64,000 nucleotides of DNA from Candidatus Caldarchaeales archaeon (GTDB lineage: Archaea; Thermoproteota; Nitrososphaeria_A; Caldarchaeales; Calditenuaceae), in contig JBCNVM010000001.1 in NCBI GenBank assembly GCA_039630085.1, forward strand, positions 96,001-160,000. Reading direction: 5' to 3'. Shown one piece after another: positions 1 through 64,000 of the stretch. A program made the position numbers and the translations under genes. Numbering within the stretch: position 1 is the stretch's first letter; every line of letters starts with the position of its first letter. Below the pieces are notes generated by a model. The model searched no databases. It was not told where the DNA came from and saw only the letters and a program-made list of their open reading frames with translations.

Positions 1-987
1 CAGCAGCTCCACCATCTCCTCGAGGCCGTAGGGCTCGTACTCGCCCCGCACGTACATCGCGTGGAGCGGTGTCTCTGGCAGGACCATCGTCGGGTAGACT
101 TTGAGCGCATCGGGCCTGAACCTCGGGTCGTCGAAGAGCTGCCTGAACCACTCCCGGTCCCTCTGGGGCGTGCTCCCGGGGAGGCCCGGCATCACGTGGT
201 AAGTCACCTTGAAGGCCCTGTCCCTCAGGTCCGCGGTCGCCTCAGCGACGTCTTGGACCGTGTGGCCCCTCCTCACGACCCGGTAGACCTCGTCGTCGAG
301 CGCCTGGACCCCGACCTCGACCCTCGTCACGCCCATCCGGAGGAGCTCGTCGCCGACGCTACCCTTCGCCCAGTCGGGCTTCGTCTCGACGGTTATCCCT
401 GAGACCCGGGGCCTCGCGACCTCGGCCCTCTCCAGAGCCTCCGCGAGCGAATTGGAGGGGCCGTGGAGTCCGTCGAGCGCCTCCTTGATCGCCCTCCTCT
501 GGAACTCCAGCGGAGCCGCGGTGAACGTCCCGCCGATGAAGATCAGCTCGACCTTGTCGACCTGGTGGCCCATGTCCCTCAGCCTTGAAGCCTGGGCCTC
601 GACCTGGAGTCTGACGTCGTAGCCGATCGACCTCGCGAAGGCGACCCACGCCTCCCTCCCCGTGTAGCTCTGGGGTATTCCCGTGCTGCCTCCTCCCGGA
701 CAGTAGACGCAGCGGCCGTGGGGGCAGAGGAAGAGCGGGAGGACCACCGTGATGACCGACACGCCGGACCTCGTCTTCACGGGCTTCGCCCTGAGCGCCT
801 CCGCGATCTCCTGGTGGCCCATCTCGACCAGCGCGCGGACGACCTCGGCGTCCGAGGGGACCGAGCCCGCCCTCAGCGACCTCGCGACCTCGACCTTGAC
901 CCTGTTCGCCTCGGACTTGTCGGTGACCCTCCTCCTGGCGATCTCCGCGGCCACCCTCCTCGCGAGGTCCGCTGCCGTCCCGCTCAT
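1..987 (-). CDS. elp3: Elongator protein Elp3, radical SAM tRNA uridine(34) acetyltransferase (3' end runs off the window)
   Basis: Manual translation from ATG at 987: ...KTRSGVSVITVV..LCPHGRCVYCPGG..PQSYTG..GHQVDKVELIFIGGTF, the Elp3 signature. Not in the ORF track because it is truncated. Confidence 0.92.
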   Translation of the reverse strand, partial: MSGTAADLARRVAAEIARRRVTDKSEANRVKVEVARSLRAGSVPSDAEVVRALVEMGHQEIAEALRAKPVKTRSGVSVITVVLPLFLCPHGRCVYCPGGGSTGIPQSYTGREAWVAFARSIGYDVRLQVEAQASRLRDMGHQVDKVELIFIGGTFTAAPLEFQRRAIKEALDGLHGPSNSLAEALERAEVARPRVSGITVETKPDWAKGSVGDELLRMGVTRVEVGVQALDDEVYRVVRRGHTVQDVAEATADLRDRAFKVTYHVMPGLPGSTPQRDREWFRQLFDDPRFRPDALKVYPTMVLPETPLHAMYVRGEYEPYGLEEMVELL

Positions 988-1499
988 GCCCTGAGCGGCG
1001 CGCCGTATCTGCCCTCGTACGCCAGCTCCCGGAGCGGCCTCCTGCTCTTCCTCCCGACCAGTCTCCTGTCCGGGTAGCCGAAGCCGACGATGAGGTCTAC
1101 CGAGCGCCCCTCGGGTATGCCGTACCTCTCCCTGATCGCCCTCTCGTCGAAGCCCGTGGTGATGCAGGAGACTATCCCCCTGCTCCAGGCCTCGAGCTGC
1201 ATGTGCGTAAGGGCCCTGCCGGCGTCGAGCTTGTGGTAGGGGTAGGAGGGGTCCGTCGTCACGATCACCGCGAACGCGGCCCCGGCCAGCCACCGGCCGC
1301 TCGGCGAGTGGTCCGCGAGCCAACGCAGCTCCTCTCTGCCCTCGACCAACACGAACCTCCAGTGCTGGGTGTTCTTCCCGCTCCCCGCCCACCTCGCGGC
1401 GTCGAGTATCGAGATCACGTCCTCCCTCGCGACTGGCCTCTCCGCGAAGCTCCTCCAGTCGAGCCTCCTCCGGATCGCCTCCGAGACCGTCTGGGACAT
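984..1499 (-). CDS. Nitroreductase family protein
   Basis: AARWAGSGKNTQHWRFVLV, DAG..L.AWSRG, C-terminal GFGYP..R motifs. Confidence 0.85.
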   Translation of the reverse strand: MSQTVSEAIRRRLDWRSFAERPVAREDVISILDAARWAGSGKNTQHWRFVLVEGREELRWLADHSPSGRWLAGAAFAVIVTTDPSYPYHKLDAGRALTHMQLEAWSRGIVSCITTGFDERAIRERYGIPEGRSVDLIVGFGYPDRRLVGRKSRRPLRELAYEGRYGAPLRA

Positions 1500-1617
1500 T
1501 CCCCCGGAGCCTTCGTCCCTCCGGATTTATTCCCTACTCCCCCGCGCGGATCCGGACGGCCTCCCCTCTTCGCGCCGTGAACGGTTTATGAGGTTCTACC
1601 GAGCGACGGATCGTGAA

Positions 1618-3069
1618 ATGTCGCTGGCCCCGGGCTTCCCGACGCTCCTCCTCACGGTCGCGGTCCCCCTGGGCTTCGCCCCCATCGCCCTGATCTACGG
1701 GAGGATCGCGGGCTGGAGGGCCTCCGCGGCGATCTCTTCGGTCGCGCTGGCGGTCCCGTTCGCCCTGACGCTCCTCCATCTCCCCGACGTCCTCGCGGGC
1801 AGGATTGTCGAGGAGTCGATACCCTGGCTCCCGCAGCTCGGCCTCACGCTCGGCTTCAAGCTGGACGGCCTCAGCTACTTCTTCCTGCTCCTGATCACGC
1901 TCGTGGGTTTCCTCTCCAGCGTCTACTCCTGGAGGTACATGGAGAGGGAGAGGGCCCTGGAGGTGTACTACCCGCTCCTGATGCTCTTCGTGGGAGGGAT
2001 GATCGGCGTCGTGCTGGTCACGAACCTCTTCCTCTTCTACATCTTCTGGGAAGTGATGCTGATACCGAGCTATTTCCTGATCGCCTACTGGGGGACCGGG
2101 AACGCGAGGGTGATCGGTTTCAAGTACTTCGCGATGACCCACGCCGGCGCGCTCTCCCTTCTCGCGGGGATCATCTGGCTCAACGCCCTCTACGGCAACG
2201 TCGAGTTCTCAACGATCGAGAGGATGGCGGGCCTGAGCCCGAGGCCCGAGCTGGTGGCGATATCCGCGCTGATTCTGGTGGGAGCCGCGGTCAAGATGGC
2301 CCTCTTCCCGGTCCACACCTGGCTCCCTGACGCCCACGCCGAGGCCCCGACCCCTATAAGCGTCCTGCTGAGCGGCGTGATGATCAAGACCGGCGCCTAC
2401 GCCTTCGCGAGGATCGTGATAGGCATGCTCGGCGAAGCGTTCAGGGTCTACTCGGACGTGGTCGCGCTCCTCTCGGTCGTCACCATGATATGGGGCGGGG
2501 CGATGGCGCTGGTCCAGACCGACATCAAGAGGATACTGGCGTACAGCTCGGTAAGCCAGATCGGGTACATCGCCTTCGGCCTCTCGGTCTTCGTCCCGCT
2601 CGGCGTCAACGGCGGCCTCCTCCAGGTCTTCACCCACGGGCTCGCGAAGTCGCTGCTCTTCATGACCGCGGGCGTCATCATCCACTCTGTGGGGGAGAGG
2701 GACATCAGGAAGCTGGGAGGGCTGATGGGAGCGATGCCCTTCACCGCGGTCGCCTTCCTCGTCGGAGGCCTATCGATCGCCGGCACTCCTCCCCTTGCGG
2801 GCTTCTTCAGCGAGCTGGTGATCTTCCTCGGAGGTTTCAGGGCCGGTCTCTGGACGCTGACCTTCGTCGCGATCCTCGCGACCGCGATCACCCTCGGGTA
2901 CTACACCAGGACCTTCATGTACGTCTTCCAAGTCGGTGAGCACAGGCACGCCCACGACGCTCCGCTCAGCATGGCCGCGCCGATGGCGGTCCTCCTCGCG
3001 CTGATAGCGTCGTTCGGGCTCTACCTGCCCCAGGTCCAGTCCCTGATCCTGTACTGGCTGGGAGCGTAA
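1618..3069 (+). CDS. Proton-conducting membrane subunit (NuoM/MrpA-D/MbhH family)
   Basis: About 14 TM helices; FYIFWEVMLIPSYFLI, FPVHTWLPDAHAEAPTPISVLLSG, DIKRILAYSSVSQIG. Start moved to ATG 1618, downstream of TTTATG. Confidence 0.88.
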   Translation: MSLAPGFPTLLLTVAVPLGFAPIALIYGRIAGWRASAAISSVALAVPFALTLLHLPDVLAGRIVEESIPWLPQLGLTLGFKLDGLSYFFLLLITLVGFLSSVYSWRYMERERALEVYYPLLMLFVGGMIGVVLVTNLFLFYIFWEVMLIPSYFLIAYWGTGNARVIGFKYFAMTHAGALSLLAGIIWLNALYGNVEFSTIERMAGLSPRPELVAISALILVGAAVKMALFPVHTWLPDAHAEAPTPISVLLSGVMIKTGAYAFARIVIGMLGEAFRVYSDVVALLSVVTMIWGGAMALVQTDIKRILAYSSVSQIGYIAFGLSVFVPLGVNGGLLQVFTHGLAKSLLFMTAGVIIHSVGERDIRKLGGLMGAMPFTAVAFLVGGLSIAGTPPLAGFFSELVIFLGGFRAGLWTLTFVAILATAITLGYYTRTFMYVFQVGEHRHAHDAPLSMAAPMAVLLALIASFGLYLPQVQSLILYWLGA

Positions 3070-3092
3070 AGAAGAAGCCTAGGTTCGGGGCC

Positions 3093-3989
3093 CTACAGCG
3101 CCTTCACTCCGTTGCGCGGGTCCCTCTTCACCCTGTTGAACTCCTCGAGGATCCTCCTGAAGATCGGGCCCGGGCGACCGTCGTTGATCGGGAGCTTGTT
3201 CACGAACCCTATCGGGACCAGCTCCGTTCCGGTGCCTGTGACGAAGGCCTCGTCGGCGATCATCAGCTCGACCGGCGTGAGGTCCCGCTCGATCACCTGT
3301 ATCCCGAGCCTGCTGGCGATCTCCATCACTACGGCCCTCGTTATCCCCGGGAGGATGCCCGCGGTGACGGGCGGCGTGAAGAGCTTCCCGTCCCTCACGA
3401 TGAAGAGGTTCGCGCCCGTGGCCTCGGAGAGGAAGCCGCGGCTGTCGAGCATTATCGCGTCGTCGGCGCCGGCCTCAATCGCTTCGATCTTCGCGAGTAT
3501 CGAGTTGAGGTAGTTGAGGGACTTGACCTCGTGGCTCGTGGCGTAGACCGGGTCCCTCCTCGTTGAGCTGATAATCACGGACACCCCGAACTCCCTCTCC
3601 CCCTTCCCGAGTATCGGCTCCAGGTGCTCGACGATGATGATCACGCTCGGCCTCCCGCACTTCCTTGGGTCCAGGCCTAGGTCGCCGACGCCCCTCGTGA
3701 CCACGAGCCTGATGTACGCGTCCCTGAAGCCGTTGGCCCTGACGGTCCTCACGACCTCGCCGATCATCGTCTCCTTGTCCATCGGTATCTTGATCCTGAG
3801 GACCTTCGCGGAGTTGTAGAGCCTGTCGATGTGCTCCCTTAGCTTGAAGACCACGCCGTCGTAGACCCTGATCCCCTCGAAGACGCCGTCGCCGTAGAGG
3901 AGGCCGTGGTCGAAGACCGAGATCTTCGCCTGGGACTTGGGATAGAACTCGCCGTCGATGTAGACGAGCGGCTCGCGCTGCTCGCTCAT
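3093..3989 (-). CDS. ilvE: Branched-chain amino acid aminotransferase
   Basis: DHGLLYGDGVFEGIR, KSLNYLN, ILPGITR, DEAFVTGT (class IV aminotransferase). Confidence 0.93.
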   Translation of the reverse strand: MSEQREPLVYIDGEFYPKSQAKISVFDHGLLYGDGVFEGIRVYDGVVFKLREHIDRLYNSAKVLRIKIPMDKETMIGEVVRTVRANGFRDAYIRLVVTRGVGDLGLDPRKCGRPSVIIIVEHLEPILGKGEREFGVSVIISSTRRDPVYATSHEVKSLNYLNSILAKIEAIEAGADDAIMLDSRGFLSEATGANLFIVRDGKLFTPPVTAGILPGITRAVVMEIASRLGIQVIERDLTPVELMIADEAFVTGTGTELVPIGFVNKLPINDGRPGPIFRRILEEFNRVKRDPRNGVKAL

Positions 3990-4021
3990 CGCCCTGAGAT
4001 CGTCGGGGACTCAATATGTCT

Positions 4022-4618
4022 TTACGCGTCCCCTCGACGGACCAGCGGGATCAGCCCGAAGCCCGTGCGGCCCTCCCCGAGGACCCGCCTGACCGCACCG
4101 GCTATAGCGCCGACGTCGAGGCCCCTGTACTCGCGGACCCCCGATGCCTCCATCCTCCCCAGGGCCCTCCCGAGGAGCCTGAAGTAGCCCTCCACGTCGC
4201 CGGTCTGAAGCTTGACGTGTGCCGCCGCGAGCAGGATCAACCCGTTGAGCAGGGCCCTCTCCGGGCCTTCGGAACTCCTCCAGAGCGGCTCGAGGGCCTC
4301 GTGGGCCTCCCAGTACCTCCTGTTGGCGTAGAGCGTGACCGCCCTCTCGAATGGGTCCGCGCCGGGCTCCTCGACTCCCACCTCGACGCGGTACTGGACC
4401 TCGCCGAGCGTCCTCAGCCTCCCGAGGGCCTCTGCTATCGCCTCCGTCCGCAGATCGACCTCGACCCGCGCGTCGGAGATTCTGACCTCGATGACCTGAG
4501 CATCTGTCCCGCTCAGGAGCGACCTGACCCTAGAGAAGAGATCTCGGTGGTCCGAGGGCTCTGCTCCCGGAACCGAGAGGCCTACCAAGTAGCGCCTGGG
4601 ACTCGGGGCCCTGATCAT
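4022..4618 (-). CDS. DUF309 domain-containing protein
   Basis: C-terminal LYANRRYWEAHEALEPLW...GLILLAAAHVK motif. Confidence 0.75.
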   Translation of the reverse strand: MIRAPSPRRYLVGLSVPGAEPSDHRDLFSRVRSLLSGTDAQVIEVRISDARVEVDLRTEAIAEALGRLRTLGEVQYRVEVGVEEPGADPFERAVTLYANRRYWEAHEALEPLWRSSEGPERALLNGLILLAAAHVKLQTGDVEGYFRLLGRALGRMEASGVREYRGLDVGAIAGAVRRVLGEGRTGFGLIPLVRRGDA

Positions 4619-5145
4619 TCGAAGGGCTGGAGCACCTGGCCGACCGGCTTAACGCCCCTCCTCCCGAGCCTCTTCACGACCCTCCTCCTGAGCGGGTCCG
4701 GGATCCTCAGCTGGCGGTCGTTGTAGACGGCGGGGTGGTAGGGGTCGACCGCGATCACCTCGAACCAGTGGTAGAGGCTGTCCGACGCGAGGGGGTAGCC
4801 TCCGAGGATGTGGATGTTCGGGTACCTCCTCTTCACCCTCGAGATCGCCTCCTCGAGCGCCGTGACGTTCACCTTGTGCTTCACGACGCCCAGCGCCTTC
4901 GGCCTCCTCCCGGAGTTCGGCCTGGGCCTCGCGAACCCTCCCCTCCTCACCCTGACCCTCAGGACGACGAATCCCTGCTTCGCCCTGTACCCGATCTGCC
5001 TCGCCCTGTCGAGCCTGAGCGGCTTCTCGACCCTCACGACGGACGCCTCCCTCCTCCACCTGATCCTCCTCTCCCTGAGGAGCCTCACCAGCTCCTCCGG
5101 CCTCTCCCTCCAGAGCTCGTTCAGCCTCGCGTAGGCGCCGGGCAT
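4615..5145 (-). CDS. rpl15e: 50S ribosomal protein L15e
   Basis: RVEKPLRLDRARQIGYRAKQGFVVLRVRVRRGG..RPNSGRRPKALG, FEVIAVDPYHP. Confidence 0.95.
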   Translation of the reverse strand: MPGAYARLNELWRERPEELVRLLRERRIRWRREASVVRVEKPLRLDRARQIGYRAKQGFVVLRVRVRRGGFARPRPNSGRRPKALGVVKHKVNVTALEEAISRVKRRYPNIHILGGYPLASDSLYHWFEVIAVDPYHPAVYNDRQLRIPDPLRRRVVKRLGRRGVKPVGQVLQPFE

Positions 5146-5196
5146 CGGCGTCATTCCACGTCGGCTTCTAAAAAGCATAGCGACGCGAAGGCCGTT

Positions 5197-6159
5197 CTAA
5201 CGTTGCGGGATCAGGACCCTACCGATCGACCTGATCGCCTCCTCCGGGTCCCGGCCGAGTGGGTAACCGAGGCAGACCAGCGTGACCCCCGACTTGGACA
5301 TCTCGTGCAGCTGCTCCCCGAGCTCCTCGACGGTCCCGAAGAACGCGAACCTCCTCGCGACCTCCTCGGCCCTCTCCGAAGGCCTCAGTAGCGCCTCCTC
5401 CACGTGGCCGACGTCGAGCCCTGCTTGTCTGAGCATCGGCGAGTTCCCGACTAGGCGGACCAAGTACTGCCTCAGGACCGGGACGAGGGCCTCGAGCGCC
5501 TCTCTTCTGTCATCCGAGACGTAACAGAACGGTCTCGCGACCAGCTCGAAGCCCTTTGGGTCCAGAGAGGCCGAGGCCTTAGCCTCCCTTGCGGTGGAGG
5601 CCATCACCCTCGCGTACTCCGGGTCCCAGAGGTTGTCGACCACGACGCCCGAGACGAAGGGCAGTGAGGCGGCGATTGCGCAGAGCCTAGTGCCGGAGGT
5701 CCCGACGTAGAGCTTGGGCATCTTCCCGACGGCCCAGCTTAGCATGGGAGGGCTCCCGTCGGCGGCCAAGAGAATGTGAACGGCCTTCAGGTATGCGACG
5801 AACTCGCTGACGCTCGGCCTCCTCCTCCCGACGAGCTCCCCGAAGGCTCCCCTCGAGACGCCGAGCACCGCCCTGCTTCCCGCGACCTCGCTCAGCGCAG
5901 CCGCGAACCTCGCCAGGACAACCGGCTCGTAGGCGAACGCCGGCACGGTCACCGGACCCACGCGGACCACCGAGGTCTCCCTCGCGACGAGGAACGCGGA
6001 TGCCCAGGCCGGTCTGTGGGGCAGGTGCTCGTAGAGGTGGACCGAGTCGAACCCGAGCCTCTCGGCGAGCGAGGCGAGCCTCACCAGCTCTGCGTTCGGC
6101 CTGTCGCCCTCGAGGACTATTCCCAGGGAAGGCAGCCCCGAGGTCGCTCTCGCGGTCAA
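5197..6159 (-). CDS. LLM-class flavin/F420-dependent oxidoreductase (Mer-like)
   Basis: AERLGFDSVHLYEH, TSVVRVGP, RAVLGVSRG, FFGTVEEL luciferase-like fold motifs. Confidence 0.72.
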   Translation of the reverse strand: MTARATSGLPSLGIVLEGDRPNAELVRLASLAERLGFDSVHLYEHLPHRPAWASAFLVARETSVVRVGPVTVPAFAYEPVVLARFAAALSEVAGSRAVLGVSRGAFGELVGRRRPSVSEFVAYLKAVHILLAADGSPPMLSWAVGKMPKLYVGTSGTRLCAIAASLPFVSGVVVDNLWDPEYARVMASTAREAKASASLDPKGFELVARPFCYVSDDRREALEALVPVLRQYLVRLVGNSPMLRQAGLDVGHVEEALLRPSERAEEVARRFAFFGTVEELGEQLHEMSKSGVTLVCLGYPLGRDPEEAIRSIGRVLIPQR

Positions 6160-6221
6160 CCTCGTTCGGGTTCACGCGGCCTCGATGGGGTTATTAAATC
6201 CGGCACGGAGGTGGCGCGAGG

Positions 6222-6836
6222 ATGCCTGAAGGGAAGGCGAAGGAGGAGTACGTGATCAGGGCTCCGAGGTACTTCGGAGAGCGGGAGCTGGGCTACACCT
6301 ACGCCGACGACCCCGCGAAGCTCATCGGGAGGACGGTCTCCGTCAGCCTCTACACGCTCACCGACGACATCACGAAGCAGTACATGCTGGTGAAGTTCAG
6401 GGTCGTCAGGATCAACGGGAGGTACGCCGAGACCGTCTTCTACGGCCACGAGTACGGCAGGGAGTACCTCAGGAGCCTGATCAGGAGGGGGACGACGATG
6501 GTCGAGGGGATCTCCGACGTCACAACGCGGGACGGGTTCGGAATGAGGGTCTACGGGGTCGTGTTCACCAACAGGCGGATAAGGCACGGGAAGGTCGTGG
6601 ACATCAGAAGGACGATGCGGTCGGTCTTCGAGGACGCGGCCTCGAGGCTCAACCACGACCAGTTCGCGATCGAGATGGTCCTAGGGAAAATGGGCTCGGA
6701 CGTCTTCAACCAGGTCAAGAGGATCCTGATTCCGAGGCACGTCGGGGTCTACAAGTCTAAGGTGGTCGCGCTCCCGGACTGGGTCTCCACATCCCCCGAG
6801 CCGCCGGCGAAGGCCGCGGAGGCCGTAGGGACCTAG
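6222..6836 (+). CDS. rps3ae: 30S ribosomal protein S3Ae (eS1)
   Basis: APRYFG..ADDPAKLIGRTVSVSLYTLTDD, FYGHEYGREYLRSLIRRG, DVTTRDG. Confidence 0.93.
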   Translation: MPEGKAKEEYVIRAPRYFGERELGYTYADDPAKLIGRTVSVSLYTLTDDITKQYMLVKFRVVRINGRYAETVFYGHEYGREYLRSLIRRGTTMVEGISDVTTRDGFGMRVYGVVFTNRRIRHGKVVDIRRTMRSVFEDAASRLNHDQFAIEMVLGKMGSDVFNQVKRILIPRHVGVYKSKVVALPDWVSTSPEPPAKAAEAVGT

Positions 6837-7144
6837 ACGCCGGACCCGAACCTCCTGAGGTAGTAGCCCTCCTCCCGCTTCTCGATCAGTCCACGGACTC
6901 CTTCGCTTCGGATCCTCGACTTGAGCTCCTCGGCCTCCCTCTCGGTCAGCTCTCCCCTCCCGAGGAGGTAGTCGACCACGCTGATCGCCTCCTCGTCGCT
7001 GGAGCACCTCGAGAGGTAGTCGATGGGGCCAGGCATGAAGCCCCTGAGCGCGTCGACCCTCGTCCTCAGCTGCGGCCTCGACCTGAGCTCCTCGGAGAGG
7101 TGCGGGAAGGCCTTCTCGAAGTCCTCGAGGTCCCACTCGCTCAC
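6833..7144 (-). CDS. DUF2095 family protein
   Basis: From GTG 7144: FEKAFPHLSEEL..P..IDYLSRCSSDEEAISVVDYL..RGEL..GVR..KREEGYY. The longer ORF-track N-terminus overlaps trm14 and is judged spurious. Confidence 0.75.
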   Translation of the reverse strand: MSEWDLEDFEKAFPHLSEELRSRPQLRTRVDALRGFMPGPIDYLSRCSSDEEAISVVDYLLGRGELTEREAEELKSRIRSEGVRGLIEKREEGYYLRRFGSGV

Positions 7145-7256
7145 GCCCTCATCTCCCTCCCCGGATATTAGAGGGTTCAGCGGACTTCCGGCTGACGGTT
7201 CGCGCAGTATTAATCGGGTCGGCTGGCCTCGTCGGCCCGGAAGGCGCTTGAGGGCG

Positions 7257-8399
7257 ATGGCGACGACGTTCACCGGGCTGGAGGACGTTGCCGCGTCCGA
7301 GGTCGAGTCGCTGCTGGGGAGGAGGGCCGAGCAGGACGTCTCGAAGGTGGTCGTCGAGTGCGACCGGAGGGAGCTGGTGAGGCTCGTCCTCGCCTCCCGG
7401 GGGATCAACAAGGTCTTCCTGGAGCTCGTCGGAGCGAGCGTCTCCGGGCTGAGGGGGATCAGCGAGGTCGTGAAGTCCGTCGACCTGAGGGAGGTCATCT
7501 CGCCTGACCAGAGCTTCGCGGTCAGGGCGGAGAGGGTCGGGACGCACGGCTTCACGAGCATGGACGTGGCCGCGGAGGTCGGGGCAGCCGTAATCCGGTC
7601 CTACCTTGAGGCGACCGGCGCGAGGCTGAGGGTGGACCTGAACGATCCCGACGTCGAGCTCTACGCGCTCCTCAGGGACGACCGGTTCACGCTCGGGGTC
7701 AACTTGGTCGGGAGGTCGCTTCAGAGGAGGTTCTACAGGGCCTCCGGCCACAGGACCGCGCTTCCCGCCACCCTCGCGTACCTCATGGTGAGGTTCTCCG
7801 GGTGGACACCCGAGAGGGCCCTGATCGACCCCTTCTGCGGAACTGGGACCATACCGATCGAGGCCGCGCTGGCCGGGCTCGACGTCTGCCCCACCGTCTA
7901 CAGAGACCCGAGGGACCTCGCGCTGACGAGGCTCAGGCTCCTCGACGGGGAGCTGGTGGAGTCGGTGAGGTCGGAGCTCATCGGGTCCGAGCGGAGGGAG
8001 AGGGAGCTCAAGGTGGTCGGGACGGACGTCTCGACCAAGGCCCTCGAGGCGGCGAGGAGGAACGTGGAGGCGGCCGGCCTCCCGGGGAAGGTGCTGCTGG
8101 AGAGGTTGGACGCCCAGAGGTTCGACTCCTGGCCGAGGCTAAGGGAGCTGGGGACCGACGCGCTGGTCGTGACCGACCCTCCCTTCGGTATCAGGAGCGG
8201 GCCCTCTGATCCCTATCAGTTCTACGTCAGGTCCTTCTCCTCGATCAGGAGGGGGCTGCGCGGCGGGACGCTGGTGGCCGTCTTCAGCAAGCACGCGGTC
8301 GCGACGAGGGCCCTGACGGAGGCCGGGTGGAGCGTCACGGGGACGAGGAGGGTGAAGTACGGCCACTTGGAAGTCCTGCTGGTCAGGGCCGAGGCCTAG
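7257..8399 (+). CDS. trm14: THUMP-domain tRNA (guanine(6)-N2)-methyltransferase
   Basis: ATTFTGLEDVAASEV, SFAVRAERVGTHGFTS, DPFCGTGTIPIEAA, VTDPPFGIR. Confidence 0.82.
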   Translation: MATTFTGLEDVAASEVESLLGRRAEQDVSKVVVECDRRELVRLVLASRGINKVFLELVGASVSGLRGISEVVKSVDLREVISPDQSFAVRAERVGTHGFTSMDVAAEVGAAVIRSYLEATGARLRVDLNDPDVELYALLRDDRFTLGVNLVGRSLQRRFYRASGHRTALPATLAYLMVRFSGWTPERALIDPFCGTGTIPIEAALAGLDVCPTVYRDPRDLALTRLRLLDGELVESVRSELIGSERRERELKVVGTDVSTKALEAARRNVEAAGLPGKVLLERLDAQRFDSWPRLRELGTDALVVTDPPFGIRSGPSDPYQFYVRSFSSIRRGLRGGTLVAVFSKHAVATRALTEAGWSVTGTRRVKYGHLEVLLVRAEA

Positions 8400-8400
8400 C

Positions 8401-9162
8401 TCAGTCCATCCTCGGGGCTATCAGGTAGTCGACTCTGCCCCCAGTGAGCGGGAAGCTCAGCTTGACGGGCCTGTTGTTGCTGAGGTGAACGGTCATCTCG
8501 TCGGAGAGCTGCTTCGCCGGCCTCACGATCTTCTCCAAGTACGCGATGCTGAAGGAGGCCGAGACGTCAGACCTCGCGTCCACCTCGTAGAGCGCGGCGC
8601 CTCCCTTCACGAACTTGTGCTGGGAGGACTTAGCCTCTCCCTTGGCTAGGATGATCAGGGCGTCGGGCCTGATGGTGATCCTCACCGCGTCCGAGATGGC
8701 CTTCGCGTCCTCGATCGCCTCGTAGAACTCGTCCGAGGAGACCCTCGCCCACGCCTCGAAGCTGAGTTTCGGGGGATTGATGGTCCCTCCCATGGGCTCG
8801 AGGGTGTTGACCACGAAGTCCCTCTCCTTCCCTCCCCTGACGTCGACCAGCGAGAGGGTCAGCCTCCTGACTTCGTCGTCGTAGGAGAGGACGAGGGCCT
8901 CGTTCTTCCTGGCCCTCCTAAGAAGCTTCACGAGGTCCTCAAAGTTCAGCGTGATCTCGACCTCCTTCGTGACCCTGTACTCCTCGGCGGCCTCCCTCCT
9001 CAGCTCCATGTCCACCAAGGAGATGTGGGCCGGATCCATCGCTGTAAGCCTCACCGACTCCGGCGAGACCTTGAAGGTCCCCTCCCCAATCACGGCGGTG
9101 ATCGCCCTGAGCACGTCGGTCACGTAGTCGGCGTTCGGGAACCTCAGGTGGGCTACCTCCAT
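8401..9162 (-). CDS. pcn: DNA polymerase sliding clamp PCNA
   Basis: AMDPAHISLV, C-terminal YLIAPR, 253 aa. Confidence 0.93.
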   Translation of the reverse strand: MEVAHLRFPNADYVTDVLRAITAVIGEGTFKVSPESVRLTAMDPAHISLVDMELRREAAEEYRVTKEVEITLNFEDLVKLLRRARKNEALVLSYDDEVRRLTLSLVDVRGGKERDFVVNTLEPMGGTINPPKLSFEAWARVSSDEFYEAIEDAKAISDAVRITIRPDALIILAKGEAKSSQHKFVKGGAALYEVDARSDVSASFSIAYLEKIVRPAKQLSDEMTVHLSNNRPVKLSFPLTGGRVDYLIAPRMD

Positions 9163-9252
9163 CCCGCCCCCGTCTAGGACCCAGTCCGTAAAGAGGTTAT
9201 CAAGGCTAGCGGCCCTCCGGGGTAAGGGCTTCCCGAGCCGGTGTCCCGAGTA

Positions 9253-9732
9253 CTACGCGACGATGAAGTCCGGTATGGAGGAGATCTCGAGGAGCGCGTC
9301 GCAGTAGTAGCACTGGACGTAACCCTGCTCCTTCAGCACCCTGAACCTCCTCACGACCGGCTCCCTCTTGGCGTTCGAGATGCAGGTGACTTCGGGGCAC
9401 CGGACCTTCCCCACCAGTTCCTCGGGGAGGTTCGGGACGTACTTCTGGACCTTCCAGTCACTGATGAAGTTGATGGTCGCGGTGGGGAAGAGCAGCTTGA
9501 TCAGCGCCGCGTCCGGCTCCCTGATGTAGTAGTGGTAGAGCTTTACCACGTCCTTCCTTCCGTACTTCCTGCTCGGGACGCTCTTCAGGACGATCACCGA
9601 GACGTCGGGGTCCTTTGTCAGCGACTCGGCCTCGATCAGCTTCAGGACCTGGTCGGCCCTCCAGCTCGGGATGTGGTCGATGACCGTCCCCCAGTCGATC
9701 TTCCTGACCAGGAGCTGCTCCTCTCCGCTCAT
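9253..9732 (-). CDS. pyrI: Aspartate carbamoyltransferase regulatory subunit
   Basis: GTVIDHIP, S.KYGRKDVVK, CPEVTCIS...CYYC zinc site; follows pyrB. Confidence 0.93.
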   Translation of the reverse strand: MSGEEQLLVRKIDWGTVIDHIPSWRADQVLKLIEAESLTKDPDVSVIVLKSVPSRKYGRKDVVKLYHYYIREPDAALIKLLFPTATINFISDWKVQKYVPNLPEELVGKVRCPEVTCISNAKREPVVRRFRVLKEQGYVQCYYCDALLEISSIPDFIVA

Positions 9733-10703
9733 CCCGCATCACCCAGGACCAGCGCGTAGAGCGCCATCCTGACCGGCAGACCGTAGCTCGCCTGGTCGAA
9801 GTACCAGGCGTGTGGGGTCCTGTCGATCTCGGCGTCGAGCTCGTCGACCCTCGGGAGCGGGTGCATCACGCCCAGCGTCGGCCTCGCGTGCCTCAACATC
9901 TCCACGTCGACCCTGTAGCTCCCCCTCAGCCTCTCGTATTCCGACGGGTCCGGGAACCTCTCCTTCTGGAGCCTGGTAACGTAGAGGACGTCGAGCCTCG
10001 AGATCGCGTCCTGGATCTCCTGCTGCCTCGTCACCTTCGAGTAGCTCACGCCCCTATCCCTGAGGAACAGCTCGACCTCCTGCCTCACTTGGAGCGCAGG
10101 CGGAGCAATGAAGGTCAGCTCGACGCCGTCGAAGTTCGAGATCAGGTAGGCCAGAGAAGGGACAGTCCTCGAGAACTTCAGGTCCCCCAGCATGCCGAGC
10201 GAAGTCCCGTCGACCTTGCCCCTCTTCCTCAGGATCGTGTAGACGTCCAGGAGCGCCTGGGTCGGATGTTCCTGGCTCCCGGACCCAGCGTTGATCACCG
10301 GCGCGGACATCACGTCGGCAGCGAACCTCGCAGCTCCCCTCGCGGGGTGGCGCATCACGACGCAGTCGACCCCGTACCCCTCGAGCATCTTGAGGGTGTC
10401 GTAGAGGGTCTCGCCCTTGCTGAGCGAGGTCATCTCGGGCTCGTTCAGCGGCAGGACGTCCCCTCCAAGCCTCCTCGCGGCGATGTAGAAGCTCGAGAAG
10501 GTCCTGGTCGAGGGCTCCACGAAGAGCAGCGCGACCCTCTTCCCCTTCAGGACGCTCGAGAACCGGCCTGGATCAGCCTCCACCTCCCTCGCGACGTCGA
10601 AGATCCGCTCCGCTTCCTCCCTCGTCAGGTCCTTCGCGCTGACGATGTCCCTCCCCCTTAGCTCACCCCTCAGGAGAGCTCCGGCGCCGCGCTCTCCGGA
10701 CAC
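9729..10703 (-). CDS. pyrB: Aspartate carbamoyltransferase catalytic subunit
   Basis: EPSTRT, HPTQALLD, YVTRLQKERF, MHPLPRVDE. Confidence 0.96.
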   Translation of the reverse strand: MSGERGAGALLRGELRGRDIVSAKDLTREEAERIFDVAREVEADPGRFSSVLKGKRVALLFVEPSTRTFSSFYIAARRLGGDVLPLNEPEMTSLSKGETLYDTLKMLEGYGVDCVVMRHPARGAARFAADVMSAPVINAGSGSQEHPTQALLDVYTILRKRGKVDGTSLGMLGDLKFSRTVPSLAYLISNFDGVELTFIAPPALQVRQEVELFLRDRGVSYSKVTRQQEIQDAISRLDVLYVTRLQKERFPDPSEYERLRGSYRVDVEMLRHARPTLGVMHPLPRVDELDAEIDRTPHAWYFDQASYGLPVRMALYALVLGDAG

Positions 10704-11000
10704 GAGAACCCGCCTTTGCCAACGAGGAGCCTCGTTAAAAGCGTTGACCGTGCCGGACGGAAGTGGAGGGCTTGTGTATCTCTCACGTCCGACTTAGCTC
10801 AGTCGGGCGCCCGCTATCCGCCGAGCGCGCCGAACCGCGGAGAACCCCGCGGACCTTCTTGAGCTGCGGAACACCGAACGGCCCCGAAGAGGCCGAAGGC
10901 CATAGAGCGACGTCGACGGAGCGGAGGCTGAGATGTCTGGGCGTCGTGAGGGGACTAAGGGCGAAGAGGTTTTTGAGTGGGCTCTCACGGCCGGATTCCG

Positions 11001-11168
11001 ATGGGGCTGCTGAAGGTCGGGCTGATCCTCTTCTTCGCGATCGCGGGCCTCGGGACCGGGCTGATCGTCGGAGGCTACCTCACTAGCAACCCGGCGATGA
11101 TGAGCTGGGGTCTAGTCCTGGCCTTCGTCAGCGTGGTCCCCCTGTTGGGCTCAGCGCTCTCTAAGTGA
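11001..11168 (+). CDS. Small two-TM membrane protein
   Basis: 55 aa with two hydrophobic segments, host-like codons, TTTTGA about 25 nt upstream. Confidence 0.6.
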   Translation: MGLLKVGLILFFAIAGLGTGLIVGGYLTSNPAMMSWGLVLAFVSVVPLLGSALSK

Positions 11169-11198
11169 CGCCTCACTTCTGCCAGAACGGGAGCACGG

Positions 11199-11501
11199 TC
11201 AGTACTGTCCGGCCTTGACGGTCTCGAGCAGGGAGATGGCCAGCCAGAGCTGCGTCCTGGTGTAGGAGGGGATGTTCCCGTCGGAGAGGACCTCCTCGAT
11301 CATCTCGATCGCGTTCGCGGCCCTGACCGAGGGAGAGTACTTCTCGTTGAAGAGCTCGTCCATCGCGCCCTTCACCGCCTTCCTGAGGTTGCGGGGGGCG
11401 GTGTTGTCGTTCGCGATGGTCTCGAGTATCTGGGCTATCCTCTTCCTCTTCTCCTCCCACGACCACCCTCCAGACTCCACGACCCCTTCCCCCCCTTCCA
11501 C
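11199..11501 (-). CDS. UPF0147 family protein
   Basis: IANDNTAPRNLRK..VRAANAI..D.NIPSYTRTQLW. Confidence 0.85.
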   Translation of the reverse strand: MEGGEGVVESGGWSWEEKRKRIAQILETIANDNTAPRNLRKAVKGAMDELFNEKYSPSVRAANAIEMIEEVLSDGNIPSYTRTQLWLAISLLETVKAGQY

Positions 11502-11565
11502 CGGGGGTCCGGGCCTTACGGTATTAAGATTTGCAGTCCGACTGCTCGGCGCGAAGGGCCCGGTT

Positions 11566-12606
11566 CTACCTGACCGGGCATCCCGGTAGGCGCGAGATGA
11601 CCTTGGCCATCTCCACGTTCCTCCTCCAGCTCTCCGCGTCCCTCACCGCGACGATAATCACGCTGACGCTGTCCAGCATGACCGGCCGGTAGGACGTGTG
11701 GCTCAGGACCTCGTCCGCGAACTCCTTCAGCTCCTCGAACCTCGGGGACGCCGACTGGTCGAGCCTCCGCCTCGACTGTCCGAGCCACGCGTAGCCCTTG
11801 AACTCGACGAAGTTCGGCCTGAACCTGTTCACGATCTCCGCGTAACCCTTGGGGTCCTTCATGTTGAGGCCCTTGACGAGGGTCAGCCTGATAACAGTCC
11901 TGCTCCCCCTCCTCTCGAACTCGCCGAGCAGGGCGAGGCTCTCCATCACCCTCTCGTAGGCGTCGAGGACCACCGACTTCGTGACCCTCACGTATTCCTT
12001 GGGGTCGGTGGCGTAGACGCTGACGAAGAGGTTGGTCGGTATCGCGCCCTTCTCCAACATCTCCCTAAGCCTGTGGGGCATCGTGCCGTTGGTGACGAGG
12101 AACGTCGTCATCCCCCTCGAGTTGATCTCCTTGATCAGGTCCGCGATCATCGGGTACAGGGTCGGCTCGCCGTCAAGGGAGATCGCCACGTGGGCCGGTC
12201 TCATCGCCAGCCTGAAGTAAGCCCTGTCGGTCTTCGGGTTGCCCCCGAACCCGGAGAGGAGCTCCTTCTGGGCCCTCAGCATCTCGTCGACGACGGTCTT
12301 GGGGTCGTCCCAGTCGGCGCCGTGGGCCTTGTGTCTGAACGGCCCGAACGGCCTCCAGCACCAGGGGCATCCGAAGTTGCAGAAGTCGAGCGTTGGGGTC
12401 ATCTGGATGCACCTCCCGGAGTCGATCCCGTAGATCGACTTGTAGCAGTTCCTCTCCCCCCTCAGCCTCGACTTCGTCCACCTGCAGACCTCGACCGCGG
12501 TGTGCCTGTGCTCCCCCAGGACCCTGTACCCTGCCCTCCTGTACCTCTCGAGTCTCGCCTCGTCCATCTTCACGAACTGGACGCCGGCCTCCGCGCCGTC
12601 GGCCAT
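11566..12606 (-). CDS. taw1: 4-demethylwyosine synthase, radical SAM (Tyw1/Taw1)
   Basis: HTAVEVCRWTK, CYK..YGI.S.RCIQMTP, CNFGCPWCWR, AISLDGEPTLYP, VEFKGY. Confidence 0.93.
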   Translation of the reverse strand: MADGAEAGVQFVKMDEARLERYRRAGYRVLGEHRHTAVEVCRWTKSRLRGERNCYKSIYGIDSGRCIQMTPTLDFCNFGCPWCWRPFGPFRHKAHGADWDDPKTVVDEMLRAQKELLSGFGGNPKTDRAYFRLAMRPAHVAISLDGEPTLYPMIADLIKEINSRGMTTFLVTNGTMPHRLREMLEKGAIPTNLFVSVYATDPKEYVRVTKSVVLDAYERVMESLALLGEFERRGSRTVIRLTLVKGLNMKDPKGYAEIVNRFRPNFVEFKGYAWLGQSRRRLDQSASPRFEELKEFADEVLSHTSYRPVMLDSVSVIIVAVRDAESWRRNVEMAKVISRLPGCPVR

Positions 12607-12664
12607 GTTCCCACCTCGTCACCGAGAGGCCGCCATAAGAGTTTGGGACCTGTGCGGGTGCGCG

Positions 12665-13684
<1,020 letters not shown>

Positions 13685-13787
13685 TCATACCTCGTTACCC
13701 GGGAAGGTCGGAGCGGCTGGCGCCTGTCCGATCAGGTCTCCGCAAGGTATTTAACAGGAGGGTGGCGAGAAATGGTGTCGGAGAAGT

Positions 13788-14294
13788 TTGTACTACATCG
13801 AGCCCTCCGAGGTCGTCAAGCTGACAGAGGTCTTCGGAGGCGAGGAGGCGACGAGGGTCGTCAAGCTGCTCCTGGAAGAGCCCGGGCTCTCTGACGAGGA
13901 GCTGGCCGGCAAGCTCGGGGTCGACGTCAAGCAGGTGAGGAAGACGCTCCACAGGCTCCTCGAGCTCTCCCTGGTCACGTACACGGTCAGCTTCGAGAAG
14001 GAGAACGGCAAGAGGACCTTCAGGTGGAGGCTCCAGCTGGAGCAGGTGGTGAGCGCGGTCCGCGGCCAGGCGATCAGGATCATCGAGAGGCTGAAGATGC
14101 TGAGGGAGTTCTACTCGTCGAACGTCGTCTACTGGTGCGGTAACGCGAGCTGCAGGAAGCTCGACTTCTCGACCTCGGTCGACCACTTCTTCAAGTGCCC
14201 TTACTGCGGCAACCAGCTCCAGCCCTACGACCCCTCTGAGATGCTGAGGGCGATCGACGAGAAGATAGCCGAGCTCAGCAAGCTTCTGAGATGA
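13788..14294 (+). CDS. tfe: Transcription factor E (TFIIE alpha homolog)
   Basis: Winged helix SDEELAGKLGVDVKQVRKTL plus zinc ribbon C..C/FKCPYCG; adjacent to trm56. Confidence 0.88.
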   Translation: MYYIEPSEVVKLTEVFGGEEATRVVKLLLEEPGLSDEELAGKLGVDVKQVRKTLHRLLELSLVTYTVSFEKENGKRTFRWRLQLEQVVSAVRGQAIRIIERLKMLREFYSSNVVYWCGNASCRKLDFSTSVDHFFKCPYCGNQLQPYDPSEMLRAIDEKIAELSKLLR

Positions 14295-14860
14295 GCAGGG
14301 TCACGGTCCTGAGGCTCTTCCACAGGGTCGGGAGGGACGACAGGGTCACCGCCCACGTGGCGCTGACCGCGAGGGCCTTCGGCGCGTCGGGGGTCGTCGT
14401 CTCCGGCGACAGGGACGACGGGCTGATCGAGTCGATCAGGAAGGTGACCGAGGAGTGGGGAGGGCCCTTCGACATCTCCTTCGTCGGTGACTGGGAGGGC
14501 TACCTGAGGGAGCGGAAGTCCGCGGGCGATGTCCTAGTCCATCTGACGATGTACGGGGTGAGCCTGCTCGACGTCATCGGGGAGATCCGGGACCAGCTCG
14601 GCCGGAGGGGAGTGGTCGTGGTGGTCGGGTCCAGCAAGGTACCGAGGGTCGTCTACGAGCTGGCCGACTACAACGTCTCGATCGGGAACCAGCCCCACAG
14701 CGAGGTCGCCGCGCTCGCGGTCTTCCTCGACAGGCTCCTCGAGGGCCGAGTCTTCAGGGCCGAGTTCCAAGACGCCAAGCTGAAGGTCGTCCCGGACCCG
14801 AGGGGGAAGAGGGTCGTGAGGCTGAGGGGAGGTAACCTTAAGAGCGAAGCGTGGGACTGA
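14291..14860 (+). CDS. trm56: tRNA (cytidine(56)-2'-O)-methyltransferase
   Basis: VLRL.HR..RD.RVTAHVALTARAFGA, VHLTMYG, IGNQPHSEVAALAVFLDR. Confidence 0.94.
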   Translation: MSRVTVLRLFHRVGRDDRVTAHVALTARAFGASGVVVSGDRDDGLIESIRKVTEEWGGPFDISFVGDWEGYLRERKSAGDVLVHLTMYGVSLLDVIGEIRDQLGRRGVVVVVGSSKVPRVVYELADYNVSIGNQPHSEVAALAVFLDRLLEGRVFRAEFQDAKLKVVPDPRGKRVVRLRGGNLKSEAWD

Positions 14861-14869
14861 GATCGAGCG

Positions 14870-14916
14870 GGGGCCGTGGTCTAGCGGCATGACGCCGCCC
14901 TCACACGGCGGAGGTC
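14870..14916 (+). pseudogene. Truncated intronless tRNA-Val(CAC) 5' fragment (positions 1-48; no T-loop or 3' acceptor strand)
   Basis: GGGGCCG TG GTCT AGCGGC ATGAC G CCGCC CTCACAC GGCGG AGGTC, then unrelated sequence. Confidence 0.85.
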
Positions 14917-14937
14917 GGAGATGCTAACACGGTTTCC

Positions 14938-14944
14938 TTTATTA
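14938..14944 (+). promoter_or_regulatory. TATA-like box of the complete tRNA-Val gene
   Basis: TTTATTA ending about 24 nt before the tRNA 5' end. Confidence 0.55.
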
Positions 14945-14967
14945 CAAGGCTAGGAGCTTTTACGGCA

Positions 14968-15058
14968 GGGGCCGTGGTCTAGGGGTATGACGCCGCTCTC
15001 ACATGACTGATGTCGGGGGAGGCAGCGGCAGCCGTGGGTTCGAGTCCCACCGGCCCCA
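14968..15058 (+). tRNA. tRNA-Val(CAC) with ~19-nt anticodon-loop intron
   Basis: Acceptor GGGGCCG/CGGCCCC-A; anticodon stem CCGCT/AGCGG; loop CT-CAC; T arm GTGGG-TTCGAGT-CCCAC; 19 extra nt (~15003-15022) with only a relaxed BHB. Confidence 0.8.
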
Positions 15059-15219
15059 TCGTGATTTTATACATCTTGCACTGGAAAATTATCTTGTATC
15101 GGTGCGATCAGAATAATATGAGTGACTGTGAAGAGGGAAAAAGAGGGGGGAGCGCTTCGTCGGATTCTCCTCAGCGTTTTCTGAAATCGAAGCCGAAAAG
15201 AGAATTTCGTCTTTCCGTC

Positions 15220-15510
15220 TCCGCCGACGTCTGCTGCCTCTTCTGCAACGCCGAGCAGGCGCTCTTCCTTATGACCGCGACAGACCTCGCTATTATCGGG
15301 AAGCCTGCCTGTGCAGCGCTGGCCAAGGCCCTGAACGAGAAGAGGGCTGTGATCAGCATGGGGTGCACCGCGAGCAGGACTAGGGCTGGCTACGGCCCTG
15401 ACGAGCTGGTCGCCTTCATACCAGCCGAGAAGCTAGAGCAGGTCGTGATGTCGCTCCGCGTGGTGGTCCCGATCGAGAGAAAGGTCCGCGAAATCGCCAA
15501 GTCGAAGTAA
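15220..15510 (+). pseudogene. C-terminal remnant of a DUF169-like protein
   Basis: DV....NAEQA..L...C........SMGC.ASR..AG..PDEL...IP pattern. The N-terminal half is missing and replaced by low-GC sequence. Confidence 0.55.
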
Positions 15511-15664
15511 TCTCCGCACACGCGGGACCGGCGAACAACTACCTGGCTCTCAATTTTTCTCCGAAGACTCGTCGTCCGTAATACTGTCCGGACTGAAGCT
15601 GGACGCGTGACGAGGCTCAACCGTTTTTACCTCGAGGGGCGCAATACGTCAGGGTGTCGCGCGC

Positions 15665-16291
15665 ATGGCCTACCAGATCAGGGTAGGCGTCACAACCTTC
15701 CAGGGCGACGTGGAGGAGCACCTGCTCGCGCTGAGGGAGGCGATGAGGAAGCTCAATGTGAGGGGTGAGGCGGTGACCGCGAAGCTCCCGGAGGAGATCG
15801 AGCAGCTCGACGCGGTCGTCGTCCCGGGAGGCGAGAGCACGGTGATGGGGAGGCTCGCACAGCGGTCGAGGTCGCTCGACGTCCTCAGGAGGAGGGTCCT
15901 CGAGGGCCTTCCGGTCCTCGGCACCTGCGCCGGCCTCATCTTCCTCGCGAGCAGGGTCTACGACAGGGTCGTCGGCGAGACGAGGCAACCGATACTCGGG
16001 GTCCTCGACGTCACGGTCGAGCGGAACTCCTACGGCAGGCAGAGGGACTCCTTCGAGGTGCAGATACCGGTGCCGGCCCTCGGGAGGGAGGGCTTCAGGG
16101 CGGTCTTCATCAGGGCTCCCTCGATCGTCGAGGTGGGGCCGGAGGTGGAGGTCCTAGCTAGGTACGCCGAGAGGCCGGTCGCGGTCAGGCAGGGCTCGAT
16201 CTACGGTACGACCTTCCACCCAGAGCTCTCCGGCGACACGGCTTTCCACGAGGTCCTCGTCGAGGAGGCCCTCAGGTTCAGCAGGCGGTGA
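15665..16291 (+). CDS. pdxT: PLP synthase glutaminase subunit
   Basis: QGDVEEH, PGGEST, GTCAGLI, RNSYGRQ.DSF, FIRAP, FHPEL. Confidence 0.95.
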   Translation: MAYQIRVGVTTFQGDVEEHLLALREAMRKLNVRGEAVTAKLPEEIEQLDAVVVPGGESTVMGRLAQRSRSLDVLRRRVLEGLPVLGTCAGLIFLASRVYDRVVGETRQPILGVLDVTVERNSYGRQRDSFEVQIPVPALGREGFRAVFIRAPSIVEVGPEVEVLARYAERPVAVRQGSIYGTTFHPELSGDTAFHEVLVEEALRFSRR

Positions 16292-16352
16292 CCCTCCGAG
16301 CTCGCCGACCCTTCACGGCAAGACTTTTATCAGTTCCTGAGAGGCCGAGGGC

Positions 16353-16802
16353 GTGGTCAACTACTGGCTGATGAGCGCGAAGGACCACAGGGGCCGCGAC
16401 GGCAAGCCGGTCCCCGCGAGGTCGGTCGTCGAGAGGAGGGTTGCGAACGGCGTCTGGTTCGTCTCCTACAGGAACCCCTACCTCAGGAAAGTCAGTCCCG
16501 GAGACGTCGGGATATTGCTCGCTCTCGGGAGGGAGAGGAAGGAGCTGCTCGGGGACTGCAGGGTGATCGGCGGGCCCTATCCGGTCGATGCGGCGCGGGC
16601 CGCGCTGATCGAGGGGCCTCCGTCATCGGCGCTCACCCATTACCTCAAGATCGAGGGGAAGCTCTGGCCACAGCCGAAGGACCTGATGGACTACCTGGGG
16701 AGGCTGAGCTTCGTCGGGGAGACCTCGAGGTGGTACGCGTACTTCCAAGGAGGTCTGAAGCCGCTGACCGAGGCCGACGTCGCTGTCCTGCTCTCCCGTT
16801 AG
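16353..16802 (+). CDS. EVE/PUA-like domain protein
   Basis: NYWLM start, W........LRKVSPGD, LSFV....W..YFQGG.KPLTEAD end. Confidence 0.62.
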   Translation: MVNYWLMSAKDHRGRDGKPVPARSVVERRVANGVWFVSYRNPYLRKVSPGDVGILLALGRERKELLGDCRVIGGPYPVDAARAALIEGPPSSALTHYLKIEGKLWPQPKDLMDYLGRLSFVGETSRWYAYFQGGLKPLTEADVAVLLSR

Positions 16803-17488
16803 GGCGCGACTAGGTAGGGCCTTACGTACTTCTCGAAGAGCCTCCTCCTCTCTGGTTGTGAGAGCTCCACGTAGCCCGTTGCCGGCGAGATGTAGGCTAC
16901 CTCGATGCTGTCCCCGCTCCCTATGTCCCTCCTTATCGCGACCGCGACCGCCTTGTAGGCCAGCTCGATCGCCTCGTCGAGGCCCATCCCGTCCCTGAAC
17001 TCGGACTCGAGGACGCCCAGCGCGATCGGGGAGCCAGAGCCGGTGCTGATGACCTTCTCCTCGGTTATTCCGCCGAACGGGTCGATGTTGAAGATGTGGG
17101 GCCCGGCCTCGTCGTAACCCCCGATCAGGAGCTGGGTCTGATACGGGAAGAACCTGTAGTAGAACATGTACGTCGAGAGGAGCGTCGCCGCTGCCCTCAC
17201 CTGCATCGGCCTGCCCTGAACGACCTGGTAGTGCCTGACGTTCGCCCTCAGCAGGTCCACTAGGGCCTGAGCGTCCGCGACCCTCCCGGCTATCGTCATC
17301 GCCATGTTGTCGGCCACCTTGTGGATCTTCTTCGCGCGCTTGTGGGCGATGAAGAAGCCGGCAGTGGCCCTCGTGTCGGTCGCGAAGACGACGAGGTCGT
17401 TCACCGTGAAGGCGAGCGTCGTCGTCCCGGTCTTCAGCGGCCGCGGTCCTGCGCCGGCGTCGCTGCCGAACATTCCGGTCGACTCCAC
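16799..17488 (-). CDS. psmB: Proteasome beta subunit
   Basis: Propeptide ending LKTG|TTT, DTRATAG, TGSGSP.ALGVLE, RDIGSG. Confidence 0.95.
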   Translation of the reverse strand: MESTGMFGSDAGAGPRPLKTGTTTLAFTVNDLVVFATDTRATAGFFIAHKRAKKIHKVADNMAMTIAGRVADAQALVDLLRANVRHYQVVQGRPMQVRAAATLLSTYMFYYRFFPYQTQLLIGGYDEAGPHIFNIDPFGGITEEKVISTGSGSPIALGVLESEFRDGMGLDEAIELAYKAVAVAIRRDIGSGDSIEVAYISPATGYVELSQPERRRLFEKYVRPYLVAP

Positions 17489-17587
17489 CCTCCTCCCACT
17501 AAAAAGTTGTTCGCGAGCGGACGTGACGCGGTCCGGAGCAGATCCGACGTCACCTCTTTATCCTTCTGCGAACCTGTCGGTCGATGA

Positions 17588-17685
17588 GGGCCCGTAGCTC
17601 AGCGGTAGAGCGCCCGGCTGTTAACCGGATGGCGGGCGCGGGGCTCGCCCGGGAGAGGTCGTGGGTTCGAGTCCCACCGGGCCCG
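17588..17685 (+). tRNA. tRNA-Asn(GTT) with ~26-nt intron at a non-canonical position (near 43/44)
   Basis: GGGCCCG/CGGGCCC-G; GCTC/GAGC; CCCGG-CTGTTAA-CCGG; T arm GTGGG-TTCGAGT-CCCAC; hairpin insert GGCGGGC/GCTCGCC at ~17630-17655. Confidence 0.88.
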
Positions 17686-17738
17686 CTCTCTTCTGCGGCT
17701 CTCGGTCCGCGAAGAGGGGTTCGATAGGCGCATCGCTT

Positions 17739-18398
17739 TCAGTCGCTCCCGACCGGCGTCGTGCCCGACGCGAGCATCTTCCTCGCCAAGTAGACAGCGG
17801 ACCCGAGGGCACCGGACTCAGCCGCGTGGTAGCTCCTCGCTCCGGCGATCAGCATGACGTCGCCGTCGTTGGGGCATAGCTCGTCCAGCAGCTTCCTCGC
17901 GAACCCGGGGTGCTCCTCAGAGATATCGCTGACCTCAGGCATCAGCACCCTCCCCATGACGTAGCTCAGGACCATAGCGGCCTCCGCCCCGTGCCTGATC
18001 GCCTCGTCTCGCTCGTCGAGCCCCCTCCCCACGTGTCCCGAGGCCCTCCTGACGATGACCCCGACGCTGTGCTCGTAACTCCAGACCTCGTCGAGCCTGA
18101 TGGGCTTCGGCTCGGTCATCAACTCAGACAGCCCCTTGAGGAACTCCCTGCCGCGGTCGCTCAGGATGCACCCCGACCTGATCACGTTCACGAGTCCACG
18201 CTGGGCCAGCCTCCTGATGATCGTCCTCGCTGTACCCTCTCCGACGCCGAGCCTCGCGCCCAGAGCCGACCTGCTGATCATGTTCTCCCTGCTGAGCGCG
18301 AAGAGGGCCCTCAGGTAGATCACGGGACCGAGGGGGACGCCCTGACCCAGCCTTCCGGCCCCCTCGAGGAGAAGGTCCCGAGGCCCCTCCGCCCTCAA
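17739..18398 (-). CDS. HTH protein, DUF4443-like
   Basis: SRSALGARLGVGEGTARTII HTH; GLDERDEAIRHGA motif. Confidence 0.65.
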   Translation of the reverse strand: MRAEGPRDLLLEGAGRLGQGVPLGPVIYLRALFALSRENMISRSALGARLGVGEGTARTIIRRLAQRGLVNVIRSGCILSDRGREFLKGLSELMTEPKPIRLDEVWSYEHSVGVIVRRASGHVGRGLDERDEAIRHGAEAAMVLSYVMGRVLMPEVSDISEEHPGFARKLLDELCPNDGDVMLIAGARSYHAAESGALGSAVYLARKMLASGTTPVGSD

Positions 18399-18467
18399 GC
18401 CCTCGGAACTTATTCCCGCCGTCTGTAGTTAAGTTTTTAACGCGTGTCCCCCTCTTCCCGGTCGATC

Positions 18468-18986
18468 TTAGAGCAGGGCGACCTGCGGCTCGATCGGCGT
18501 CCTCAAGCTGTAGATCGCCGGGCACCGGTCCTTCGCCTCCTCCACCAGCCGCTCCATCACCTCCCTCGGCGCGTCGCCGGAGAGCTTGACCTCGAACCTC
18601 ACCGACCTGACGATCGGCCGGTCATGGACGCCCAGCGGCTTCGAGAAGTCGACCTCGCACGACCCCTTGACCTCCGCGCCCGTGAGCCTCACTCCCCTCT
18701 CCGCCGCGATCCCGACGAGCGTCGCCATGAAGCACGACGCCATCCCGACCAGGCAGTAGTGCATCGGGCCGGGCCTGCTCCCGCTCCCTCCGAGGAAGCT
18801 CGGCGAGTCGACCTCGATCCTGAACTCTCCCGACTCGGCCCTGCACCTCGCGACGAACTGGACTTCTCCCGGCTCTGTGACCCAGTGTCCGCTCACCTCG
18901 ATCGTCCTGACGGCCTTCGTCGGGTCCGACTTCAGCAGCTCAATGGTCCCAGAGACCTTCTCGATGTCGACGTTGTTGAACCTCAC
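18468..18986 (-). CDS. OsmC/Ohr family protein
   Basis: DSPSFLGG...GP.....GMASC and RCP; two conserved Cys. Confidence 0.85.
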   Translation of the reverse strand: MRFNNVDIEKVSGTIELLKSDPTKAVRTIEVSGHWVTEPGEVQFVARCRAESGEFRIEVDSPSFLGGSGSRPGPMHYCLVGMASCFMATLVGIAAERGVRLTGAEVKGSCEVDFSKPLGVHDRPIVRSVRFEVKLSGDAPREVMERLVEEAKDRCPAIYSLRTPIEPQVALL

Positions 18987-19070
18987 GCCCGTGCGGCCAT
19001 CGGCGCGGCTATAAACGTGCGACCTTCACTCGTGAACTTAATACGATGCCCGTCGGGTCGGGACCCGGAA

Positions 19071-20606
19071 TTGGGCTCGGACGCGGGGAAGCTCGCCCTC
19101 CACCCGATCGAGGCGAGGGTGCTCTGGGCGCTCTCCTCGGGAGAGAGGCTCAGCTTCGGCGAGGTCTCGAGGAGGACGGGCCTCGACCAGGGAGCGGTCG
19201 CGAAGTCGGTCGAGAGGCTCGCGTCGAAGGGGCTGGTCAGCGTCAGCGAGGTCACCGTGAGGACCGTCGCAGAGCTGAGCGCGGAGGGCCTCGAGTACAG
19301 CCTGAGGGGCCTTCCGGAGAGGAGGCTGGTTGACTTCCTGAGGTTGAGGGGAGGTAGGGCGAGCCTGGCGGAGCTCCGGTCGATCGAGGGGATGGACGAG
19401 GAGGGGGTGAGGATCGGGGTCCTCTGGGCGAAGAAGCAAGGGTGGGTCGAGGTCGCGAAGGAGGGCGGCGAGACCTACGTCGAGCTGGTCACTTACCCCG
19501 ACTACAGGACGGACGAAGAGATGGCGCTGGATGCGCTGAGGTCGGGCCCCAGGAGCTTGGAGGAGCTCGGGGCGCTCGCGGGCACCGCGGCGAGGCTCTC
19601 GAGGAGGGCCGGGCTCGTGAGGCTGAGGGAGGAGAGGGAGCACGTCGTCGAGGCGACCCGCGAGGGGCTGGAGGTCGCGAAGTCCGTTGAGCTCCCAGTC
19701 TACGCGGTGAGCCAGCTCACGCCCGAGCTGATCAAGACCGGGAGGTGGAGGTCGGTCCACCTGATCAGGTACGACGTCCTCGCGCCGGTCAAGCCGGTCT
19801 TCGCGGCCAAGGAGCACCCGCTCACCTCGCTGATCAGGAGGGTGAAGGAGGCCTTCGTCGAGCTGGGCTTCGAGGAGGTCCAGGGCCCTCTCGTCGAGCT
19901 GGCGTTCTGGAACTTCGACGCCCTCTTTCAGCCCCAGGACCACCCGGCGAGGGAGATGCACGACACCTTCTACCTCGAGTGGCCCTCGACAGGCAGGCTC
20001 CCCGAGGGGCTGGCGGGAAGGGTGAAGGAGGCCCACGAGACCGGAGGCGACACCGGGTCGAGGGGGTGGAGGTACAGGTGGAGCGCTGAGGAGGCCTCGA
20101 GGCTCGTCCTGAGGACCCACACCACCGCGACCACGATCAGGTACCTCGCGGAGCGCAGGGAGCCCCCCGTCAAGGTCTTCTCGGTCGACAGGATCTTCAG
20201 GAACGAGAGGGTCAACTGGAAGAGGCTCGCGGAGTTCCACCAGATCGAGGGCATCCTGATGGACCGGGGAGTCGGGATGAGGCACCTGATGGGGACGATC
20301 AGGGAGTTCTACGCGAGGCTCGGGCTGAAGGAGGTCAGGTTCAGGCCGAGCTACTTCCCATACACGGAGCCCTCGGCCGAGGTCGACGTCTACTTCGAGG
20401 ACCTCGGGAGGTGGGTCGAGCTGGGAGGGATGGGCGTCTTCAGGCCCGAGGTGACGAGGCCGCTCGGCGTCGAGCACCCGGTCCTCGCCTGGGGCCTAGG
20501 ACTCGAGAGGCTTGCCCTCATCCTCCACGGCCTCGAGGACATCAGGACCTTCTACCTGAACGACCTCTCTTGGATCAGGTCCGCAAACCCCTTCGTGGTC
20601 AGGTGA
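19071..20606 (+). CDS. pheS: Phenylalanine-tRNA ligase alpha subunit
   Basis: FWNFDALFQPQDHPAREMHDTF, LRTHTT, EFHQIEG, YFPYTEPS, AWGLGLERL; start set at TTG 19071. Confidence 0.96.
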   Translation: MGSDAGKLALHPIEARVLWALSSGERLSFGEVSRRTGLDQGAVAKSVERLASKGLVSVSEVTVRTVAELSAEGLEYSLRGLPERRLVDFLRLRGGRASLAELRSIEGMDEEGVRIGVLWAKKQGWVEVAKEGGETYVELVTYPDYRTDEEMALDALRSGPRSLEELGALAGTAARLSRRAGLVRLREEREHVVEATREGLEVAKSVELPVYAVSQLTPELIKTGRWRSVHLIRYDVLAPVKPVFAAKEHPLTSLIRRVKEAFVELGFEEVQGPLVELAFWNFDALFQPQDHPAREMHDTFYLEWPSTGRLPEGLAGRVKEAHETGGDTGSRGWRYRWSAEEASRLVLRTHTTATTIRYLAERREPPVKVFSVDRIFRNERVNWKRLAEFHQIEGILMDRGVGMRHLMGTIREFYARLGLKEVRFRPSYFPYTEPSAEVDVYFEDLGRWVELGGMGVFRPEVTRPLGVEHPVLAWGLGLERLALILHGLEDIRTFYLNDLSWIRSANPFVVR

Positions 20607-20612
20607 CACTGT

Positions 20613-22265
20613 TTGCCCGCGATCACGGTCAGGGCCAGCAAGCTCAGCAGGTTGGTCGGGATGGACCTCACGCCCGATCGGGTCGCTGAGCTCCTCGCGA
20701 GGCTGGGCGTCTCGGTCGACGAGGTGGTCGGGGACGAGGTGAAGGCCGAGTACAACCCCAACAGGCCGGACTTCTCGTCGCACGCGGGGCTCGCGAGGGC
20801 CCTGAAGGGCCTGCTCGGGATCGAGGCGGGGCTTTACAGGGTCAGGGCGAGGAGGTCGGGGTGGAGGCTGGTCGTCGACCCCAGCGTGAAGTCGGTGAGG
20901 CCCTACGCGGTCGGCGCGATCGTGAAGGGCCTCAAGCTCACCGAGGAGGACCTGGTGGAGCTGATCGCGGTCCAAGAGGACCTCCACTGGGTCCTCGGGA
21001 GGAACAGGAGGAAGGTCGCGATAGGGCTCCACGACCTTTCGAGGGTCAGGCCGCCGGTCCGGTACGTGGCCAGACCTCTGGACGGGGTGAGGTTCGTCCC
21101 GCTCCACGGCACCGTGCCGATGACCTGCGCGGAGATCCTCGAGAGGCACCCCACCGGGAGGGCCTACGGCGACCTAGTGAAACACACGGGCCTGGCGCCG
21201 CTCATCCTCGACGGCAGGGGCGAGGTGATGTCGTTCCCGCCGGTGATCAACTCCTCCCTGACCGAGGTGACCACTTCGACCCGAGACGTCTTCATCGACG
21301 TGACCGGCACCGACCCCGAGGCGATCGGCCGCGCCCTGAACGTCCTGGTCTCGCATCTGAACGACCTCGGCGGGAGGGTCTACACCGTCGAGGTGGTCGA
21401 CGGCAGGAGGAGGTTCGCGTCGCCTGACCTCAGGCCGGTGAGGTGGAAGGTCGACCTCGGGACGATCGCCGAGGCGCTCGGCGTGGAGCTGAGCGGGAGG
21501 GAGGTCGTCGAGGCGCTCAGGAGGATGAGGTTCGGAGCGACCCTGAGGAAGGGGAAGGTCCTCGTCGAGGCCCCGCCTTACAGGACCGACCTTCTCCACC
21601 CGGTGGACATCGCGGAGGAGGTGGCGATCGCTGTCTGGGACAAACTCGAGCCGGAGGTCCCTAGGACTCACGGCTTCGGCGCGGTCCTCCAGAGGACACG
21701 CGTCGAGGAGGTCCTCAGGTCCATGATGGTCGGCCTGGGGTTCACGGAGGTCGTGAACACGGTCCTAGCCAACCGCTCGGTCCTAGAGAGGTTCCTACCT
21801 CCCGACTCGCCAGGGCCCATCAGGCTCCTCAACCCCGCTTCCTCCGAGTACGACTCGCTGAGGACGACCCTGATCCCGGGGCTGCTGAATAACCTCGCCG
21901 CGAACAGGCACAACCCCTACCCGCAGAGGCTCTTCGAGCTGGGCGACGTCGTCCTCTACGACGACTCGAGGCCGGAGATGTCAAGAAGGTCCCTGAGGCT
22001 CGCCTGCGCGTCGAGCCACTCCCAGGCCTCCTACACCGAGGTCAAGTCGGTCTTCGAGGAGGTCTCGAGGTTCCTGAAGGTCGAGCTCGTGCCCACCGAG
22101 CGGGACTACCCGTTCCTGATCGGCGGAAGGTCCGTTGCCCTCGTCAGCAGGGGGATCGAGGTGGGGCTCGCGGGGGAGGTGCACCCCTCGGTGCTGGAGG
22201 AGTTCGGGATCGAGATGCCCACTGTCGTCATGGAGCTTGACGTTGAGTCGCTCGCGCTCTTCTGA
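20613..22265 (+). CDS. pheT: Phenylalanine-tRNA ligase beta subunit
   Basis: NPNRPD, RNRRKVAIGLHD, SFPPVINS, PPYRTDLLHPVDIAEEVAI, GEVHP. Confidence 0.95.
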   Translation: MPAITVRASKLSRLVGMDLTPDRVAELLARLGVSVDEVVGDEVKAEYNPNRPDFSSHAGLARALKGLLGIEAGLYRVRARRSGWRLVVDPSVKSVRPYAVGAIVKGLKLTEEDLVELIAVQEDLHWVLGRNRRKVAIGLHDLSRVRPPVRYVARPLDGVRFVPLHGTVPMTCAEILERHPTGRAYGDLVKHTGLAPLILDGRGEVMSFPPVINSSLTEVTTSTRDVFIDVTGTDPEAIGRALNVLVSHLNDLGGRVYTVEVVDGRRRFASPDLRPVRWKVDLGTIAEALGVELSGREVVEALRRMRFGATLRKGKVLVEAPPYRTDLLHPVDIAEEVAIAVWDKLEPEVPRTHGFGAVLQRTRVEEVLRSMMVGLGFTEVVNTVLANRSVLERFLPPDSPGPIRLLNPASSEYDSLRTTLIPGLLNNLAANRHNPYPQRLFELGDVVLYDDSRPEMSRRSLRLACASSHSQASYTEVKSVFEEVSRFLKVELVPTERDYPFLIGGRSVALVSRGIEVGLAGEVHPSVLEEFGIEMPTVVMELDVESLALF

Positions 22266-22336
22266 GCCGCTTTCTCAGACAAGTGGTAAAAGATCTTCTA
22301 CAGAGGCGGTTTAGGTAAAAACGATGTGCGAGCATC

Positions 22337-22768
22337 TCAGGTCCCGACGAGGCGTCTGTGCTCCTTCATCATGCACCTGTCCCAGACGATCGTGACCCCG
22401 TGTCTCCTCGCGATCTCGACGGCCTCCGGGTGGTAGATCCCCTCCTGGAGCCAGATGACCTTCGGGTTCAGCTTCACCGCCTCCCTGACGACGCCCGGGA
22501 CCTCCTCGGAGGGCCTGAAGACGTCAACTATGTCCACCGGGCCCTTCACCTCTGAGAGCGACTTGTGGACCTTGAGGCCGAGGATCTCGTCAGCGGTCGG
22601 GTTCACGGGGATCACCTCGTAGCCCCTCTCGTGAAGATACCTCGGGACGTAGTGGGCGGGCTTCGCGGGGTCCTTCGACATCCCGACCACCACGACCCTC
22701 CTCAGCGCGAGTATCCTCCTGACCTCCTCGTCGGAGAGCCCGTCCTTCGGGATCGACATCGCATTCAC
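22337..22768 (-). CDS. CoA-binding protein (YccU-like)
   Basis: VVGMS.DP.KPA, GYEVIPVNP, VDIVDVFRP, IWLQEGI, DRCM. Confidence 0.9.
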   Translation of the reverse strand: MNAMSIPKDGLSDEEVRRILALRRVVVVGMSKDPAKPAHYVPRYLHERGYEVIPVNPTADEILGLKVHKSLSEVKGPVDIVDVFRPSEEVPGVVREAVKLNPKVIWLQEGIYHPEAVEIARRHGVTIVWDRCMMKEHRRLVGT

Positions 22769-22814
22769 TCTCGAGGTCCTAGATAAAACGGTTGGCGCTC
22801 CCTGCCCCTTTGTC

Positions 22815-23843
22815 TCAGACCCGGAGGACGTTGATCGTCCTGATCAGCGAGGAGTGGACCCTGTAGGTGTACCTCTCGACGACCATGGGGCCCTCGAGGA
22901 TCGCCGGAGCCCTGCGTCCGAGCGGGTAGGCCACGACGATCCTCCTGCCCTTCTCGAGGAGCTCCGCGAGCTCTGAGAGGACCCGGTCGACGAGGTCCGC
23001 GAGGGACGGGCCGATCACCCTCGTCGACTTCCCATAGGGAGGGTCCGTCGCGACGCCACCGACCCCTCCCCTCAGGGGCAGCGACGTCGAGTCCCCCGCG
23101 ATCACGTCCGACCCGCCGGACAGCCCGAACGCCTTCAGGTTCCTCAGCGATCCCCTGGCGATCCAAGTCCTCACCTCGATCCCGACCGCGTCGTAACTGA
23201 GCGAGGCCGCCTCCATCAGTATCGCGCCGGTCCCCGAGAACGGGTCCAGAAGCCTTGAACCCGGAGGCGTCCTGGTAAGGTTCACCATCACCCTCGCCTC
23301 CTTTGGCTGGAGCGTCGACGGCAGCCTGAAGGGCCTGTTCACAGGCGCCCTTCTCGAGAGCCCCGAGCCGTCCCTGATCCCCACGACGGGCCCTCCGGTG
23401 ACGAGCCTCTCGGTGACGTAGACCCTGAAGACGGTCCTGGGAGACTTCAGGTCGACCCTGAGCCCCGGCCTCGCTCTCTCGACTGCCGACGCGGCCCAGC
23501 GCTCGATTTCGACCCTCGAGGGCCCCTCAGCTCCCCCGAGCTTCACCGCCCTGACCGCGTACGGTTCACCGATCCCCTCCAGCGCAGAGGGGTCCACCTC
23601 GACGCTAGACCCGATCAGCTCAGGCCCGACCGCGACCGCCAGCCCGATCACCTCCTTCACGAACGCGCACCTCGTGGCCGCCTTCCGCGCCGTCTCCTCG
23701 GGAGCCTCGAAGGACGCGAGCCTCTCGCAGAGGAGCTCCGGCTCGCCCTTCACTCCTAGGACTTCGAGGACGGCCCTCAGCTCGCCGAGTCCGAGCTCAG
23801 GGTGGTCTCCCGAGAGGAGGGCGACGTACTTCCCGGCCCTCAC
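22815..23843 (-). CDS. THUMP-domain tRNA m2G10 methyltransferase (Trm11/TrmG10-like)
   Basis: LLSGDHPEL..GE, RPF..P..L.PK.AR.MVNL, LDPFSGTG, ATDPPYG, RVHSSL.R. Confidence 0.82.
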   Translation of the reverse strand: MRAGKYVALLSGDHPELGLGELRAVLEVLGVKGEPELLCERLASFEAPEETARKAATRCAFVKEVIGLAVAVGPELIGSSVEVDPSALEGIGEPYAVRAVKLGGAEGPSRVEIERWAASAVERARPGLRVDLKSPRTVFRVYVTERLVTGGPVVGIRDGSGLSRRAPVNRPFRLPSTLQPKEARVMVNLTRTPPGSRLLDPFSGTGAILMEAASLSYDAVGIEVRTWIARGSLRNLKAFGLSGGSDVIAGDSTSLPLRGGVGGVATDPPYGKSTRVIGPSLADLVDRVLSELAELLEKGRRIVVAYPLGRRAPAILEGPMVVERYTYRVHSSLIRTINVLRV

Positions 23844-24730
23844 GCTATCATCGGCCTCAGGACCTCTGCGAGAGCCCCCGCGACCGAGAGCCTCGAGTGC
23901 TCGGATGGGACGGTGTCGGTCGAGTGGACTGCCGACGCGCCGCTCTCGATGATCCTCCTGGCCGCGCTTCCGACGAAGAGGCCGTGGACGCAGGCGACGA
24001 CGACCTCAGAGGCTCCGAGGGACCTGAGCGCCCTCACCGCCTCGACCATCGTCCCACCGGTGCTTACGATGTCGTCGACTAAGAGGACCCTCCGGCCCTC
24101 GACGTCTGTCCCGGGGACGCTCACCTCCACCCTGCCCGTCACCGGGTCCCTGCTGCTCGTCAGGCCGGCCCACGACGCGCCGATCGCCTCGCCCGCTGCC
24201 CTCGCCATCCTCTCGCCCTTCTTCCCAGGAGAGGCGACGATGTCGAACCTCCCGTGACGCCTCGCGGCCTCCCTCGCGACCTCGGCGGTCACGTCGACCG
24301 CGACCGACCTCATCCCCTCGCGTTCCAGCGCCCACGGCGAGTGCGGGTTCACCGTGACGAGCGTCCCGATCCCGGAGTCGGCCATGAGTCCCAGGAGCTG
24401 CCTGAGGCTCACGACCTCTCCCCTGAGGAACTCCCTGTCCTGCCTCGCGTAGGCCAGGTACGGCACGACCGCGATCACCTCTGAAGCCCCCCTCTCCCTC
24501 AGCGTCCTCGAGAGCATCAGGAGCTGTAGCGCGTGGACGTCCTGGGGCGGGTGGGTGCCCTGGAAGAGGACCGCCGTCTTCCCGCCGACGTCGCACTCGA
24601 GCCGCAGGTAGGACTCGCCGTCAGGGAAGAACCTGTGCTGGACCTCCGACGTCTCCAGGCCCAGCACCGACGCGACCCTCCTCGAGAGGTCGACCGACGC
24701 CGGCCCCGCGACGACGACCACAGAGCCCAT
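23840..24730 (-). CDS. prs: Ribose-phosphate pyrophosphokinase
   Basis: FPDGESY, VPYLAYARQD..F..GE, VDDIVSTGGT, ACVHG, STDT. Confidence 0.92.
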   Translation of the reverse strand: MGSVVVVAGPASVDLSRRVASVLGLETSEVQHRFFPDGESYLRLECDVGGKTAVLFQGTHPPQDVHALQLLMLSRTLRERGASEVIAVVPYLAYARQDREFLRGEVVSLRQLLGLMADSGIGTLVTVNPHSPWALEREGMRSVAVDVTAEVAREAARRHGRFDIVASPGKKGERMARAAGEAIGASWAGLTSSRDPVTGRVEVSVPGTDVEGRRVLLVDDIVSTGGTMVEAVRALRSLGASEVVVACVHGLFVGSAARRIIESGASAVHSTDTVPSEHSRLSVAGALAEVLRPMIA

Positions 24731-24811
24731 CCGCCGGGACGGCCTGCCGGAGGCTATTCAACCTCTTCGGGGCGGTTCCACTTTTTAGGAGCCTGGAGGC
24801 GTTCGGGCCCG

Positions 24812-25318
24812 ATGGGCGCAGGGGACCTCGTGAGGAGGCTGAGGGGGATCTTCGCGGAGAGCCCGCAGAACTTCGGGTGGTTCGAGGACGGGGTGGCGGC
24901 CTCGGGCAGGCCCGTCAACAGGTCCCAGCTCCTCTACGTCGCCAGCAGGGGCGTAGACGCGGTCCTCTCGCTCACGGAGGACCCTATACCCGACGAGCTG
25001 CTCGAGGGGCTCGGGCTCGAGTACCACCACGTCCCGATGAGGAACCACGAGATGCCTCCTGCCGGCGACCTCTTCGCGGCGGTCAGGACGATCAGGGACC
25101 TCAGGTCGAGGGGCAAGAGGGTTCTGGTCCACTGCGCGGCCGGAAAGGGCAGGACGGGGACGGTTCTCGCGGCGTACCTGATGGCCACGAAGGGGCTCGC
25201 GGCCGAGGAGGCGATAGCGCGGGTCAGGTCCGTCAGGAGGGGCTCGATCGAGGAGGTCCAAGAGAGGGGGCTTAAGCAGCTGGAGCGAGTTCTGAGGGGC
25301 GCGCTCGCGGACCGGTGA
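24812..25318 (+). CDS. Dual-specificity/protein-tyrosine phosphatase
   Basis: VHCAAGKGRTG (HCx5R) motif; ATG 24812. Confidence 0.9.
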   Translation: MGAGDLVRRLRGIFAESPQNFGWFEDGVAASGRPVNRSQLLYVASRGVDAVLSLTEDPIPDELLEGLGLEYHHVPMRNHEMPPAGDLFAAVRTIRDLRSRGKRVLVHCAAGKGRTGTVLAAYLMATKGLAAEEAIARVRSVRRGSIEEVQERGLKQLERVLRGALADR

Positions 25319-25512
25319 CCTCCGAGAACAGGGGGCTCGGACTGCCCATCGGCGCCTCACCGCTCGGCATGGACGTTGCTCCTCACCGCCCCGCCCATCC
25401 GTTGGCTCCCTGAGGATTTAGGGCTGACGCCCTGTGGGCGCTCGACGGGCCCGCTCCGTGTCAGACCGAGATCGCGGTCAAGACCGAACGTCCGCATCAA
25501 GCTTAATCCTTA

Positions 25513-26937
25513 ATGTCAACGTCCAGTGGAGGCTTGAGGTACACTGACCAGCTCGAGGTCGGGCTGATCGACTTCGGCCCCAAGTCGAGGGTCGACGGCA
25601 CCCAGCTGGGACCCGACGAGGTGATCGCGATCGAGGGCGTGGGGACCTTCTCGACCGTGGACATCGCGAGGAACGCTTCCGAGCTTGTCGCGAAGGGGAA
25701 GGACCTCAGGAAGTTCGCGGCGAAGGTCCACTTCGAGTCGACGCGGAGGGGGCACGCGTCGCTCACGACGTCGTTCGTCCCGTTCCTAGAAGTCCGGTGG
25801 TGCTCGAGGGCGCTCTCGATGCTGGCGCTCAGCACCCGGTTCGGGAGCTTCCTCCAGGAGAGCCAGAGGAGGTCGCCGGTGACGGAGGAGAAGATGCTGG
25901 TCCCCGCGGAGGTGAGGGGGACTGTACTCGAGGGCGATGTCGTGGGGGGCATCCGGAAGGCCTTCGTGGGGTACTCTCAGCTCGTGGAGGGGGGCGTTGC
26001 GATCGAGGACGCGAGGTACGTCCTCCCGCTCGCGACCGCCACGTCGTTCTTCTCCGCCTCCTCCTTCGAGTCAGCGGTCTACCTGATCAGGAAGGCGCAG
26101 CAGGGCCTTGGGATCGTGACGGAGGAGCTGAGGGCCTTCGCGTCGGCGCTGGCGAGGGAGCTCGAGGCCGCGGCCCCGCTGACCGTGAGGTCGAGGCTCT
26201 CCTTCTCCGGTAGGTGGACCGAGTACGCGCTCCTGGACCCGTTGAGGGAGCCCGACGGCCTGCTCGAGAGGGTCTCCGGCGGCCGAGTCCCGCAGGACGC
26301 CGAGCTCCTCGAGCTGAGGGCGCTCAGTGGCGTCGAAGAAGTCCTCGCGGAGAGGCCGGACCTCGCGCCCCACATTCAAGGGCTCGTGGAGGCGGTGGTC
26401 CTAGAGGCTCCCTCCCTCGCTGCCTACCACCAGTCGATCAGGCACAGGACGGTCCCGACAGCGGTCGAGTCGATCCTCGAGGCCTCCTCGAGGGCCATCA
26501 GGGACCCGCAGAGGAACGTCGTCGTCCCGCCGGAGCTGAGGTCCTCGGAGTCGAAGTCCTCTGGCTTCATCGACTCCTGCGTCGAGGCGCTCGAGCTTCA
26601 CGAGAGGGTCAGGGAGGAGGTGGGGGCCGCTGCGTCGGTCTACCTCGTCCCCCAGTCGGTCAGGATAAGGACCGTCAGGGTCTACGACCTCTTCAACCTC
26701 CTCAGCCCGATGGGCTTCGTCGCGACGAGGACCTGCAGCGCCGCCCAGTGGGAGGAGAGATCGATAGCCTACAGGGTCTGGAGGGAGGTGGAGAGGGCCG
26801 CGCCCCGGATCGGCTCGCTGATCGGCGAGAAGTGCAGGCACCTCGGGTACTGTCCGGAGAGGGAGTGGTGCCCGATCATACTGAAGTACTTCTGGTACTC
26901 GGACGAGGAGCACGCCCACCGCAACAGGCCTCCCTAG
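25513..26937 (+). CDS. thyX: FAD-dependent thymidylate synthase-like protein with two ThyX-type domains
   Basis: RGHAS, QESQR, EDARYVLPLA, HQSIRHRT, RTC..AQWE.R; the true start may be TTG 25534. Confidence 0.72.
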   Translation: MSTSSGGLRYTDQLEVGLIDFGPKSRVDGTQLGPDEVIAIEGVGTFSTVDIARNASELVAKGKDLRKFAAKVHFESTRRGHASLTTSFVPFLEVRWCSRALSMLALSTRFGSFLQESQRRSPVTEEKMLVPAEVRGTVLEGDVVGGIRKAFVGYSQLVEGGVAIEDARYVLPLATATSFFSASSFESAVYLIRKAQQGLGIVTEELRAFASALARELEAAAPLTVRSRLSFSGRWTEYALLDPLREPDGLLERVSGGRVPQDAELLELRALSGVEEVLAERPDLAPHIQGLVEAVVLEAPSLAAYHQSIRHRTVPTAVESILEASSRAIRDPQRNVVVPPELRSSESKSSGFIDSCVEALELHERVREEVGAAASVYLVPQSVRIRTVRVYDLFNLLSPMGFVATRTCSAAQWEERSIAYRVWREVERAAPRIGSLIGEKCRHLGYCPEREWCPIILKYFWYSDEEHAHRNRPP

Positions 26938-26994
26938 TCCCGTCCCGGGACAAGGTGATAACGGCCCGAGGGCTTGAGACCTGTGGGCTGACCC

Positions 26995-27927
26995 ATGCCT
27001 GAGCGGTTAGCGGTCGTGGGAGGAGGAGTCGTGGGGAGCTTCGCGGCGATGTCGGCCGCGCTGGACGGACTGGACGCGACGGTGATCGACCCCAGGGGCC
27101 CGCTGGGCGGAGCGGCGTCGAGGTCCGCGGGCGTGAGCTACGAGCTGCTCTCGCCGGACGACGTGAGGCACAGGTGGCCGGAACTCCGGGTCAACGAGGG
27201 CGAGCTCTCCGTCTACACGGACCTGGACCTCTCGGTCGAGCCGACGCTCCTCGCGTCCGAGGTCGAGGCGAGGCTGAAGGAGCTGGGCGTGAGGGTGTTG
27301 AGGGACGAGGCCTCCTCGATCAGGGTCTCCGGAGGATCCGCGACCGGGGTCTCGCTCGCGGGCGGCGAGCTGCTCAGCGCTGACTCGGTGATCCTAGCGG
27401 CCGGCGCCCACAACAGGGACCTCTTGGGCAGGCTGGGGCTGAGCTTAAGGGTCGCGGTCATCACGTGCTACGCGTATCGCTTCGACCTCGGGAGGGAACT
27501 GGGCCTTCCCTGCTTCTCCGACGAGCGCCGCCACTCCTACTGGAGGCCCTGGGGCTCCGAGATGGTGGGGGGCGGGTACGACGCGGAGTGGTCCGACGAA
27601 CCGGTCTACGAGCACCGGGAGCCTCCCCGCTCCTACGTCGAGAGGTCGCTCAGGATGCTCACCTACAGGCTCAGGGCCCAAGTCAGGCCGGTGTACGTCC
27701 GCAGCGTCAGCGGCCCCTGCGAGATAACCGAGGACTTCGAGCCCTACCTCGGTGAGGTCGAGGGGGTCTCGAACCTCGTCGTCGCGGGAGGTTTGAGGGG
27801 CTACGGCCTGATGCGGGGCCCGAGGCTCGGCGAGATGGCGTACGCGGTCGCGGCCGGGAAACGGGTTCCGCCCGTCGTCGCGAAATACGGCCTCAGGAGG
27901 CTCCTGACGCCCACCGACGTCCGTTAG
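26995..27927 (+). CDS. FAD-dependent oxidoreductase (DAO/sarcosine oxidase family), apparently internally deleted
   Basis: VVGGGVVG, GAASRSAG, VILAAGA, T.DF.PYLG, GYGLMRGP; only 310 aa. Confidence 0.7.
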   Translation: MPERLAVVGGGVVGSFAAMSAALDGLDATVIDPRGPLGGAASRSAGVSYELLSPDDVRHRWPELRVNEGELSVYTDLDLSVEPTLLASEVEARLKELGVRVLRDEASSIRVSGGSATGVSLAGGELLSADSVILAAGAHNRDLLGRLGLSLRVAVITCYAYRFDLGRELGLPCFSDERRHSYWRPWGSEMVGGGYDAEWSDEPVYEHREPPRSYVERSLRMLTYRLRAQVRPVYVRSVSGPCEITEDFEPYLGEVEGVSNLVVAGGLRGYGLMRGPRLGEMAYAVAAGKRVPPVVAKYGLRRLLTPTDVR

Positions 27928-27969
27928 GTTTGCTTTATTAGTGGAGCTGCGTTTGTTTTACGTGCGGGC

Positions 27970-29238
27970 ATGTCTCTCCAAGCCCCTTCGCTCAAGGGCC
28001 ATGAGTTCTTGGCGGAGGTCCTCAGGAGGGTCAAGGAGAGCATAGAGGTCACGCGCGTCGGGTACGATTACTACGAGTTCCTGAGGTACCCCAAGGTCCA
28101 GCTCACCGTCTCGATACCGGTGAAGATGCGGGACGGCTCCGTCAGAACCTTCGTCGGGTACAGGGTCCAGCACAACAACGCGAGGGGGCCCTACAAGGGC
28201 GGGATCAGGTACTACCCGACGACCGACCTCGACGAGGTGACCGCGCTCGCGATGCTGATGACCTACAAGTGCGCGGTCGTGGACCTCCCCTACGGCGGAG
28301 CGAAAGGAGGAGTCCAGTGCAACCCGAAGGAGCTGAACAGGGACGAGCTCGAGCGGATCACGAGGAGGTACACCTACATGATCGCGGACATCATCGGCCC
28401 CTACAAGGACATCCCCGCACCCGACGTCTACACCGACGCGCAGGTGATGGCGTGGCTGATGGACACGTACTCCCAGATCGTCGGGAAGCTCACGCCCGAG
28501 GTCGTTACCGGGAAGCCCGTGGCGCTCGGCGGGAGCGAGGGCAGGGAGGAGGCCACGGGTCTGGGCACCGCGATAGGCGCGAGGGAGGCGGTCAAGGCCC
28601 TGAACGTGGGCATGAAGGGGATCAGGGTCGCGGTGGAGGGCTTCGGGAACGTTGGGAGCTATGCGGCCCGCTACCTCCACAGCTGGGGGGCGAAGGTGGT
28701 CGCGGTCAGCGACAGCAAGGGAGCCATCTACAGCCCGGAGGGCCTGAACGTCCCCGCCCTGATCGAGCACAAGAGGAGGACCGGGACCGTGCTGGGCTTC
28801 GACGGCGCCATGACCATCACCCACACGGAGCTCCTGCACCTCGACGTCGAGGTCCTGATACCCTCGGCCATCGAGGGGTCCATAAATGCGAAGACCGTCG
28901 ACGGAATCAGGGCTAAGGTCATCAGCGAGGGCGCGAACGGTCCCACCACCTCCGACGCCGACAGGGTCCTAAGGGAGAAGGGGGTCTTCGTGGTGCCCGA
29001 CATCCTCGCGAACGCCGGAGGCGTGACCGTCAGCTACTTCGAGTGGGTCCAGAACCTGAAGCGCGAGAAGTGGCCGAAGGAGGAGGTCCTCTCGAGGATG
29101 GAGGCGAAGCTGGTGAGGGCCTTCCAGGACGTGATCGGCTCCGCGAGGAAGTACGAGGTCGACAACAGGTCCGCGGCCTTCTGCCTGGCCGTGGAGAGGG
29201 TCTGCGAGGCCATCAGGCTGCTCGGGATCTGGCCGTAG
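27970..29238 (+). CDS. gdhA: Glutamate dehydrogenase
   Basis: GYRVQHNNARGPYKGGIRY, LPYGGAKGG, DIPAPDV, GFGNVG, EGANGP, PDILANAGGV.VSYFEWVQN. Confidence 0.96.
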   Translation: MSLQAPSLKGHEFLAEVLRRVKESIEVTRVGYDYYEFLRYPKVQLTVSIPVKMRDGSVRTFVGYRVQHNNARGPYKGGIRYYPTTDLDEVTALAMLMTYKCAVVDLPYGGAKGGVQCNPKELNRDELERITRRYTYMIADIIGPYKDIPAPDVYTDAQVMAWLMDTYSQIVGKLTPEVVTGKPVALGGSEGREEATGLGTAIGAREAVKALNVGMKGIRVAVEGFGNVGSYAARYLHSWGAKVVAVSDSKGAIYSPEGLNVPALIEHKRRTGTVLGFDGAMTITHTELLHLDVEVLIPSAIEGSINAKTVDGIRAKVISEGANGPTTSDADRVLREKGVFVVPDILANAGGVTVSYFEWVQNLKREKWPKEEVLSRMEAKLVRAFQDVIGSARKYEVDNRSAAFCLAVERVCEAIRLLGIWP

Positions 29239-29242
29239 CAGG

Positions 29243-30094
29243 TCACCGGTCGAAGGCGATCGAGGCGTACCCGACCACCGAGGACCTGTCGCCGCCCGTG
29301 TCACCGCTCGTGGCATATTTCAGAAGTCTGGCCCTGGTGAAGGACTTCAATTTGGCGTACTGTATGACCGCGGCTATCGGCCCATAGCCGCAGAGCGTCG
29401 CGTCGACCTCCCTCATGGTCCTGTAGAACCCGTCGACGTCGAGGTTCAGGATCCTCGAGATGACGGCGGAGTCCCTCCTGACCGCCTCCTCGTGGGGCTC
29501 GTAGTGGGTGAAGTCGCTGCTGGCTATCACCGCGACCTCCTCCGGGCGCTCTACCGCCGCCGCGAGGGCCCTTCCGACCTCGATCGCGGCCTCCTTCGTC
29601 TGGTCGAGCATGCAGACCGGGACGAACTTGATGCCCTCGCCGTAGACGAACTGGATGAAGGGGACCTGCACCTCTATCGAGTGCTCCCTCTCGTGGCTGA
29701 CCTCGTCGAGCGTGAAGACGTCCGATGCGGCCGCGAGCCTCGAGACTAGCTCCACGTCGACCTCGATGTCCCCGAGGGGCGTGGACCACTTCCCTCCCGG
29801 ATAGATCGAGACGTCGGAGCCTATGCCGTAGTGGTTCGGCCCTACCACCACGACCGTCCTCGGCCTCCTCCTCTTGGAGAGCTCGAGGTAGCCGTGCGCG
29901 GCGACGGGGCCCGAGTAGACGTAGCCCGCGTGGGGCGAGATCAGGACCGGCACCGGGTCGCCCGACGGCGGAGGCCTCTCCGCGAGCCTGCCGGGGCCGT
30001 GGGGCGAGAGGAAGCAGGACCTTATCTCCTCCGAGAGCGACTCTCTGGTGCCCGCGTAGAAGAACGAGGCGACGGCCGGCCTCCTCCTCATCAA
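29243..30094 (-). CDS. MEMO1 family protein (AmmeMemoRadiSam protein B)
   Basis: PHAGYVYSG, GPNH, EHSIEVQ.PF, ASSDFTHY, CGYGP, YATSGD. Confidence 0.92.
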   Translation of the reverse strand: MMRRRPAVASFFYAGTRESLSEEIRSCFLSPHGPGRLAERPPPSGDPVPVLISPHAGYVYSGPVAAHGYLELSKRRRPRTVVVVGPNHYGIGSDVSIYPGGKWSTPLGDIEVDVELVSRLAAASDVFTLDEVSHEREHSIEVQVPFIQFVYGEGIKFVPVCMLDQTKEAAIEVGRALAAAVERPEEVAVIASSDFTHYEPHEEAVRRDSAVISRILNLDVDGFYRTMREVDATLCGYGPIAAVIQYAKLKSFTRARLLKYATSGDTGGDRSSVVGYASIAFDR

Positions 30095-30123
30095 GGTCCT
30101 ACGGCCTCCTCAAGGGATAAGCC

Positions 30124-30366
30124 TTAGCCTCCGCTCCGCTCGTCTCCGGAGCGACCGCGCTTCGGAACGGGGGCGGTGAGGGCGACGTACCCGAGGAGCG
30201 CGACCAGAAGCATGAGGCCGACCGAGATGGCGTAGACGCTCCAGGTTATCAGGACCTCCTTCTCCACGAGCCTCACCAGCCCCGTCATCACGCCGGTGTA
30301 GACCGCGACCCCGAGGATCCCTCCGACCATCATCAGCGCCCCTACCATCCTGACGAAGAACGCCAA
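30124..30366 (-). CDS. Small two-TM membrane protein
   Basis: Two hydrophobic helices, host-like codons. Confidence 0.6.
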   Translation of the reverse strand: MAFFVRMVGALMMVGGILGVAVYTGVMTGLVRLVEKEVLITWSVYAISVGLMLLVALLGYVALTAPVPKRGRSGDERSGG

Positions 30367-30470
30367 GCCCCCTCGACCCGGACCGCTCCCTTGGAGAGAT
30401 AGAGGTTTCCCGAAGGGGGACCGCGGGGGAGCTGATCGGTTTTTATCCTGAGGGCCCGTGAGGCGGAGGG

Positions 30471-30986
30471 ATGAAGGCGAAGAACTTCAGGGCGATCGAG
30501 AGGCCGTACACGCGGGTCGACATGATAGCGGGCGCTCCGCAGCCGAGGATCGCGAAGTACGACTACGGCTCTTGGAGGGAGAACTACGAGTACAGGCTGG
30601 ACCTAGTGACGAACACCGACTGTCAGATTCGGGACGTGGCCCTCGAGTCGTCCAGGGTCGCGGCGGGGAAGTTCCTCAGCTCGAAGATCGGGAACGACTT
30701 CTACCTCGTGATCAAGGCCCACCCGCACCACGTCCTGAGGGAGAACAAGCTGATCTTCGGGGCCCACGCCGACAGGCTACAGGAGGGCATGAGCAGGGCC
30801 TTCGGGAGGCCGGTGGGAAGGGCCGCGCAGGTCTTCGCGGGGAAGGAGGTGATGAGCCTCTACGTCGACGGCAAGAACCTCGAGCTCGGGAAGGAGGCGC
30901 TGAGGATCGCCGCCAGCAAGCTCCCGAAGGACTACAGGATCGTCGTGACCAAGTTGGCGGAGGCCGAGGCCGGGCAGCCCCACTGA
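30471..30986 (+). CDS. rpl10e: 50S ribosomal protein L10e (uL16)
   Basis: QIRDVALES.R, PHHVLRENK..GAHADRLQEGM..AFGRP.G.AA. Confidence 0.95.
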   Translation: MKAKNFRAIERPYTRVDMIAGAPQPRIAKYDYGSWRENYEYRLDLVTNTDCQIRDVALESSRVAAGKFLSSKIGNDFYLVIKAHPHHVLRENKLIFGAHADRLQEGMSRAFGRPVGRAAQVFAGKEVMSLYVDGKNLELGKEALRIAASKLPKDYRIVVTKLAEAEAGQPH

Positions 30987-31034
30987 GCGCATCGCGTATG
31001 GGTTTATGAGAATCCGGCCGGACGGTCCAGCGGG

Positions 31035-31571
31035 TTGAAGCCGGACATCCTAGCAGACCCGGTGATAAAGCACGCCAGGACCGATTACGTCGTCCTCGAC
31101 GAGAACACGTCCGTCTCGGATGCGGTCAGGACGATGCGGGACAGGGGCGTGACCAGCGTCCTCGTCTCGAAGGGAGGGAAGGCGGTTGGTATCGTGACCG
31201 AGAGGGACGTGCTCTACAGGGTGGTGGCGGAGGGGAAGGACCCGAGGAAGGTGAAGCTCGGCGAGATCAAGTCCTCTCCGCTCGTCACCATCTCCCCCGA
31301 CAGGAGGGTCAGCGACGCGATAGCCGTCATGTCCCAGAAAGGGATAAGGAGGATAGTCGTCACGGAGGGCGACAGGGTCCTCGGGGTCCTGACGACCGTC
31401 GCGCTCGCCGGTGAGCTGGTCGAGAAGTCCCTGCTCCCGGAGCTGGAGGAGGAGAAGGGGATCACGTGCCCCTACTGCGGCTCGACGCTGAAGGACGCGA
31501 AGGAGCTCTCCAAGCACATCGACAGGGTCCACATCAGCGAGATGCTGCGCGGCGAGACCGGGAAGTGGTGA
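31035..31571 (+). CDS. CBS-pair protein with C-terminal C2H2 zinc finger
   Basis: GIVTERD CBS motif; CPYCGSTLKDAKELSKHIDRVH. Confidence 0.85.
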   Translation: MKPDILADPVIKHARTDYVVLDENTSVSDAVRTMRDRGVTSVLVSKGGKAVGIVTERDVLYRVVAEGKDPRKVKLGEIKSSPLVTISPDRRVSDAIAVMSQKGIRRIVVTEGDRVLGVLTTVALAGELVEKSLLPELEEEKGITCPYCGSTLKDAKELSKHIDRVHISEMLRGETGKW

Positions 31572-31633
31572 CCTCCTGAAGCTTCGGGCCCCGCGGGACA
31601 AGAATTATCACTCGGCTCGGGCCTCTCGGCTGC

Positions 31634-32050
31634 GTGGAGCTCAGGTGGTTCGTCGCGGCCCTCCTCGCCCTCCTCTTCTGGGGGACTTGGGGCCTCCTCG
31701 GGAGGGTGCTCTCCCAGCAGCTCGGATGGCGGGAGATGACGGCCCTCGCGGCCCTCGGACAGCTCCTCGCGAGCACGAGCTTCATCCTGATCGCGCGGCC
31801 CTCGATCTTCCAATCGCTGCCCCTCGCGGCGCTGGGACTGGTCACGGGGGCTCTCGGCTTCCTCGGCGCCGCCATGTTCTACGTCGCCCTCGAGGCGAAC
31901 CCCTCTTCGATCGTCGTAGTGGCCACCTCGCTCTACCCCATGGTCACGGTCGTGCTGGCCCTCGTCCTGCTGGGGGAGGTCCCCAATCCGCGCCAACTCC
32001 TGGCCCTCGCATTCGCGGTGACCGCGCTGGTCCTCTTCGCCACCTCCTGA
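31634..32050 (+). CDS. EamA/DMT single-domain membrane protein
   Basis: Five TM segments, FYVAL, SLYP.VTV.LA..LLGE. Confidence 0.8.
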   Translation: MELRWFVAALLALLFWGTWGLLGRVLSQQLGWREMTALAALGQLLASTSFILIARPSIFQSLPLAALGLVTGALGFLGAAMFYVALEANPSSIVVVATSLYPMVTVVLALVLLGEVPNPRQLLALAFAVTALVLFATS

Positions 32051-32116
32051 CCGGATTCTCCCCCGGAGGCTAACCCTTTATGACCGACCTGACTGGACGT
32101 GTGGGCTGACTCCCGC

Positions 32117-34000
32117 ATGTCGGAGGAACAGGGGACGTACAAGCGGGAAGTGGGGTGGTTCGGTTCCTTCTCGATGGGGTACGGCGACGTCGGGGCCGAC
32201 ATCTTCATCGCGCTCGGCGTCACGATGCTCTACGCCGGAGGGGCCGCTCCGCTGGCCTTCCTGATCGGGTCGCTGGCCTACGTCGCGATCGCCCTCTCCT
32301 ATGGAGAGCTCGCACCCGCGTACCCGTACGCCGGAGGAGTCCACGTCTACGCGCTGAGGGCCTGGAACACCCTGCTGAGCTTCGTCGCGGGCTGGGCCCT
32401 GATGCTGGACTACCTGCTCTGCATCTCCCTCTTCGCGACCGCCTCTGCAGGCTACCTCCACTTCATCTTCCCGGAGCTCGAGGCCCTCTCGCTCGACCTC
32501 GGGCCCGTGGAGTTCGGCTCCCTGGGCCTGACCTCGGCGCTGCTCGTCGCCTTCCTCTTGGGCCTCAACTACGTCGGGATCAAGTACTCCGCGGGCCTGA
32601 TCTCCTCCATAGTCGCCTTCAGCATAGCGGTCCAAGCCGTCATCTTCCTCGTGGGTTACCTCACCTCCTTCGATTCCGAGCGCTTCGCCGAGCAGGTCAC
32701 GAGACTCGGGAGCGGAGACTTCCTGCCCGAAGTCGAGTACGTGCCCTTCTTCGACGCCCACACCAACAACTTCCTCTACGGCGTGACGATCGCGATGGCC
32801 TCGTTCATCGGGGTCGAGTCGATCGCCCAGGCCGCGGAGGAGACGAGGGCCCCTCATAGGTGGATCCCGAGGGCCGCGAAGCTCGCGGCGCTCCTCGTGC
32901 CCCTCTCCGTTCTCCTGATGAGCGTCCTCGCGATAGGCGTCACGGACGTGCAGACCATCGTCGACTCGATCGAGAACCCGGTGGCCGCCCTCGTGAGCAG
33001 GTTCAGGGTCTTAGGTGAGGAGCTCGCACTGGTCGTCGCGGTCACCGCGATGATCATGTCGCTGGCCTCCTCCAACACGGGCGTGATAGGTGTCTCCAGG
33101 TTGACCGCCTCGATGGGGAAGCTCTCCCTCCTCCCGCACTGGCTCTACAGGCTCCACCCGAGGTTCGGGACGCCGACGAGGACCATCCTGCTCTTCGGAG
33201 GGATCGGGCTGGCCCTCACGCTCCCCGGCGACATACCGCTCCTCGCGAGCCTCTACAACTTCGGCGCCATGATCGGTTACATCATGCTGCTCCTCTCGGT
33301 GATAGCGCTCAGGTACAAGGAGCGGAGCGTCTTCAGGCCCTGGCAGCTGAGGCCCTCCGTCGTCATCAGGTGGAAGGGGAGGGAGCTCGAGGTCCCCGTG
33401 CTGGTTGCGCTCGGGCTGGCCGCGACCACCGCCATCTTCGCCCTCTACCTCCTCCTCCACCCGCTGGGGAGGTTGCTCGGGGCCGTCTGGATGGCGGTCG
33501 GGGTCCTGGGCTACGCCCTCTACCGCAGGAGGGTGCTGGGACTCGCGGTCGTCGACACCAGCGAGCGGGAGATGGTGATCCCTGCCGGATACAGGATGAG
33601 CCTCACGGTCTTCGTCAGGCCCTTCGAGAACCCGGAGACGGTCGTCAGGACGATAACCTCCTACACCGACACGAGGTTCGAGATCAAGCTCGTCAGCGTC
33701 ATCGAGAGGGAGATGGCGGGCGAGGCCGAGCCGGACACGGAGGCCGTGGAGCGCCAGCTCGAGCGGGTCGCCTCCAAGCTGAGGGCGAAGGGTTACTCGG
33801 CGACCTACGAGGTCCAGGTCGGGGACTTCGAGGAGGCGGCGGTCAGGGAGCTGACCTCGGGGACCGCGGACTTCGTCGTCTACTTGGTCAGGGGCTTCGA
33901 GAAGGCCTCGGTCCTGAAGGCCTCAGCCCACAGCGAGAGGATCCATTTGGTGCTCTCCAGATTCCCCGGGAGGGTCGTCCTCCTCAAGAAGACCGTCTGA
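32117..34000 (+). CDS. APC-family amino acid permease with C-terminal USP-like domain
   Basis: YGEL...P.AGG, FIGVESIAQAAEE, HPRFGTP; soluble C-terminal ~130 aa. Confidence 0.85.
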   Translation: MSEEQGTYKREVGWFGSFSMGYGDVGADIFIALGVTMLYAGGAAPLAFLIGSLAYVAIALSYGELAPAYPYAGGVHVYALRAWNTLLSFVAGWALMLDYLLCISLFATASAGYLHFIFPELEALSLDLGPVEFGSLGLTSALLVAFLLGLNYVGIKYSAGLISSIVAFSIAVQAVIFLVGYLTSFDSERFAEQVTRLGSGDFLPEVEYVPFFDAHTNNFLYGVTIAMASFIGVESIAQAAEETRAPHRWIPRAAKLAALLVPLSVLLMSVLAIGVTDVQTIVDSIENPVAALVSRFRVLGEELALVVAVTAMIMSLASSNTGVIGVSRLTASMGKLSLLPHWLYRLHPRFGTPTRTILLFGGIGLALTLPGDIPLLASLYNFGAMIGYIMLLLSVIALRYKERSVFRPWQLRPSVVIRWKGRELEVPVLVALGLAATTAIFALYLLLHPLGRLLGAVWMAVGVLGYALYRRRVLGLAVVDTSEREMVIPAGYRMSLTVFVRPFENPETVVRTITSYTDTRFEIKLVSVIEREMAGEAEPDTEAVERQLERVASKLRAKGYSATYEVQVGDFEEAAVRELTSGTADFVVYLVRGFEKASVLKASAHSERIHLVLSRFPGRVVLLKKTV

Positions 34001-34053
34001 GCCCGAGGGGTCATCCTTAAAGCCAGATCGCACATCCGAGGTGGGACTCGGAA

Positions 34054-34323
34054 TTGGCCGGTGTGAAGGCGCTGGTCCACCTCTTCGTCGAGCCCGGCCG
34101 CCTCGAGGCCGTCGGGGAGGCCCTCTCGAGGTTCGATGAGGTGACGGACGTCTACGAGGTGACCGGGGAGTACGACATCATCGCGATCGTGAACGCCACC
34201 GACGTGACTTCGTTCAGGAGGTTCATCTCGGAGAAATTGCTGACCATTCCCGGGATAAGGAGCGCGGTCTCCTCGATAGTGCTGCACGTCTACAAGAAGG
34301 GCGGGAAGGTCACCTACGAGTGA
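34054..34323 (+). CDS. Stand-alone Lrp/AsnC ligand-binding (RAM) domain
   Basis: VYEVTGEYDIIA, IPGIRS; no HTH. Confidence 0.85.
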   Translation: MAGVKALVHLFVEPGRLEAVGEALSRFDEVTDVYEVTGEYDIIAIVNATDVTSFRRFISEKLLTIPGIRSAVSSIVLHVYKKGGKVTYE

Positions 34324-34464
34324 GGTCTCCGCACTTTCAGCCACCTCCCCCTCTTGGCTGATAGCTCGGCGTTCCCTCCGGCGCGGGCGTGAACCCGGAG
34401 TCTACGCGCTCAGAGTCCTTTGGCCTGCGGACCGGGTTCGGTGGGCGTACGAGGTGCCTCTGCC

Positions 34465-36378
34465 ATGGACCTTGAGGTGCGTAGCGGCGTCGGGTGGTCC
34501 AAGGTCACCCCCAAGGTCGTCAGCCTCTCTCATGAAGTCCGGGGCAACCAGCTCGAGTCCCTCGAGTTCACGCTGCTCGACGAGGACGTCTCGGTGGGGC
34601 AACAGGTGCGGTGCCTGCAGGGCGGGGTTCCGAGGTTCGAGGGCGTCGTGGTCAACGTCCGCAAGTCGGTGAGCGGCGACGCTGGTCGGCGGTCGGTCTG
34701 TCAGGCCCTCTCCGAGCTCGTCCTTTGGGACCGACACGTCGTCTTCAGGGAATACGCCGCCGGGACTCGTGCGGGCGCGATCATCAAGGACTTGGCGAGG
34801 CTGGAGAGCGGCGTCGATATCACCAACGTCGACGAGTCAGACACACCGGCCCTTACGGCTCCTTGGGCTGTTCAGAACGAGTCCGCGCTCAAGGTCATGA
34901 CAGCCGTAGCCCGCGGCACCAACTACTATCTCAGGATGCTGCCCGGCCGGAGGTTGTACTTCAAACCAAAGGCTCCTAGCGCGCCCGTGGCCATCATCGA
35001 CAGAAGCATCGTGACCGCGGCCGAGTACAGCGAGGATCGGTGGCGCCTGAGGAACAGAGTGATCGTCGCGGGCGCCGGTGGGCAGGTCCTAGCGGACGTG
35101 AGCGAGGGTGCCGGCGATCTCCCGGTCGTCGTGCACGACCCGTTCCTCACCTCCACCAGTGAGGCTCAGCGCCGTGCCATTGTCAGGTTGGCTCTCAACA
35201 GGGAATACGGCCGGCAGCTCAGGGTCACCTTACGCCGCGATTTCGTCGAGCGGACCCAGATAGACCTCTTCAGCACGGTGAAAGTCGAACTGCCGGAGCT
35301 TGGGCTCTCGGGCGTCGACATGCACGTCGTGGGCATTAGCTACGCGCCTCCGGATCCGTACGTCGTGTTAGAGGTAGGTGGGAGACTCGAGCTTCTCGAG
35401 GACTACCTGAGCGAGGCCGTCGGCGGGGATTTAGCAGCGCGATTCGGTCAAACGGTTTCTGTCGCAGAAGAACTGGCGACAATGAGGTCCACTCTCTACC
35501 ACACCAAGAGGGTCGTCGCGGCCGTCGGCTATAGCTACGTGACCTACGTCAACAAGAGGCCGATCACCGTCCACAGGGGCGCGAACGTCAAGCTCAATGA
35601 GTCAACAGGTGAGGTTGAGCTCGCCTCGGGCAGGACCAACGGCTGGTTCGAGGTCGATTTCTTCCCGCCGTCGGAGCGCTTCGCCCGCTGGGGCGCCATC
35701 AGCTGGGTCTCCAGACCACGAGACGGTAGCATCACGGTCGAGGCGCGGGACGCGTCGGGCTCCGTGCTCCGGAGCATGAGCGACCCCAAGATCGCCGGCT
35801 GGTCACTCGCGAAGAGATTACCGCTCCGCAGGTGGCCCGGGCGAATTCACGGCATGACTAGGTATCCGGCCTACGCCAAGTGGGGCGCTGGCTTGGGCGC
35901 GCGGGCCATGGACGCGCGGATGGGCTACCTGATCGGCTCGTGCGTCCGGCTTGAGCCCACGAGTTACGGAACCACCGGCGAAATATTCTATCCGAGCGCG
36001 AAAAATCTCAACATCGACCTCGCATGGATCAGACGTGTCAATATCTATCTCCATTCCTTTGAAGATAACGTAACGTGTGCCATCCGCCTTCATGAAAGCG
36101 CGAACGCCTATCGAGAGGCTATACTGCCGATACCGCAGGGAGGCGTTTGGAATCTCTACACGATCAACGCCAGCACGCTCCGGACCGTGGGCAATCCGAC
36201 AAAAGTGAATTGGATCAGCATATCATGCGCTTATCCTCTATTGATTGACAGCGACTACGTTTTCCACGAGCTCTGGCATGAGAAGTTGACCGTTCGATTT
36301 AACCTCTCGAGACCGAGCGCGACCGCGGCGAGTCCACAAATATCGCACGTGCTCATTACATACGTTGATAGGTCGTGA
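34465..36378 (+). CDS. Putative viral tail hub/tail-tip protein with beta-rich C-terminal domains
   Basis: F.G.V..V, AG.IIKDL, L.V...VA..TNY......LYF.P, RNRVIV.G, A.RRA...L pattern typical of tail hub proteins; aromatic carbohydrate-binding-like C-terminus. Confidence 0.55.
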   Translation: MDLEVRSGVGWSKVTPKVVSLSHEVRGNQLESLEFTLLDEDVSVGQQVRCLQGGVPRFEGVVVNVRKSVSGDAGRRSVCQALSELVLWDRHVVFREYAAGTRAGAIIKDLARLESGVDITNVDESDTPALTAPWAVQNESALKVMTAVARGTNYYLRMLPGRRLYFKPKAPSAPVAIIDRSIVTAAEYSEDRWRLRNRVIVAGAGGQVLADVSEGAGDLPVVVHDPFLTSTSEAQRRAIVRLALNREYGRQLRVTLRRDFVERTQIDLFSTVKVELPELGLSGVDMHVVGISYAPPDPYVVLEVGGRLELLEDYLSEAVGGDLAARFGQTVSVAEELATMRSTLYHTKRVVAAVGYSYVTYVNKRPITVHRGANVKLNESTGEVELASGRTNGWFEVDFFPPSERFARWGAISWVSRPRDGSITVEARDASGSVLRSMSDPKIAGWSLAKRLPLRRWPGRIHGMTRYPAYAKWGAGLGARAMDARMGYLIGSCVRLEPTSYGTTGEIFYPSAKNLNIDLAWIRRVNIYLHSFEDNVTCAIRLHESANAYREAILPIPQGGVWNLYTINASTLRTVGNPTKVNWISISCAYPLLIDSDYVFHELWHEKLTVRFNLSRPSATAASPQISHVLITYVDRS

Positions 36379-36381
36379 GGC

Positions 36382-37449
36382 ATGACAGAGTATCTGATAC
36401 TGAGCAAGGATAGGGCTTTACCGCTGATGTGGGAATTCCAGAGAGTAGTCACGGCGCCCCCACAACAGAGCACATTATCCTTCAATCTGCCACAGAGCGT
36501 TCAAACCCGTTCACCTTCCTCTACTCCCAATTACTTCGAGATAATGGGACTAGGCCAGCATGCATTCGTGTCGTTTACCACACCACAACAACCCACTCCG
36601 CAAAACGTCAAAAGTATAACTCAACCTCGGTTAACAAACGCTAATTTCACCATCCCAGGCGTAGCGGGGTCGGTGCAAGTCGTCCTGGAGCTTTGGACCG
36701 TCGGCAGTAACGGTCTTCCTGCCACGAAGCTACGTGACCTCGCGAGCGGCCCCCCTAATGTAACGTTCTCGGCCGATTTTTCATCGGCGCCCGTGTTGGA
36801 TTGGAACACCACGTATGCCGTCGTGATGCGCCCCACCTCGTTTTCGGCCGGTGCGTGGTTCAGAGTCACCTATGGAGACGCCGGTTCAGCGCCTCTATCC
36901 CCGGGTAACTTCGGCAGGTCGCTGAACGCCGGTTCGTCGTGGACGATTTTCTCCAATCAAGCCAGCGGAAGCGTGGCGATTCAATTCCGTTACGAATTAG
37001 GACCGTGGCGTTTCTTCCTGAACCGTCCAAACGAGGCGGCGAACTATTACATCAGCTTCACGCAAAGCGGACCATCAGGCATCACTTACCTCGGCGACCT
37101 AGTGAACGGTTCTCCCTATACAAACCCGACGTCCATCAGCGGAGAGTTCGAATACACGGTGCTCGCCTCTACCACCTCTGCGATCAGCAATAGTTCAATT
37201 ACGGCTACGCTCCAGTGCGAGCTGAGATATGAGAAGAACCCGATGACGATCGACATGTTCAACGTCGCAGAGGCGTATCTTTCGCGCATCGACTTCCTAG
37301 ACGGCGGGTCAATCCAATTGAACGACAGCCCCGATCAGGTCTTCTCGGGTAACGCGGGCACGTCGCTGACCTTCAACCCGATGGTCCTCGTCTGGGAGGC
37401 GAGGGTCCTCAGCGGAAGGGTGAGGCTCACGATGATGGTGTTCGAGTGA
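36382..37449 (+). CDS. Putative viral receptor-binding/fibre protein
   Basis: S/T/N/P-rich and beta-rich, low GC; ELWTV.SNGLP..L and L.WNTTYAVV motifs. Confidence 0.5.
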   Translation: MTEYLILSKDRALPLMWEFQRVVTAPPQQSTLSFNLPQSVQTRSPSSTPNYFEIMGLGQHAFVSFTTPQQPTPQNVKSITQPRLTNANFTIPGVAGSVQVVLELWTVGSNGLPATKLRDLASGPPNVTFSADFSSAPVLDWNTTYAVVMRPTSFSAGAWFRVTYGDAGSAPLSPGNFGRSLNAGSSWTIFSNQASGSVAIQFRYELGPWRFFLNRPNEAANYYISFTQSGPSGITYLGDLVNGSPYTNPTSISGEFEYTVLASTTSAISNSSITATLQCELRYEKNPMTIDMFNVAEAYLSRIDFLDGGSIQLNDSPDQVFSGNAGTSLTFNPMVLVWEARVLSGRVRLTMMVFE

Positions 37450-37868
37450 TGCCGGAGATGCGCGAGATCGACACAGAGTCCGGCCTCCCCGTCGACGTCG
37501 CGAGGAAGCTGAAGGAGCTCGAGGCGAGGGCTCGGGTTGTCAAGCTCGACGCAGAAGGGCGGGTCGTGATCGGCGACGCCCATGACTTCCCGATCGAGGT
37601 GGTCACGGCCGAGCTCACGGTAGTCTCCAAGCGGGAGGTGAAGGAGAACGTGAGGCCCGTGGATGAGAAGGCCCTCGAGGTCCAGCTGCCGGAGCCGAAG
37701 CGGTATGAGATCGGCGGGAAGACCGTGATCGGGTTCCTTGAAGACGAGCTCCCCGAGGTCGTGAGGACCGGAGGGGGCTACAGTCTGACCGCGCTGATGG
37801 CGATCCTAATCCACAAGGTGAACAGGCTCGAAAGGATCGTGCGTCAAATGGAACGCGGGTCTAAGTAA
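37446..37868 (+). CDS. Short protein with peptidase S74-like tail-fibre intramolecular chaperone domain
   Basis: SKREVKENVRPV...P.RY....IGFL.DELPEVV...L.AIL...V..L, then coiled coil. Confidence 0.68.
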   Translation: MMPEMREIDTESGLPVDVARKLKELEARARVVKLDAEGRVVIGDAHDFPIEVVTAELTVVSKREVKENVRPVDEKALEVQLPEPKRYEIGGKTVIGFLEDELPEVVRTGGGYSLTALMAILIHKVNRLERIVRQMERGSK

Positions 37869-37946
37869 TTCGCTGCCCATGTCTCACCGTTCATATAGTG
37901 GAACTGCGAACGGAGTTTCGAGACCGACCGAGGTTAGGGGGACGCC

Positions 37947-37980
37947 GCCGGGGTGCCCTAGCCCGGTAGGGGGGTGGCCT
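37947..37980 (+). pseudogene. tRNA-Ser 5' fragment (positions 1-33), ending at U33
   Basis: GCCGGGG TG CCCT AGCCCGGTA GGGG G GTGGC CT, canonical U8/A14/A21, then AT-rich sequence. Confidence 0.85.
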
Positions 37981-38051
37981 CTTTAGAACTAAAGATACTA
38001 AAATCATCAAATATCCCTAATTGAGCAATTTAAATAGTGGGAATGTGAATG

Positions 38052-38058
38052 ATAATAA
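38052..38058 (+). promoter_or_regulatory. TATA-like box of the complete tRNA-Ser gene
   Basis: ATAATAA ending about 26 nt before the tRNA 5' end. Confidence 0.5.
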
Positions 38059-38083
38059 GCGAGGCTACATGGGTTCGAGTGAT

Positions 38084-38185
38084 GCCGGGGAGCTCCAGCC
38101 AGGTCGGAGGGTGGCCTGCTAAAAGTCGTTGCAGTGAGCCACTGCCCCCTTTGGGGGCTCGAGGGTTCAAATCCCTCCCCCGGCG
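38084..38185 (+). tRNA. tRNA-Ser(GCT) with 15-nt canonical 37/38 intron (38122-38136)
   Basis: GCCGGGG/CCCCGGC-G; GTGGC/GCCAC; BHB with CTGC:GCAG and bulges TAA/TGA; long variable arm GCCCCC-TTT-GGGGGC; GAGGG-TTCAAAT-CCCTC. Confidence 0.9.
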
Positions 38186-38267
38186 AACCCGAAGAGATCA
38201 TCTAACAACAGCGTATTACTGCAACCGGGTGAAACCAAAGCAGTATCGACAGCATACTGGCCGTCCC

Positions 38268-38897
38268 TTACTTCAGAATCTCGCCGGTCTGAAGGTACCA
38301 AAGCAGAAGGTCTAGGGCCTCGGGTTTGATCCCCAACTCGTCAGCCCAGTTCAGGAATTCGCGCTCGAGCTCGAGATACTTCCTTCTCGTTAGGGACTTC
38401 GGGACGGACTCCAGCCTTCCGGCCCGGACCATCCACCTGAGCACGTGCCGGTCGAGCACAGCCAGGCCCTCGATCCCCACGTTCCTAAGGAAGTGCGAGG
38501 CCTCCTTGAGTCCCATGCCCCATGCCTCCTCGACGAGGACCTCCCGCGCCTCGACCGGGGGGAGCGTCAGCACCTCAACGATCCTCGGCGGGTCTCCGAG
38601 GAGGAGGGGCCTGTTCATCGACAAATATCTCGCCTTCGCGTTGTGGAACCTGACTCCGCGCCTCCTCAGCACCTCCGCGATGGACTTCCGGCTGCCCTTC
38701 AGCAACAGCCCCCTCGACTTGAGCTCCTCGACAGCGACGAGGGCGCTGGAGGCCTTGGACTGAGGCGTGAGGACGCAGAAAGCGAGCTCCTCGAAGAGCC
38801 TCGCGGCATCACGCCTGTCGACGGACCTGAACTCGGCAAGCCTCGCCTCGATCGCACCCCTCACGTCATCGTAGACGGTCAGGAGGAAAGCTCCCAC
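38268..38897 (-). CDS. ogg: 8-oxoguanine DNA glycosylase/AP lyase
   Basis: FEELAFCVLTPQS, RFHN.KA.Y, GMGLKEASHFLRNVG, AVLDRHVLR, LDLLLWY..TG.ILK; start set at GTG 38897. Confidence 0.92.
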   Translation of the reverse strand: MGAFLLTVYDDVRGAIEARLAEFRSVDRRDAARLFEELAFCVLTPQSKASSALVAVEELKSRGLLLKGSRKSIAEVLRRRGVRFHNAKARYLSMNRPLLLGDPPRIVEVLTLPPVEAREVLVEEAWGMGLKEASHFLRNVGIEGLAVLDRHVLRWMVRAGRLESVPKSLTRRKYLELEREFLNWADELGIKPEALDLLLWYLQTGEILK

Positions 38898-39018
38898 GTC
38901 GAGCCCTCGGCCAGGAGCAGCGCTGCGCGCGGAGTTCCGACCACTCACTGCCAAGCCCGCACATGAGCGATCGCCTCGGATTTTATCTGAGCCCGAGGAT
39001 CCGCCCTTCCGGAGGCTC

Positions 39019-39852
39019 ATGGCGCGAGACCGGGAGTGGAGGGAACACGTGGACCTCGGGAAGTCGATCGACGTAGGCGGAATCAGGACGTTTTGCGTGG
39101 ACCTCGGTGAGGGGAGTCCTGTGCTGCTACTGCACGGATGGGCCTCGTCGTCTTTCGCGTGGAGGAGGAACTACCGCGCGCTGGCAGAGAGGTTCAGGGT
39201 GATCGCGGTGGACCTGCCGGGCTTCGGCCTCTCCGAGCGGCTCAAGTCCGGTTACGGGCTCTCGCAGGTCACCGAGCATCTCCTGAGTTTCGCTGAGGCC
39301 CTGAAGATCGAGCGGTTCTCTTTGGTGGGGCTCTCCATGGGCGGGGTGATCGCGGCGCAGATCGCACTCACGCGCCCGGACCGAGTGGGCAAGCTCGTGC
39401 TGGTCAACCCGGCCTTCGGGGTCGGGAGGGCAGGGCGGGCGCGCCTCATGGGGACCGTCGCCCGGAGACGCCCCGTCGCGTCGCTGCTGAGAGCGTTGCT
39501 GGTCAACAGGTACACCGTGAGGCGGGTGCTCAGAGACGCCGTCTGGGACGAGGAGGTCGTGAACGACGAGGCGGTCACGGGGTATTACGAGTCGATAAGG
39601 AGCTCGGGGAGGACGCTCCTGGACGCGTTCGAGGTCATTAGGGGCTTCGACCCGACTGCGCTGGAGTCCCTGAGGGTCCCCACGCTCTTCATGCTCGGAG
39701 AGAGGGACAACCTAGTGCCCTGCGTAGGGAACCTCGAGCTCGCGAGGAGGATCGGCTCTGAGGTTTTGTTGGTCCGTGACGCGGGGCATTTGGTTCAGGA
39801 GGAGAGGCCCGAAGCCTTCAACGCGGCCGTGATGGACTTCCTCTCGAGGTGA
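39019..39852 (+). CDS. Alpha/beta fold hydrolase
   Basis: LLHGW, DLPGFGLS, GLSMGG, GERD, AGHL..ERP. Confidence 0.9.
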   Translation: MARDREWREHVDLGKSIDVGGIRTFCVDLGEGSPVLLLHGWASSSFAWRRNYRALAERFRVIAVDLPGFGLSERLKSGYGLSQVTEHLLSFAEALKIERFSLVGLSMGGVIAAQIALTRPDRVGKLVLVNPAFGVGRAGRARLMGTVARRRPVASLLRALLVNRYTVRRVLRDAVWDEEVVNDEAVTGYYESIRSSGRTLLDAFEVIRGFDPTALESLRVPTLFMLGERDNLVPCVGNLELARRIGSEVLLVRDAGHLVQEERPEAFNAAVMDFLSR

Positions 39853-39903
39853 CCTGATGCCTCGATATCCTCAATTCTACCCGCGGGGCGGAGCGGTCGG
39901 GGG

Positions 39904-40497
39904 ATGAGCGAGGGCGCGCTGATCGCGATCGAGGGCCTCGACGGCGCCGGGAAGACCGCGACCGCGACGTGGCTCGTGGACCGACTTAGGGAGATGGGGT
40001 ACAGGTCCAGCTACACGAGGGAGCCGACGGACGGGCCCATCGGGAGGCTCCTCAGGGGCGACGCGCTGGGCGACTTCGGCGACCCCCGGATCGACGCCCT
40101 CCTCTTTGCGGCCGACAGGCTATACCACCTCTCCCGAACCATAGAGCCACTGCTGAACGAGGGCTACGTCGTCGTCTCGGACAGGTACGTCCACTCGTCG
40201 ATCGCCTACCAGGGCGCGATGACCGGCGACAGGGCCTGGGTCGAGGAGCTGAACAAGTTCGCGAGGGAACCGGACCTCGCCGTCTACCTCGACGTCGACC
40301 CGGAGACGGGCCTGGGGAGGAAACGGGGCGCCAAGCGGACCAAGTTCGAGAGGCCCGAGGTCCTCGAGAAGGTGAGGAGGCTGTACCTTCAGCTCTGCGA
40401 CGAGGGGAGGCTCGTGCTGGTCGACTCCCGGAGGGACTTGGACTCGGTCAGGGAGGAGGTGCTCAGGGAGGTCGAGAGGGTCCTCCGCGGGCTCTGA
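39904..40497 (+). CDS. tmk: Thymidylate kinase
   Basis: IEGLDGAGKT, TREPT, LLFAADR, SDRY..SS.AYQG. Confidence 0.94.
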   Translation: MSEGALIAIEGLDGAGKTATATWLVDRLREMGYRSSYTREPTDGPIGRLLRGDALGDFGDPRIDALLFAADRLYHLSRTIEPLLNEGYVVVSDRYVHSSIAYQGAMTGDRAWVEELNKFAREPDLAVYLDVDPETGLGRKRGAKRTKFERPEVLEKVRRLYLQLCDEGRLVLVDSRRDLDSVREEVLREVERVLRGL

Positions 40498-40557
40498 GGG
40501 GTGCCCGGAGGTCCGGCAACAGGTCGTCGCGGAGCGTTTTTTACCGGAGCAGCAGGC

Positions 40558-41577
40558 ATGATACTGGGTGCCGCGTTGGGGGAGTACGGCCCGCTCGTCG
40601 ACTCGTTCGGCAGGGTCGCCAAGAAGCTGAGGATCTCGGTGACCGACAGGTGCAACTTCAGGTGCTCCTTCTGCATGCCTAGGAACCCCATCTGGCTCGA
40701 CAGGAGTGAAGTCCTCACGCTCGAGGAGATCGCGAGGCTGACGGCGATCTTCGTCCGGATGGGCGTCGACAGGGTCAGGCTCTCGGGGGGCGAGCCGCTG
40801 GTGAGGAGGGGCATCGTGGACCTCGTGAGGATGCTGAGGGAGATCGAGGGGCTGAGGAGCCTCGCGATGACCACGAACGGCTACTACCTGGCGGAGCTTG
40901 CGGAGCAGCTCAAGTCCGCGGGCCTCGAGAGCGTCACGGTGAGCCTCCACAGCCTCAAGCCCGAGAGGTACGAGGACGTGATAGGCGTGCGAGGGGTCTT
41001 CAGGAAGGTGGTCGAGGGGGTCCGGAGGGCCCTCGAGGTCGGCATGAGGGTGAAGCTGAACGTCGTGGTGATCAGGGGATGCAACGACGACGAGCTGCTC
41101 GACTTCGCGAGGCTCGCGAGGGAGTCCGGCGTCGTGGTCAGGTTCATCGAGTACATGCCCTTCGACGGCGAGAGGCTCTGGAGGCCCGAGCTCGTCGTGA
41201 GCGGGAGGGAGGTCGTCGAGGCCATCTCGAGGGCGTACCCGCTGGTCCGGGAGCCGAGGGAGCCCGGGTCCACCTCCAAGAATTACAGGTTCGCCGACGG
41301 CTCTCCGGGAGGCATCGGGGTCATCACCTCCATCACGGAGCCCTTCTGCAGCGACTGCGATAGGGTGAGGTTGACGGCCGACGGCAAGATCGTCCCATGT
41401 CTTTTCAGCAAGTCCAGCTACGACGTCAAGCCGCTGTTAAGGGGCGGGGCCTCTGACGAAGAGATCGCCACCTTTATCCGGGAGGCCTTCAGGAGGAAGT
41501 TCGCAGGGGTCGAGGCGATGCTCAGGTCCGGGTCGATGCCCGAGCACGTCAGGGCTATGTACACTGTAGGTGGTTGA
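40558..41577 (+). CDS. moaA: GTP 3',8-cyclase
   Basis: LRISVTDRCNFRCSFCMP, PFCSDCDRVRLTADG..PCLF, C-terminal M..VGG. Confidence 0.95.
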   Translation: MILGAALGEYGPLVDSFGRVAKKLRISVTDRCNFRCSFCMPRNPIWLDRSEVLTLEEIARLTAIFVRMGVDRVRLSGGEPLVRRGIVDLVRMLREIEGLRSLAMTTNGYYLAELAEQLKSAGLESVTVSLHSLKPERYEDVIGVRGVFRKVVEGVRRALEVGMRVKLNVVVIRGCNDDELLDFARLARESGVVVRFIEYMPFDGERLWRPELVVSGREVVEAISRAYPLVREPREPGSTSKNYRFADGSPGGIGVITSITEPFCSDCDRVRLTADGKIVPCLFSKSSYDVKPLLRGGASDEEIATFIREAFRRKFAGVEAMLRSGSMPEHVRAMYTVGG

Positions 41578-42070
41578 GGTGGGGACCGAGGGCGTCCACG
41601 TTCCCAAGCTCACGGTCAGGGACGTGCTCCTCAAGGTCGGGAACGTGATCGACGGCAACCAGACGGTCAGGGAGGCGGCGATGATGATGGACAGGCTGGG
41701 TGTCGGGAGCCTCCTCGTGGAATCGGAGGGGAAGCTGGTCGGCATCGTGACGGAGAGGGACCTGGTCGTGAGGGTGCTGGCGACAGGGCTCGACCACACG
41801 AACACGAGGGTCAGGGACGTGATGTCCTATCCGATCATCGCGGTCTCCCCAGAGACTACCCTGGAGGACGCGGTGATGCTGATGGTCAACAACGGTTTCA
41901 GGAGGCTGCCCGTGATCGACAAGGAGGGAAGGCTGCTCGGCATGGTCACGATCGGCGAGGCCGCGAAGGTCCTGGCCGCAGCCCAGAGGACGGTGACCGG
42001 GCTCTTCGAGCTGCTGCTCAGGGTCGCGAGGCCCGCCGAAGAGAGGACCAGGACTCCGATGTACGGGTAG
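41570..42070 (+). CDS. CBS-domain protein
   Basis: LVGIVTERD, RRLPVID..GRLLGMVT. Confidence 0.88.
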   Translation: MVEVGTEGVHVPKLTVRDVLLKVGNVIDGNQTVREAAMMMDRLGVGSLLVESEGKLVGIVTERDLVVRVLATGLDHTNTRVRDVMSYPIIAVSPETTLEDAVMLMVNNGFRRLPVIDKEGRLLGMVTIGEAAKVLAAAQRTVTGLFELLLRVARPAEERTRTPMYG

Positions 42071-42080
42071 CTCCTCCGTG

Positions 42081-42689
42081 TTACCTGCCCCTGGCCCTAG
42101 AGAACCTCCTCTCGACGTCGTCCCAGTTCACGACGTTCCACCAAGCCTCCACATAACTGGCCCTGTCGTTTTTGTATTGTAAATAATAGGCATGCTCCCA
42201 TACATCGATTGCCAGAAGAATGGGTAACTCTGCTAACAAGTGCAGGTTCTGCTTCTCGATCTGAGTCAGGACGAGCGCGTCGGTCTCCGGGTCGTAGAGG
42301 AGGAGGGCCCAACCGACTCCCTCAACGGTCTTGGCCGCGTCGCTGAAGAGCTTCTTGAAGTTCTCGAAGCTCCCGAACTGCTGGTTGATCTTGTCGGCGA
42401 TCGCTCCACCGGGCTTTCCGCCTCCCTTCCCCGCGGGCGCCATGTTCGGCCAGAAGACCGAGTGGAGCTTGTGGCCGTCGAGGTTGAAGCTCAGGTCCCT
42501 CAGCACGGCCCTGACGTCGACCTGCGCCTCGCCCTTAGCGTGCCTCTCGATCTTCTCGAGGGCGGCGTTGGCTCCGTTGACGTAGGCCTGGTGGTGCTTC
42601 GTGTGGTGCAGCCTCATTATCTCCTCGATGATGTAGGGCTCGAGGGCGTTGTACGCATAGGGCAGCTGGGGGAGCTCGTACTTCTTCAT
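42081..42689 (-). CDS. sod: Fe/Mn superoxide dismutase
   Basis: LPYAYNALEP, HHTKHHQAYV, DVWEHAYYLQY.N.R. Confidence 0.96.
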   Translation of the reverse strand: MKKYELPQLPYAYNALEPYIIEEIMRLHHTKHHQAYVNGANAALEKIERHAKGEAQVDVRAVLRDLSFNLDGHKLHSVFWPNMAPAGKGGGKPGGAIADKINQQFGSFENFKKLFSDAAKTVEGVGWALLLYDPETDALVLTQIEKQNLHLLAELPILLAIDVWEHAYYLQYKNDRASYVEAWWNVVNWDDVERRFSRARGR

Positions 42690-42729
42690 CGCGCGACCCC
42701 CTCTCCGCCCGGTAATATAGCGATCGCGG

Positions 42730-44421
42730 CTACACGGGGGTCGTCGGGGCCGCGGCCCTCCCCCTGCTCCTCAGAGCCGCCACGAGGCCTTCGGGCATCT
42801 TGGTGAACGGCGGCGCAGGTTCTCCGATCCCGTGCCCAGGCTCGAGCCTCCCTCCGTCCGTGAGCGCCCTCACGGTCCACCTCTCTCGGGGGACCCTGAA
42901 GGTGAGCCGCAGCTGCTCCGACGCCGCGGGCGCGATCGGCCAGAGGAGCACGGAGACCGCGTAGGCGATCTGCGCCGCCACATAGAGCGTGGACGCCGCG
43001 CGGGCCGGGTCCCTCTTGACCTCCGCCCACGGCTCCCTCGAGCTGATGTAGACGTTGCCCCGCCTCGCGAGCTCCAGCAGCAGGCCCACCGAAGACCTGA
43101 AGCTGTTCCTCTCCATTTCCTCCCCGAACCTCCCCGCGAATTCCGGGACGGTCATCAGTAGCTCCTCGCCCTCCGCGTCGAGCGGCCCCGGCTCGGGCAC
43201 CCTCCCCGAGTAGTACCTGGCGAGGAAGCTCAGGACCCTGTGGACGAAGTTCCCGAGGACGTCGTTGAGCTCGTCGTTGATCACGTCCCTGAAGTGGGTC
43301 GCGGAGAAGTTGGAGTCGGCGGTCTCGGGCCTGATCCTGATCAGGTAGAACCTCCAGTAGTCCGGGTCGAGGATCTCGAGGGCCTCGTCGAGCCAGACGC
43401 CCACGCCGGCGCTCTTCGAGAACTTCTGGCCCTCGTAGGTGAGGTACTCGGTCGCGAGGACGTTCCAGGGCAGGTTGAGCCGGTCGTCGTAGGCCATGAG
43501 GAGCGCGGGGAGGATGATCGTGTGGAAGGGGATGTTGTCCTTCCCGATGAAGTAGACGCTCCTCGCCTCCCTGTCGTACCAGAACTCCCTCCACCTCTCC
43601 CTGTCGCCGGTGAGCTCGGCCCACTCGATGCTGGCGGTGATGTAGCCGAGGACCGCCTCGAACCAGACGTAGATCGTCTTCCCCTCCGCACCCGGGAACG
43701 GCGCGGGTATGCCCCACTTGTTGTCCCTCGTCACCGACCGGGGCTTCAGGCCCTCCGCGAGCCAGCTCAGCGTGAAGTTCCTGACGGAGTCGGGGAACCT
43801 GGGGTTCGAGAGGAACCAAGACTTGACCCTCTCCTCCAGCGCAGGCAGGTCGAGGAACCAGTGGTCGGTGGACCTGACCGCGGGCCCGGAGCCGCATATC
43901 GAGCACCTGGGCTCGACGAGGTTCATCGGGTCGAGGACCCTCCCGCACCGCTCGCACTGGTCACCCCTCGCCCTCTCGTAGCCGCAGTGGGGGCACTTCC
44001 CGGTCACGAACCTGTCCGGGAGGAAGATCCTGCAGGACGGACAGTAGAGCTGCTGGACCGACTCCCTGAAGACGTAGCCCCTGTCGTAGAGCTCCGCGAA
44101 GAACCTCCGGGTGAACTCGATGTGGTGCCTCGAGTGCGTCCTCGAGTAGTTGTCGAAGGCGATCCTGAACCTCCCGAAGAGGTCCTTCACGAGCTCGTGC
44201 ATCCTGTCGGTCATCTCCTGCGGGGAGACGCCATCCTTCACCGCTTGGAGCTCGATCGGCGTGCCGTGCTCGTCGGAGCCGCTCACGAAGAGCACCTGGT
44301 CTCCCTTGGAACGCATGTACCTCGCGAAGACGTCAGCGGAGAGCTCGGAGCCTATCAGCGTCCCCAGATGGGGGACCGAGTTGATGTAGGGCCAGGCTCC
44401 GCAGACGATCCACTTCGCGAG
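42730..44421 (-). CDS. metG: Methionine-tRNA ligase (apparent non-canonical CTC start)
   Basis: AWPYINSVPHLG (HIGH-like) lies upstream of the ORF-track ATG; GSDEHGTP, zinc knuckles, YVWFEAV.GY, GKDN..FH, KFSKS. Confidence 0.93.
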   Translation of the reverse strand, partial: LAKWIVCGAWPYINSVPHLGTLIGSELSADVFARYMRSKGDQVLFVSGSDEHGTPIELQAVKDGVSPQEMTDRMHELVKDLFGRFRIAFDNYSRTHSRHHIEFTRRFFAELYDRGYVFRESVQQLYCPSCRIFLPDRFVTGKCPHCGYERARGDQCERCGRVLDPMNLVEPRCSICGSGPAVRSTDHWFLDLPALEERVKSWFLSNPRFPDSVRNFTLSWLAEGLKPRSVTRDNKWGIPAPFPGAEGKTIYVWFEAVLGYITASIEWAELTGDRERWREFWYDREARSVYFIGKDNIPFHTIILPALLMAYDDRLNLPWNVLATEYLTYEGQKFSKSAGVGVWLDEALEILDPDYWRFYLIRIRPETADSNFSATHFRDVINDELNDVLGNFVHRVLSFLARYYSGRVPEPGPLDAEGEELLMTVPEFAGRFGEEMERNSFRSSVGLLLELARRGNVYISSREPWAEVKRDPARAASTLYVAAQIAYAVSVLLWPIAPAASEQLRLTFRVPRERWTVRALTDGGRLEPGHGIGEPAPPFTKMPEGLVAALRSRGRAAAPTTPV

Positions 44422-44464
44422 CGCCCTTCACCTCCACCGGACCGCTACTTCCCGCCCTCGAGCT

Positions 44465-44713
44465 TTAGCCTTTGCCCTGCCTGGTCTTCAGGATCACGTA
44501 GAGCCTCCCCAGCTTGGCCGCGCCGGACTCGAGCCTGACCTCGACGTAGGGCCTCTCCCTCCGGCCGAAGACGTTCGAGACGTACCCGACCCTGCCCTGC
44601 CCCTCCGCGTAGACCGGCGCCCCGATCTCCGGGACCTCCCTCGCCCTGAGGACGACCGAGTCCTTCAGGCGGCGGACGACGTCGCCCAGCGTCACGACCC
44701 TCTCCCTGCTCAC
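44465..44713 (-). CDS. gar1: H/ACA RNP component Gar1
   Basis: P.IGAPVY....RVGYV..VFG..ERPY; follows srp19. Confidence 0.7.
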   Translation of the reverse strand: MSRERVVTLGDVVRRLKDSVVLRAREVPEIGAPVYAEGQGRVGYVSNVFGRRERPYVEVRLESGAAKLGRLYVILKTRQGKG

Positions 44714-44988
44714 CCTCTCATCCTCTCCGCGAGCCGCAGGAGGACCTCGCCCTTACTGACGCCCTTCGGGGGTCTCACTAGCACCGCCGACCCCGGCCTC
44801 CACCAGAACGCCGGGTGCCTGAGTTCAAGCTTCTCGGCCTCCCAGCCCAGCGACGCAGCGGCCCTCAGGACGTCTTCTTGGGTCGGGTTCTTCCTCGCGA
44901 GCCTCGTGGGGACCCTGCGGCCCTCGGACCTGCTCAGCTCCCTGTTGAAGTAGTGCGTCCAGACGACGTACCCGTCCTTCCTGATCAT
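44710..44988 (-). CDS. srp19: Signal recognition particle 19 kDa protein
   Basis: VVW..YF...SRSEGRRVP..LA..NP, HPAFW, K..VL. Confidence 0.88.
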   Translation of the reverse strand: MIRKDGYVVWTHYFNRELSRSEGRRVPTRLARKNPTQEDVLRAAASLGWEAEKLELRHPAFWWRPGSAVLVRPPKGVSKGEVLLRLAERMRG

Positions 44989-45374
44989 GACGACTTAGGC
45001 TGGACCAAGACCGCGTTGATGACGCCGTCAGCGGACGGCTTCGAGGTGACCCTTGCCACGCCCAGCGGGGTGTCTATCAGCGCGCCCCGAGTCAGGACGC
45101 CCATCCTCGTGAAGTCCGGGTTTGCAGGGTTCTGGACGACCTTCAGTATCTCGGCCCTGACGGTCTTGGACCCGTCGAAGACGTTGGCGTACCTCGCGTG
45201 CCTCACCCTGACCTTTGTGTTCCCTCCCCTCGCCCTCTCGACCAGCCTCTCCTCCTCGCCGACCGTCGGCAGCAGCGGGTCCCTTCCCCTCTCATACCTC
45301 CTCCTCTTCCTGTGGACGCCCTTCTTACCTCCCGTCTTCTTACGCTTGTGGAGGTCGCCGTGCCAGACCGTCAT
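44985..45374 (-). CDS. rps8e: 30S ribosomal protein S8e
   Basis: KRKKTGG, RGGN.KVR, NPAN..F.R..LTRG, VTSKP..DGVINAVL. Confidence 0.95.
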   Translation of the reverse strand: MTVWHGDLHKRKKTGGKKGVHRKRRRYERGRDPLLPTVGEEERLVERARGGNTKVRVRHARYANVFDGSKTVRAEILKVVQNPANPDFTRMGVLTRGALIDTPLGVARVTSKPSADGVINAVLVQPKSS

Positions 45375-45750
45375 CCTCCGACCGCATCAATCGTCCACCA
45401 AATAAAGCTCCGCGGCCTCCTGAGGCTTCACCGGGTTCTGGACTTCGTCGAGCTGAGGTTCCAAGCCGGCTTGCGGCGAAGAGCTGGGCAGCGACCGCCC
45501 CGTGGAGCTGGAGTCTTACTCCGACTCGGTCCAGGGGAACGTCGCGTCGATCAGGGAGGCGCTCCAGCCCCCGGAGGGGGTCGATGACCAAGGGCCCGAG
45601 ATCGTGGACCCTGAGCCGGAGGACGGCAGGCTCGAGGCGCAGGTCGATGACAACTTCAGTCGGACCGCGTTCGCGGTTCTTGAGGCCTCTGCCGAGCTGA
45701 ACGCGGGCGGTCGAGGTTCATAACAGCTTAATTACCGGTCGCCGACCATT

Positions 45751-46245
45751 GTGCTCGGGTTGACGGTTGGTTACGACCTCGAGGCGCGCCTCGACGCTGT
45801 CGAGAGGGATGTCGTTGCGGTGCTCGTGCGCCTTGAGAACATCGACGAGAGGCTGAGGCTCATCGAAAGGAACGTCGACGAGAAGCTCAAGCTAACGGAA
45901 GAGAAGATCAACAAGAGGCTGGAGGTCGTCGAAGGGAGGTTGGACGACGTAGGGGGAAGATTGGAGGCCGTCGAGAGGAGAATAGGGGTCGTCGAGAACA
46001 GGATGGAGGCCGTCGAGAGGGGCCTAGACGCCGTCGAGAAGAGGCTCGACGTTGTTGAGAGGAGGCTCGATGCCGTCGAGAAGAGGCTCGATCTCGTCGA
46101 GAAGGGGCTAGGGCGCGTCGAGATCAGGCTCGATTCCCTCGTGGACAGGATCGACGCCAACTTCAAGTGGACCGTGGGGCTAGTGGTCGGGGGCTTCGTC
46201 GCGGTGATATCGACCTCGGTCCTCCTGAGGCTCCTCCTCGGGTGA
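45751..46245 (+). CDS. Heptad-repeat coiled-coil protein with C-terminal TM anchor
   Basis: Repeated RLDAVEK/R followed by FKWTVGL and a hydrophobic tail. Confidence 0.75.
   Translation: MLGLTVGYDLEARLDAVERDVVAVLVRLENIDERLRLIERNVDEKLKLTEEKINKRLEVVEGRLDDVGGRLEAVERRIGVVENRMEAVERGLDAVEKRLDVVERRLDAVEKRLDLVEKGLGRVEIRLDSLVDRIDANFKWTVGLVVGGFVAVISTSVLLRLLLG
45916..46146 (+). repeat. About 11 degenerate 21-bp tandem repeats (coding heptads)
   Basis: Units such as aggctcgatgccgtcgagaag and aggctcgacgttgttgagagg. Confidence 0.8.
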
Positions 46246-46309
46246 GAACCTCCCCGAGCGTCGGTCATCCTCTATATCCGCGGCGCGTCTCGGCCTGCAG
46301 GGGCAGGAC

Positions 46310-47254
46310 TTGAACGAGCTGAGGCCCTCCGACGACCTGCGCGAGCTCCTCTCGCGGATACCGGACCTCGAGCTGGAGGAGTTCGTCGAGGCATCTGTCA
46401 GGCCGCTTCCCGAGGCCTTCAGGGTGAACACGCTCAAGATGGGCGAGGACCGGTGCGTCGGGCTACTCCGTGAGATGGGGTGGAGGCTCGAGAGGGTCCC
46501 GTGGGCGAGGCACGCATACAGGCTGATCGAGTGCGAGGAGGGTGAGCCCGGGGGGACGCTGGCCCACAGCCTCGGCCTGATCTACCTCCAGGGCCCCATC
46601 TCGATGGTCCCTGCGGAGGCCCTCGACCCGAGGCCCGGCGAGAAGGTCCTGGACCTCTGCGCGGCTCCGGGGAGCAAGTCGACCCAGATCGCGCAGCTGA
46701 TGGAGAACAGGGGGGTGCTGGTGGCCAACGACGCCTCCTCCGAGAGGATTAAGCCGCTGATCGCGAACCTGCAGAGGTGGGGGGTCTACAACTGCGTGGT
46801 CACCCTCAAGGACGGCAGGTTCTTCGGGAAGAGGGCGAGGGGCCTCTTCGAGAGGACGCTCTGCGACGTCCCCTGCAGCTCGTTGGGCGTTGTGATGAAG
46901 GACTGGTCGGCCGCGAGGACCTACTCCCACGGCAGGTCCGAGAGGCTCGCGAGGCTCCAGCTCTCCCTGCTCCTCGCGGCTTACGACGCGACCGCGCCCG
47001 GAGGCCTCACAGTCTACTCCACCTGTACGGTCCACCCGCTGGAGAACGAGGCGGTCGTCTCGGAGTTCCTCTCGCTGAGGGGGGACGCGGAGGTGGTCGA
47101 GTTCAGGCTCGAGGGCCTGAAGGGGCGGAGGCCGCTGGAGGAGTGGGAGGGCAGGAGGTTCGACCCGATGGTCTCGAGGTGCTTCAAGTGTTACCCGCAG
47201 GACAACGGCGCCGAGGGCTTCTTCGTCGCGCTGATCAGGAAGGGAAGCGGATGA
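46310..47254 (+). CDS. RsmB/NOP2-family RNA m5C methyltransferase
   Basis: RVNTLK, VLDLCAAPGSK, DVPCS, YSTCT..P.ENE, EGFF.A. Confidence 0.92.
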   Translation: MNELRPSDDLRELLSRIPDLELEEFVEASVRPLPEAFRVNTLKMGEDRCVGLLREMGWRLERVPWARHAYRLIECEEGEPGGTLAHSLGLIYLQGPISMVPAEALDPRPGEKVLDLCAAPGSKSTQIAQLMENRGVLVANDASSERIKPLIANLQRWGVYNCVVTLKDGRFFGKRARGLFERTLCDVPCSSLGVVMKDWSAARTYSHGRSERLARLQLSLLLAAYDATAPGGLTVYSTCTVHPLENEAVVSEFLSLRGDAEVVEFRLEGLKGRRPLEEWEGRRFDPMVSRCFKCYPQDNGAEGFFVALIRKGSG

Positions 47255-47724
47255 GGGCCGAAGTTCTCGACAGGTCCCAGCGGAAGAGGGTCGAGGAGGC
47301 GCTTAGGGCGGAGTTCGGGGTGGAGGAGGGCCTCGCCGAGGAGCTCGTCGTCCTCTCCAGCTCTGAAGGGAGGGTCAGGGTCGCGACACCCGAGGCGCTC
47401 GAGGTGGCCAGGTCTCTAGGGAGGTTCGAGAGCGTGGGGCTCTACGTCCTGAAGCTGACGAAGTTCGGCGCCTACCTCTCCCTCGAGGGCTCCCAGCTGC
47501 TGGGGGACAGGATCAGGAGGAACGTCGTCGAGGTCGGGAGGGACCAGCTGAGGGCCTGGATGAGGGGCGATCCGATCCCTCTCGAGTCCGTGAAGGGCCC
47601 TGTCGAGGGGCAGTTCGCGGTCGTGAGGTGGGGCGACGTCTACGCGGGGAGCGGGAAGGTCTCGAGGGACGGGAGGATCCACCCGCAAATACCTAAGCAC
47701 AGGAGGCTGCTTGGGGTTGAGTGA
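47251..47724 (+). CDS. NIP7/RsmF C-terminal-like PUA accessory protein
   Basis: From ATG 47251: GLY......LSLEGSQLLG...RNVVE....WMRG..I, GSGK, IPK.RR; coupled to the m5C MTase. Confidence 0.7.
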   Translation: MRAEVLDRSQRKRVEEALRAEFGVEEGLAEELVVLSSSEGRVRVATPEALEVARSLGRFESVGLYVLKLTKFGAYLSLEGSQLLGDRIRRNVVEVGRDQLRAWMRGDPIPLESVKGPVEGQFAVVRWGDVYAGSGKVSRDGRIHPQIPKHRRLLGVE

Positions 47725-48484
47725 GGGGACGGCCCTCGGCGAGGAGATCCTGAGGAGGCTAAGGTCCGCGCACGGCATCGACTCGCGGGAGTTCGTCTCG
47801 AAGTTCGTCGCCTCGGTCACCGGCTCGCCCTTCAGGGCGCTGGTCGCGACGATCCTCTCGCAGAACTCGACCGACAGGGCCGCGATCGGGGCCTACAGGT
47901 CTTTGGACGAGCTCGTGGGCGTTGACCCCTACAGGCTCGCGGCAACGGACCTCAGGCGCATCAGGAGGGCGATAAGGTCCGCAGGACTCGCGGAGACCAA
48001 GTCGAGGGCGATAAAGTCGCTGGCGGAGTACGCGTCCTCTTCCGGCGACCCGGACCTGAAGCACCTCCTCTCGCGGGGACCCGATGAGGCCCGCAGGGTC
48101 CTCACGTCTTTCAGGGGGATAGGCCCGAAGACCGCCGACGTCGTTCTGGCCACGTTCGGCGTATCCGACACGGTCCCGGTCGACACCCACGTGAGGAGGG
48201 TCGCCGCGAGGCTCGGCCTGGCCAGGGAGGGAGCGGGCTACGAGGAGGTGAGGAGGGCCCTGGACTCGACGTTCCCGCCCTCGACCCGCCACGAGGCCCA
48301 CCTCCTTCTGATCGCACACGGCCGCAGGGTGTGCAGGAGCAGGAGGCCGCTCTGCGAGGAGTGCGTCCTCGGAGACCTCTGCGCCTTCCGGTTGAAGGGG
48401 CTGAAGCGCGGACAGGGGTCGAAGGCCGGCCGACGCCGCGGCGAGGCGGGAGGACAGGTTAATCACCGGACCGCTTCGAGGTGA
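47711..48484 (+). CDS. nth: Endonuclease III
   Basis: PF..LVATILSQN, HhH GIGPKTAD, PVDTHV.RV, CRSRRPLCEECVLGDLC Fe-S motif. Confidence 0.92.
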   Translation: MGLSEGTALGEEILRRLRSAHGIDSREFVSKFVASVTGSPFRALVATILSQNSTDRAAIGAYRSLDELVGVDPYRLAATDLRRIRRAIRSAGLAETKSRAIKSLAEYASSSGDPDLKHLLSRGPDEARRVLTSFRGIGPKTADVVLATFGVSDTVPVDTHVRRVAARLGLAREGAGYEEVRRALDSTFPPSTRHEAHLLLIAHGRRVCRSRRPLCEECVLGDLCAFRLKGLKRGQGSKAGRRRGEAGGQVNHRTASR

Positions 48485-48488
48485 CGCG

Positions 48489-48680
48489 ATGCCGGAGGAG
48501 TCGGTGGAGCGGGAGGCCTTCGCGAGGATGATCGCCCTAATCGGTCCGGTCGAGGACCTGAAGTACCTGATCAGAGCGCTGGAGTGGCTGAGGTCCGCGG
48601 CGGAGAGGCTGGACCGGTACCTCGGGCCCGACGACCCCCTGCCGGTTCACGGGCAGGTGCCGAGGCATGGGAGTCCGTGA
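48489..48680 (+). CDS. Small hypothetical protein overlapping the amidase start
   Basis: 63 aa, host-like codons, D.P near the end; might be an amidase accessory subunit. Confidence 0.5.
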   Translation: MPEESVEREAFARMIALIGPVEDLKYLIRALEWLRSAAERLDRYLGPDDPLPVHGQVPRHGSP

Positions 48681-50037
48681 GCTGGGCTTAGTCGAGGCCG
48701 CGGCGCTCGTGAGGCGGGGCGATCTGGACCCCGAGGACCTCTACGGGGAGTGCCTCGAGGCGATCAGGAGGCTTAACGGAAGGCTCAGGGCCTTCGTCGC
48801 GGTCTTCGACCCCCCGCTGAGGTCGAAGGGGAGGCGAGGGCCGCTGGCCGGCGCTCCGGTCTCGGTCAAGGACCTCTTCCACGTTAGAGGACATCCGACT
48901 ACCGCGGGCTCGGTCGCCTTCAAGGACAACGTGGCAGGCTACAGCTCGACCGTCGTCGAGAGGGTCCTGAGGGCCTCCGGCGCGATAGTGGGGAAGACCA
49001 ACCTCCACGAGCTGACCTTCGGGATAACAGGCCACAACCCGCACTTCGGGACCGCGGTGAACCCCTGGAGCGAGGGGCGCGTCGCCGGCGGGTCGACGAG
49101 CGGTGGCGCGGTCTCGGTGGCTGCGGGGATGTGCCTGGCGGCGATCGGGACTGACACGGGCGGCTCGATAAGGGTGCCGGCGGCGCTCTGCGGCCTAGTC
49201 GGGTACAAGCCGAGCTACGGGCTGATCAGCAGGCACGGCGTCCTCCCGCTGAGCTGGACGCTCGACACGGTGGGCGTGATCGCGAAGTCGGTGGCTGACG
49301 CGGCCTTCCTCGCGTCGCTCCTGATCGGGCCCGACGGGAAAGACCTCAGCGTCTCCGTGCCCAAGGGCTTCGGGGTTTACCCCCTGAGGGGCCAGAGCCT
49401 GAGGAGGGCGAGGATCGGCGTTCCGAGGAGGTATTTCTGCGAGCTGCTCTCGGAGGACGTGAGGAGGTCCTTCGAGGGCCTCGTCTCCCGCCTCGATTCG
49501 GAGGGCGCCTCGGTCTCCGAGGTCGAGGTGTCGAACGTCGAGCTGATGAGCTCGGCTAGGAGCGTGATCACCCACGCGGAGGCGGCCGCGACCTACGGCA
49601 GGCTGCTGAAGGAGAGGCCCCACGACGTCGGTCAAGACCTCAAGGAGCGCCTGATCCAGGGCCTCTCGACGCCCGCGCCGCTCTACGTGAACGCCCTCAG
49701 GTCGATGCCCAAGCTGATCGGCGAGTTCAGGAGGGCCCTGAAGGGGCTCGACGCCCTGCTGCTCCCCACAACCGCTGTGACCGCTCCGAGGATCGACCAG
49801 AGCTCGGTCGAGGTCGACGGCCGAATCCTCGACGTGAGGGCCGCGCTCCTGAGGAACGTCGAGCCCTTCAACCTGGTCGGCGCTCCGGCGGTCTCGGTTC
49901 CCTGCGGCCTCTCGAGGGAAGGGCTCCCCATGGGCGTGCAGGTCGTCGGAGACGTCCACTCGGACCGCAGGCTGCTCTCTCTCGCGGCCTCGATTGAGCG
50001 CCTCACCGGTGGCGTGAAGCTGCCGGACGTCCCCTGA
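48667..50037 (+). CDS. Amidase signature family enzyme
   Basis: SVKD, GKTNLHE, GGSTSGG, GTDTGGSIRVPAA.CG..GYKP. Confidence 0.92.
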   Translation: MGVRELGLVEAAALVRRGDLDPEDLYGECLEAIRRLNGRLRAFVAVFDPPLRSKGRRGPLAGAPVSVKDLFHVRGHPTTAGSVAFKDNVAGYSSTVVERVLRASGAIVGKTNLHELTFGITGHNPHFGTAVNPWSEGRVAGGSTSGGAVSVAAGMCLAAIGTDTGGSIRVPAALCGLVGYKPSYGLISRHGVLPLSWTLDTVGVIAKSVADAAFLASLLIGPDGKDLSVSVPKGFGVYPLRGQSLRRARIGVPRRYFCELLSEDVRRSFEGLVSRLDSEGASVSEVEVSNVELMSSARSVITHAEAAATYGRLLKERPHDVGQDLKERLIQGLSTPAPLYVNALRSMPKLIGEFRRALKGLDALLLPTTAVTAPRIDQSSVEVDGRILDVRAALLRNVEPFNLVGAPAVSVPCGLSREGLPMGVQVVGDVHSDRRLLSLAASIERLTGGVKLPDVP

Positions 50038-50076
50038 CCCACCAGAGAGGGCCGCTCGGCGCTCTCCGGGGTGACG

Positions 50077-51399
50077 TCAGGCGGGCATAGGCTTGATAGC
50101 CCTGATCTCGAGCATCGCCTCGAGCACCCTCCGCGTCCTCTCGACGATGTCCCTGGCCCTGACCAGCTCGTCCTCGTAAGTGGTCGGGGACCTTGCGAGC
50201 CTCGAGTCAGAGAGCTGCCTGGCGACGGCCGCCGCGACCCTCGGGAAGACCTCCCACTCCTCCATCGTCGGGATGATGTACTCCTCGTGGGTTCCCTTCT
50301 CCTCGGCGCACTTCGCGAGCTCGACGGCCGCGGCTATCGCGGTGTCGTAAGTTATGCCCCTGGACCTGACGTCGAGGGCGCCCCTGAAGACCGCCGGGAA
50401 GACGAGGCTGTTGTTTACCTGGTTCGGGAAGTCGCTCCTGCCGGTCGCGACGATCGCCGCTCCGGCCTCCTTCGCCTCCCAGGGCCATATCTCCGGCACC
50501 GGGTTCGCCAGCGCGAAGACGACCGGGTCCTTGGCCATCGCCTTGACGTGCTCCTTCTTGACGATGCCGGGGCCGGGCCTCGAGGCTGCTATCAGGACGT
50601 CGGCGTCGACTACCGCCTCGTCCAGGCCTCCCTTCACCCTGTCCTTGTTGGTCTTGATCGCGAGCTCGTACTTCCACCTGTTCTTCAGCATCAGAGAGTC
50701 CACGTCGTCCCTCTCGGGGTGCAGCACGCCCTTGGTGTCGATGAGTATCATGTTCCCCGGGTTGAAGCCGTACCGCTCGAGGAGGAAGGCGGTCGCTATG
50801 TTCGCGGCTCCGGCGCCCAGTAGGACGATGCGGGTACCCTTGACGGGCCTGCCGGTGAGCTTGAGGGCGTTGATGAGCGCAGCCAGCGTCGACGCGGCCG
50901 TCCCGAGCTGGTCGTCGTGCCATACGGGGACCTCGAGCTCGGCCATCAGCCTCTCGAGGATGTAGAAGCACTCCGGGGAGGAGATGTCCTCGAGGTTGAA
51001 CCCTCCGAAGGCCGGCTCGAGTGACTTGACGATCTCGATGAACTTCTCGGGGGTCTCGGCCCTCACGGGCAGCGGGAACGCATCGACTCCTCCGAGGAAC
51101 TTGAAGATGAGCGCCTTCCCCTCCATCACGGGCAGGGAGGCTTCGGGCCCCACGTTGCCCAGTCCCAAAACCCTGCTGCCGTTGGTGATGACCGCTATCG
51201 TGTTCCAGCGGTTCGTCAGGTGGAAGGACTCGTCCTTGTTCCTCTCGATCGCCCTCGAGACCTCCGCGACCCCGGGCGTGTACCAGATCGCGAAGTCCTT
51301 CAGGGACCTGACGGGGACCTTGGGAATCGTCTCGACCTTCCCGCCGTAATACCTCGAGTACTTCACGGCCAGCTCGCCGAGGCTCTCCGTACCGCTCAA
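50077..51399 (-). CDS. NAD(P)-dependent malic enzyme
   Basis: YTPGVA, LGLGNVG, PVMEGKA, NLEDI, HDDQ.GT, GAGAA, ANPVPEI, TGRSDFPNQVNN. Confidence 0.94.
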   Translation of the reverse strand: MSGTESLGELAVKYSRYYGGKVETIPKVPVRSLKDFAIWYTPGVAEVSRAIERNKDESFHLTNRWNTIAVITNGSRVLGLGNVGPEASLPVMEGKALIFKFLGGVDAFPLPVRAETPEKFIEIVKSLEPAFGGFNLEDISSPECFYILERLMAELEVPVWHDDQLGTAASTLAALINALKLTGRPVKGTRIVLLGAGAANIATAFLLERYGFNPGNMILIDTKGVLHPERDDVDSLMLKNRWKYELAIKTNKDRVKGGLDEAVVDADVLIAASRPGPGIVKKEHVKAMAKDPVVFALANPVPEIWPWEAKEAGAAIVATGRSDFPNQVNNSLVFPAVFRGALDVRSRGITYDTAIAAAVELAKCAEEKGTHEEYIIPTMEEWEVFPRVAAAVARQLSDSRLARSPTTYEDELVRARDIVERTRRVLEAMLEIRAIKPMPA

Positions 51400-51537
51400 C
51401 CCCGACCCACTTAGAACCGCCTCGGATTATAAGTGTGAGGCTCGACTAGTTCGGCAATACTGACGTATGCTTTCGGGAAGCTCGACCGGGGCCGCCCGTG
51501 AGCGATTCATATCCGATCGGTCGGAGAGGGTAGAGGG

Positions 51538-52098
51538 TTGCCGTTATTCGACAGGCGGAGGAAGAGGCTCGAGAAGGTCGACAGGGTGGTTGCAGGCCTG
51601 TCGATCCTCAGGGACAGGCTCGACAGGAGGATCAGGGAGATGAACCGGCGACAGCGCCAGCTCTTCGAGCAGGTCGTCGCCGCGAAGTCGGAGGGCGACG
51701 ACGAGAGGGCCCTGATCTACGCGAGCGAGCTGAAGCAGTTGAGGGCGATGATGAACCTCACGATCAGGAACGAGCTGATTATAGAGGCGGTGATGAACAG
51801 GCTGAGCGCGGTCAGGGACCTGGAGGACCTCAGGAACTACGTCGCGCCGATAAGGTCCCTGGTCTCCTCGATCGCACCAGACGTCAGGGGGATCCTGCCG
51901 GAGGTCAGCGTCCACGTCCACAGGGTCCAGTCAGACCTCGAGGACCTCTCGCTGGAGATGGGGAGCGTCCCGAACGTGGTCCTCAGGCCCATCGAGCCCG
52001 ACGAGGAGGAGGTGCGGAGGATACTGGAGGAGGCGAGCGAGATCGCGAAGAGGAGGCTGAGGGACTCGACGCCGGAGCCGCCCTCAAGGGCCCTCTAG
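51538..52098 (+). CDS. ESCRT-III/Snf7 (CdvB-like) protein
   Basis: Helical hairpin LFEQVV.A...GD.ERA.IYA.EL..LR; C-terminal EEVRRILEEA...P. Confidence 0.8.
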   Translation: MPLFDRRRKRLEKVDRVVAGLSILRDRLDRRIREMNRRQRQLFEQVVAAKSEGDDERALIYASELKQLRAMMNLTIRNELIIEAVMNRLSAVRDLEDLRNYVAPIRSLVSSIAPDVRGILPEVSVHVHRVQSDLEDLSLEMGSVPNVVLRPIEPDEEEVRRILEEASEIAKRRLRDSTPEPPSRAL

Positions 52099-52565
52099 CC
52101 TATCCTTTCCAGAACCCGCTTGATCTCCTCGTAGTCGGGCTCCTTGAGCGGGTCCTCGGAGACCCAGGAGTACCTCACGACCCCCTGCCTGTCGAGGACG
52201 AAGACCGACCTCTTCGCCGCGGAGTACCCCTTCATCCCCGCGAAGTCCTCGTGGACCCCTCCGTACATCCTGGAGACCTGCCGGGCGTAGTCGGAGAGGA
52301 GCGGGTAGTTCAGGTTGTTGTACTGCGCGAAGGCCTTCAGGGCGAACGGGTCGTTGACGGAGATCCCGATCACAACCGCGTCGAGCTCGTTGAACCTGCT
52401 CATCCCGTCCCTGAAGGTGCACATCTCCTTGGTGCAGACCGACGTGAAGGCTCCCGGGAAGAAGGCCAGCACCACCTTCTTTCCCCTGAACTCGCTGAGC
52501 CTCCTCGGCTTCCTGTCCTGGTCGAGCAGCTCGAAGTCCGGCGCCTGCTCACCGACCTTGACCAT
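52095..52565 (-). CDS. Peroxiredoxin (AhpE/BCP-like)
   Basis: APDFEL, FFPGAFTSVCTKEMC, LLSD, KRSVFVLD. Confidence 0.92.
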   Translation of the reverse strand: MVKVGEQAPDFELLDQDRKPRRLSEFRGKKVVLAFFPGAFTSVCTKEMCTFRDGMSRFNELDAVVIGISVNDPFALKAFAQYNNLNYPLLSDYARQVSRMYGGVHEDFAGMKGYSAAKRSVFVLDRQGVVRYSWVSEDPLKEPDYEEIKRVLERIG

Positions 52566-52618
52566 GTCAACTCCCGCGGAGGCTCGCAGGATATAATTCT
52601 CACACGACGACTCGGACT

Positions 52619-53338
52619 TCAGCCCTTCAGTCCCAAGTAGAGCCTCCCGAGCTCCCTGCTCTCGAGGAGCTCCCTCGCGGGGCCGTCGAATACCAGCCTC
52701 CCGCTCACGAGGAGCTGCGCCCTGTCGCCGTACTCGAGGGCCCTGAGGGCGTTCTGCTCCACTAGGAGGACGGTGATGCCGTGTTCGTCCCTCAGCTCCG
52801 CTATCTTGTCGAGGACCATCTTCGCGACCTTCGGGGCCAGGTTCGCGGTGGGCTCGTCGAAGAGCATCACCTTCGGCCTCCTGACCAGCGCGACCGCCAT
52901 CGCGAGCATTTGCCGCTCGCCGCCGCTCAGGGTGCCGGCCCTCCTCTTCCAGTACCTCTCGAGGACCGGGAAAGAGGCCATCGCCTCCTCGATCCTCTCG
53001 CGGGCCTCCTCCCTGTCCAGACCGTAGGTCGCCATCATGAGGTTCTCCCTGACGGCGAGGTTCGCGAAGACGTTGTCGGTCTGCGGGAGGTATGCTATCC
53101 CGAGCCTCGCGACCTGGTGCGACGGCCTTCCCGTGATGTCGATGCCGTCGAAGATCACCTTCCCCGAGAAGACCTTCGTGAACCCGAAGATCGTCCTGAG
53201 GAGGGTGGACTTCCCGGAGCCGTTGGGGCCGACTATCGAGGTGATCAGCTTCGGGGAGTAGGAGGCGGTCACGCCGAAGAGGACGTGGAGTGGGCCGTAT
53301 CCGGCCTCGAGTTCCCTCAGCTCGATCATCTCACCCAC
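52619..53338 (-). CDS. livF: Branched-chain amino acid ABC ATPase
   Basis: GPNGSGKS, LSGGERQMLA, DEP, LVEQN. Confidence 0.9.
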   Translation of the reverse strand: MGEMIELRELEAGYGPLHVLFGVTASYSPKLITSIVGPNGSGKSTLLRTIFGFTKVFSGKVIFDGIDITGRPSHQVARLGIAYLPQTDNVFANLAVRENLMMATYGLDREEARERIEEAMASFPVLERYWKRRAGTLSGGERQMLAMAVALVRRPKVMLFDEPTANLAPKVAKMVLDKIAELRDEHGITVLLVEQNALRALEYGDRAQLLVSGRLVFDGPARELLESRELGRLYLGLKG

Positions 53339-54095
53339 CCAGGTAGGACTCGATCACCTTAGTGTCCGTGAGGACCTCCTCCGGCTTGCCCTCGGCGATG
53401 ACCTTGCCGTTGAACATCGCGTAGCACCAGTCGGCGTACTTCATCGCGATCTCCAGCCTGTGCTCCACGATCAGGAAGGTGACGCCCAGGCTCTCCTTGA
53501 TCCTGACGAGGTTCGCGAATATCTCCTCGGCCAACGCGGGGTTCACCCCAGCCGCCGGCTCGTCGAGGAGGAGGACCCGGGCTCCGCTCATGAGGGCCCT
53601 CGCGATCTCGAGGAGCTTCATCTGACCGCCGCTGAGCTTGAAGGCCTCGGCGTCCCACAGGTGGTCGAGCCTGACGAGGTTCAGTATCTCGTAGGCCCTC
53701 CTCACCGACTCCTCCTCGTGCCTGACCCAGGACCTCCTCCTGGTGATGAAGGAGAGGGGGCCCTCGCCCGGGTGGGAGCCGTCGGCGACGAGGACGTTCT
53801 CGAGCACGCTCATCCTCAGGAAGGGCTGGGGTATCTGCCAGGTCCTCAGGACGCCCAGCCTGTAGATCTCGTGCGGCTGAAGCCCCGTGATGTCCCGCTC
53901 GTTCAGTAGGATCCTGCCCGCATCCGGCTTGAGCACTCCGGAGATCACGTTGATGAGGGTCGTCTTGCCGGAGCCGTTGGGGCCCACCAGCAGGGACGTC
54001 GTCGCGGGCCTAACCTCCATGTCGACCCCGTCCAGCGCCCTCAGGCCTCCGAAGGTCTTCACCACGCCGATTACCCTAATGCCGGCTCCCCGCAT
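53331..54095 (-). CDS. livG: Branched-chain amino acid ABC ATPase
   Basis: FGGLRAL, GPNGSGKTT, LSGGQ.KLLE, LLDEPAAG.NP, EH, YLG. Confidence 0.9.
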   Translation of the reverse strand: MRGAGIRVIGVVKTFGGLRALDGVDMEVRPATTSLLVGPNGSGKTTLINVISGVLKPDAGRILLNERDITGLQPHEIYRLGVLRTWQIPQPFLRMSVLENVLVADGSHPGEGPLSFITRRRSWVRHEEESVRRAYEILNLVRLDHLWDAEAFKLSGGQMKLLEIARALMSGARVLLLDEPAAGVNPALAEEIFANLVRIKESLGVTFLIVEHRLEIAMKYADWCYAMFNGKVIAEGKPEEVLTDTKVIESYLGG

Positions 54096-54158
54096 GAGTT
54101 CCTCTGTTTTGACGATCGTGAAAATGGGGTAAAAATAGGTTCGCGCTTTAGGGATGGC

Positions 54159-55553
54159 TTACGGGGTGAAGCCCGGCGTCCAGCTGAACGCTCCGGTCGC
54201 GAAGCTGTACGTCCCGGCCTTGACCCAGTCGAACTTGTCTCCCACCCTCGACACGATCCATATGCCGTAGTCTGCACCTGCCAGGTCTCCTGCAGCGTTG
54301 AGGATCATGGGACCGACCGCGCCGTAATAGTTCCTCGCTACGCTCGGAAGGACCCTCCTTATCAGGTCTGCGTCAACCCTATCGACCTGCAACAGCGCGA
54401 GCGTGTACACCCAGAGCTGATCGTATGCGGCGTAAGCGTACGCGTCTGGTTCCCTGCCCAGCCTCTGCTTCACGTGGTTCGTTACGCGCTGAGTCTTATC
54501 GTTCTCGGCCGGCGCGAATATGGGGTTGAGCCACTTCACCCTTACGGCGAAGTCCCGTGCCTTCGGGTCCTGTAGTATCTCGGCCAGCTGAGCTGTTCCG
54601 TCGCTCCCGAACCACTTGACCCTCGCGAGCTCGGGGTAGTCCGCGGCCGTCGAGAGGAACGCCACGGCCTCACCGAACGCTACGTACTCGATCATTATCT
54701 TCTCGGGCGCGACGCCCTGTCCGGTCAGCTGTCTGACGGTCGCCACGAGCGAAGCCACCTCGGCTGAGAACTCCTTCTTCTCCGGCGCGTACCTTATCCC
54801 GCCGGTGCCCTCGCCGAAGACCCTGAGGCCGAGCTTCCTAGCCTCCTCGCTGGAGGTCCTGTAGAGGCCGTCGCCCCATGCGTCGCCCCTCCAGACGTAG
54901 ATGATGTGGGTCACTCCCAGCTCCTTCGCGAGCCTAGGACCTATCGGGCCTTGGATCGTGTCGTCGGGGCATCCCCTGAAGACGAAGTCGTCGGGGATCG
55001 CGAGGTCTGGCGCCGTCGAGGACTGGCTGAAGAGCAGCAGCTTGTTGGCGTCGACGTAGGACTTGATCCTCCTGATCTCGGCGCTGGTCTGGGGCCCGAT
55101 GTAAAGGACTATGCCCCTGGCGGCCAGGCTCTTCAGCTTCGCGTCCGCAGTCTCGGGCTTGGTCTCCGTGTCCTCGACGACGACCTTTATCGTGAAGCCG
55201 GCGCCCACCGACTTGAGGTATTCGTTGACTTCCCTCTCCGCCAGCTCGAGGGCGACCCTGCTGTTCTCTCCGAAGGAGGCGAGGTCGCCGGTCAGCGGGA
55301 GCAGCGCACCTATCTGGATCTCGCCCCTCAGCCCGGCCGGCGCGGTCACGGTTCGGACTTCGGTCCTTACCTCGGTCCTGACAGCGGTCATCGTCTGAAC
55401 CACCGTCCTGAACTCGGTCTTCGCCACCTCCCTCGGCGGCGTTACGGCCGGTCCTAGGGCGAAGGCGCCGACGACCAAGCCGACGATCAGCAGAGCGACG
55501 GCGAGCCCGGCAGCGGCACCCGTTGACATCCCGATGGACCTTGTCCTTCGCAT
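54159..55553 (-). CDS. Branched-chain amino acid ABC substrate-binding protein
   Basis: N-terminal TM anchor, Thr-rich linker, IGALLPLTG.L, GP.TS, AYD. Confidence 0.88.
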   Translation of the reverse strand: MRRTRSIGMSTGAAAGLAVALLIVGLVVGAFALGPAVTPPREVAKTEFRTVVQTMTAVRTEVRTEVRTVTAPAGLRGEIQIGALLPLTGDLASFGENSRVALELAEREVNEYLKSVGAGFTIKVVVEDTETKPETADAKLKSLAARGIVLYIGPQTSAEIRRIKSYVDANKLLLFSQSSTAPDLAIPDDFVFRGCPDDTIQGPIGPRLAKELGVTHIIYVWRGDAWGDGLYRTSSEEARKLGLRVFGEGTGGIRYAPEKKEFSAEVASLVATVRQLTGQGVAPEKIMIEYVAFGEAVAFLSTAADYPELARVKWFGSDGTAQLAEILQDPKARDFAVRVKWLNPIFAPAENDKTQRVTNHVKQRLGREPDAYAYAAYDQLWVYTLALLQVDRVDADLIRRVLPSVARNYYGAVGPMILNAAGDLAGADYGIWIVSRVGDKFDWVKAGTYSFATGAFSWTPGFTP

Positions 55554-55661
55554 TGCAGCAGTTCGACCACTTCGGCTGCATTTAAATTTTCATCAAAACT
55601 TTAAGGTCGATCGATTCTCGCTCACGGACCTTTATCTCGAGCCTCGCGGTGGATCTCATCC

Positions 55662-56594
55662 GTGCTGGACCCGCTGGCGAGGGACGCGGTGATCTACGCG
55701 AGCACGCTCTCGATGCTCAGCCTAGGCCTTACCCTCACGTACCTGACTACGAAGGTCCCCAACTTCGCCCACGGAAGCCTCGCGACGATAGGGTCCTACA
55801 CGCTCCTCACCTTCACCTCGGTCCTCCGCACGAACGCCTACTACTCGCTCCCCGCGGCCTTCGCCCTCTCCGGGGGCGCTGCGGCCGCCCTCTACCTCAT
55901 GGCCCTGAGGCCGCTGATCAGGAGGGGTGCGAGCTTCGTCCACCAGATGATCGCGACCATCGCCTTCGAGCTGGTCCTGCTCGCGTCCCTCAACATCTAC
56001 GCCGACGTGCTCACGAGGACGTTCAGGGTCACGTCGAGGGACGTCCTGCTCCGGAGGTTCGACGTCCAGATCGAGGGCGTCGGGCCGGGGGTCCTGCCGG
56101 CCTCTGTCCTGATGGTCGCGGTGACGCTGACCTCCCTCGTCCTGCTGCTCCACCGGACTAGGTTCGGGGTCGCGATGAGGGCGGCCATCGAGAACCCGAT
56201 GCTCGCGGGGTCGCTGGGGGTGAACGTCCAGCTCGTCTACCTATTCTCCTGGTTCCTCGCAGGGGGACTCGCGGGCGTCTCGGGCGTCCTTCTCGGACTC
56301 TGGTACCAGCAGGACCCGGCGTACGGGTCTAGGCTCCTCGTCAGCGTCTTCGCCTCGAGCATCCTCGGAGGCCTCTCCAGCATCTACGGCGCCGTCCTCG
56401 GCGGCTACGTGGTGGGCCTGGTGGAGGTCTACGGGATCTTCCTCGCGTCGCGGGTCTGGCCTTGGATTCTGCCCTACAGGATCGTCTTCCCGCTCCTCAT
56501 CATGAGCGTCACGCTGCTGGTCTTCCCGAGGGGGCTCGCGGGAGTTCAGCTCCCCTCGGCGCTGTTCAAGTTCAGGAGGGCGGAGGTGCGGTGA
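55662..56594 (+). CDS. livH: Branched-chain amino acid ABC permease
   Basis: GLTL.Y....PNFAHG, RT.FG.AMRA..EN, ILGG..S.YGA..GG, PRGL. Confidence 0.88.
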   Translation: MLDPLARDAVIYASTLSMLSLGLTLTYLTTKVPNFAHGSLATIGSYTLLTFTSVLRTNAYYSLPAAFALSGGAAAALYLMALRPLIRRGASFVHQMIATIAFELVLLASLNIYADVLTRTFRVTSRDVLLRRFDVQIEGVGPGVLPASVLMVAVTLTSLVLLLHRTRFGVAMRAAIENPMLAGSLGVNVQLVYLFSWFLAGGLAGVSGVLLGLWYQQDPAYGSRLLVSVFASSILGGLSSIYGAVLGGYVVGLVEVYGIFLASRVWPWILPYRIVFPLLIMSVTLLVFPRGLAGVQLPSALFKFRRAEVR

Positions 56595-56598
56595 GGCC

Positions 56599-57750
56599 TT
56601 GATCGACCCCGAGTCGCTGAGGCTCGCGTACATCTTCGCGGTGGACCTCCTGGCGTTCTTGGGAGTCTACCTGATCGTCAACCTCACGCTCGAGCTGGAG
56701 TACGGGAAGGCTGGAATACCGAACTTCGGGAAGGTCCTGAGCGTCGCGGGCGGAGCCTTCGTCGCGGGCGCGGTCCCCGGCAGGGTCCTCGCGGCGGCGT
56801 ACAACATGTTCGCGGGAGCCAACGCGATAACGCATCCCGTCGTCGCGGAGTGCGTGAGGGGCCTCGCGCCCCAGAAGCCCGCGATCCTGACTAGGATGGA
56901 CTACATCGAGGACAACGTCGTGATAGCGACCTGCCTCCAGAGCGGTGTGCTCTCCCAGGACCCCCTCCTCTCGATCGGCGTCCTCGTGATGACGCTGCTC
57001 CTCGCGGCGTCGGTCGGCGCGGTCCTCGGGCTAGTCGCCTCCTACCCCGCCCTCAGGCTCAGGGAGGACTACCTCGCGATGACGCTTCTGGCGTTCGGGG
57101 AGTTCCTCACCGCGGTGGGCTACTACAACAGGGAGATCATCGGCGGCACCCTCGGGATTCAGGTGATAGACCCGTTCTCTTGGGCGGGAGCGGGTATGAG
57201 GTTCACGGTCGCTACGCTCGCGATCGTCCTCGTGGCGGTCCTCGTAGCCCTGTACGTCAGGGGTGTCGGCCGCTCCCCCTTCGGGAGGGTCCTGAGGGCG
57301 ATGAGGGACCAGGAGCTCGCGGCGGAGGTGCTAGGGAAGGACACGGTCTACTACAAGCGGACCTTACTCATGATCAGCTCTGCGATCTCGGCCGTCGCAG
57401 GGGCGCTATGGGCCTTCTACAGCGGCGGGATCATCGCGACGGCCTTCGACAGGGTGACCTGGACCTTCCTCCCTTGGGTCATGGTGATACTGGGAGGCGC
57501 GGGGAACTACCTCGGCGTGGCCCTAGGGACCGGCGTCTACTGGTCCGCGAGGAAGCTCATCGACCAGTACAAGATGGCCCTGGAGCCAGTTCTGCCCTTC
57601 AGCGTCATCTGGTTCGACAGGCTGGCCTTCGGCGTGCTGCTGATCGTCCTGCTGATCGTGAGGCCGAAGGGCCTTATACCCGAGAGGCCGACATACGCGC
57701 TCAAGAAGTCCACGATAAGGAGGATCATCGAGTCGGTCAAGGCTAAGTAG
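56599..57750 (+). CDS. livM: Branched-chain amino acid ABC permease
   Basis: G..NFG, LRLREDYLAM.LLAFGE, SPFGR.LRAMRD.E, VILGG.GN, RPKGL. Confidence 0.88.
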   Translation: MIDPESLRLAYIFAVDLLAFLGVYLIVNLTLELEYGKAGIPNFGKVLSVAGGAFVAGAVPGRVLAAAYNMFAGANAITHPVVAECVRGLAPQKPAILTRMDYIEDNVVIATCLQSGVLSQDPLLSIGVLVMTLLLAASVGAVLGLVASYPALRLREDYLAMTLLAFGEFLTAVGYYNREIIGGTLGIQVIDPFSWAGAGMRFTVATLAIVLVAVLVALYVRGVGRSPFGRVLRAMRDQELAAEVLGKDTVYYKRTLLMISSAISAVAGALWAFYSGGIIATAFDRVTWTFLPWVMVILGGAGNYLGVALGTGVYWSARKLIDQYKMALEPVLPFSVIWFDRLAFGVLLIVLLIVRPKGLIPERPTYALKKSTIRRIIESVKAK

Positions 57751-57783
57751 GCACCGGTGGCGAGGCACAGGGGTCGGTGAGAA

Positions 57784-58968
57784 GTGGTGAGGAAGATCCA
57801 GAACCTCGTGATCGGAGGGGGTTCGACGGGCACCGCGATCGTGCATTACCTCTCGCTCGCCGAAGGGAAGGGCGTCAGGCTGATCGAGAGGGGGAGGATA
57901 GGCTGGGGCCAGACAGGGTACTCGACCGCGATCGTCAGGCTCCACTACAGCAACGAGGTCGTCGCGAGGATGGCCCTCGTCAGCCTCGGGGTCTTCGAGA
58001 GGTTCGAGGAGCTGGTGGGAGGGAACTGCGGCCTCAGGAGGGTCGGGTTCGTCCTAGCGGTACCCGAGTCGATGAGGTCAGGGCTCTCGAGGAACGTGGC
58101 GATGCTCAGGTCGATCGGCGTGGAGACCTGGGAGCTCGAACCGGATGAGCTGAAGGGCGTCCTGCCCCATGTCGATGTCTCGGGGATCGCCGCCGCGGCC
58201 TATGAGCCGATGTCGGGCTTCGCCGACCCCGTCTCGACCGCCCAGTCCTTCGCCGAGTCCGCGCGGAGGAACGGTGCTGAGGTCTCCGAGGGCGAGGAGG
58301 CCCTCAAGGTCGTCGCGGAGGGAGGAGAGGTCATCAGGGTGGTAACGAACAGGGACGAGTACGCGCCCGAGACCCTGATAGCGGCTACTGGAGTCTGGAC
58401 GAACTCGCTCTTCGGGCCCGCGGGCAGGAGGCTCCCGATCAGGGTCCTGAAGGAGGAGATAGGCGTCTTCACGAGGCCCGACGACTTCAGGGGGGAGCAC
58501 CCGGTCTTCGCCGACCTGAGCCCAGAGCTCTTCTTCTACATGCGTCCCCACGGCGAGCGGGAGACCTACGTCGGGACCATCGAGCCCCCCGGCGAGAGGG
58601 AGTCGTCGCCGGAGGAGGGCGGAGGCTCGATCGGCAGGGAGACGTTCCTCTGGTACCACGAGAGGATCTCCAAGAGGTTCCCCGCCTTCCTCAGGTCTCC
58701 CTTCGCGCCCCGCGGCTGGACGGGCCTCTACGACGTCACGCCGGACTGGCACCCGATCATAGGGAGGGACCCGGAGCTCCGGAACCTGATCTGGGCGGTC
58801 GGGCTGAGCGGCCACGGCTTCAAGCTCGCGCCGGCGATCGGCATGGCGGTGAGGGACATCGCGCTGGGGAGGAGGCCGGAGCTCTTCGAAGAGGACTTCT
58901 TCTCCGTCGAGAGGTTCCGGAGGGGAAGGCCGATCACGACCACGTACGGCATAGGCGTCGTCTCCTGA
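57784..58968 (+). CDS. FAD-dependent oxidoreductase (sarcosine oxidase beta/proline dehydrogenase family)
   Basis: IGGG.TG, W.GLYDVTPDW.PIIG, G.SGHGFK.APA.G. Confidence 0.88.
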   Translation: MVRKIQNLVIGGGSTGTAIVHYLSLAEGKGVRLIERGRIGWGQTGYSTAIVRLHYSNEVVARMALVSLGVFERFEELVGGNCGLRRVGFVLAVPESMRSGLSRNVAMLRSIGVETWELEPDELKGVLPHVDVSGIAAAAYEPMSGFADPVSTAQSFAESARRNGAEVSEGEEALKVVAEGGEVIRVVTNRDEYAPETLIAATGVWTNSLFGPAGRRLPIRVLKEEIGVFTRPDDFRGEHPVFADLSPELFFYMRPHGERETYVGTIEPPGERESSPEEGGGSIGRETFLWYHERISKRFPAFLRSPFAPRGWTGLYDVTPDWHPIIGRDPELRNLIWAVGLSGHGFKLAPAIGMAVRDIALGRRPELFEEDFFSVERFRRGRPITTTYGIGVVS

Positions 58969-58974
58969 GAGGTC

Positions 58975-59844
58975 ATGGCCCGCCCGAGGCATCTGGTCCA
59001 GGCCGCCCTCGCCGGGGTCTTCTTCGGCACCTCTTCGATATTCGTCAGGCTGATGCCGGACCTGAGCGCCTCCTCGATCGCGTTCTACAGGCTCGGGCTC
59101 GCGTCGCTCTTCCTCGCGGCCGCGATGCTCGCCTTCGGGAGAGGGCAGGGGCTCACGTCAGGTCACTCCGCGAGGCTCCCGGTCCTCGGGTTCCTCCTGG
59201 GGCTTCACGTCGTCCTCTTCACCGCCTCCGTCAAGTCCACGACGATCCTCAACGCCGCCACGCTCGTCAACACGACGCCCGTATGGGCCCTCCTGCTCTC
59301 CGCGGTCGTATGGCGTCACCTCCCCGGCACGAGGGCCGTCGCGGGGACGGTGGTCGCGTTGGTCGGGGTCGCCGCGATCACGGCCTTCCAGTACGCCTAC
59401 TCGCCGGAGCACCTGGTCGGGGACCTGATGGCCGTGGCCTCCGCGTGGGCCTGGGCCTTCTACCTGAGCCTCGCCAGGCCCGTCAGACAGCTCTCCGACC
59501 CCCTGCTCCTCATGCCGACCGTTTACGGCGTCGCCTCGCTCACCGCGCTCGTAGGGTCTGCGGTCGTCGGCGACGGGGTCAGGGCGCCGTTCGTGGCGGA
59601 GGTGCCCGCGCTGCTGGGCCAGGCCCTCATCCCGACAGCCATCGGCCACACCCTCCAGCTCTCCTCCCTCAAGTCCCTCACGGCCCACCAGGCCGCCACC
59701 CTTGCGCTGCTGGAGCCCGTCGTCGCGACAACGCTCGGAGCGATGATCTTCTCTGAGGTTCCCAGGCCGGAGTTCTTCGCCGGCGCGGCCCTCGTCTGCG
59801 CGGGCATTTATATAGTGGTATCGGGCCAAGAGAGTTCCTCCTGA
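58975..59844 (+). CDS. DMT/EamA two-domain transporter
   Basis: Ten TM segments, AFYR, GD..A, LLEPV.AT..G..IF.E. Confidence 0.85.
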   Translation: MARPRHLVQAALAGVFFGTSSIFVRLMPDLSASSIAFYRLGLASLFLAAAMLAFGRGQGLTSGHSARLPVLGFLLGLHVVLFTASVKSTTILNAATLVNTTPVWALLLSAVVWRHLPGTRAVAGTVVALVGVAAITAFQYAYSPEHLVGDLMAVASAWAWAFYLSLARPVRQLSDPLLLMPTVYGVASLTALVGSAVVGDGVRAPFVAEVPALLGQALIPTAIGHTLQLSSLKSLTAHQAATLALLEPVVATTLGAMIFSEVPRPEFFAGAALVCAGIYIVVSGQESSS

Positions 59845-59906
59845 AGTGCGTCGACAATTCAATTTTTATTCAAGTTGTTTATATCTGGATGCAACGGTAG
59901 TGCAAA

Positions 59907-60167
59907 ATGAGCTCGGAGCAGGTGCTCGAGGTCGTGCAGCTGGACAGGTCGGTGAGGAAGTACTGGAGGATAAAGGTGCCCAGGAGGATTGCGGCGGGTG
60001 CGACCGAGGCGGTCTTCGAGGTCGGTGGAGAGCGGTGGGGCGTTCCCCTGGACAGGTACGGGAGGGTATACGTCCCAACCGTGCTCAGGAAGGACGTGGA
60101 GAAGTCCAAGTCGGTCGTGATCAGGCGGGAGGGCAGGGTGGTAGTACTGAAGCCGAGGCCCTTCTGA
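59907..60167 (+). CDS. Small AbrB/MazE/SpoVT-like DNA-binding protein
   Basis: LDRYGRVYVP..LRK swapped-hairpin motif plus a similar N-terminal unit (LDR...WRIKVP); AT-rich upstream region. Confidence 0.55.
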   Translation: MSSEQVLEVVQLDRSVRKYWRIKVPRRIAAGATEAVFEVGGERWGVPLDRYGRVYVPTVLRKDVEKSKSVVIRREGRVVVLKPRPF

Positions 60168-60172
60168 GCCCT

Positions 60173-60367
60173 TCAGCGCAGCAGCTTCCCCGAGGCGTAG
60201 AGCGCGATTATCAGGCCCTGCCAGAGCAGCGTCAGGACCAGCCAGACCAGCACCCAAGACCTCCCGATTCCGTCGGAGAGGTAGTTGAGCAGCGCGAAGA
60301 GTATCACGGGGACCGAGAGGGCTGCGGCCAGCTCCGTCGCCTTCACGAAGACGTTCGCGCTGCTCAA
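60173..60367 (-). CDS. Small two-TM membrane protein
   Basis: Two hydrophobic helices, host-like codons. Confidence 0.6.
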   Translation of the reverse strand: MSSANVFVKATELAAALSVPVILFALLNYLSDGIGRSWVLVWLVLTLLWQGLIIALYASGKLLR

Positions 60368-60383
60368 GGCTTCCCCGGCCGGA

Positions 60384-60650
60384 TCAGAAGGCCCTCCTCC
60401 GCACCTCGCTGAGCGCGTCCCTGTGGGCCCTCCTCATCCTCAACATGTCGGACTTGACCTCGGTCATCTCCTCCCGGAGCTCCTCCCGCATCTCCTTGGT
60501 CCTCGAGAGCTCGTCCCTCGAGGCCTCCTTCAGCTCCGACCTCACCCTCCTCGAGAGCTCGACCCTCTCCTCGATCTCCCTCGGCCTCGTCGACCTGCTC
60601 CAGAACCCGCGGACCCTGAGCTTGGTCTCGACAGGTATCAAGACCCTCAC
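60384..60650 (-). CDS. Small charged coiled-coil hypothetical protein
   Basis: R/E-rich, host-like codons, 3 nt downstream of the Sec61beta gene. Confidence 0.55.
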   Translation of the reverse strand: MRVLIPVETKLRVRGFWSRSTRPREIEERVELSRRVRSELKEASRDELSRTKEMREELREEMTEVKSDMLRMRRAHRDALSEVRRRAF

Positions 60651-60653
60651 GCC

Positions 60654-60830
60654 CTAGATCGGCGCGAACCTGGTCAGCAGCACCACGGCCGCGATCAGCA
60701 GGGCTCCGGCGATCAGGACGACCTCCGGCCTAACCTTGACGCCCTTTCCCTCCTCCTCGAAGAACCTCAGGAGACCTGCGCCGGTCGCGGGCATCGGGGC
60801 CTCCCTGCGCCTCCTCCTGGACGACGACAT
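60654..60830 (-). CDS. secG: Preprotein translocase subunit Sec61beta (archaeal SecG)
   Basis: Manual translation, 58 aa, below the ORF-track cutoff: MSSSRRRRREAPMPATGAGLLRFFEEEGKGVKVRPEVV followed by a TM helix. Confidence 0.9.
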   Translation of the reverse strand: MSSSRRRRREAPMPATGAGLLRFFEEEGKGVKVRPEVVLIAGALLIAAVVLLTRFAPI

Positions 60831-60856
60831 CGGGCCGAAGAGGTCCGGACGAAGAT

Positions 60857-61684
60857 TTAGGTGCTGCGGGCCCGGGCCCTCGCGGCCCTCTCTCTCCTCC
60901 GCTGGGGCCTCTCCTCCGCTGACCAGAAGAACGGAGGGTCGGTCAGGTTCACGATCCTCCCGTAGAAGAACTTCATGTCGGAGACGTGCCCGGTGAACTC
61001 GATCCTCTCCCCTCCTCCGGACGCGATGTACCTCAGGAAGCCTCCCTCGTGGGGACCGGGGCTCTCGACGTACGCGAAGACCGGGAGCGCGTTCGCCTCG
61101 TAGTAGTCGTAGAACGGGAGGAGGACGCCGTAGACGTTCGAGCCATTGGCCCTGAAGCTGAGGATCGGGGGCTGGTGGCTGTCGTAGGAGGCGACCATCA
61201 GCAGCCTCATCAGCGAGGGCAGGTCCGAGACCCGCGTCAGCACGGGAGCCTCGAGGTCCGGGACGCTCCTCCCCTCGAGGGCCTCGACGAGGATCGCGGG
61301 AGGCTCGGCGACCTCGACGATCGGGGCGTAGAGGAACCTGGGGTCGTCGTTGGAGTCCGAAAGCCTCAGCTCCTCCCTGTCGATGTTCCTGTAGGCGACG
61401 TAGGATCCTCTGTCTAGGTCTTCCCGGACCTTGACGTAGAAGAACAGCGGGAGGCTGTTCCGCCAGTACGGGACCGAGAAGAGCGTTCCTATCACGGGAC
61501 CCTCGCTCGACTCGATGCGCCAGAAGAGCGCCTGGGCCTCAGGGTTGTAGAGCGCGAGCCTCGCGAGGTTCACTAGGTCGACTACCCTCACCGTGACCGG
61601 CGGCTTAAGCCTCAACGCGTCGTTCAGCACCCCCATCATCCCGACGTCCGCGCTCTGCTTATAAGCTTCCCTCCTGAGCGACAT
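60857..61684 (-). CDS. Hypothetical protein with an internal tandem domain duplication
   Basis: Two repeats of V.DL..L.RL...Y....LP.F.YV......Y..Y....E........D..F.Y..IV. Confidence 0.7.
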   Translation of the reverse strand: MSLRREAYKQSADVGMMGVLNDALRLKPPVTVRVVDLVNLARLALYNPEAQALFWRIESSEGPVIGTLFSVPYWRNSLPLFFYVKVREDLDRGSYVAYRNIDREELRLSDSNDDPRFLYAPIVEVAEPPAILVEALEGRSVPDLEAPVLTRVSDLPSLMRLLMVASYDSHQPPILSFRANGSNVYGVLLPFYDYYEANALPVFAYVESPGPHEGGFLRYIASGGGERIEFTGHVSDMKFFYGRIVNLTDPPFFWSAEERPQRRRERAARARARST

Positions 61685-61774
61685 CGGGGCGGGCCTTCGC
61701 CGTCAGCGAGTTTTAGGGGCCCGGGTCCACCGGAAGCGAGAATATCGTGGAATTGTCCGTGGAGTCCGCAGGCC

Positions 61775-63238
61775 TCAGCCCCTCAGACGGACGAACTGCG
61801 CGGCCTCCTGCGCCGCGCCCAGGAACGGAGCGGGGTAGACGCCTATGACGATCGCGGCGACCGCGAGGATAAGCAGGGCGAGGAGCATCGGGAAGGCCGA
61901 CTCCCTGACCGAGCTCTGGCCGCCCGAGGGCCCCTTAAGGAACAGCGTCTGGACGACCCTCATGTGGTACATCGCGCCTATCAGGACGTTCACGATCATC
62001 ACGACCGCGAAGGGCCAGAGGGGCGTCTGGAAGGCTGCGGCGATGATGACGTACTCGCTGACGAAGGCGTTCAGCCCCGGCATGCCCGCGAGGCTCAGAG
62101 CCCCGACGGTGTAGGTCACGCCGCTCAGGGGCATCATCTTCCCGGCTCCCGCCAGCTCCTCGAGGCTCCTGGTGTGGAGCGCGTGGATGAACGAGCCGGC
62201 CGCGAGGAAGAGGAGGGCCTTCGCGATCGCGTGGTTGAGGAGGTGCAGGATCGCCCCGACCGCTCCCAGCTGGTTGCCCAGCGATATCCCGAAGACGATG
62301 TAGCCGATGTTGGCGATGCTGCTGAAGGCCAGGAGCCTCTTGATGTCCTCCTGGAGGGCAGCCATCAGGTTGCCGACGGTCATCGTCACCAACGAGAGCA
62401 GCAGGAGGCCCAGCTGCCACCCGTAGGTCTCGGTGGGGAAGACGTTGAGGAGCAATCGGAGCAGCGCGTACACCCCGGTCTTGATCACGACGCCCGACAG
62501 GAGGGCGCTGACCGGAGAAGGAGCCGCGGGGTGAGCGTCGGGGAGCCAGAAGTGGAACGGAGCCATTGCCACGTTGACCCCGAGGCCCGTGAGGACCAGC
62601 GCGGCCGCGATGACCGTCCACGTCTCGGAGGCGATCGGTCCGGACGCGAGCGACGACCTGAGCCCGGCGAAGGTCAACTCGCCCGTGAGGCCGTAGAGGA
62701 GCGAGATCCCGAAGAGCAGGGCCGCAGACCCGGTGGAGCTCATGATCAGGTACTTCAGGGACGCCTCTACCGCCTCCCACTCCCTGTAGTTGAAGGCGAC
62801 CAGTAGGTAGGAGGCGACGCTCATGACCTCCCAGAAGACGAAGAACGCGATCACGTCGCCGGCGTAGAAGACGCCGAGCATCCCCATCGCGAGGAGCACG
62901 ACCAGCGTGTAGAACTCCGTGTGCCTCTCCGCGACGTAGCTGACAGCGTAGACCGACGAGAGCAGCGAGACCCCCAGTACGACGAGGGCCACGAAGTTCG
63001 AGAACCTGTCGAGGAGGATCACCGAAGTGGCCGGAGACGGCGCGACGCTGATGCTGGCGGTTATCCCCGCGTTGAACTGGGCGAGCGTGATGTAGAATGA
63101 AGCCGCGAAGGCGGCAGAAGAGGCCACGCAACCTCCCAGCCTAGCGCCCTCCCTCCCGAGGGTAGCGCCGATGATTGGCACGGCGAACGCGGCGTACAGC
63201 AGCACCTCGAGCTGGTCAGGGAGCGGTAGCAGCCACAT
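61775..63238 (-). CDS. Proton-conducting membrane subunit (MrpD/NuoN family)
   Basis: FFVFWEVMS..SY.LV, EA..KY, PFHFWLPDAH.AAP.PVSALLSG, DIKRLLAFSS; start set at ATG 63238. Confidence 0.88.
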   Translation of the reverse strand: MWLLPLPDQLEVLLYAAFAVPIIGATLGREGARLGGCVASSAAFAASFYITLAQFNAGITASISVAPSPATSVILLDRFSNFVALVVLGVSLLSSVYAVSYVAERHTEFYTLVVLLAMGMLGVFYAGDVIAFFVFWEVMSVASYLLVAFNYREWEAVEASLKYLIMSSTGSAALLFGISLLYGLTGELTFAGLRSSLASGPIASETWTVIAAALVLTGLGVNVAMAPFHFWLPDAHPAAPSPVSALLSGVVIKTGVYALLRLLLNVFPTETYGWQLGLLLLSLVTMTVGNLMAALQEDIKRLLAFSSIANIGYIVFGISLGNQLGAVGAILHLLNHAIAKALLFLAAGSFIHALHTRSLEELAGAGKMMPLSGVTYTVGALSLAGMPGLNAFVSEYVIIAAAFQTPLWPFAVVMIVNVLIGAMYHMRVVQTLFLKGPSGGQSSVRESAFPMLLALLILAVAAIVIGVYPAPFLGAAQEAAQFVRLRG

Positions 63239-63352
63239 TCGCCGTCCCACGATCCGGCTCCTTAATATAACATAATCCGGCGGGGCTGAGGGGATCCGGA
63301 TTCCGCCTGACTCATCTAAATAACTCCCGATAGGCGAAAAGGACGGGGCGGT

Positions 63353-64000
63353 TTGCTGGCACGCGGGGTCCACGCGGCGCTCCTGGCGCTGCCGCCGGAG
63401 CTCTCCCACCGGCTCGGCCTCGGTTTCCTGAGGTTCGTCAGGAGGGTCGAAGTCCCGGACGGAAGGCTTCGGGTGAGGACGAAGTTCGGCGAGCTCGCGA
63501 ACCCCGTCGGCCTAGCGGCTGGCTTCGACAAGACCGGCGCCCACCTCGCGGACCTCGAGAAGCTGGGGTTCGGCTATCTGGTCGCGGGGACATTCACGAG
63601 GGAACCGAGGAAGGGGAACCCCAGGCCGAGACTCGTCAGGCTAAGGTCGGAGGGCGCGCTCCTGAACGCGATGGGCTTCCCAAACCCCGGGATGGACGCC
63701 GCGCTCGAGAGCCTGAGGAGGTCGAGGCCCTCGAGGGCGCCGGTGGTGGTGAGCGTCAGCGGCGTCAGGCTCGAGGACATGACCTACTGTTACGAGAGGG
63801 CCCAGGAGGTCGCGGACGCGGTCGAGGTCAACGTCTCGTCGCCGAACACGCCAGCCCTCCGGGAGTACCTGAAGGGCAGCGCCTTCAAGGACCTCTGCCA
63901 CGCGATCGCGCCGGTCAAGAGGAGGCCGACCTACCTGAAGGTTCCCCCTCCGGTTCAGGAAATCTGGGACGCGGTCCTCTCGGCGCTCAGGGCGTGGGTC
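63353..64000 (+). CDS. pyrD: Dihydroorotate dehydrogenase, class 2-like (3' end runs off the window)
   Basis: Manual translation from TTG 63353: LPPELSH..NPVGLAAGFDK..GNPRPRL.R..NAMGFPNPG..VNVSSPNT. Confidence 0.9.
   Translation, partial: MLARGVHAALLALPPELSHRLGLGFLRFVRRVEVPDGRLRVRTKFGELANPVGLAAGFDKTGAHLADLEKLGFGYLVAGTFTREPRKGNPRPRLVRLRSEGALLNAMGFPNPGMDAALESLRRSRPSRAPVVVSVSGVRLEDMTYCYERAQEVADAVEVNVSSPNTPALREYLKGSAFKDLCHAIAPVKRRPTYLKVPPPVQEIWDAVLSALRAWV

Follow-up and report, generated by a model that had tools for sequence, protein, structure and literature searches.

We lean towards reading two tRNA loci of a hot-spring archaeon, known from a MAG of 66 contigs (here G000, 90% complete), as scars of xenologous tRNA gene replacement that came from endonuclease-linked low-GC inserts. 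Both lie in the window, that is, the whole 64,000-nucleotide stretch of DNA that was analysed. Alignments with congeners show that the resident tRNA-Val(CAC) and tRNA-Ser(GCU) genes were broken after nt 48 and nt 34, respectively, with the remainder of each gene lost; directly behind each break stands a foreign cassette, made of a promoter-bearing spacer and a complete tRNA gene with the same anticodon (Table 1).

Table 1. Features of the Val and Ser loci (window positions) and disrupted tRNA loci on other contigs of G000
Locus	Feature	Position	Strand	Evidence or layout
Val	trm56, host left flank	14291..14860	+	Pfam Trm56, 6.7e-45
Val	5′ fragment (nt 1-48) of resident intron-less tRNA-Val(CAC)	14870..14917	+	48/48 vs G004, G006
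Val	Foreign spacer, 50 bp, GC 0.44	14918..14967	+	Sequence, GC
Val	Complete foreign tRNA-Val(CAC) with intron (Val′)	14968..15058	+	ARAGORN; Rfam 55 bits, full model
Val	Foreign low-GC cassette tail, 165 bp, GC 0.44	15059..15223	+	
Val	Truncated DUF169 gene, C-terminal part only	15224..15510	+	Pfam DUF169, positions 122-207 of 209
Val	pdxT (SNO glutamine amidotransferase), host right flank	15665..16291	+	Pfam SNO, 4.4e-47
Ser	140-aa ORF, host left flank	37446..37868	+	No Pfam match
Ser	5′ fragment (nt 1-34) of resident tRNA-Ser(GCU)	37947..37980	+	34/34 vs G003, G004
Ser	Foreign spacer, 103 bp, GC 0.33, TATA-like boxes	37981..38083	+	Sequence, GC
Ser	Complete foreign tRNA-Ser(GCU), 15-nt intron (about 38122-38136) (Ser″)	38084..38185	+	MFE fold
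Ser	Host 3′ flank of tRNA-Ser locus	38186..38267	+	Aligns with resident-gene flank in G003
Ser	ogg (8-oxoguanine DNA glycosylase), host right flank	38268..39020	-	Pfam Ogg-HhH, 5.7e-52
Gly(UCC)		C15		5′ fragment, 185-bp spacer with near-copy of resident promoter, then new tRNA
Gly(CCC)		C43, with C10 and C6		
Lys(CUU)		C2; C14		C2: promoter, nt 1-9, insert; C14: starts with nt 6-105 and host flank
Trp	5′ fragment	C1		
Gln	5′ fragment	C50		At contig end; downstream unreadable

Resident Fragments and Complete Copies at the Val and Ser Loci

The cut-off canonical 5′ tRNA fragments described in the earlier note are borne out by comparison of the orthologous loci. Congeners keep a resident, intron-less tRNA-Val(CAC) gene in synteny with trm56 (G003, G004, and G006) and a resident tRNA-Ser(GCU) gene beside ogg (G003 and G004), and the identity of the fragments to these genes, complete over their length and at syntenic sites, is not attributable to chance. 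The reference for the Val fragment is the 72-nt intron-less gene found after trm56 in G004 and G006; the complete gene in the same place in G003 differs from these in the D loop. The fragment (48 nt, GC 0.75), whose break falls on the first T-stem base, scores 26.1 bits against the Rfam tRNA model, below the cut-off. The Ser fragment, for which the 87-nt gene adjoining ogg serves as the reference, is cut in the anticodon loop after C32 and U33. The resident promoter is retained upstream of it, with CCGTTCATATAGTGG common to G003 and G004, and the region of the 140-aa ORF shows 83-84% DNA identity to the sequence upstream of the resident tRNA-Ser in G003 and G006 and is recognisable in G004.

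Both fragments are followed by low-GC spacers with TATA-like boxes, much as noted earlier, although the Val spacer measures 50 bp and not 51. The Val box, TTTATTA at 14938-14944, lies ~27 nt ahead of the tRNA start, and the spacer together with the 5′ half of the tRNA matches, at 80% identity, the corresponding part of the G000 tRNA-Val(GAC) gene, promoter region and 5′ half (contig C3, 851-935). The Ser spacer is without a counterpart in G003 and G004.

The complete copies lie in the same orientation as the fragments and, as had been claimed, are diverged, intron-bearing, and altered by compensated stem changes. Val′ is identical to the resident gene at 61/72 positions (counted by hand from the alignment), with changes in the D loop, one compensated anticodon-stem pair, the variable loop, and the T stem (GTGGG/CCCAC versus GCCGG/CCGGC). 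Its intron of ~19 nt follows the anticodon at about 15004-15022, where the Rfam alignment places a 21-nt insert. For Ser″ the identity is 70/87, with the D stem, the variable arm, and one compensated T-stem pair changed. Ser″ was missed by ARAGORN and by the Rfam gathering run, and its best clan match is the tRNA-Sec model (29.4 bits over the full model, below the gathering score). Its MFE fold is a cloverleaf of -55.9 kcal/mol with a 4-bp helix and a 3-nt bulge at the 3′ end of the intron. Divergence from the resident type runs along the whole length of both copies, beyond the region covered by the fragments; since the 3′ parts differ too, the copies are not chimeras of a fragment-type 5′ half and a host 3′ half. 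The search for a donor found none: Val′ matches best, at 83%, the intron-bearing tRNA-Val(CAC) of G017, a copy that an endonuclease gene adjoins; Ser″ has no match above ~70% over its length, and exact-pattern scans returned nothing.

The earlier note also expected lower-GC DNA downstream, which holds at Val, where the flank is foreign and DUF169 is truncated; at Ser the flank is host DNA homologous to that of G003. Within the Val tail, 15129-15187 is what remains of the 3′-flanking DNA of a LAGLIDADG endonuclease gene: these 59 nt match (52/59 identical, E 4e-16) the interval on C64 that separates tRNA-Ala(GGC) from the stop codon of the endonuclease ORF. Homology to G003 picks up again at 15224, which places the right junction inside DUF169, a gene of full length in G003 and G006. 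At Ser the right junction falls at or inside the tRNA 3′ end, and no endonuclease gene or remnant was found at this locus. Contigs of run X1 represent another allele at the Val locus, with identical flanks.

Pattern and BLAST searches of the 66 contigs revealed no other Val(CAC) or Ser(GCU) gene, so the cassette copies are the sole ones seen in G000, and no 3′ half of either resident gene.

Further Disrupted tRNA Loci in the Same Genome

At least five more loci of G000 (Gly-UCC, Gly-CCC, Lys-CUU, Ala-GGC, and Trp) carry resident fragments beside low-GC inserts, and in four of these five the insert supplies its own tRNA. Additional 5′ fragments, for which the earlier note suggested a scan, are among six further cases and include Gly(UCC), Lys(CUU), Trp, and Gln. 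The Lys (C2/C14) and Gly-UCC (C15/C24) loci are less decayed: the insert splits the resident gene and begins with its own tRNA as the first feature. The resident pieces of Lys overlap by 4 nt around the insert, and the likely other end of the Gly(UCC) insert, on C24, holds an endonuclease gene, a 3′ fragment, and host flank. For Ala(GGC), G003 holds the resident gene and two host genes; G000 has a ~23-nt 3′-end fragment and a low-GC island of 3.5 kb that contains an endonuclease gene and a new tRNA-Ala. Together with the congeners, the Lys and Gly-UCC loci support the claim that resident genes were broken, with wholly different same-anticodon copies and a promoter-like spacer behind them.

In all six replacements the new copy has the resident anticodon, and the break points vary in position (nt 5-9, 33-38, and 48-51). 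That the replacement bears an intron proved right for four of the six new copies; Ala(GGC) and Gly(UCC) go the other way, with an intron in the G003 resident type and none in the new copy.

A LAGLIDADG Endonuclease Family Linked to the Inserts

In the intact inserts of G000, the tRNA faces a convergent gene for an HTH-LAGLIDADG endonuclease. Six of the seven LAGLIDADG_3 matches in the genome belong to one family; three of the endonuclease genes are convergent with a tRNA, and one more, on C24, reads in the same direction as the tRNA-Gly 3′ fragment that it runs into. Intact two-motif ORFs are found on C64, C2, C5, and C24, and the window retains just the flank remnant after Val′. The two LAGLIDADG motifs and their acidic residues are invariant in nine sequences, and the nearest solved structure is I-DmoI (E 1e-5). 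On C5, the insert boundary relative to G003 is exactly the tRNA 3′ end.

The family is present in 28 of the 41 genomes of the order. Among 80 genome-contig loci from several archaeal orders, 48 show a convergent tRNA at a distance of 0-375 bp beyond the match (45-130 bp in most), and 7 more are without downstream sequence; the relatives' loci have such a tRNA within ~800 bp of the match in 11 of 20 cases. From these locus counts and the C5 boundary, the endonuclease gene keeps a fixed place beside a conserved target gene, the tRNA. None of the 48 wider loci has a 5′ fragment within 400 bp upstream of the convergent tRNA, and 12 testable loci of 14 in relatives gave only weak fragment candidates (L071, score 11; L060, score 12), so tRNA breakage is not the usual outcome of this family. 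A tandem tRNA copy was observed at one of the relatives' endonuclease loci (L059). No copy of the endonuclease was confirmed in viral contigs, and Rfam revealed no group I intron at the 20 relatives' loci.

The endonuclease tree, from which 12 of the 47 labelled loci were left out because of stops or short length, shows 21 changes of tRNA label (minimum possible 12, shuffled mean 24.4) and thus appears to track host taxa, not tRNA identity. Within a single genome, Pro, Val, and Ser genes all have near-identical endonuclease copies beside them. Indirect signs that a carrier allele might resist cleavage are mixed: at Val, Ser, and Lys the surroundings of the break point include variant bases or an intron, but resident and new tRNA-Ala do not differ in the T arm. 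The idea that each endonuclease copy has a specific target that the variant tRNA escapes is unsupported, given a tree that follows host taxa and near-identical copies at different tRNAs.

Proposed Mechanism

We infer the following mechanism of replacement. The two cassettes would be end pieces left over from low-GC mobile inserts such as those still intact elsewhere in G000, which start with their own tRNA and carry, convergent with it, the gene for the I-DmoI-like HTH-LAGLIDADG endonuclease. Predicted cleavage would leave a double-strand break in the resident tRNA gene, to be repaired with the foreign DNA. One junction could arise by homology at the tRNA 3′ end, as may be the case at Ser, and the other by illegitimate joining upstream of the donor promoter, so that the resident 5′ piece would stay. 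The rest of the insert would have been deleted later, at Val along with the 5′ part of DUF169. The tRNA cassette would have been kept through this decay, since the sole copy of an isoacceptor had to stay. Such tRNA "addiction", by which the insert would become indispensable, is proposed in the earlier note and would be weaker for Val(CAC), because tRNA-Val(UAC) could read the codon of Val(CAC) by wobble.

Alternative Explanations

A tyrosine-recombinase element could instead have recombined with the 5′ part of the tRNA gene, as proposed for tRNA-Thr(GGU) of Caldiarchaeum subterraneum, or, while carrying a full tRNA gene, with the 3′ end of the resident, with the body of the element deleted later; we consider this unlikely. 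The breaks in the anticodon loop and at the T stem do fall at frequent integrase crossover sites, as Williams reportedly described in 2002, and the inserts on C2 and C1 carry plasmid-like genes (a PriL-like domain, 3.7e-15, a PLD nuclease, and an RHH protein). The same layout is also published, for the tRNA-Thr(GGU) locus of the related archaeon C. subterraneum (PMC3293823), and 5′-distal integration is described as known but rare, with the tRNA-Ser of C. subterraneum among the examples in the available text (PMC6563490). Nevertheless, no tyrosine integrase came to light: the G000 assembly contains no PF00589 or PF16795 match, at a completeness of 90% that could place an integrase, or a 3′ half, in the missing part of the genome, and the inserts are tied to the LAGLIDADG family. 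A query with the 288-aa ORF that immediately precedes tRNA-Thr(CGU) in G024, taken as ORF b, the putative recombinase of the C. subterraneum insert, also found no homologue in G000, although this single-sequence search could miss distant relatives. Moreover, a single crossover within the tRNA cannot yield copies that differ from the resident in their 3′ parts, just 50 and 103 bp separate fragment from copy, and the break points vary. It is distinctly unlikely that redundancy came first, the cassette landing beside an intact resident gene, for instance at its 3′ end, and that gene then decayed by deletions with nothing cutting it. The usual endonuclease locus would agree with this, being an intact tRNA with the insert beginning at its 3′ end, as would the loss of the 5′ part of DUF169, which shows that plain deletions happen at Val. 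The fragments, however, are still 100% identical to the relatives' genes, without point decay, the 4-nt overlap of the Lys pieces indicates insertion into the gene, and the positions of the breaks are not random but concentrated at nt 33-38 and 48-51.

Replacement by endonuclease-linked inserts must also be weighed against an error of assembly, in which a MAG contig fuses strains or tRNA loci at a repeated tRNA sequence. In run X1, contigs whose flanks are identical to the window diverge from it at 14904/14905, continuing as a resident tRNA-Val with an intron; another joins it at 15224, coming out of a DUF169 gene of full length; and among the contigs listed none spans the whole Val locus. We nonetheless hold such an artefact to be very improbable: positions 14888-14999 occur on one contig of run X2 (124 nt) and 14905-15058 on one of run X1 (175 nt), so that other assemblies also connect the end of the fragment with the spacer and the new tRNA, a comparison that covers the Val locus in two runs of the same study, which are not independent samples. 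The same layout also recurs at G000 loci of different sequence. It is scarcely credible, finally, that the fragments function as halves of split tRNAs, or that each pair stems from a local tandem duplication followed by divergence, even if a 5′ half under its own promoter looks like part of a split tRNA gene and fragment and copy stand in tandem. The absence of 3′ halves from the assembly indicates that the loci are not split tRNAs, and complete same-anticodon genes are present; copy and fragment differ by 15-21%, the fragment being identical to the congeners' genes, and the spacers are AT-rich, unlike host DNA.

Comparison with Known Systems

The split-tRNA alternative named in the earlier note was checked, and no separate 3′-half gene with a complementary leader was found for Val(CAC) or Ser(GCU) in the 66 contigs. 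Tyrosine recombinase elements of the SSV and pNOB8 types resemble the G000 inserts in their tRNA target, the fragments left behind, and the low GC of the insert. In those elements the tRNA is rebuilt from host and element parts, and a direct repeat, nearly identical and usually of the 3′ part, stays behind; in G000 there is no integrase found and no repeat pair, and the new gene is complete and differs by 15-20%. Neither a reconstituted tRNA with a direct repeat (att), the copies differing on both sides of the break, nor an element body between repeats was seen at Val or Ser, where the intervening DNA is limited to the short spacers.

With I-DmoI and the other LAGLIDADG enzymes of archaeal rRNA introns, the G000-type proteins share a monomeric two-motif core. 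They differ in being free-standing, with one to several N-terminal helix-turn-helix repeats, and in being encoded outside the tRNA on the opposite strand, whereas I-DmoI is encoded inside an rRNA intron. In collaborative homing, a free-standing endonuclease moves together with an intron. SegB of T4 is a free-standing endonuclease in a phage tRNA gene cluster (PMC2330249), and the likeness to both lies in an endonuclease gene beside tRNA genes, which would carry neighbouring tRNAs into the recipient, and in an intron or variant near the cut that could protect the carrier. According to the available part of that paper, SegB is a phage GIY-YIG enzyme and transfer takes place between co-infecting phages with homologous flanks (PMC2330249); the G000 enzyme, in contrast, is an HTH-LAGLIDADG protein in archaeal chromosomes, and one junction would be illegitimate.

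The case nearest in architecture is the tRNA-Thr(GGU) locus of C. subterraneum, from the same group (Aigarchaeota/Caldarchaeales), which consists of a 5′ fragment, a compositionally foreign insert, and an intron-bearing complete tRNA (Sugahara et al. 2012, PMC3293823). As at Val and Ser, a 5′ fragment identical to the ancestral gene stands upstream of a complete tRNA with an extra intron in the same orientation. The authors propose that introns were gained via a mobile element and that the element is shielded against further invasion, so the 5′-fragment architecture with its opposite polarity, the intron gain, and the protection against re-invasion, put forward in the earlier note, are already in print for C. 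subterraneum, as far as the available text of that paper goes (PMC3293823). There, the new gene is a chimera, with nt 1-27 and the intron from the element and the 3′ part from the host, and a 1.87-kb insert with the putative recombinase ORF b lies between fragment and gene (PMC3293823). At neither G000 locus was a host-derived 3′ part seen; the entire tRNA is foreign, much less DNA separates it from the fragment, and the inserts are tied to a LAGLIDADG endonuclease that is absent from the available account of C. subterraneum (PMC3293823). Relative to that published case, whole-gene replacement and the link to the endonuclease look new.

Replaced tRNA genes at the Val and Ser loci

The layout described in the earlier note, a 5′ tRNA fragment followed by a spacer and a complete tRNA, was confirmed at both loci by the sequence, ARAGORN, Rfam, the cloverleaf fold and the congeners. 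The complete tRNA-Val(CAC) and tRNA-Ser(GCU) are called Val′ and Ser″ below, and the gene kept by the congeners is called the resident. Ser″ was missed by both ARAGORN and the Rfam gathering run; this is relevant to annotation, as such genes escape two standard finders and tRNA fragments may pass for genes. Val′ is followed by 165 bp with a GC content of 0.44, and the window lies at about 0.62-0.69 with a dip to 0.53 at 36001-37000. Introns are present in many tRNA genes of this genome (G000; assembly of 1.41 Mb in 66 contigs, 89.9% complete). In G000 coordinates the window is C1:96001-160000.

Features of the replaced or broken tRNA genes and of the endonuclease upstream block
Feature	Position	Evidence or remarks
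trm56	left of Val locus	Pfam 6.7e-45
tRNA-Val 5′ part including anticodon CAC	window 14870-14917	sequence
Val spacer, 50 bp, GC 0.44, TTTATTA about 27 nt ahead of next gene	between window 14917 and 14968	sequence
Complete tRNA-Val(CAC)	window 14968-15058	ARAGORN; Rfam 55 bits, 21-nt insert behind anticodon
tRNA-Ser 5′ part, ending after first two anticodon-loop bases	window 37947-37980	sequence
Ser spacer, 103 bp, GC 0.33	between window 37980 and 38084	sequence
Class II tRNA, anticodon GCU, 15-nt insert	window 38084-38185	cloverleaf fold; tRNA clan 29.4 bits, full model
Gly(UCC)	C15	5′ fragment with own promoter, 185-bp AT-rich spacer, then different complete tRNA-Gly(UCC)
Gly, probable other end	C24	endonuclease gene, tRNA-Gly 3′ fragment, flank found 1.1 kb past the gene in G003
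Gly(CCC)	C43 start	nt 2-34, 35-bp spacer, different intron-bearing tRNA-Gly(CCC)
Gly(CCC), 3′ side	C10	AT-rich DNA, 24-nt 3′ fragment, flank also behind full gene on C6
Lys(CUU), left	C2	resident promoter and nt 1-9, then insert
Lys(CUU), right	C14 start	nt 6-105 and host flank
Ala(GGC)	G000	~23-nt 3′-end remnant of resident gene; 3.5-kb island, GC 0.35-0.53
Trp 5′ fragment	C1	then PriL-like and membrane-protein module, same as on C2
Gln 5′ fragment, nt 1-27	C50	at extreme contig end, nothing readable beyond
GC-rich block	C2:46200-46305; C64:23130-23215; C5:about 8100-8200	upstream of endonuclease starts

Both loci were searched against 40 relatives. The congeners G004 and G006 have an intron-less tRNA-Val(CAC) of 72 nt behind trm56, with nt 1-48 identical to the window fragment, and the congener G003 has a complete intron-less tRNA-Val(CAC) at the same place, with a D-loop that differs from the G004/G006 type. 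An 87-nt intron-less tRNA-Ser(GCU) precedes ogg in G003 and G004; the two copies are mutually identical and their nt 1-34 are identical to the window fragment. The fragments are therefore leftovers of the resident genes, from which the complete copies are distinct. Val′ differs from the resident at 11 of 72 positions (hand count), including the variable loop and both T-stem strands, and Ser″ at 17 of 87, in the D stem, the variable arm and one T-stem pair, with the stem differences of both being compensated. Because the 3′ parts differ too, one crossover inside the tRNA is excluded as the origin of either copy. Simple 5′-att integration with the host 3′ half kept was ruled out as well, since the T stem, variable region and intron differ from the resident. 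The earlier note had also considered split tRNAs, with separate 3′ halves elsewhere; none of the contigs of the 89.9% complete G000 assembly has a 3′ half of the resident Val(CAC) or Ser(GCU), which argues against this alternative. Neither was a second Val(CAC) or Ser(GCU) gene seen in that assembly. For Ser(GCU) the “addiction” to the substitute proposed in the note is a fair reading; for Val(CAC) the case is weaker.

The right flank of the Ser locus aligns to the flank of the G003 resident gene from the first post-tRNA base, which places the junction at or within the identical last tRNA bases. At the Val locus, homology to G003, G004 and G006 does not return before 15224, a position within a DUF169 gene. 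G003 and G006 have this gene at full length, whereas G000 retains only profile positions 122-207 of 209. The Val event thus removed tRNA nt 49-72, the intergenic DNA and the 5′ part of DUF169. In G003, the closest relative, 20 kb (C1:21285-41655) separate tRNA-Val(CAC) from DUF169-pdxT. This stretch was considered as an intact element and rejected, being host DNA that lies inverted and elsewhere in G000 (C1:244448-259340), where it ends at tRNA-Arg(CCG); it also includes a 4.4-kb stretch 78% like C3:1601-6033. The difference is a genome rearrangement with tRNA genes at both ends.

No donor was found for the cassettes: the best match in a family-wide DNA search was 83%, BLAST against all fetched loci gave none, the Val′ intron and the Ser″ variable arm, searched as exact patterns, each had 0 matches in metagenome contigs, and the exact Ser″ intron pattern had 0 in viral contigs.

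The Val locus is present in two sequencing runs (X1 and X2) of one hot-spring study. The MAG itself probably derives from these runs, which are therefore not independent evidence. Near the tRNA-like repeats the contigs are short, and no single contig among those of X1 and X2 crosses the whole locus. The replaced arrangement is represented by a 124-nt X2 contig over 14888-14999 and a 175-nt X1 contig over 14905-15058. A 23.9-kb X1 contig equals the window up to 14904 and then runs into an intron-bearing resident tRNA-Val, and a 10.2-kb X1 contig equals the window from 15224 on, preceded by full-length DUF169. Two readings fit: the replacement is polymorphic in the population, and would then be very recent, or different strains are mixed in the MAG at this locus. 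An X2 loose end at 15211 has a continuation resembling, by eye, the C-terminal coding end of the endonuclease gene on contig C64.

Several other features of the window were noted. Two long ORFs of 652 and 355 aa without Pfam match (34420-37449, + strand) lie directly upstream of a conserved 140-aa ORF and the Ser locus, the shorter one in the lowest-GC kilobase of the window (0.53), and may be part of an old provirus or element. The tRNA at 17588-17685 (+ strand; anticodon GTT by ARAGORN, Rfam 57.9 bits) carries a 27-nt insert in the variable region. Its counterpart in G004 and G006 (L003:3417-3504) has the insert elsewhere, in the 5′ strand of the anticodon stem, and this insert (CCACATGGGG...) is similar to the odd intron of the cassette tRNA-Lys at C2:44092-44180.

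Other replaced or broken tRNA genes in G000

BLAST of 46 tRNA sequences against the G000 genome, with inspection of the matches, led to the further loci listed in the table. The C15 spacer contains a near-copy of the promoter of the Gly(UCC) fragment; at the equivalent place G003 has an intron-bearing resident Gly(UCC), and homology stops at the break. C24 looks like the other end of the C15 insert, the two contigs being unjoined in the assembly; no links were found from end overlaps among the small G000 contigs. The Lys(CUU) pieces on C2 and C14 overlap by 4 nt. Besides a spacer, the C2 insert contains plasmid-like genes, an endonuclease ORF of 699 aa and a variant tRNA-Lys(CUU), which has a compensated change in the acceptor stem and an intron in an odd place. 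For Ala(GGC), G003 has an intron-bearing resident gene and two host genes; the island in G000 carries an endonuclease and a new, inverted, intron-less tRNA-Ala(GGC).

In all six replacements (6/6) the new copy keeps the resident's anticodon. Four of the six new copies have an intron, and in two cases, Ala and Gly-UCC, the congener's resident has an intron and the new copy does not. One genome thus shows stages, from splitting inserts with a substitute, through inserts missing parts, to the window loci, where only the substitute tRNA is left. This evidence fits the note's proposal that the resident tRNA is broken by an incoming unit which supplies a substitute with its own promoter, and the less decayed loci of G000 back that proposal.

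A module encoding a 153-aa primase large-subunit-like domain protein (PF04104, 3.7e-15) and a small membrane protein occurs twice: at C1:1-713, where it follows the tRNA-Trp 5′ fragment, and at C2:46551-47465, where it follows the tRNA-Lys cassette. A PLD-like nuclease and an RHH protein come next on C2, and the arrangement resembles part of an integrated, plasmid-like element. Further weak or partial matches to tRNA on small contigs or contig ends (C21:17-80, C56:81593-81658, C10:620-692) and a T-arm-like fragment (C28:194-217) may be more fragments or oddly interrupted genes.

An endonuclease family beside tRNA genes

The integrase frame of the earlier note does not fit these loci, as no tyrosine recombinase of either Pfam family was matched in the 89.9% complete assembly. 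G000 has seven LAGLIDADG_3 matches. Six of them form a single family whose members combine a LAGLIDADG core of two motifs with helix-turn-helix repeats at the N terminus. Across nine aligned sequences the acidic residues do not vary, and the closest PDB match is I-DmoI (E 1e-5); an NCBIfam search gave only weak intein-host and transposase-HTH matches. The G000 genes lie in low-GC islands of foreign composition, and the endonucleases form their own branch. On C64, C2 and C5 the gene 3′ end faces the tRNA 3′ end, and the insert boundary on C5, relative to G003, is exactly the tRNA 3′ end. Behind Val′, window 15129-15187 is identical at 52 of 59 positions to the C64 DNA that separates tRNA-Ala from the endonuclease stop; an endonuclease gene was therefore once part of the Val cassette, or of a unit from which the cassette stems. 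No endonuclease remnant was seen at the Ser locus.

Of the 41 genomes of the order, 28 have the family; a single genome can have as many as 34 matches, many with stops. In the genome contigs collection, 242 stretches were confirmed. Among the best 80 loci, 48 have an opposite-strand tRNA 0-375 bp (mostly 45-130 bp) past the match; the rest have another nearby tRNA arrangement (7), no ARAGORN tRNA (18) or no downstream sequence (7). By chance, with about 46 tRNA genes in 1.4 Mb, we estimate well under one such adjacency in 80. An Rfam scan of 20 relatives' loci gave 11 convergent tRNAs, 3 other arrangements and 6 without tRNA. Hosts include Caldarchaeales, Nitrososphaerales, Geothermarchaeota, Thermococcus and Archaeoglobaceae; in viral contigs there was one pattern match and none was confirmed.

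In the relative G017, two identical intron-bearing tRNA-Val(CAC) genes stand in tandem, 227 bp apart, beside an endonuclease gene (L028/L059, C3:6394-6714; spacer partly masked by N). Three endonuclease genes share a conserved GC-rich block, about 100 nt long and with two hairpin-like repeats, immediately 5′ of the start codon; promoter or leader, small RNA and element end are candidate roles. Group I intron identity was rejected for this block, with no Rfam intron match in 20 loci; for archaeal group I introns, the available portion of PMC6125680 lists rRNA hosts only.

An endonuclease tree was built from 35 sequences; of 47 labelled loci, 12 that had stops or were too short were left out, and 3 G000 copies were added. 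The grouping follows host taxa, and the tRNA labels need 21 changes, with 12 the least possible and a shuffled mean of 24.4. One endonuclease clade per tRNA is not supported, the sole label-pure clade being tRNA-Met, and one MAG has near-identical copies beside Pro, Val and Ser genes. An enzyme that acted on tRNA genes would therefore have to read a feature common to them. Escape of a variant copy from a copy-specific enzyme is not supported either, and the T arms are equal at Ala. The break points form three groups (nt 5-9, 33-38 and 48-51), and a search for a purine-rich flank motif with 2 mismatches was too unspecific in the GC-rich G000 genome. In the wider set, no 5′ fragment (0/48) lies within 400 bp upstream of the convergent tRNAs, and among the relatives, where 12 of 14 prepared loci reached far enough upstream, there were only two weak fragment candidates, so the usual outcome is an intact tRNA.

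Proposed mechanism and relation to known systems

The intact tRNAs usual elsewhere and the fragments of G000 may plausibly be reconciled. Within a lineage, homing would be clean, with both flanks homologous. For the foreign islands of G000, homology would have come from the tRNA alone, the other junction would be illegitimate and a piece of the resident would be left. We tentatively suggest, with low confidence, that a widespread archaeal family of free-standing HTH-LAGLIDADG endonucleases might home to the 3′ side of tRNA genes and, when crossing lineages, drag along the donor tRNA and its promoter, driving whole-gene xenologous replacement, the scatter of fragments and rapid gain and loss of tRNA introns. 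If true, the turnover of archaeal tRNA introns, and the origin of split tRNAs, would have an engine at the DNA level. How archaeal tRNA introns are gained, and tRNA genes broken and exchanged, is an old open question, with one tRNA-Thr locus as the sole population-level case study so far. Essential tRNA genes are replaceable wholesale by foreign ones, such replacements change intron presence in both directions, and the endonuclease family beside tRNA genes in many archaeal orders is a testable candidate agent.

In the open-access literature, searches on archaeal tRNA gene replacement and on homing or LAGLIDADG endonucleases next to tRNA genes of archaea found no publication on the family. The available text of Krupovic et al. 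2019 (PMC6563490) describes 5′-distal recombination as rare, names one case, a tRNA-Ser of Caldiarchaeum subterraneum, and does not mention homing endonucleases. In the same organism, according to the accessible portion of Sugahara et al. 2012 (PMC3293823), a tRNA-Thr with two introns has a tRNA-Thr(GGU) 5′ fragment 1.8 kb upstream, the insert encodes a putative recombinase, and the authors' model comprises integration, intron gain and protection from re-invasion. The last two ideas, also raised in the earlier note, are thus not new. The coordinates printed there match tRNA-Thr(CGU) in the genome that we used (G024), and the 288-aa ORF directly upstream was taken as ORF b; it has no Pfam family and no match in G000. 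The only two intact endonuclease-family copies of G024 are at places other than the tRNA-Thr locus.

What appears to be new here is whole-gene xenologous replacement at multiple loci and its tie to a widespread tRNA-flanking LAGLIDADG family. As far as its description in PMC3293823 goes, the new tRNA of C. subterraneum is a chimera with the host 3′ part, whereas the complete copies of G000 differ in their 3′ parts. The nearest functional analogue is T4 SegB in the phage tRNA cluster (PMC2330249).
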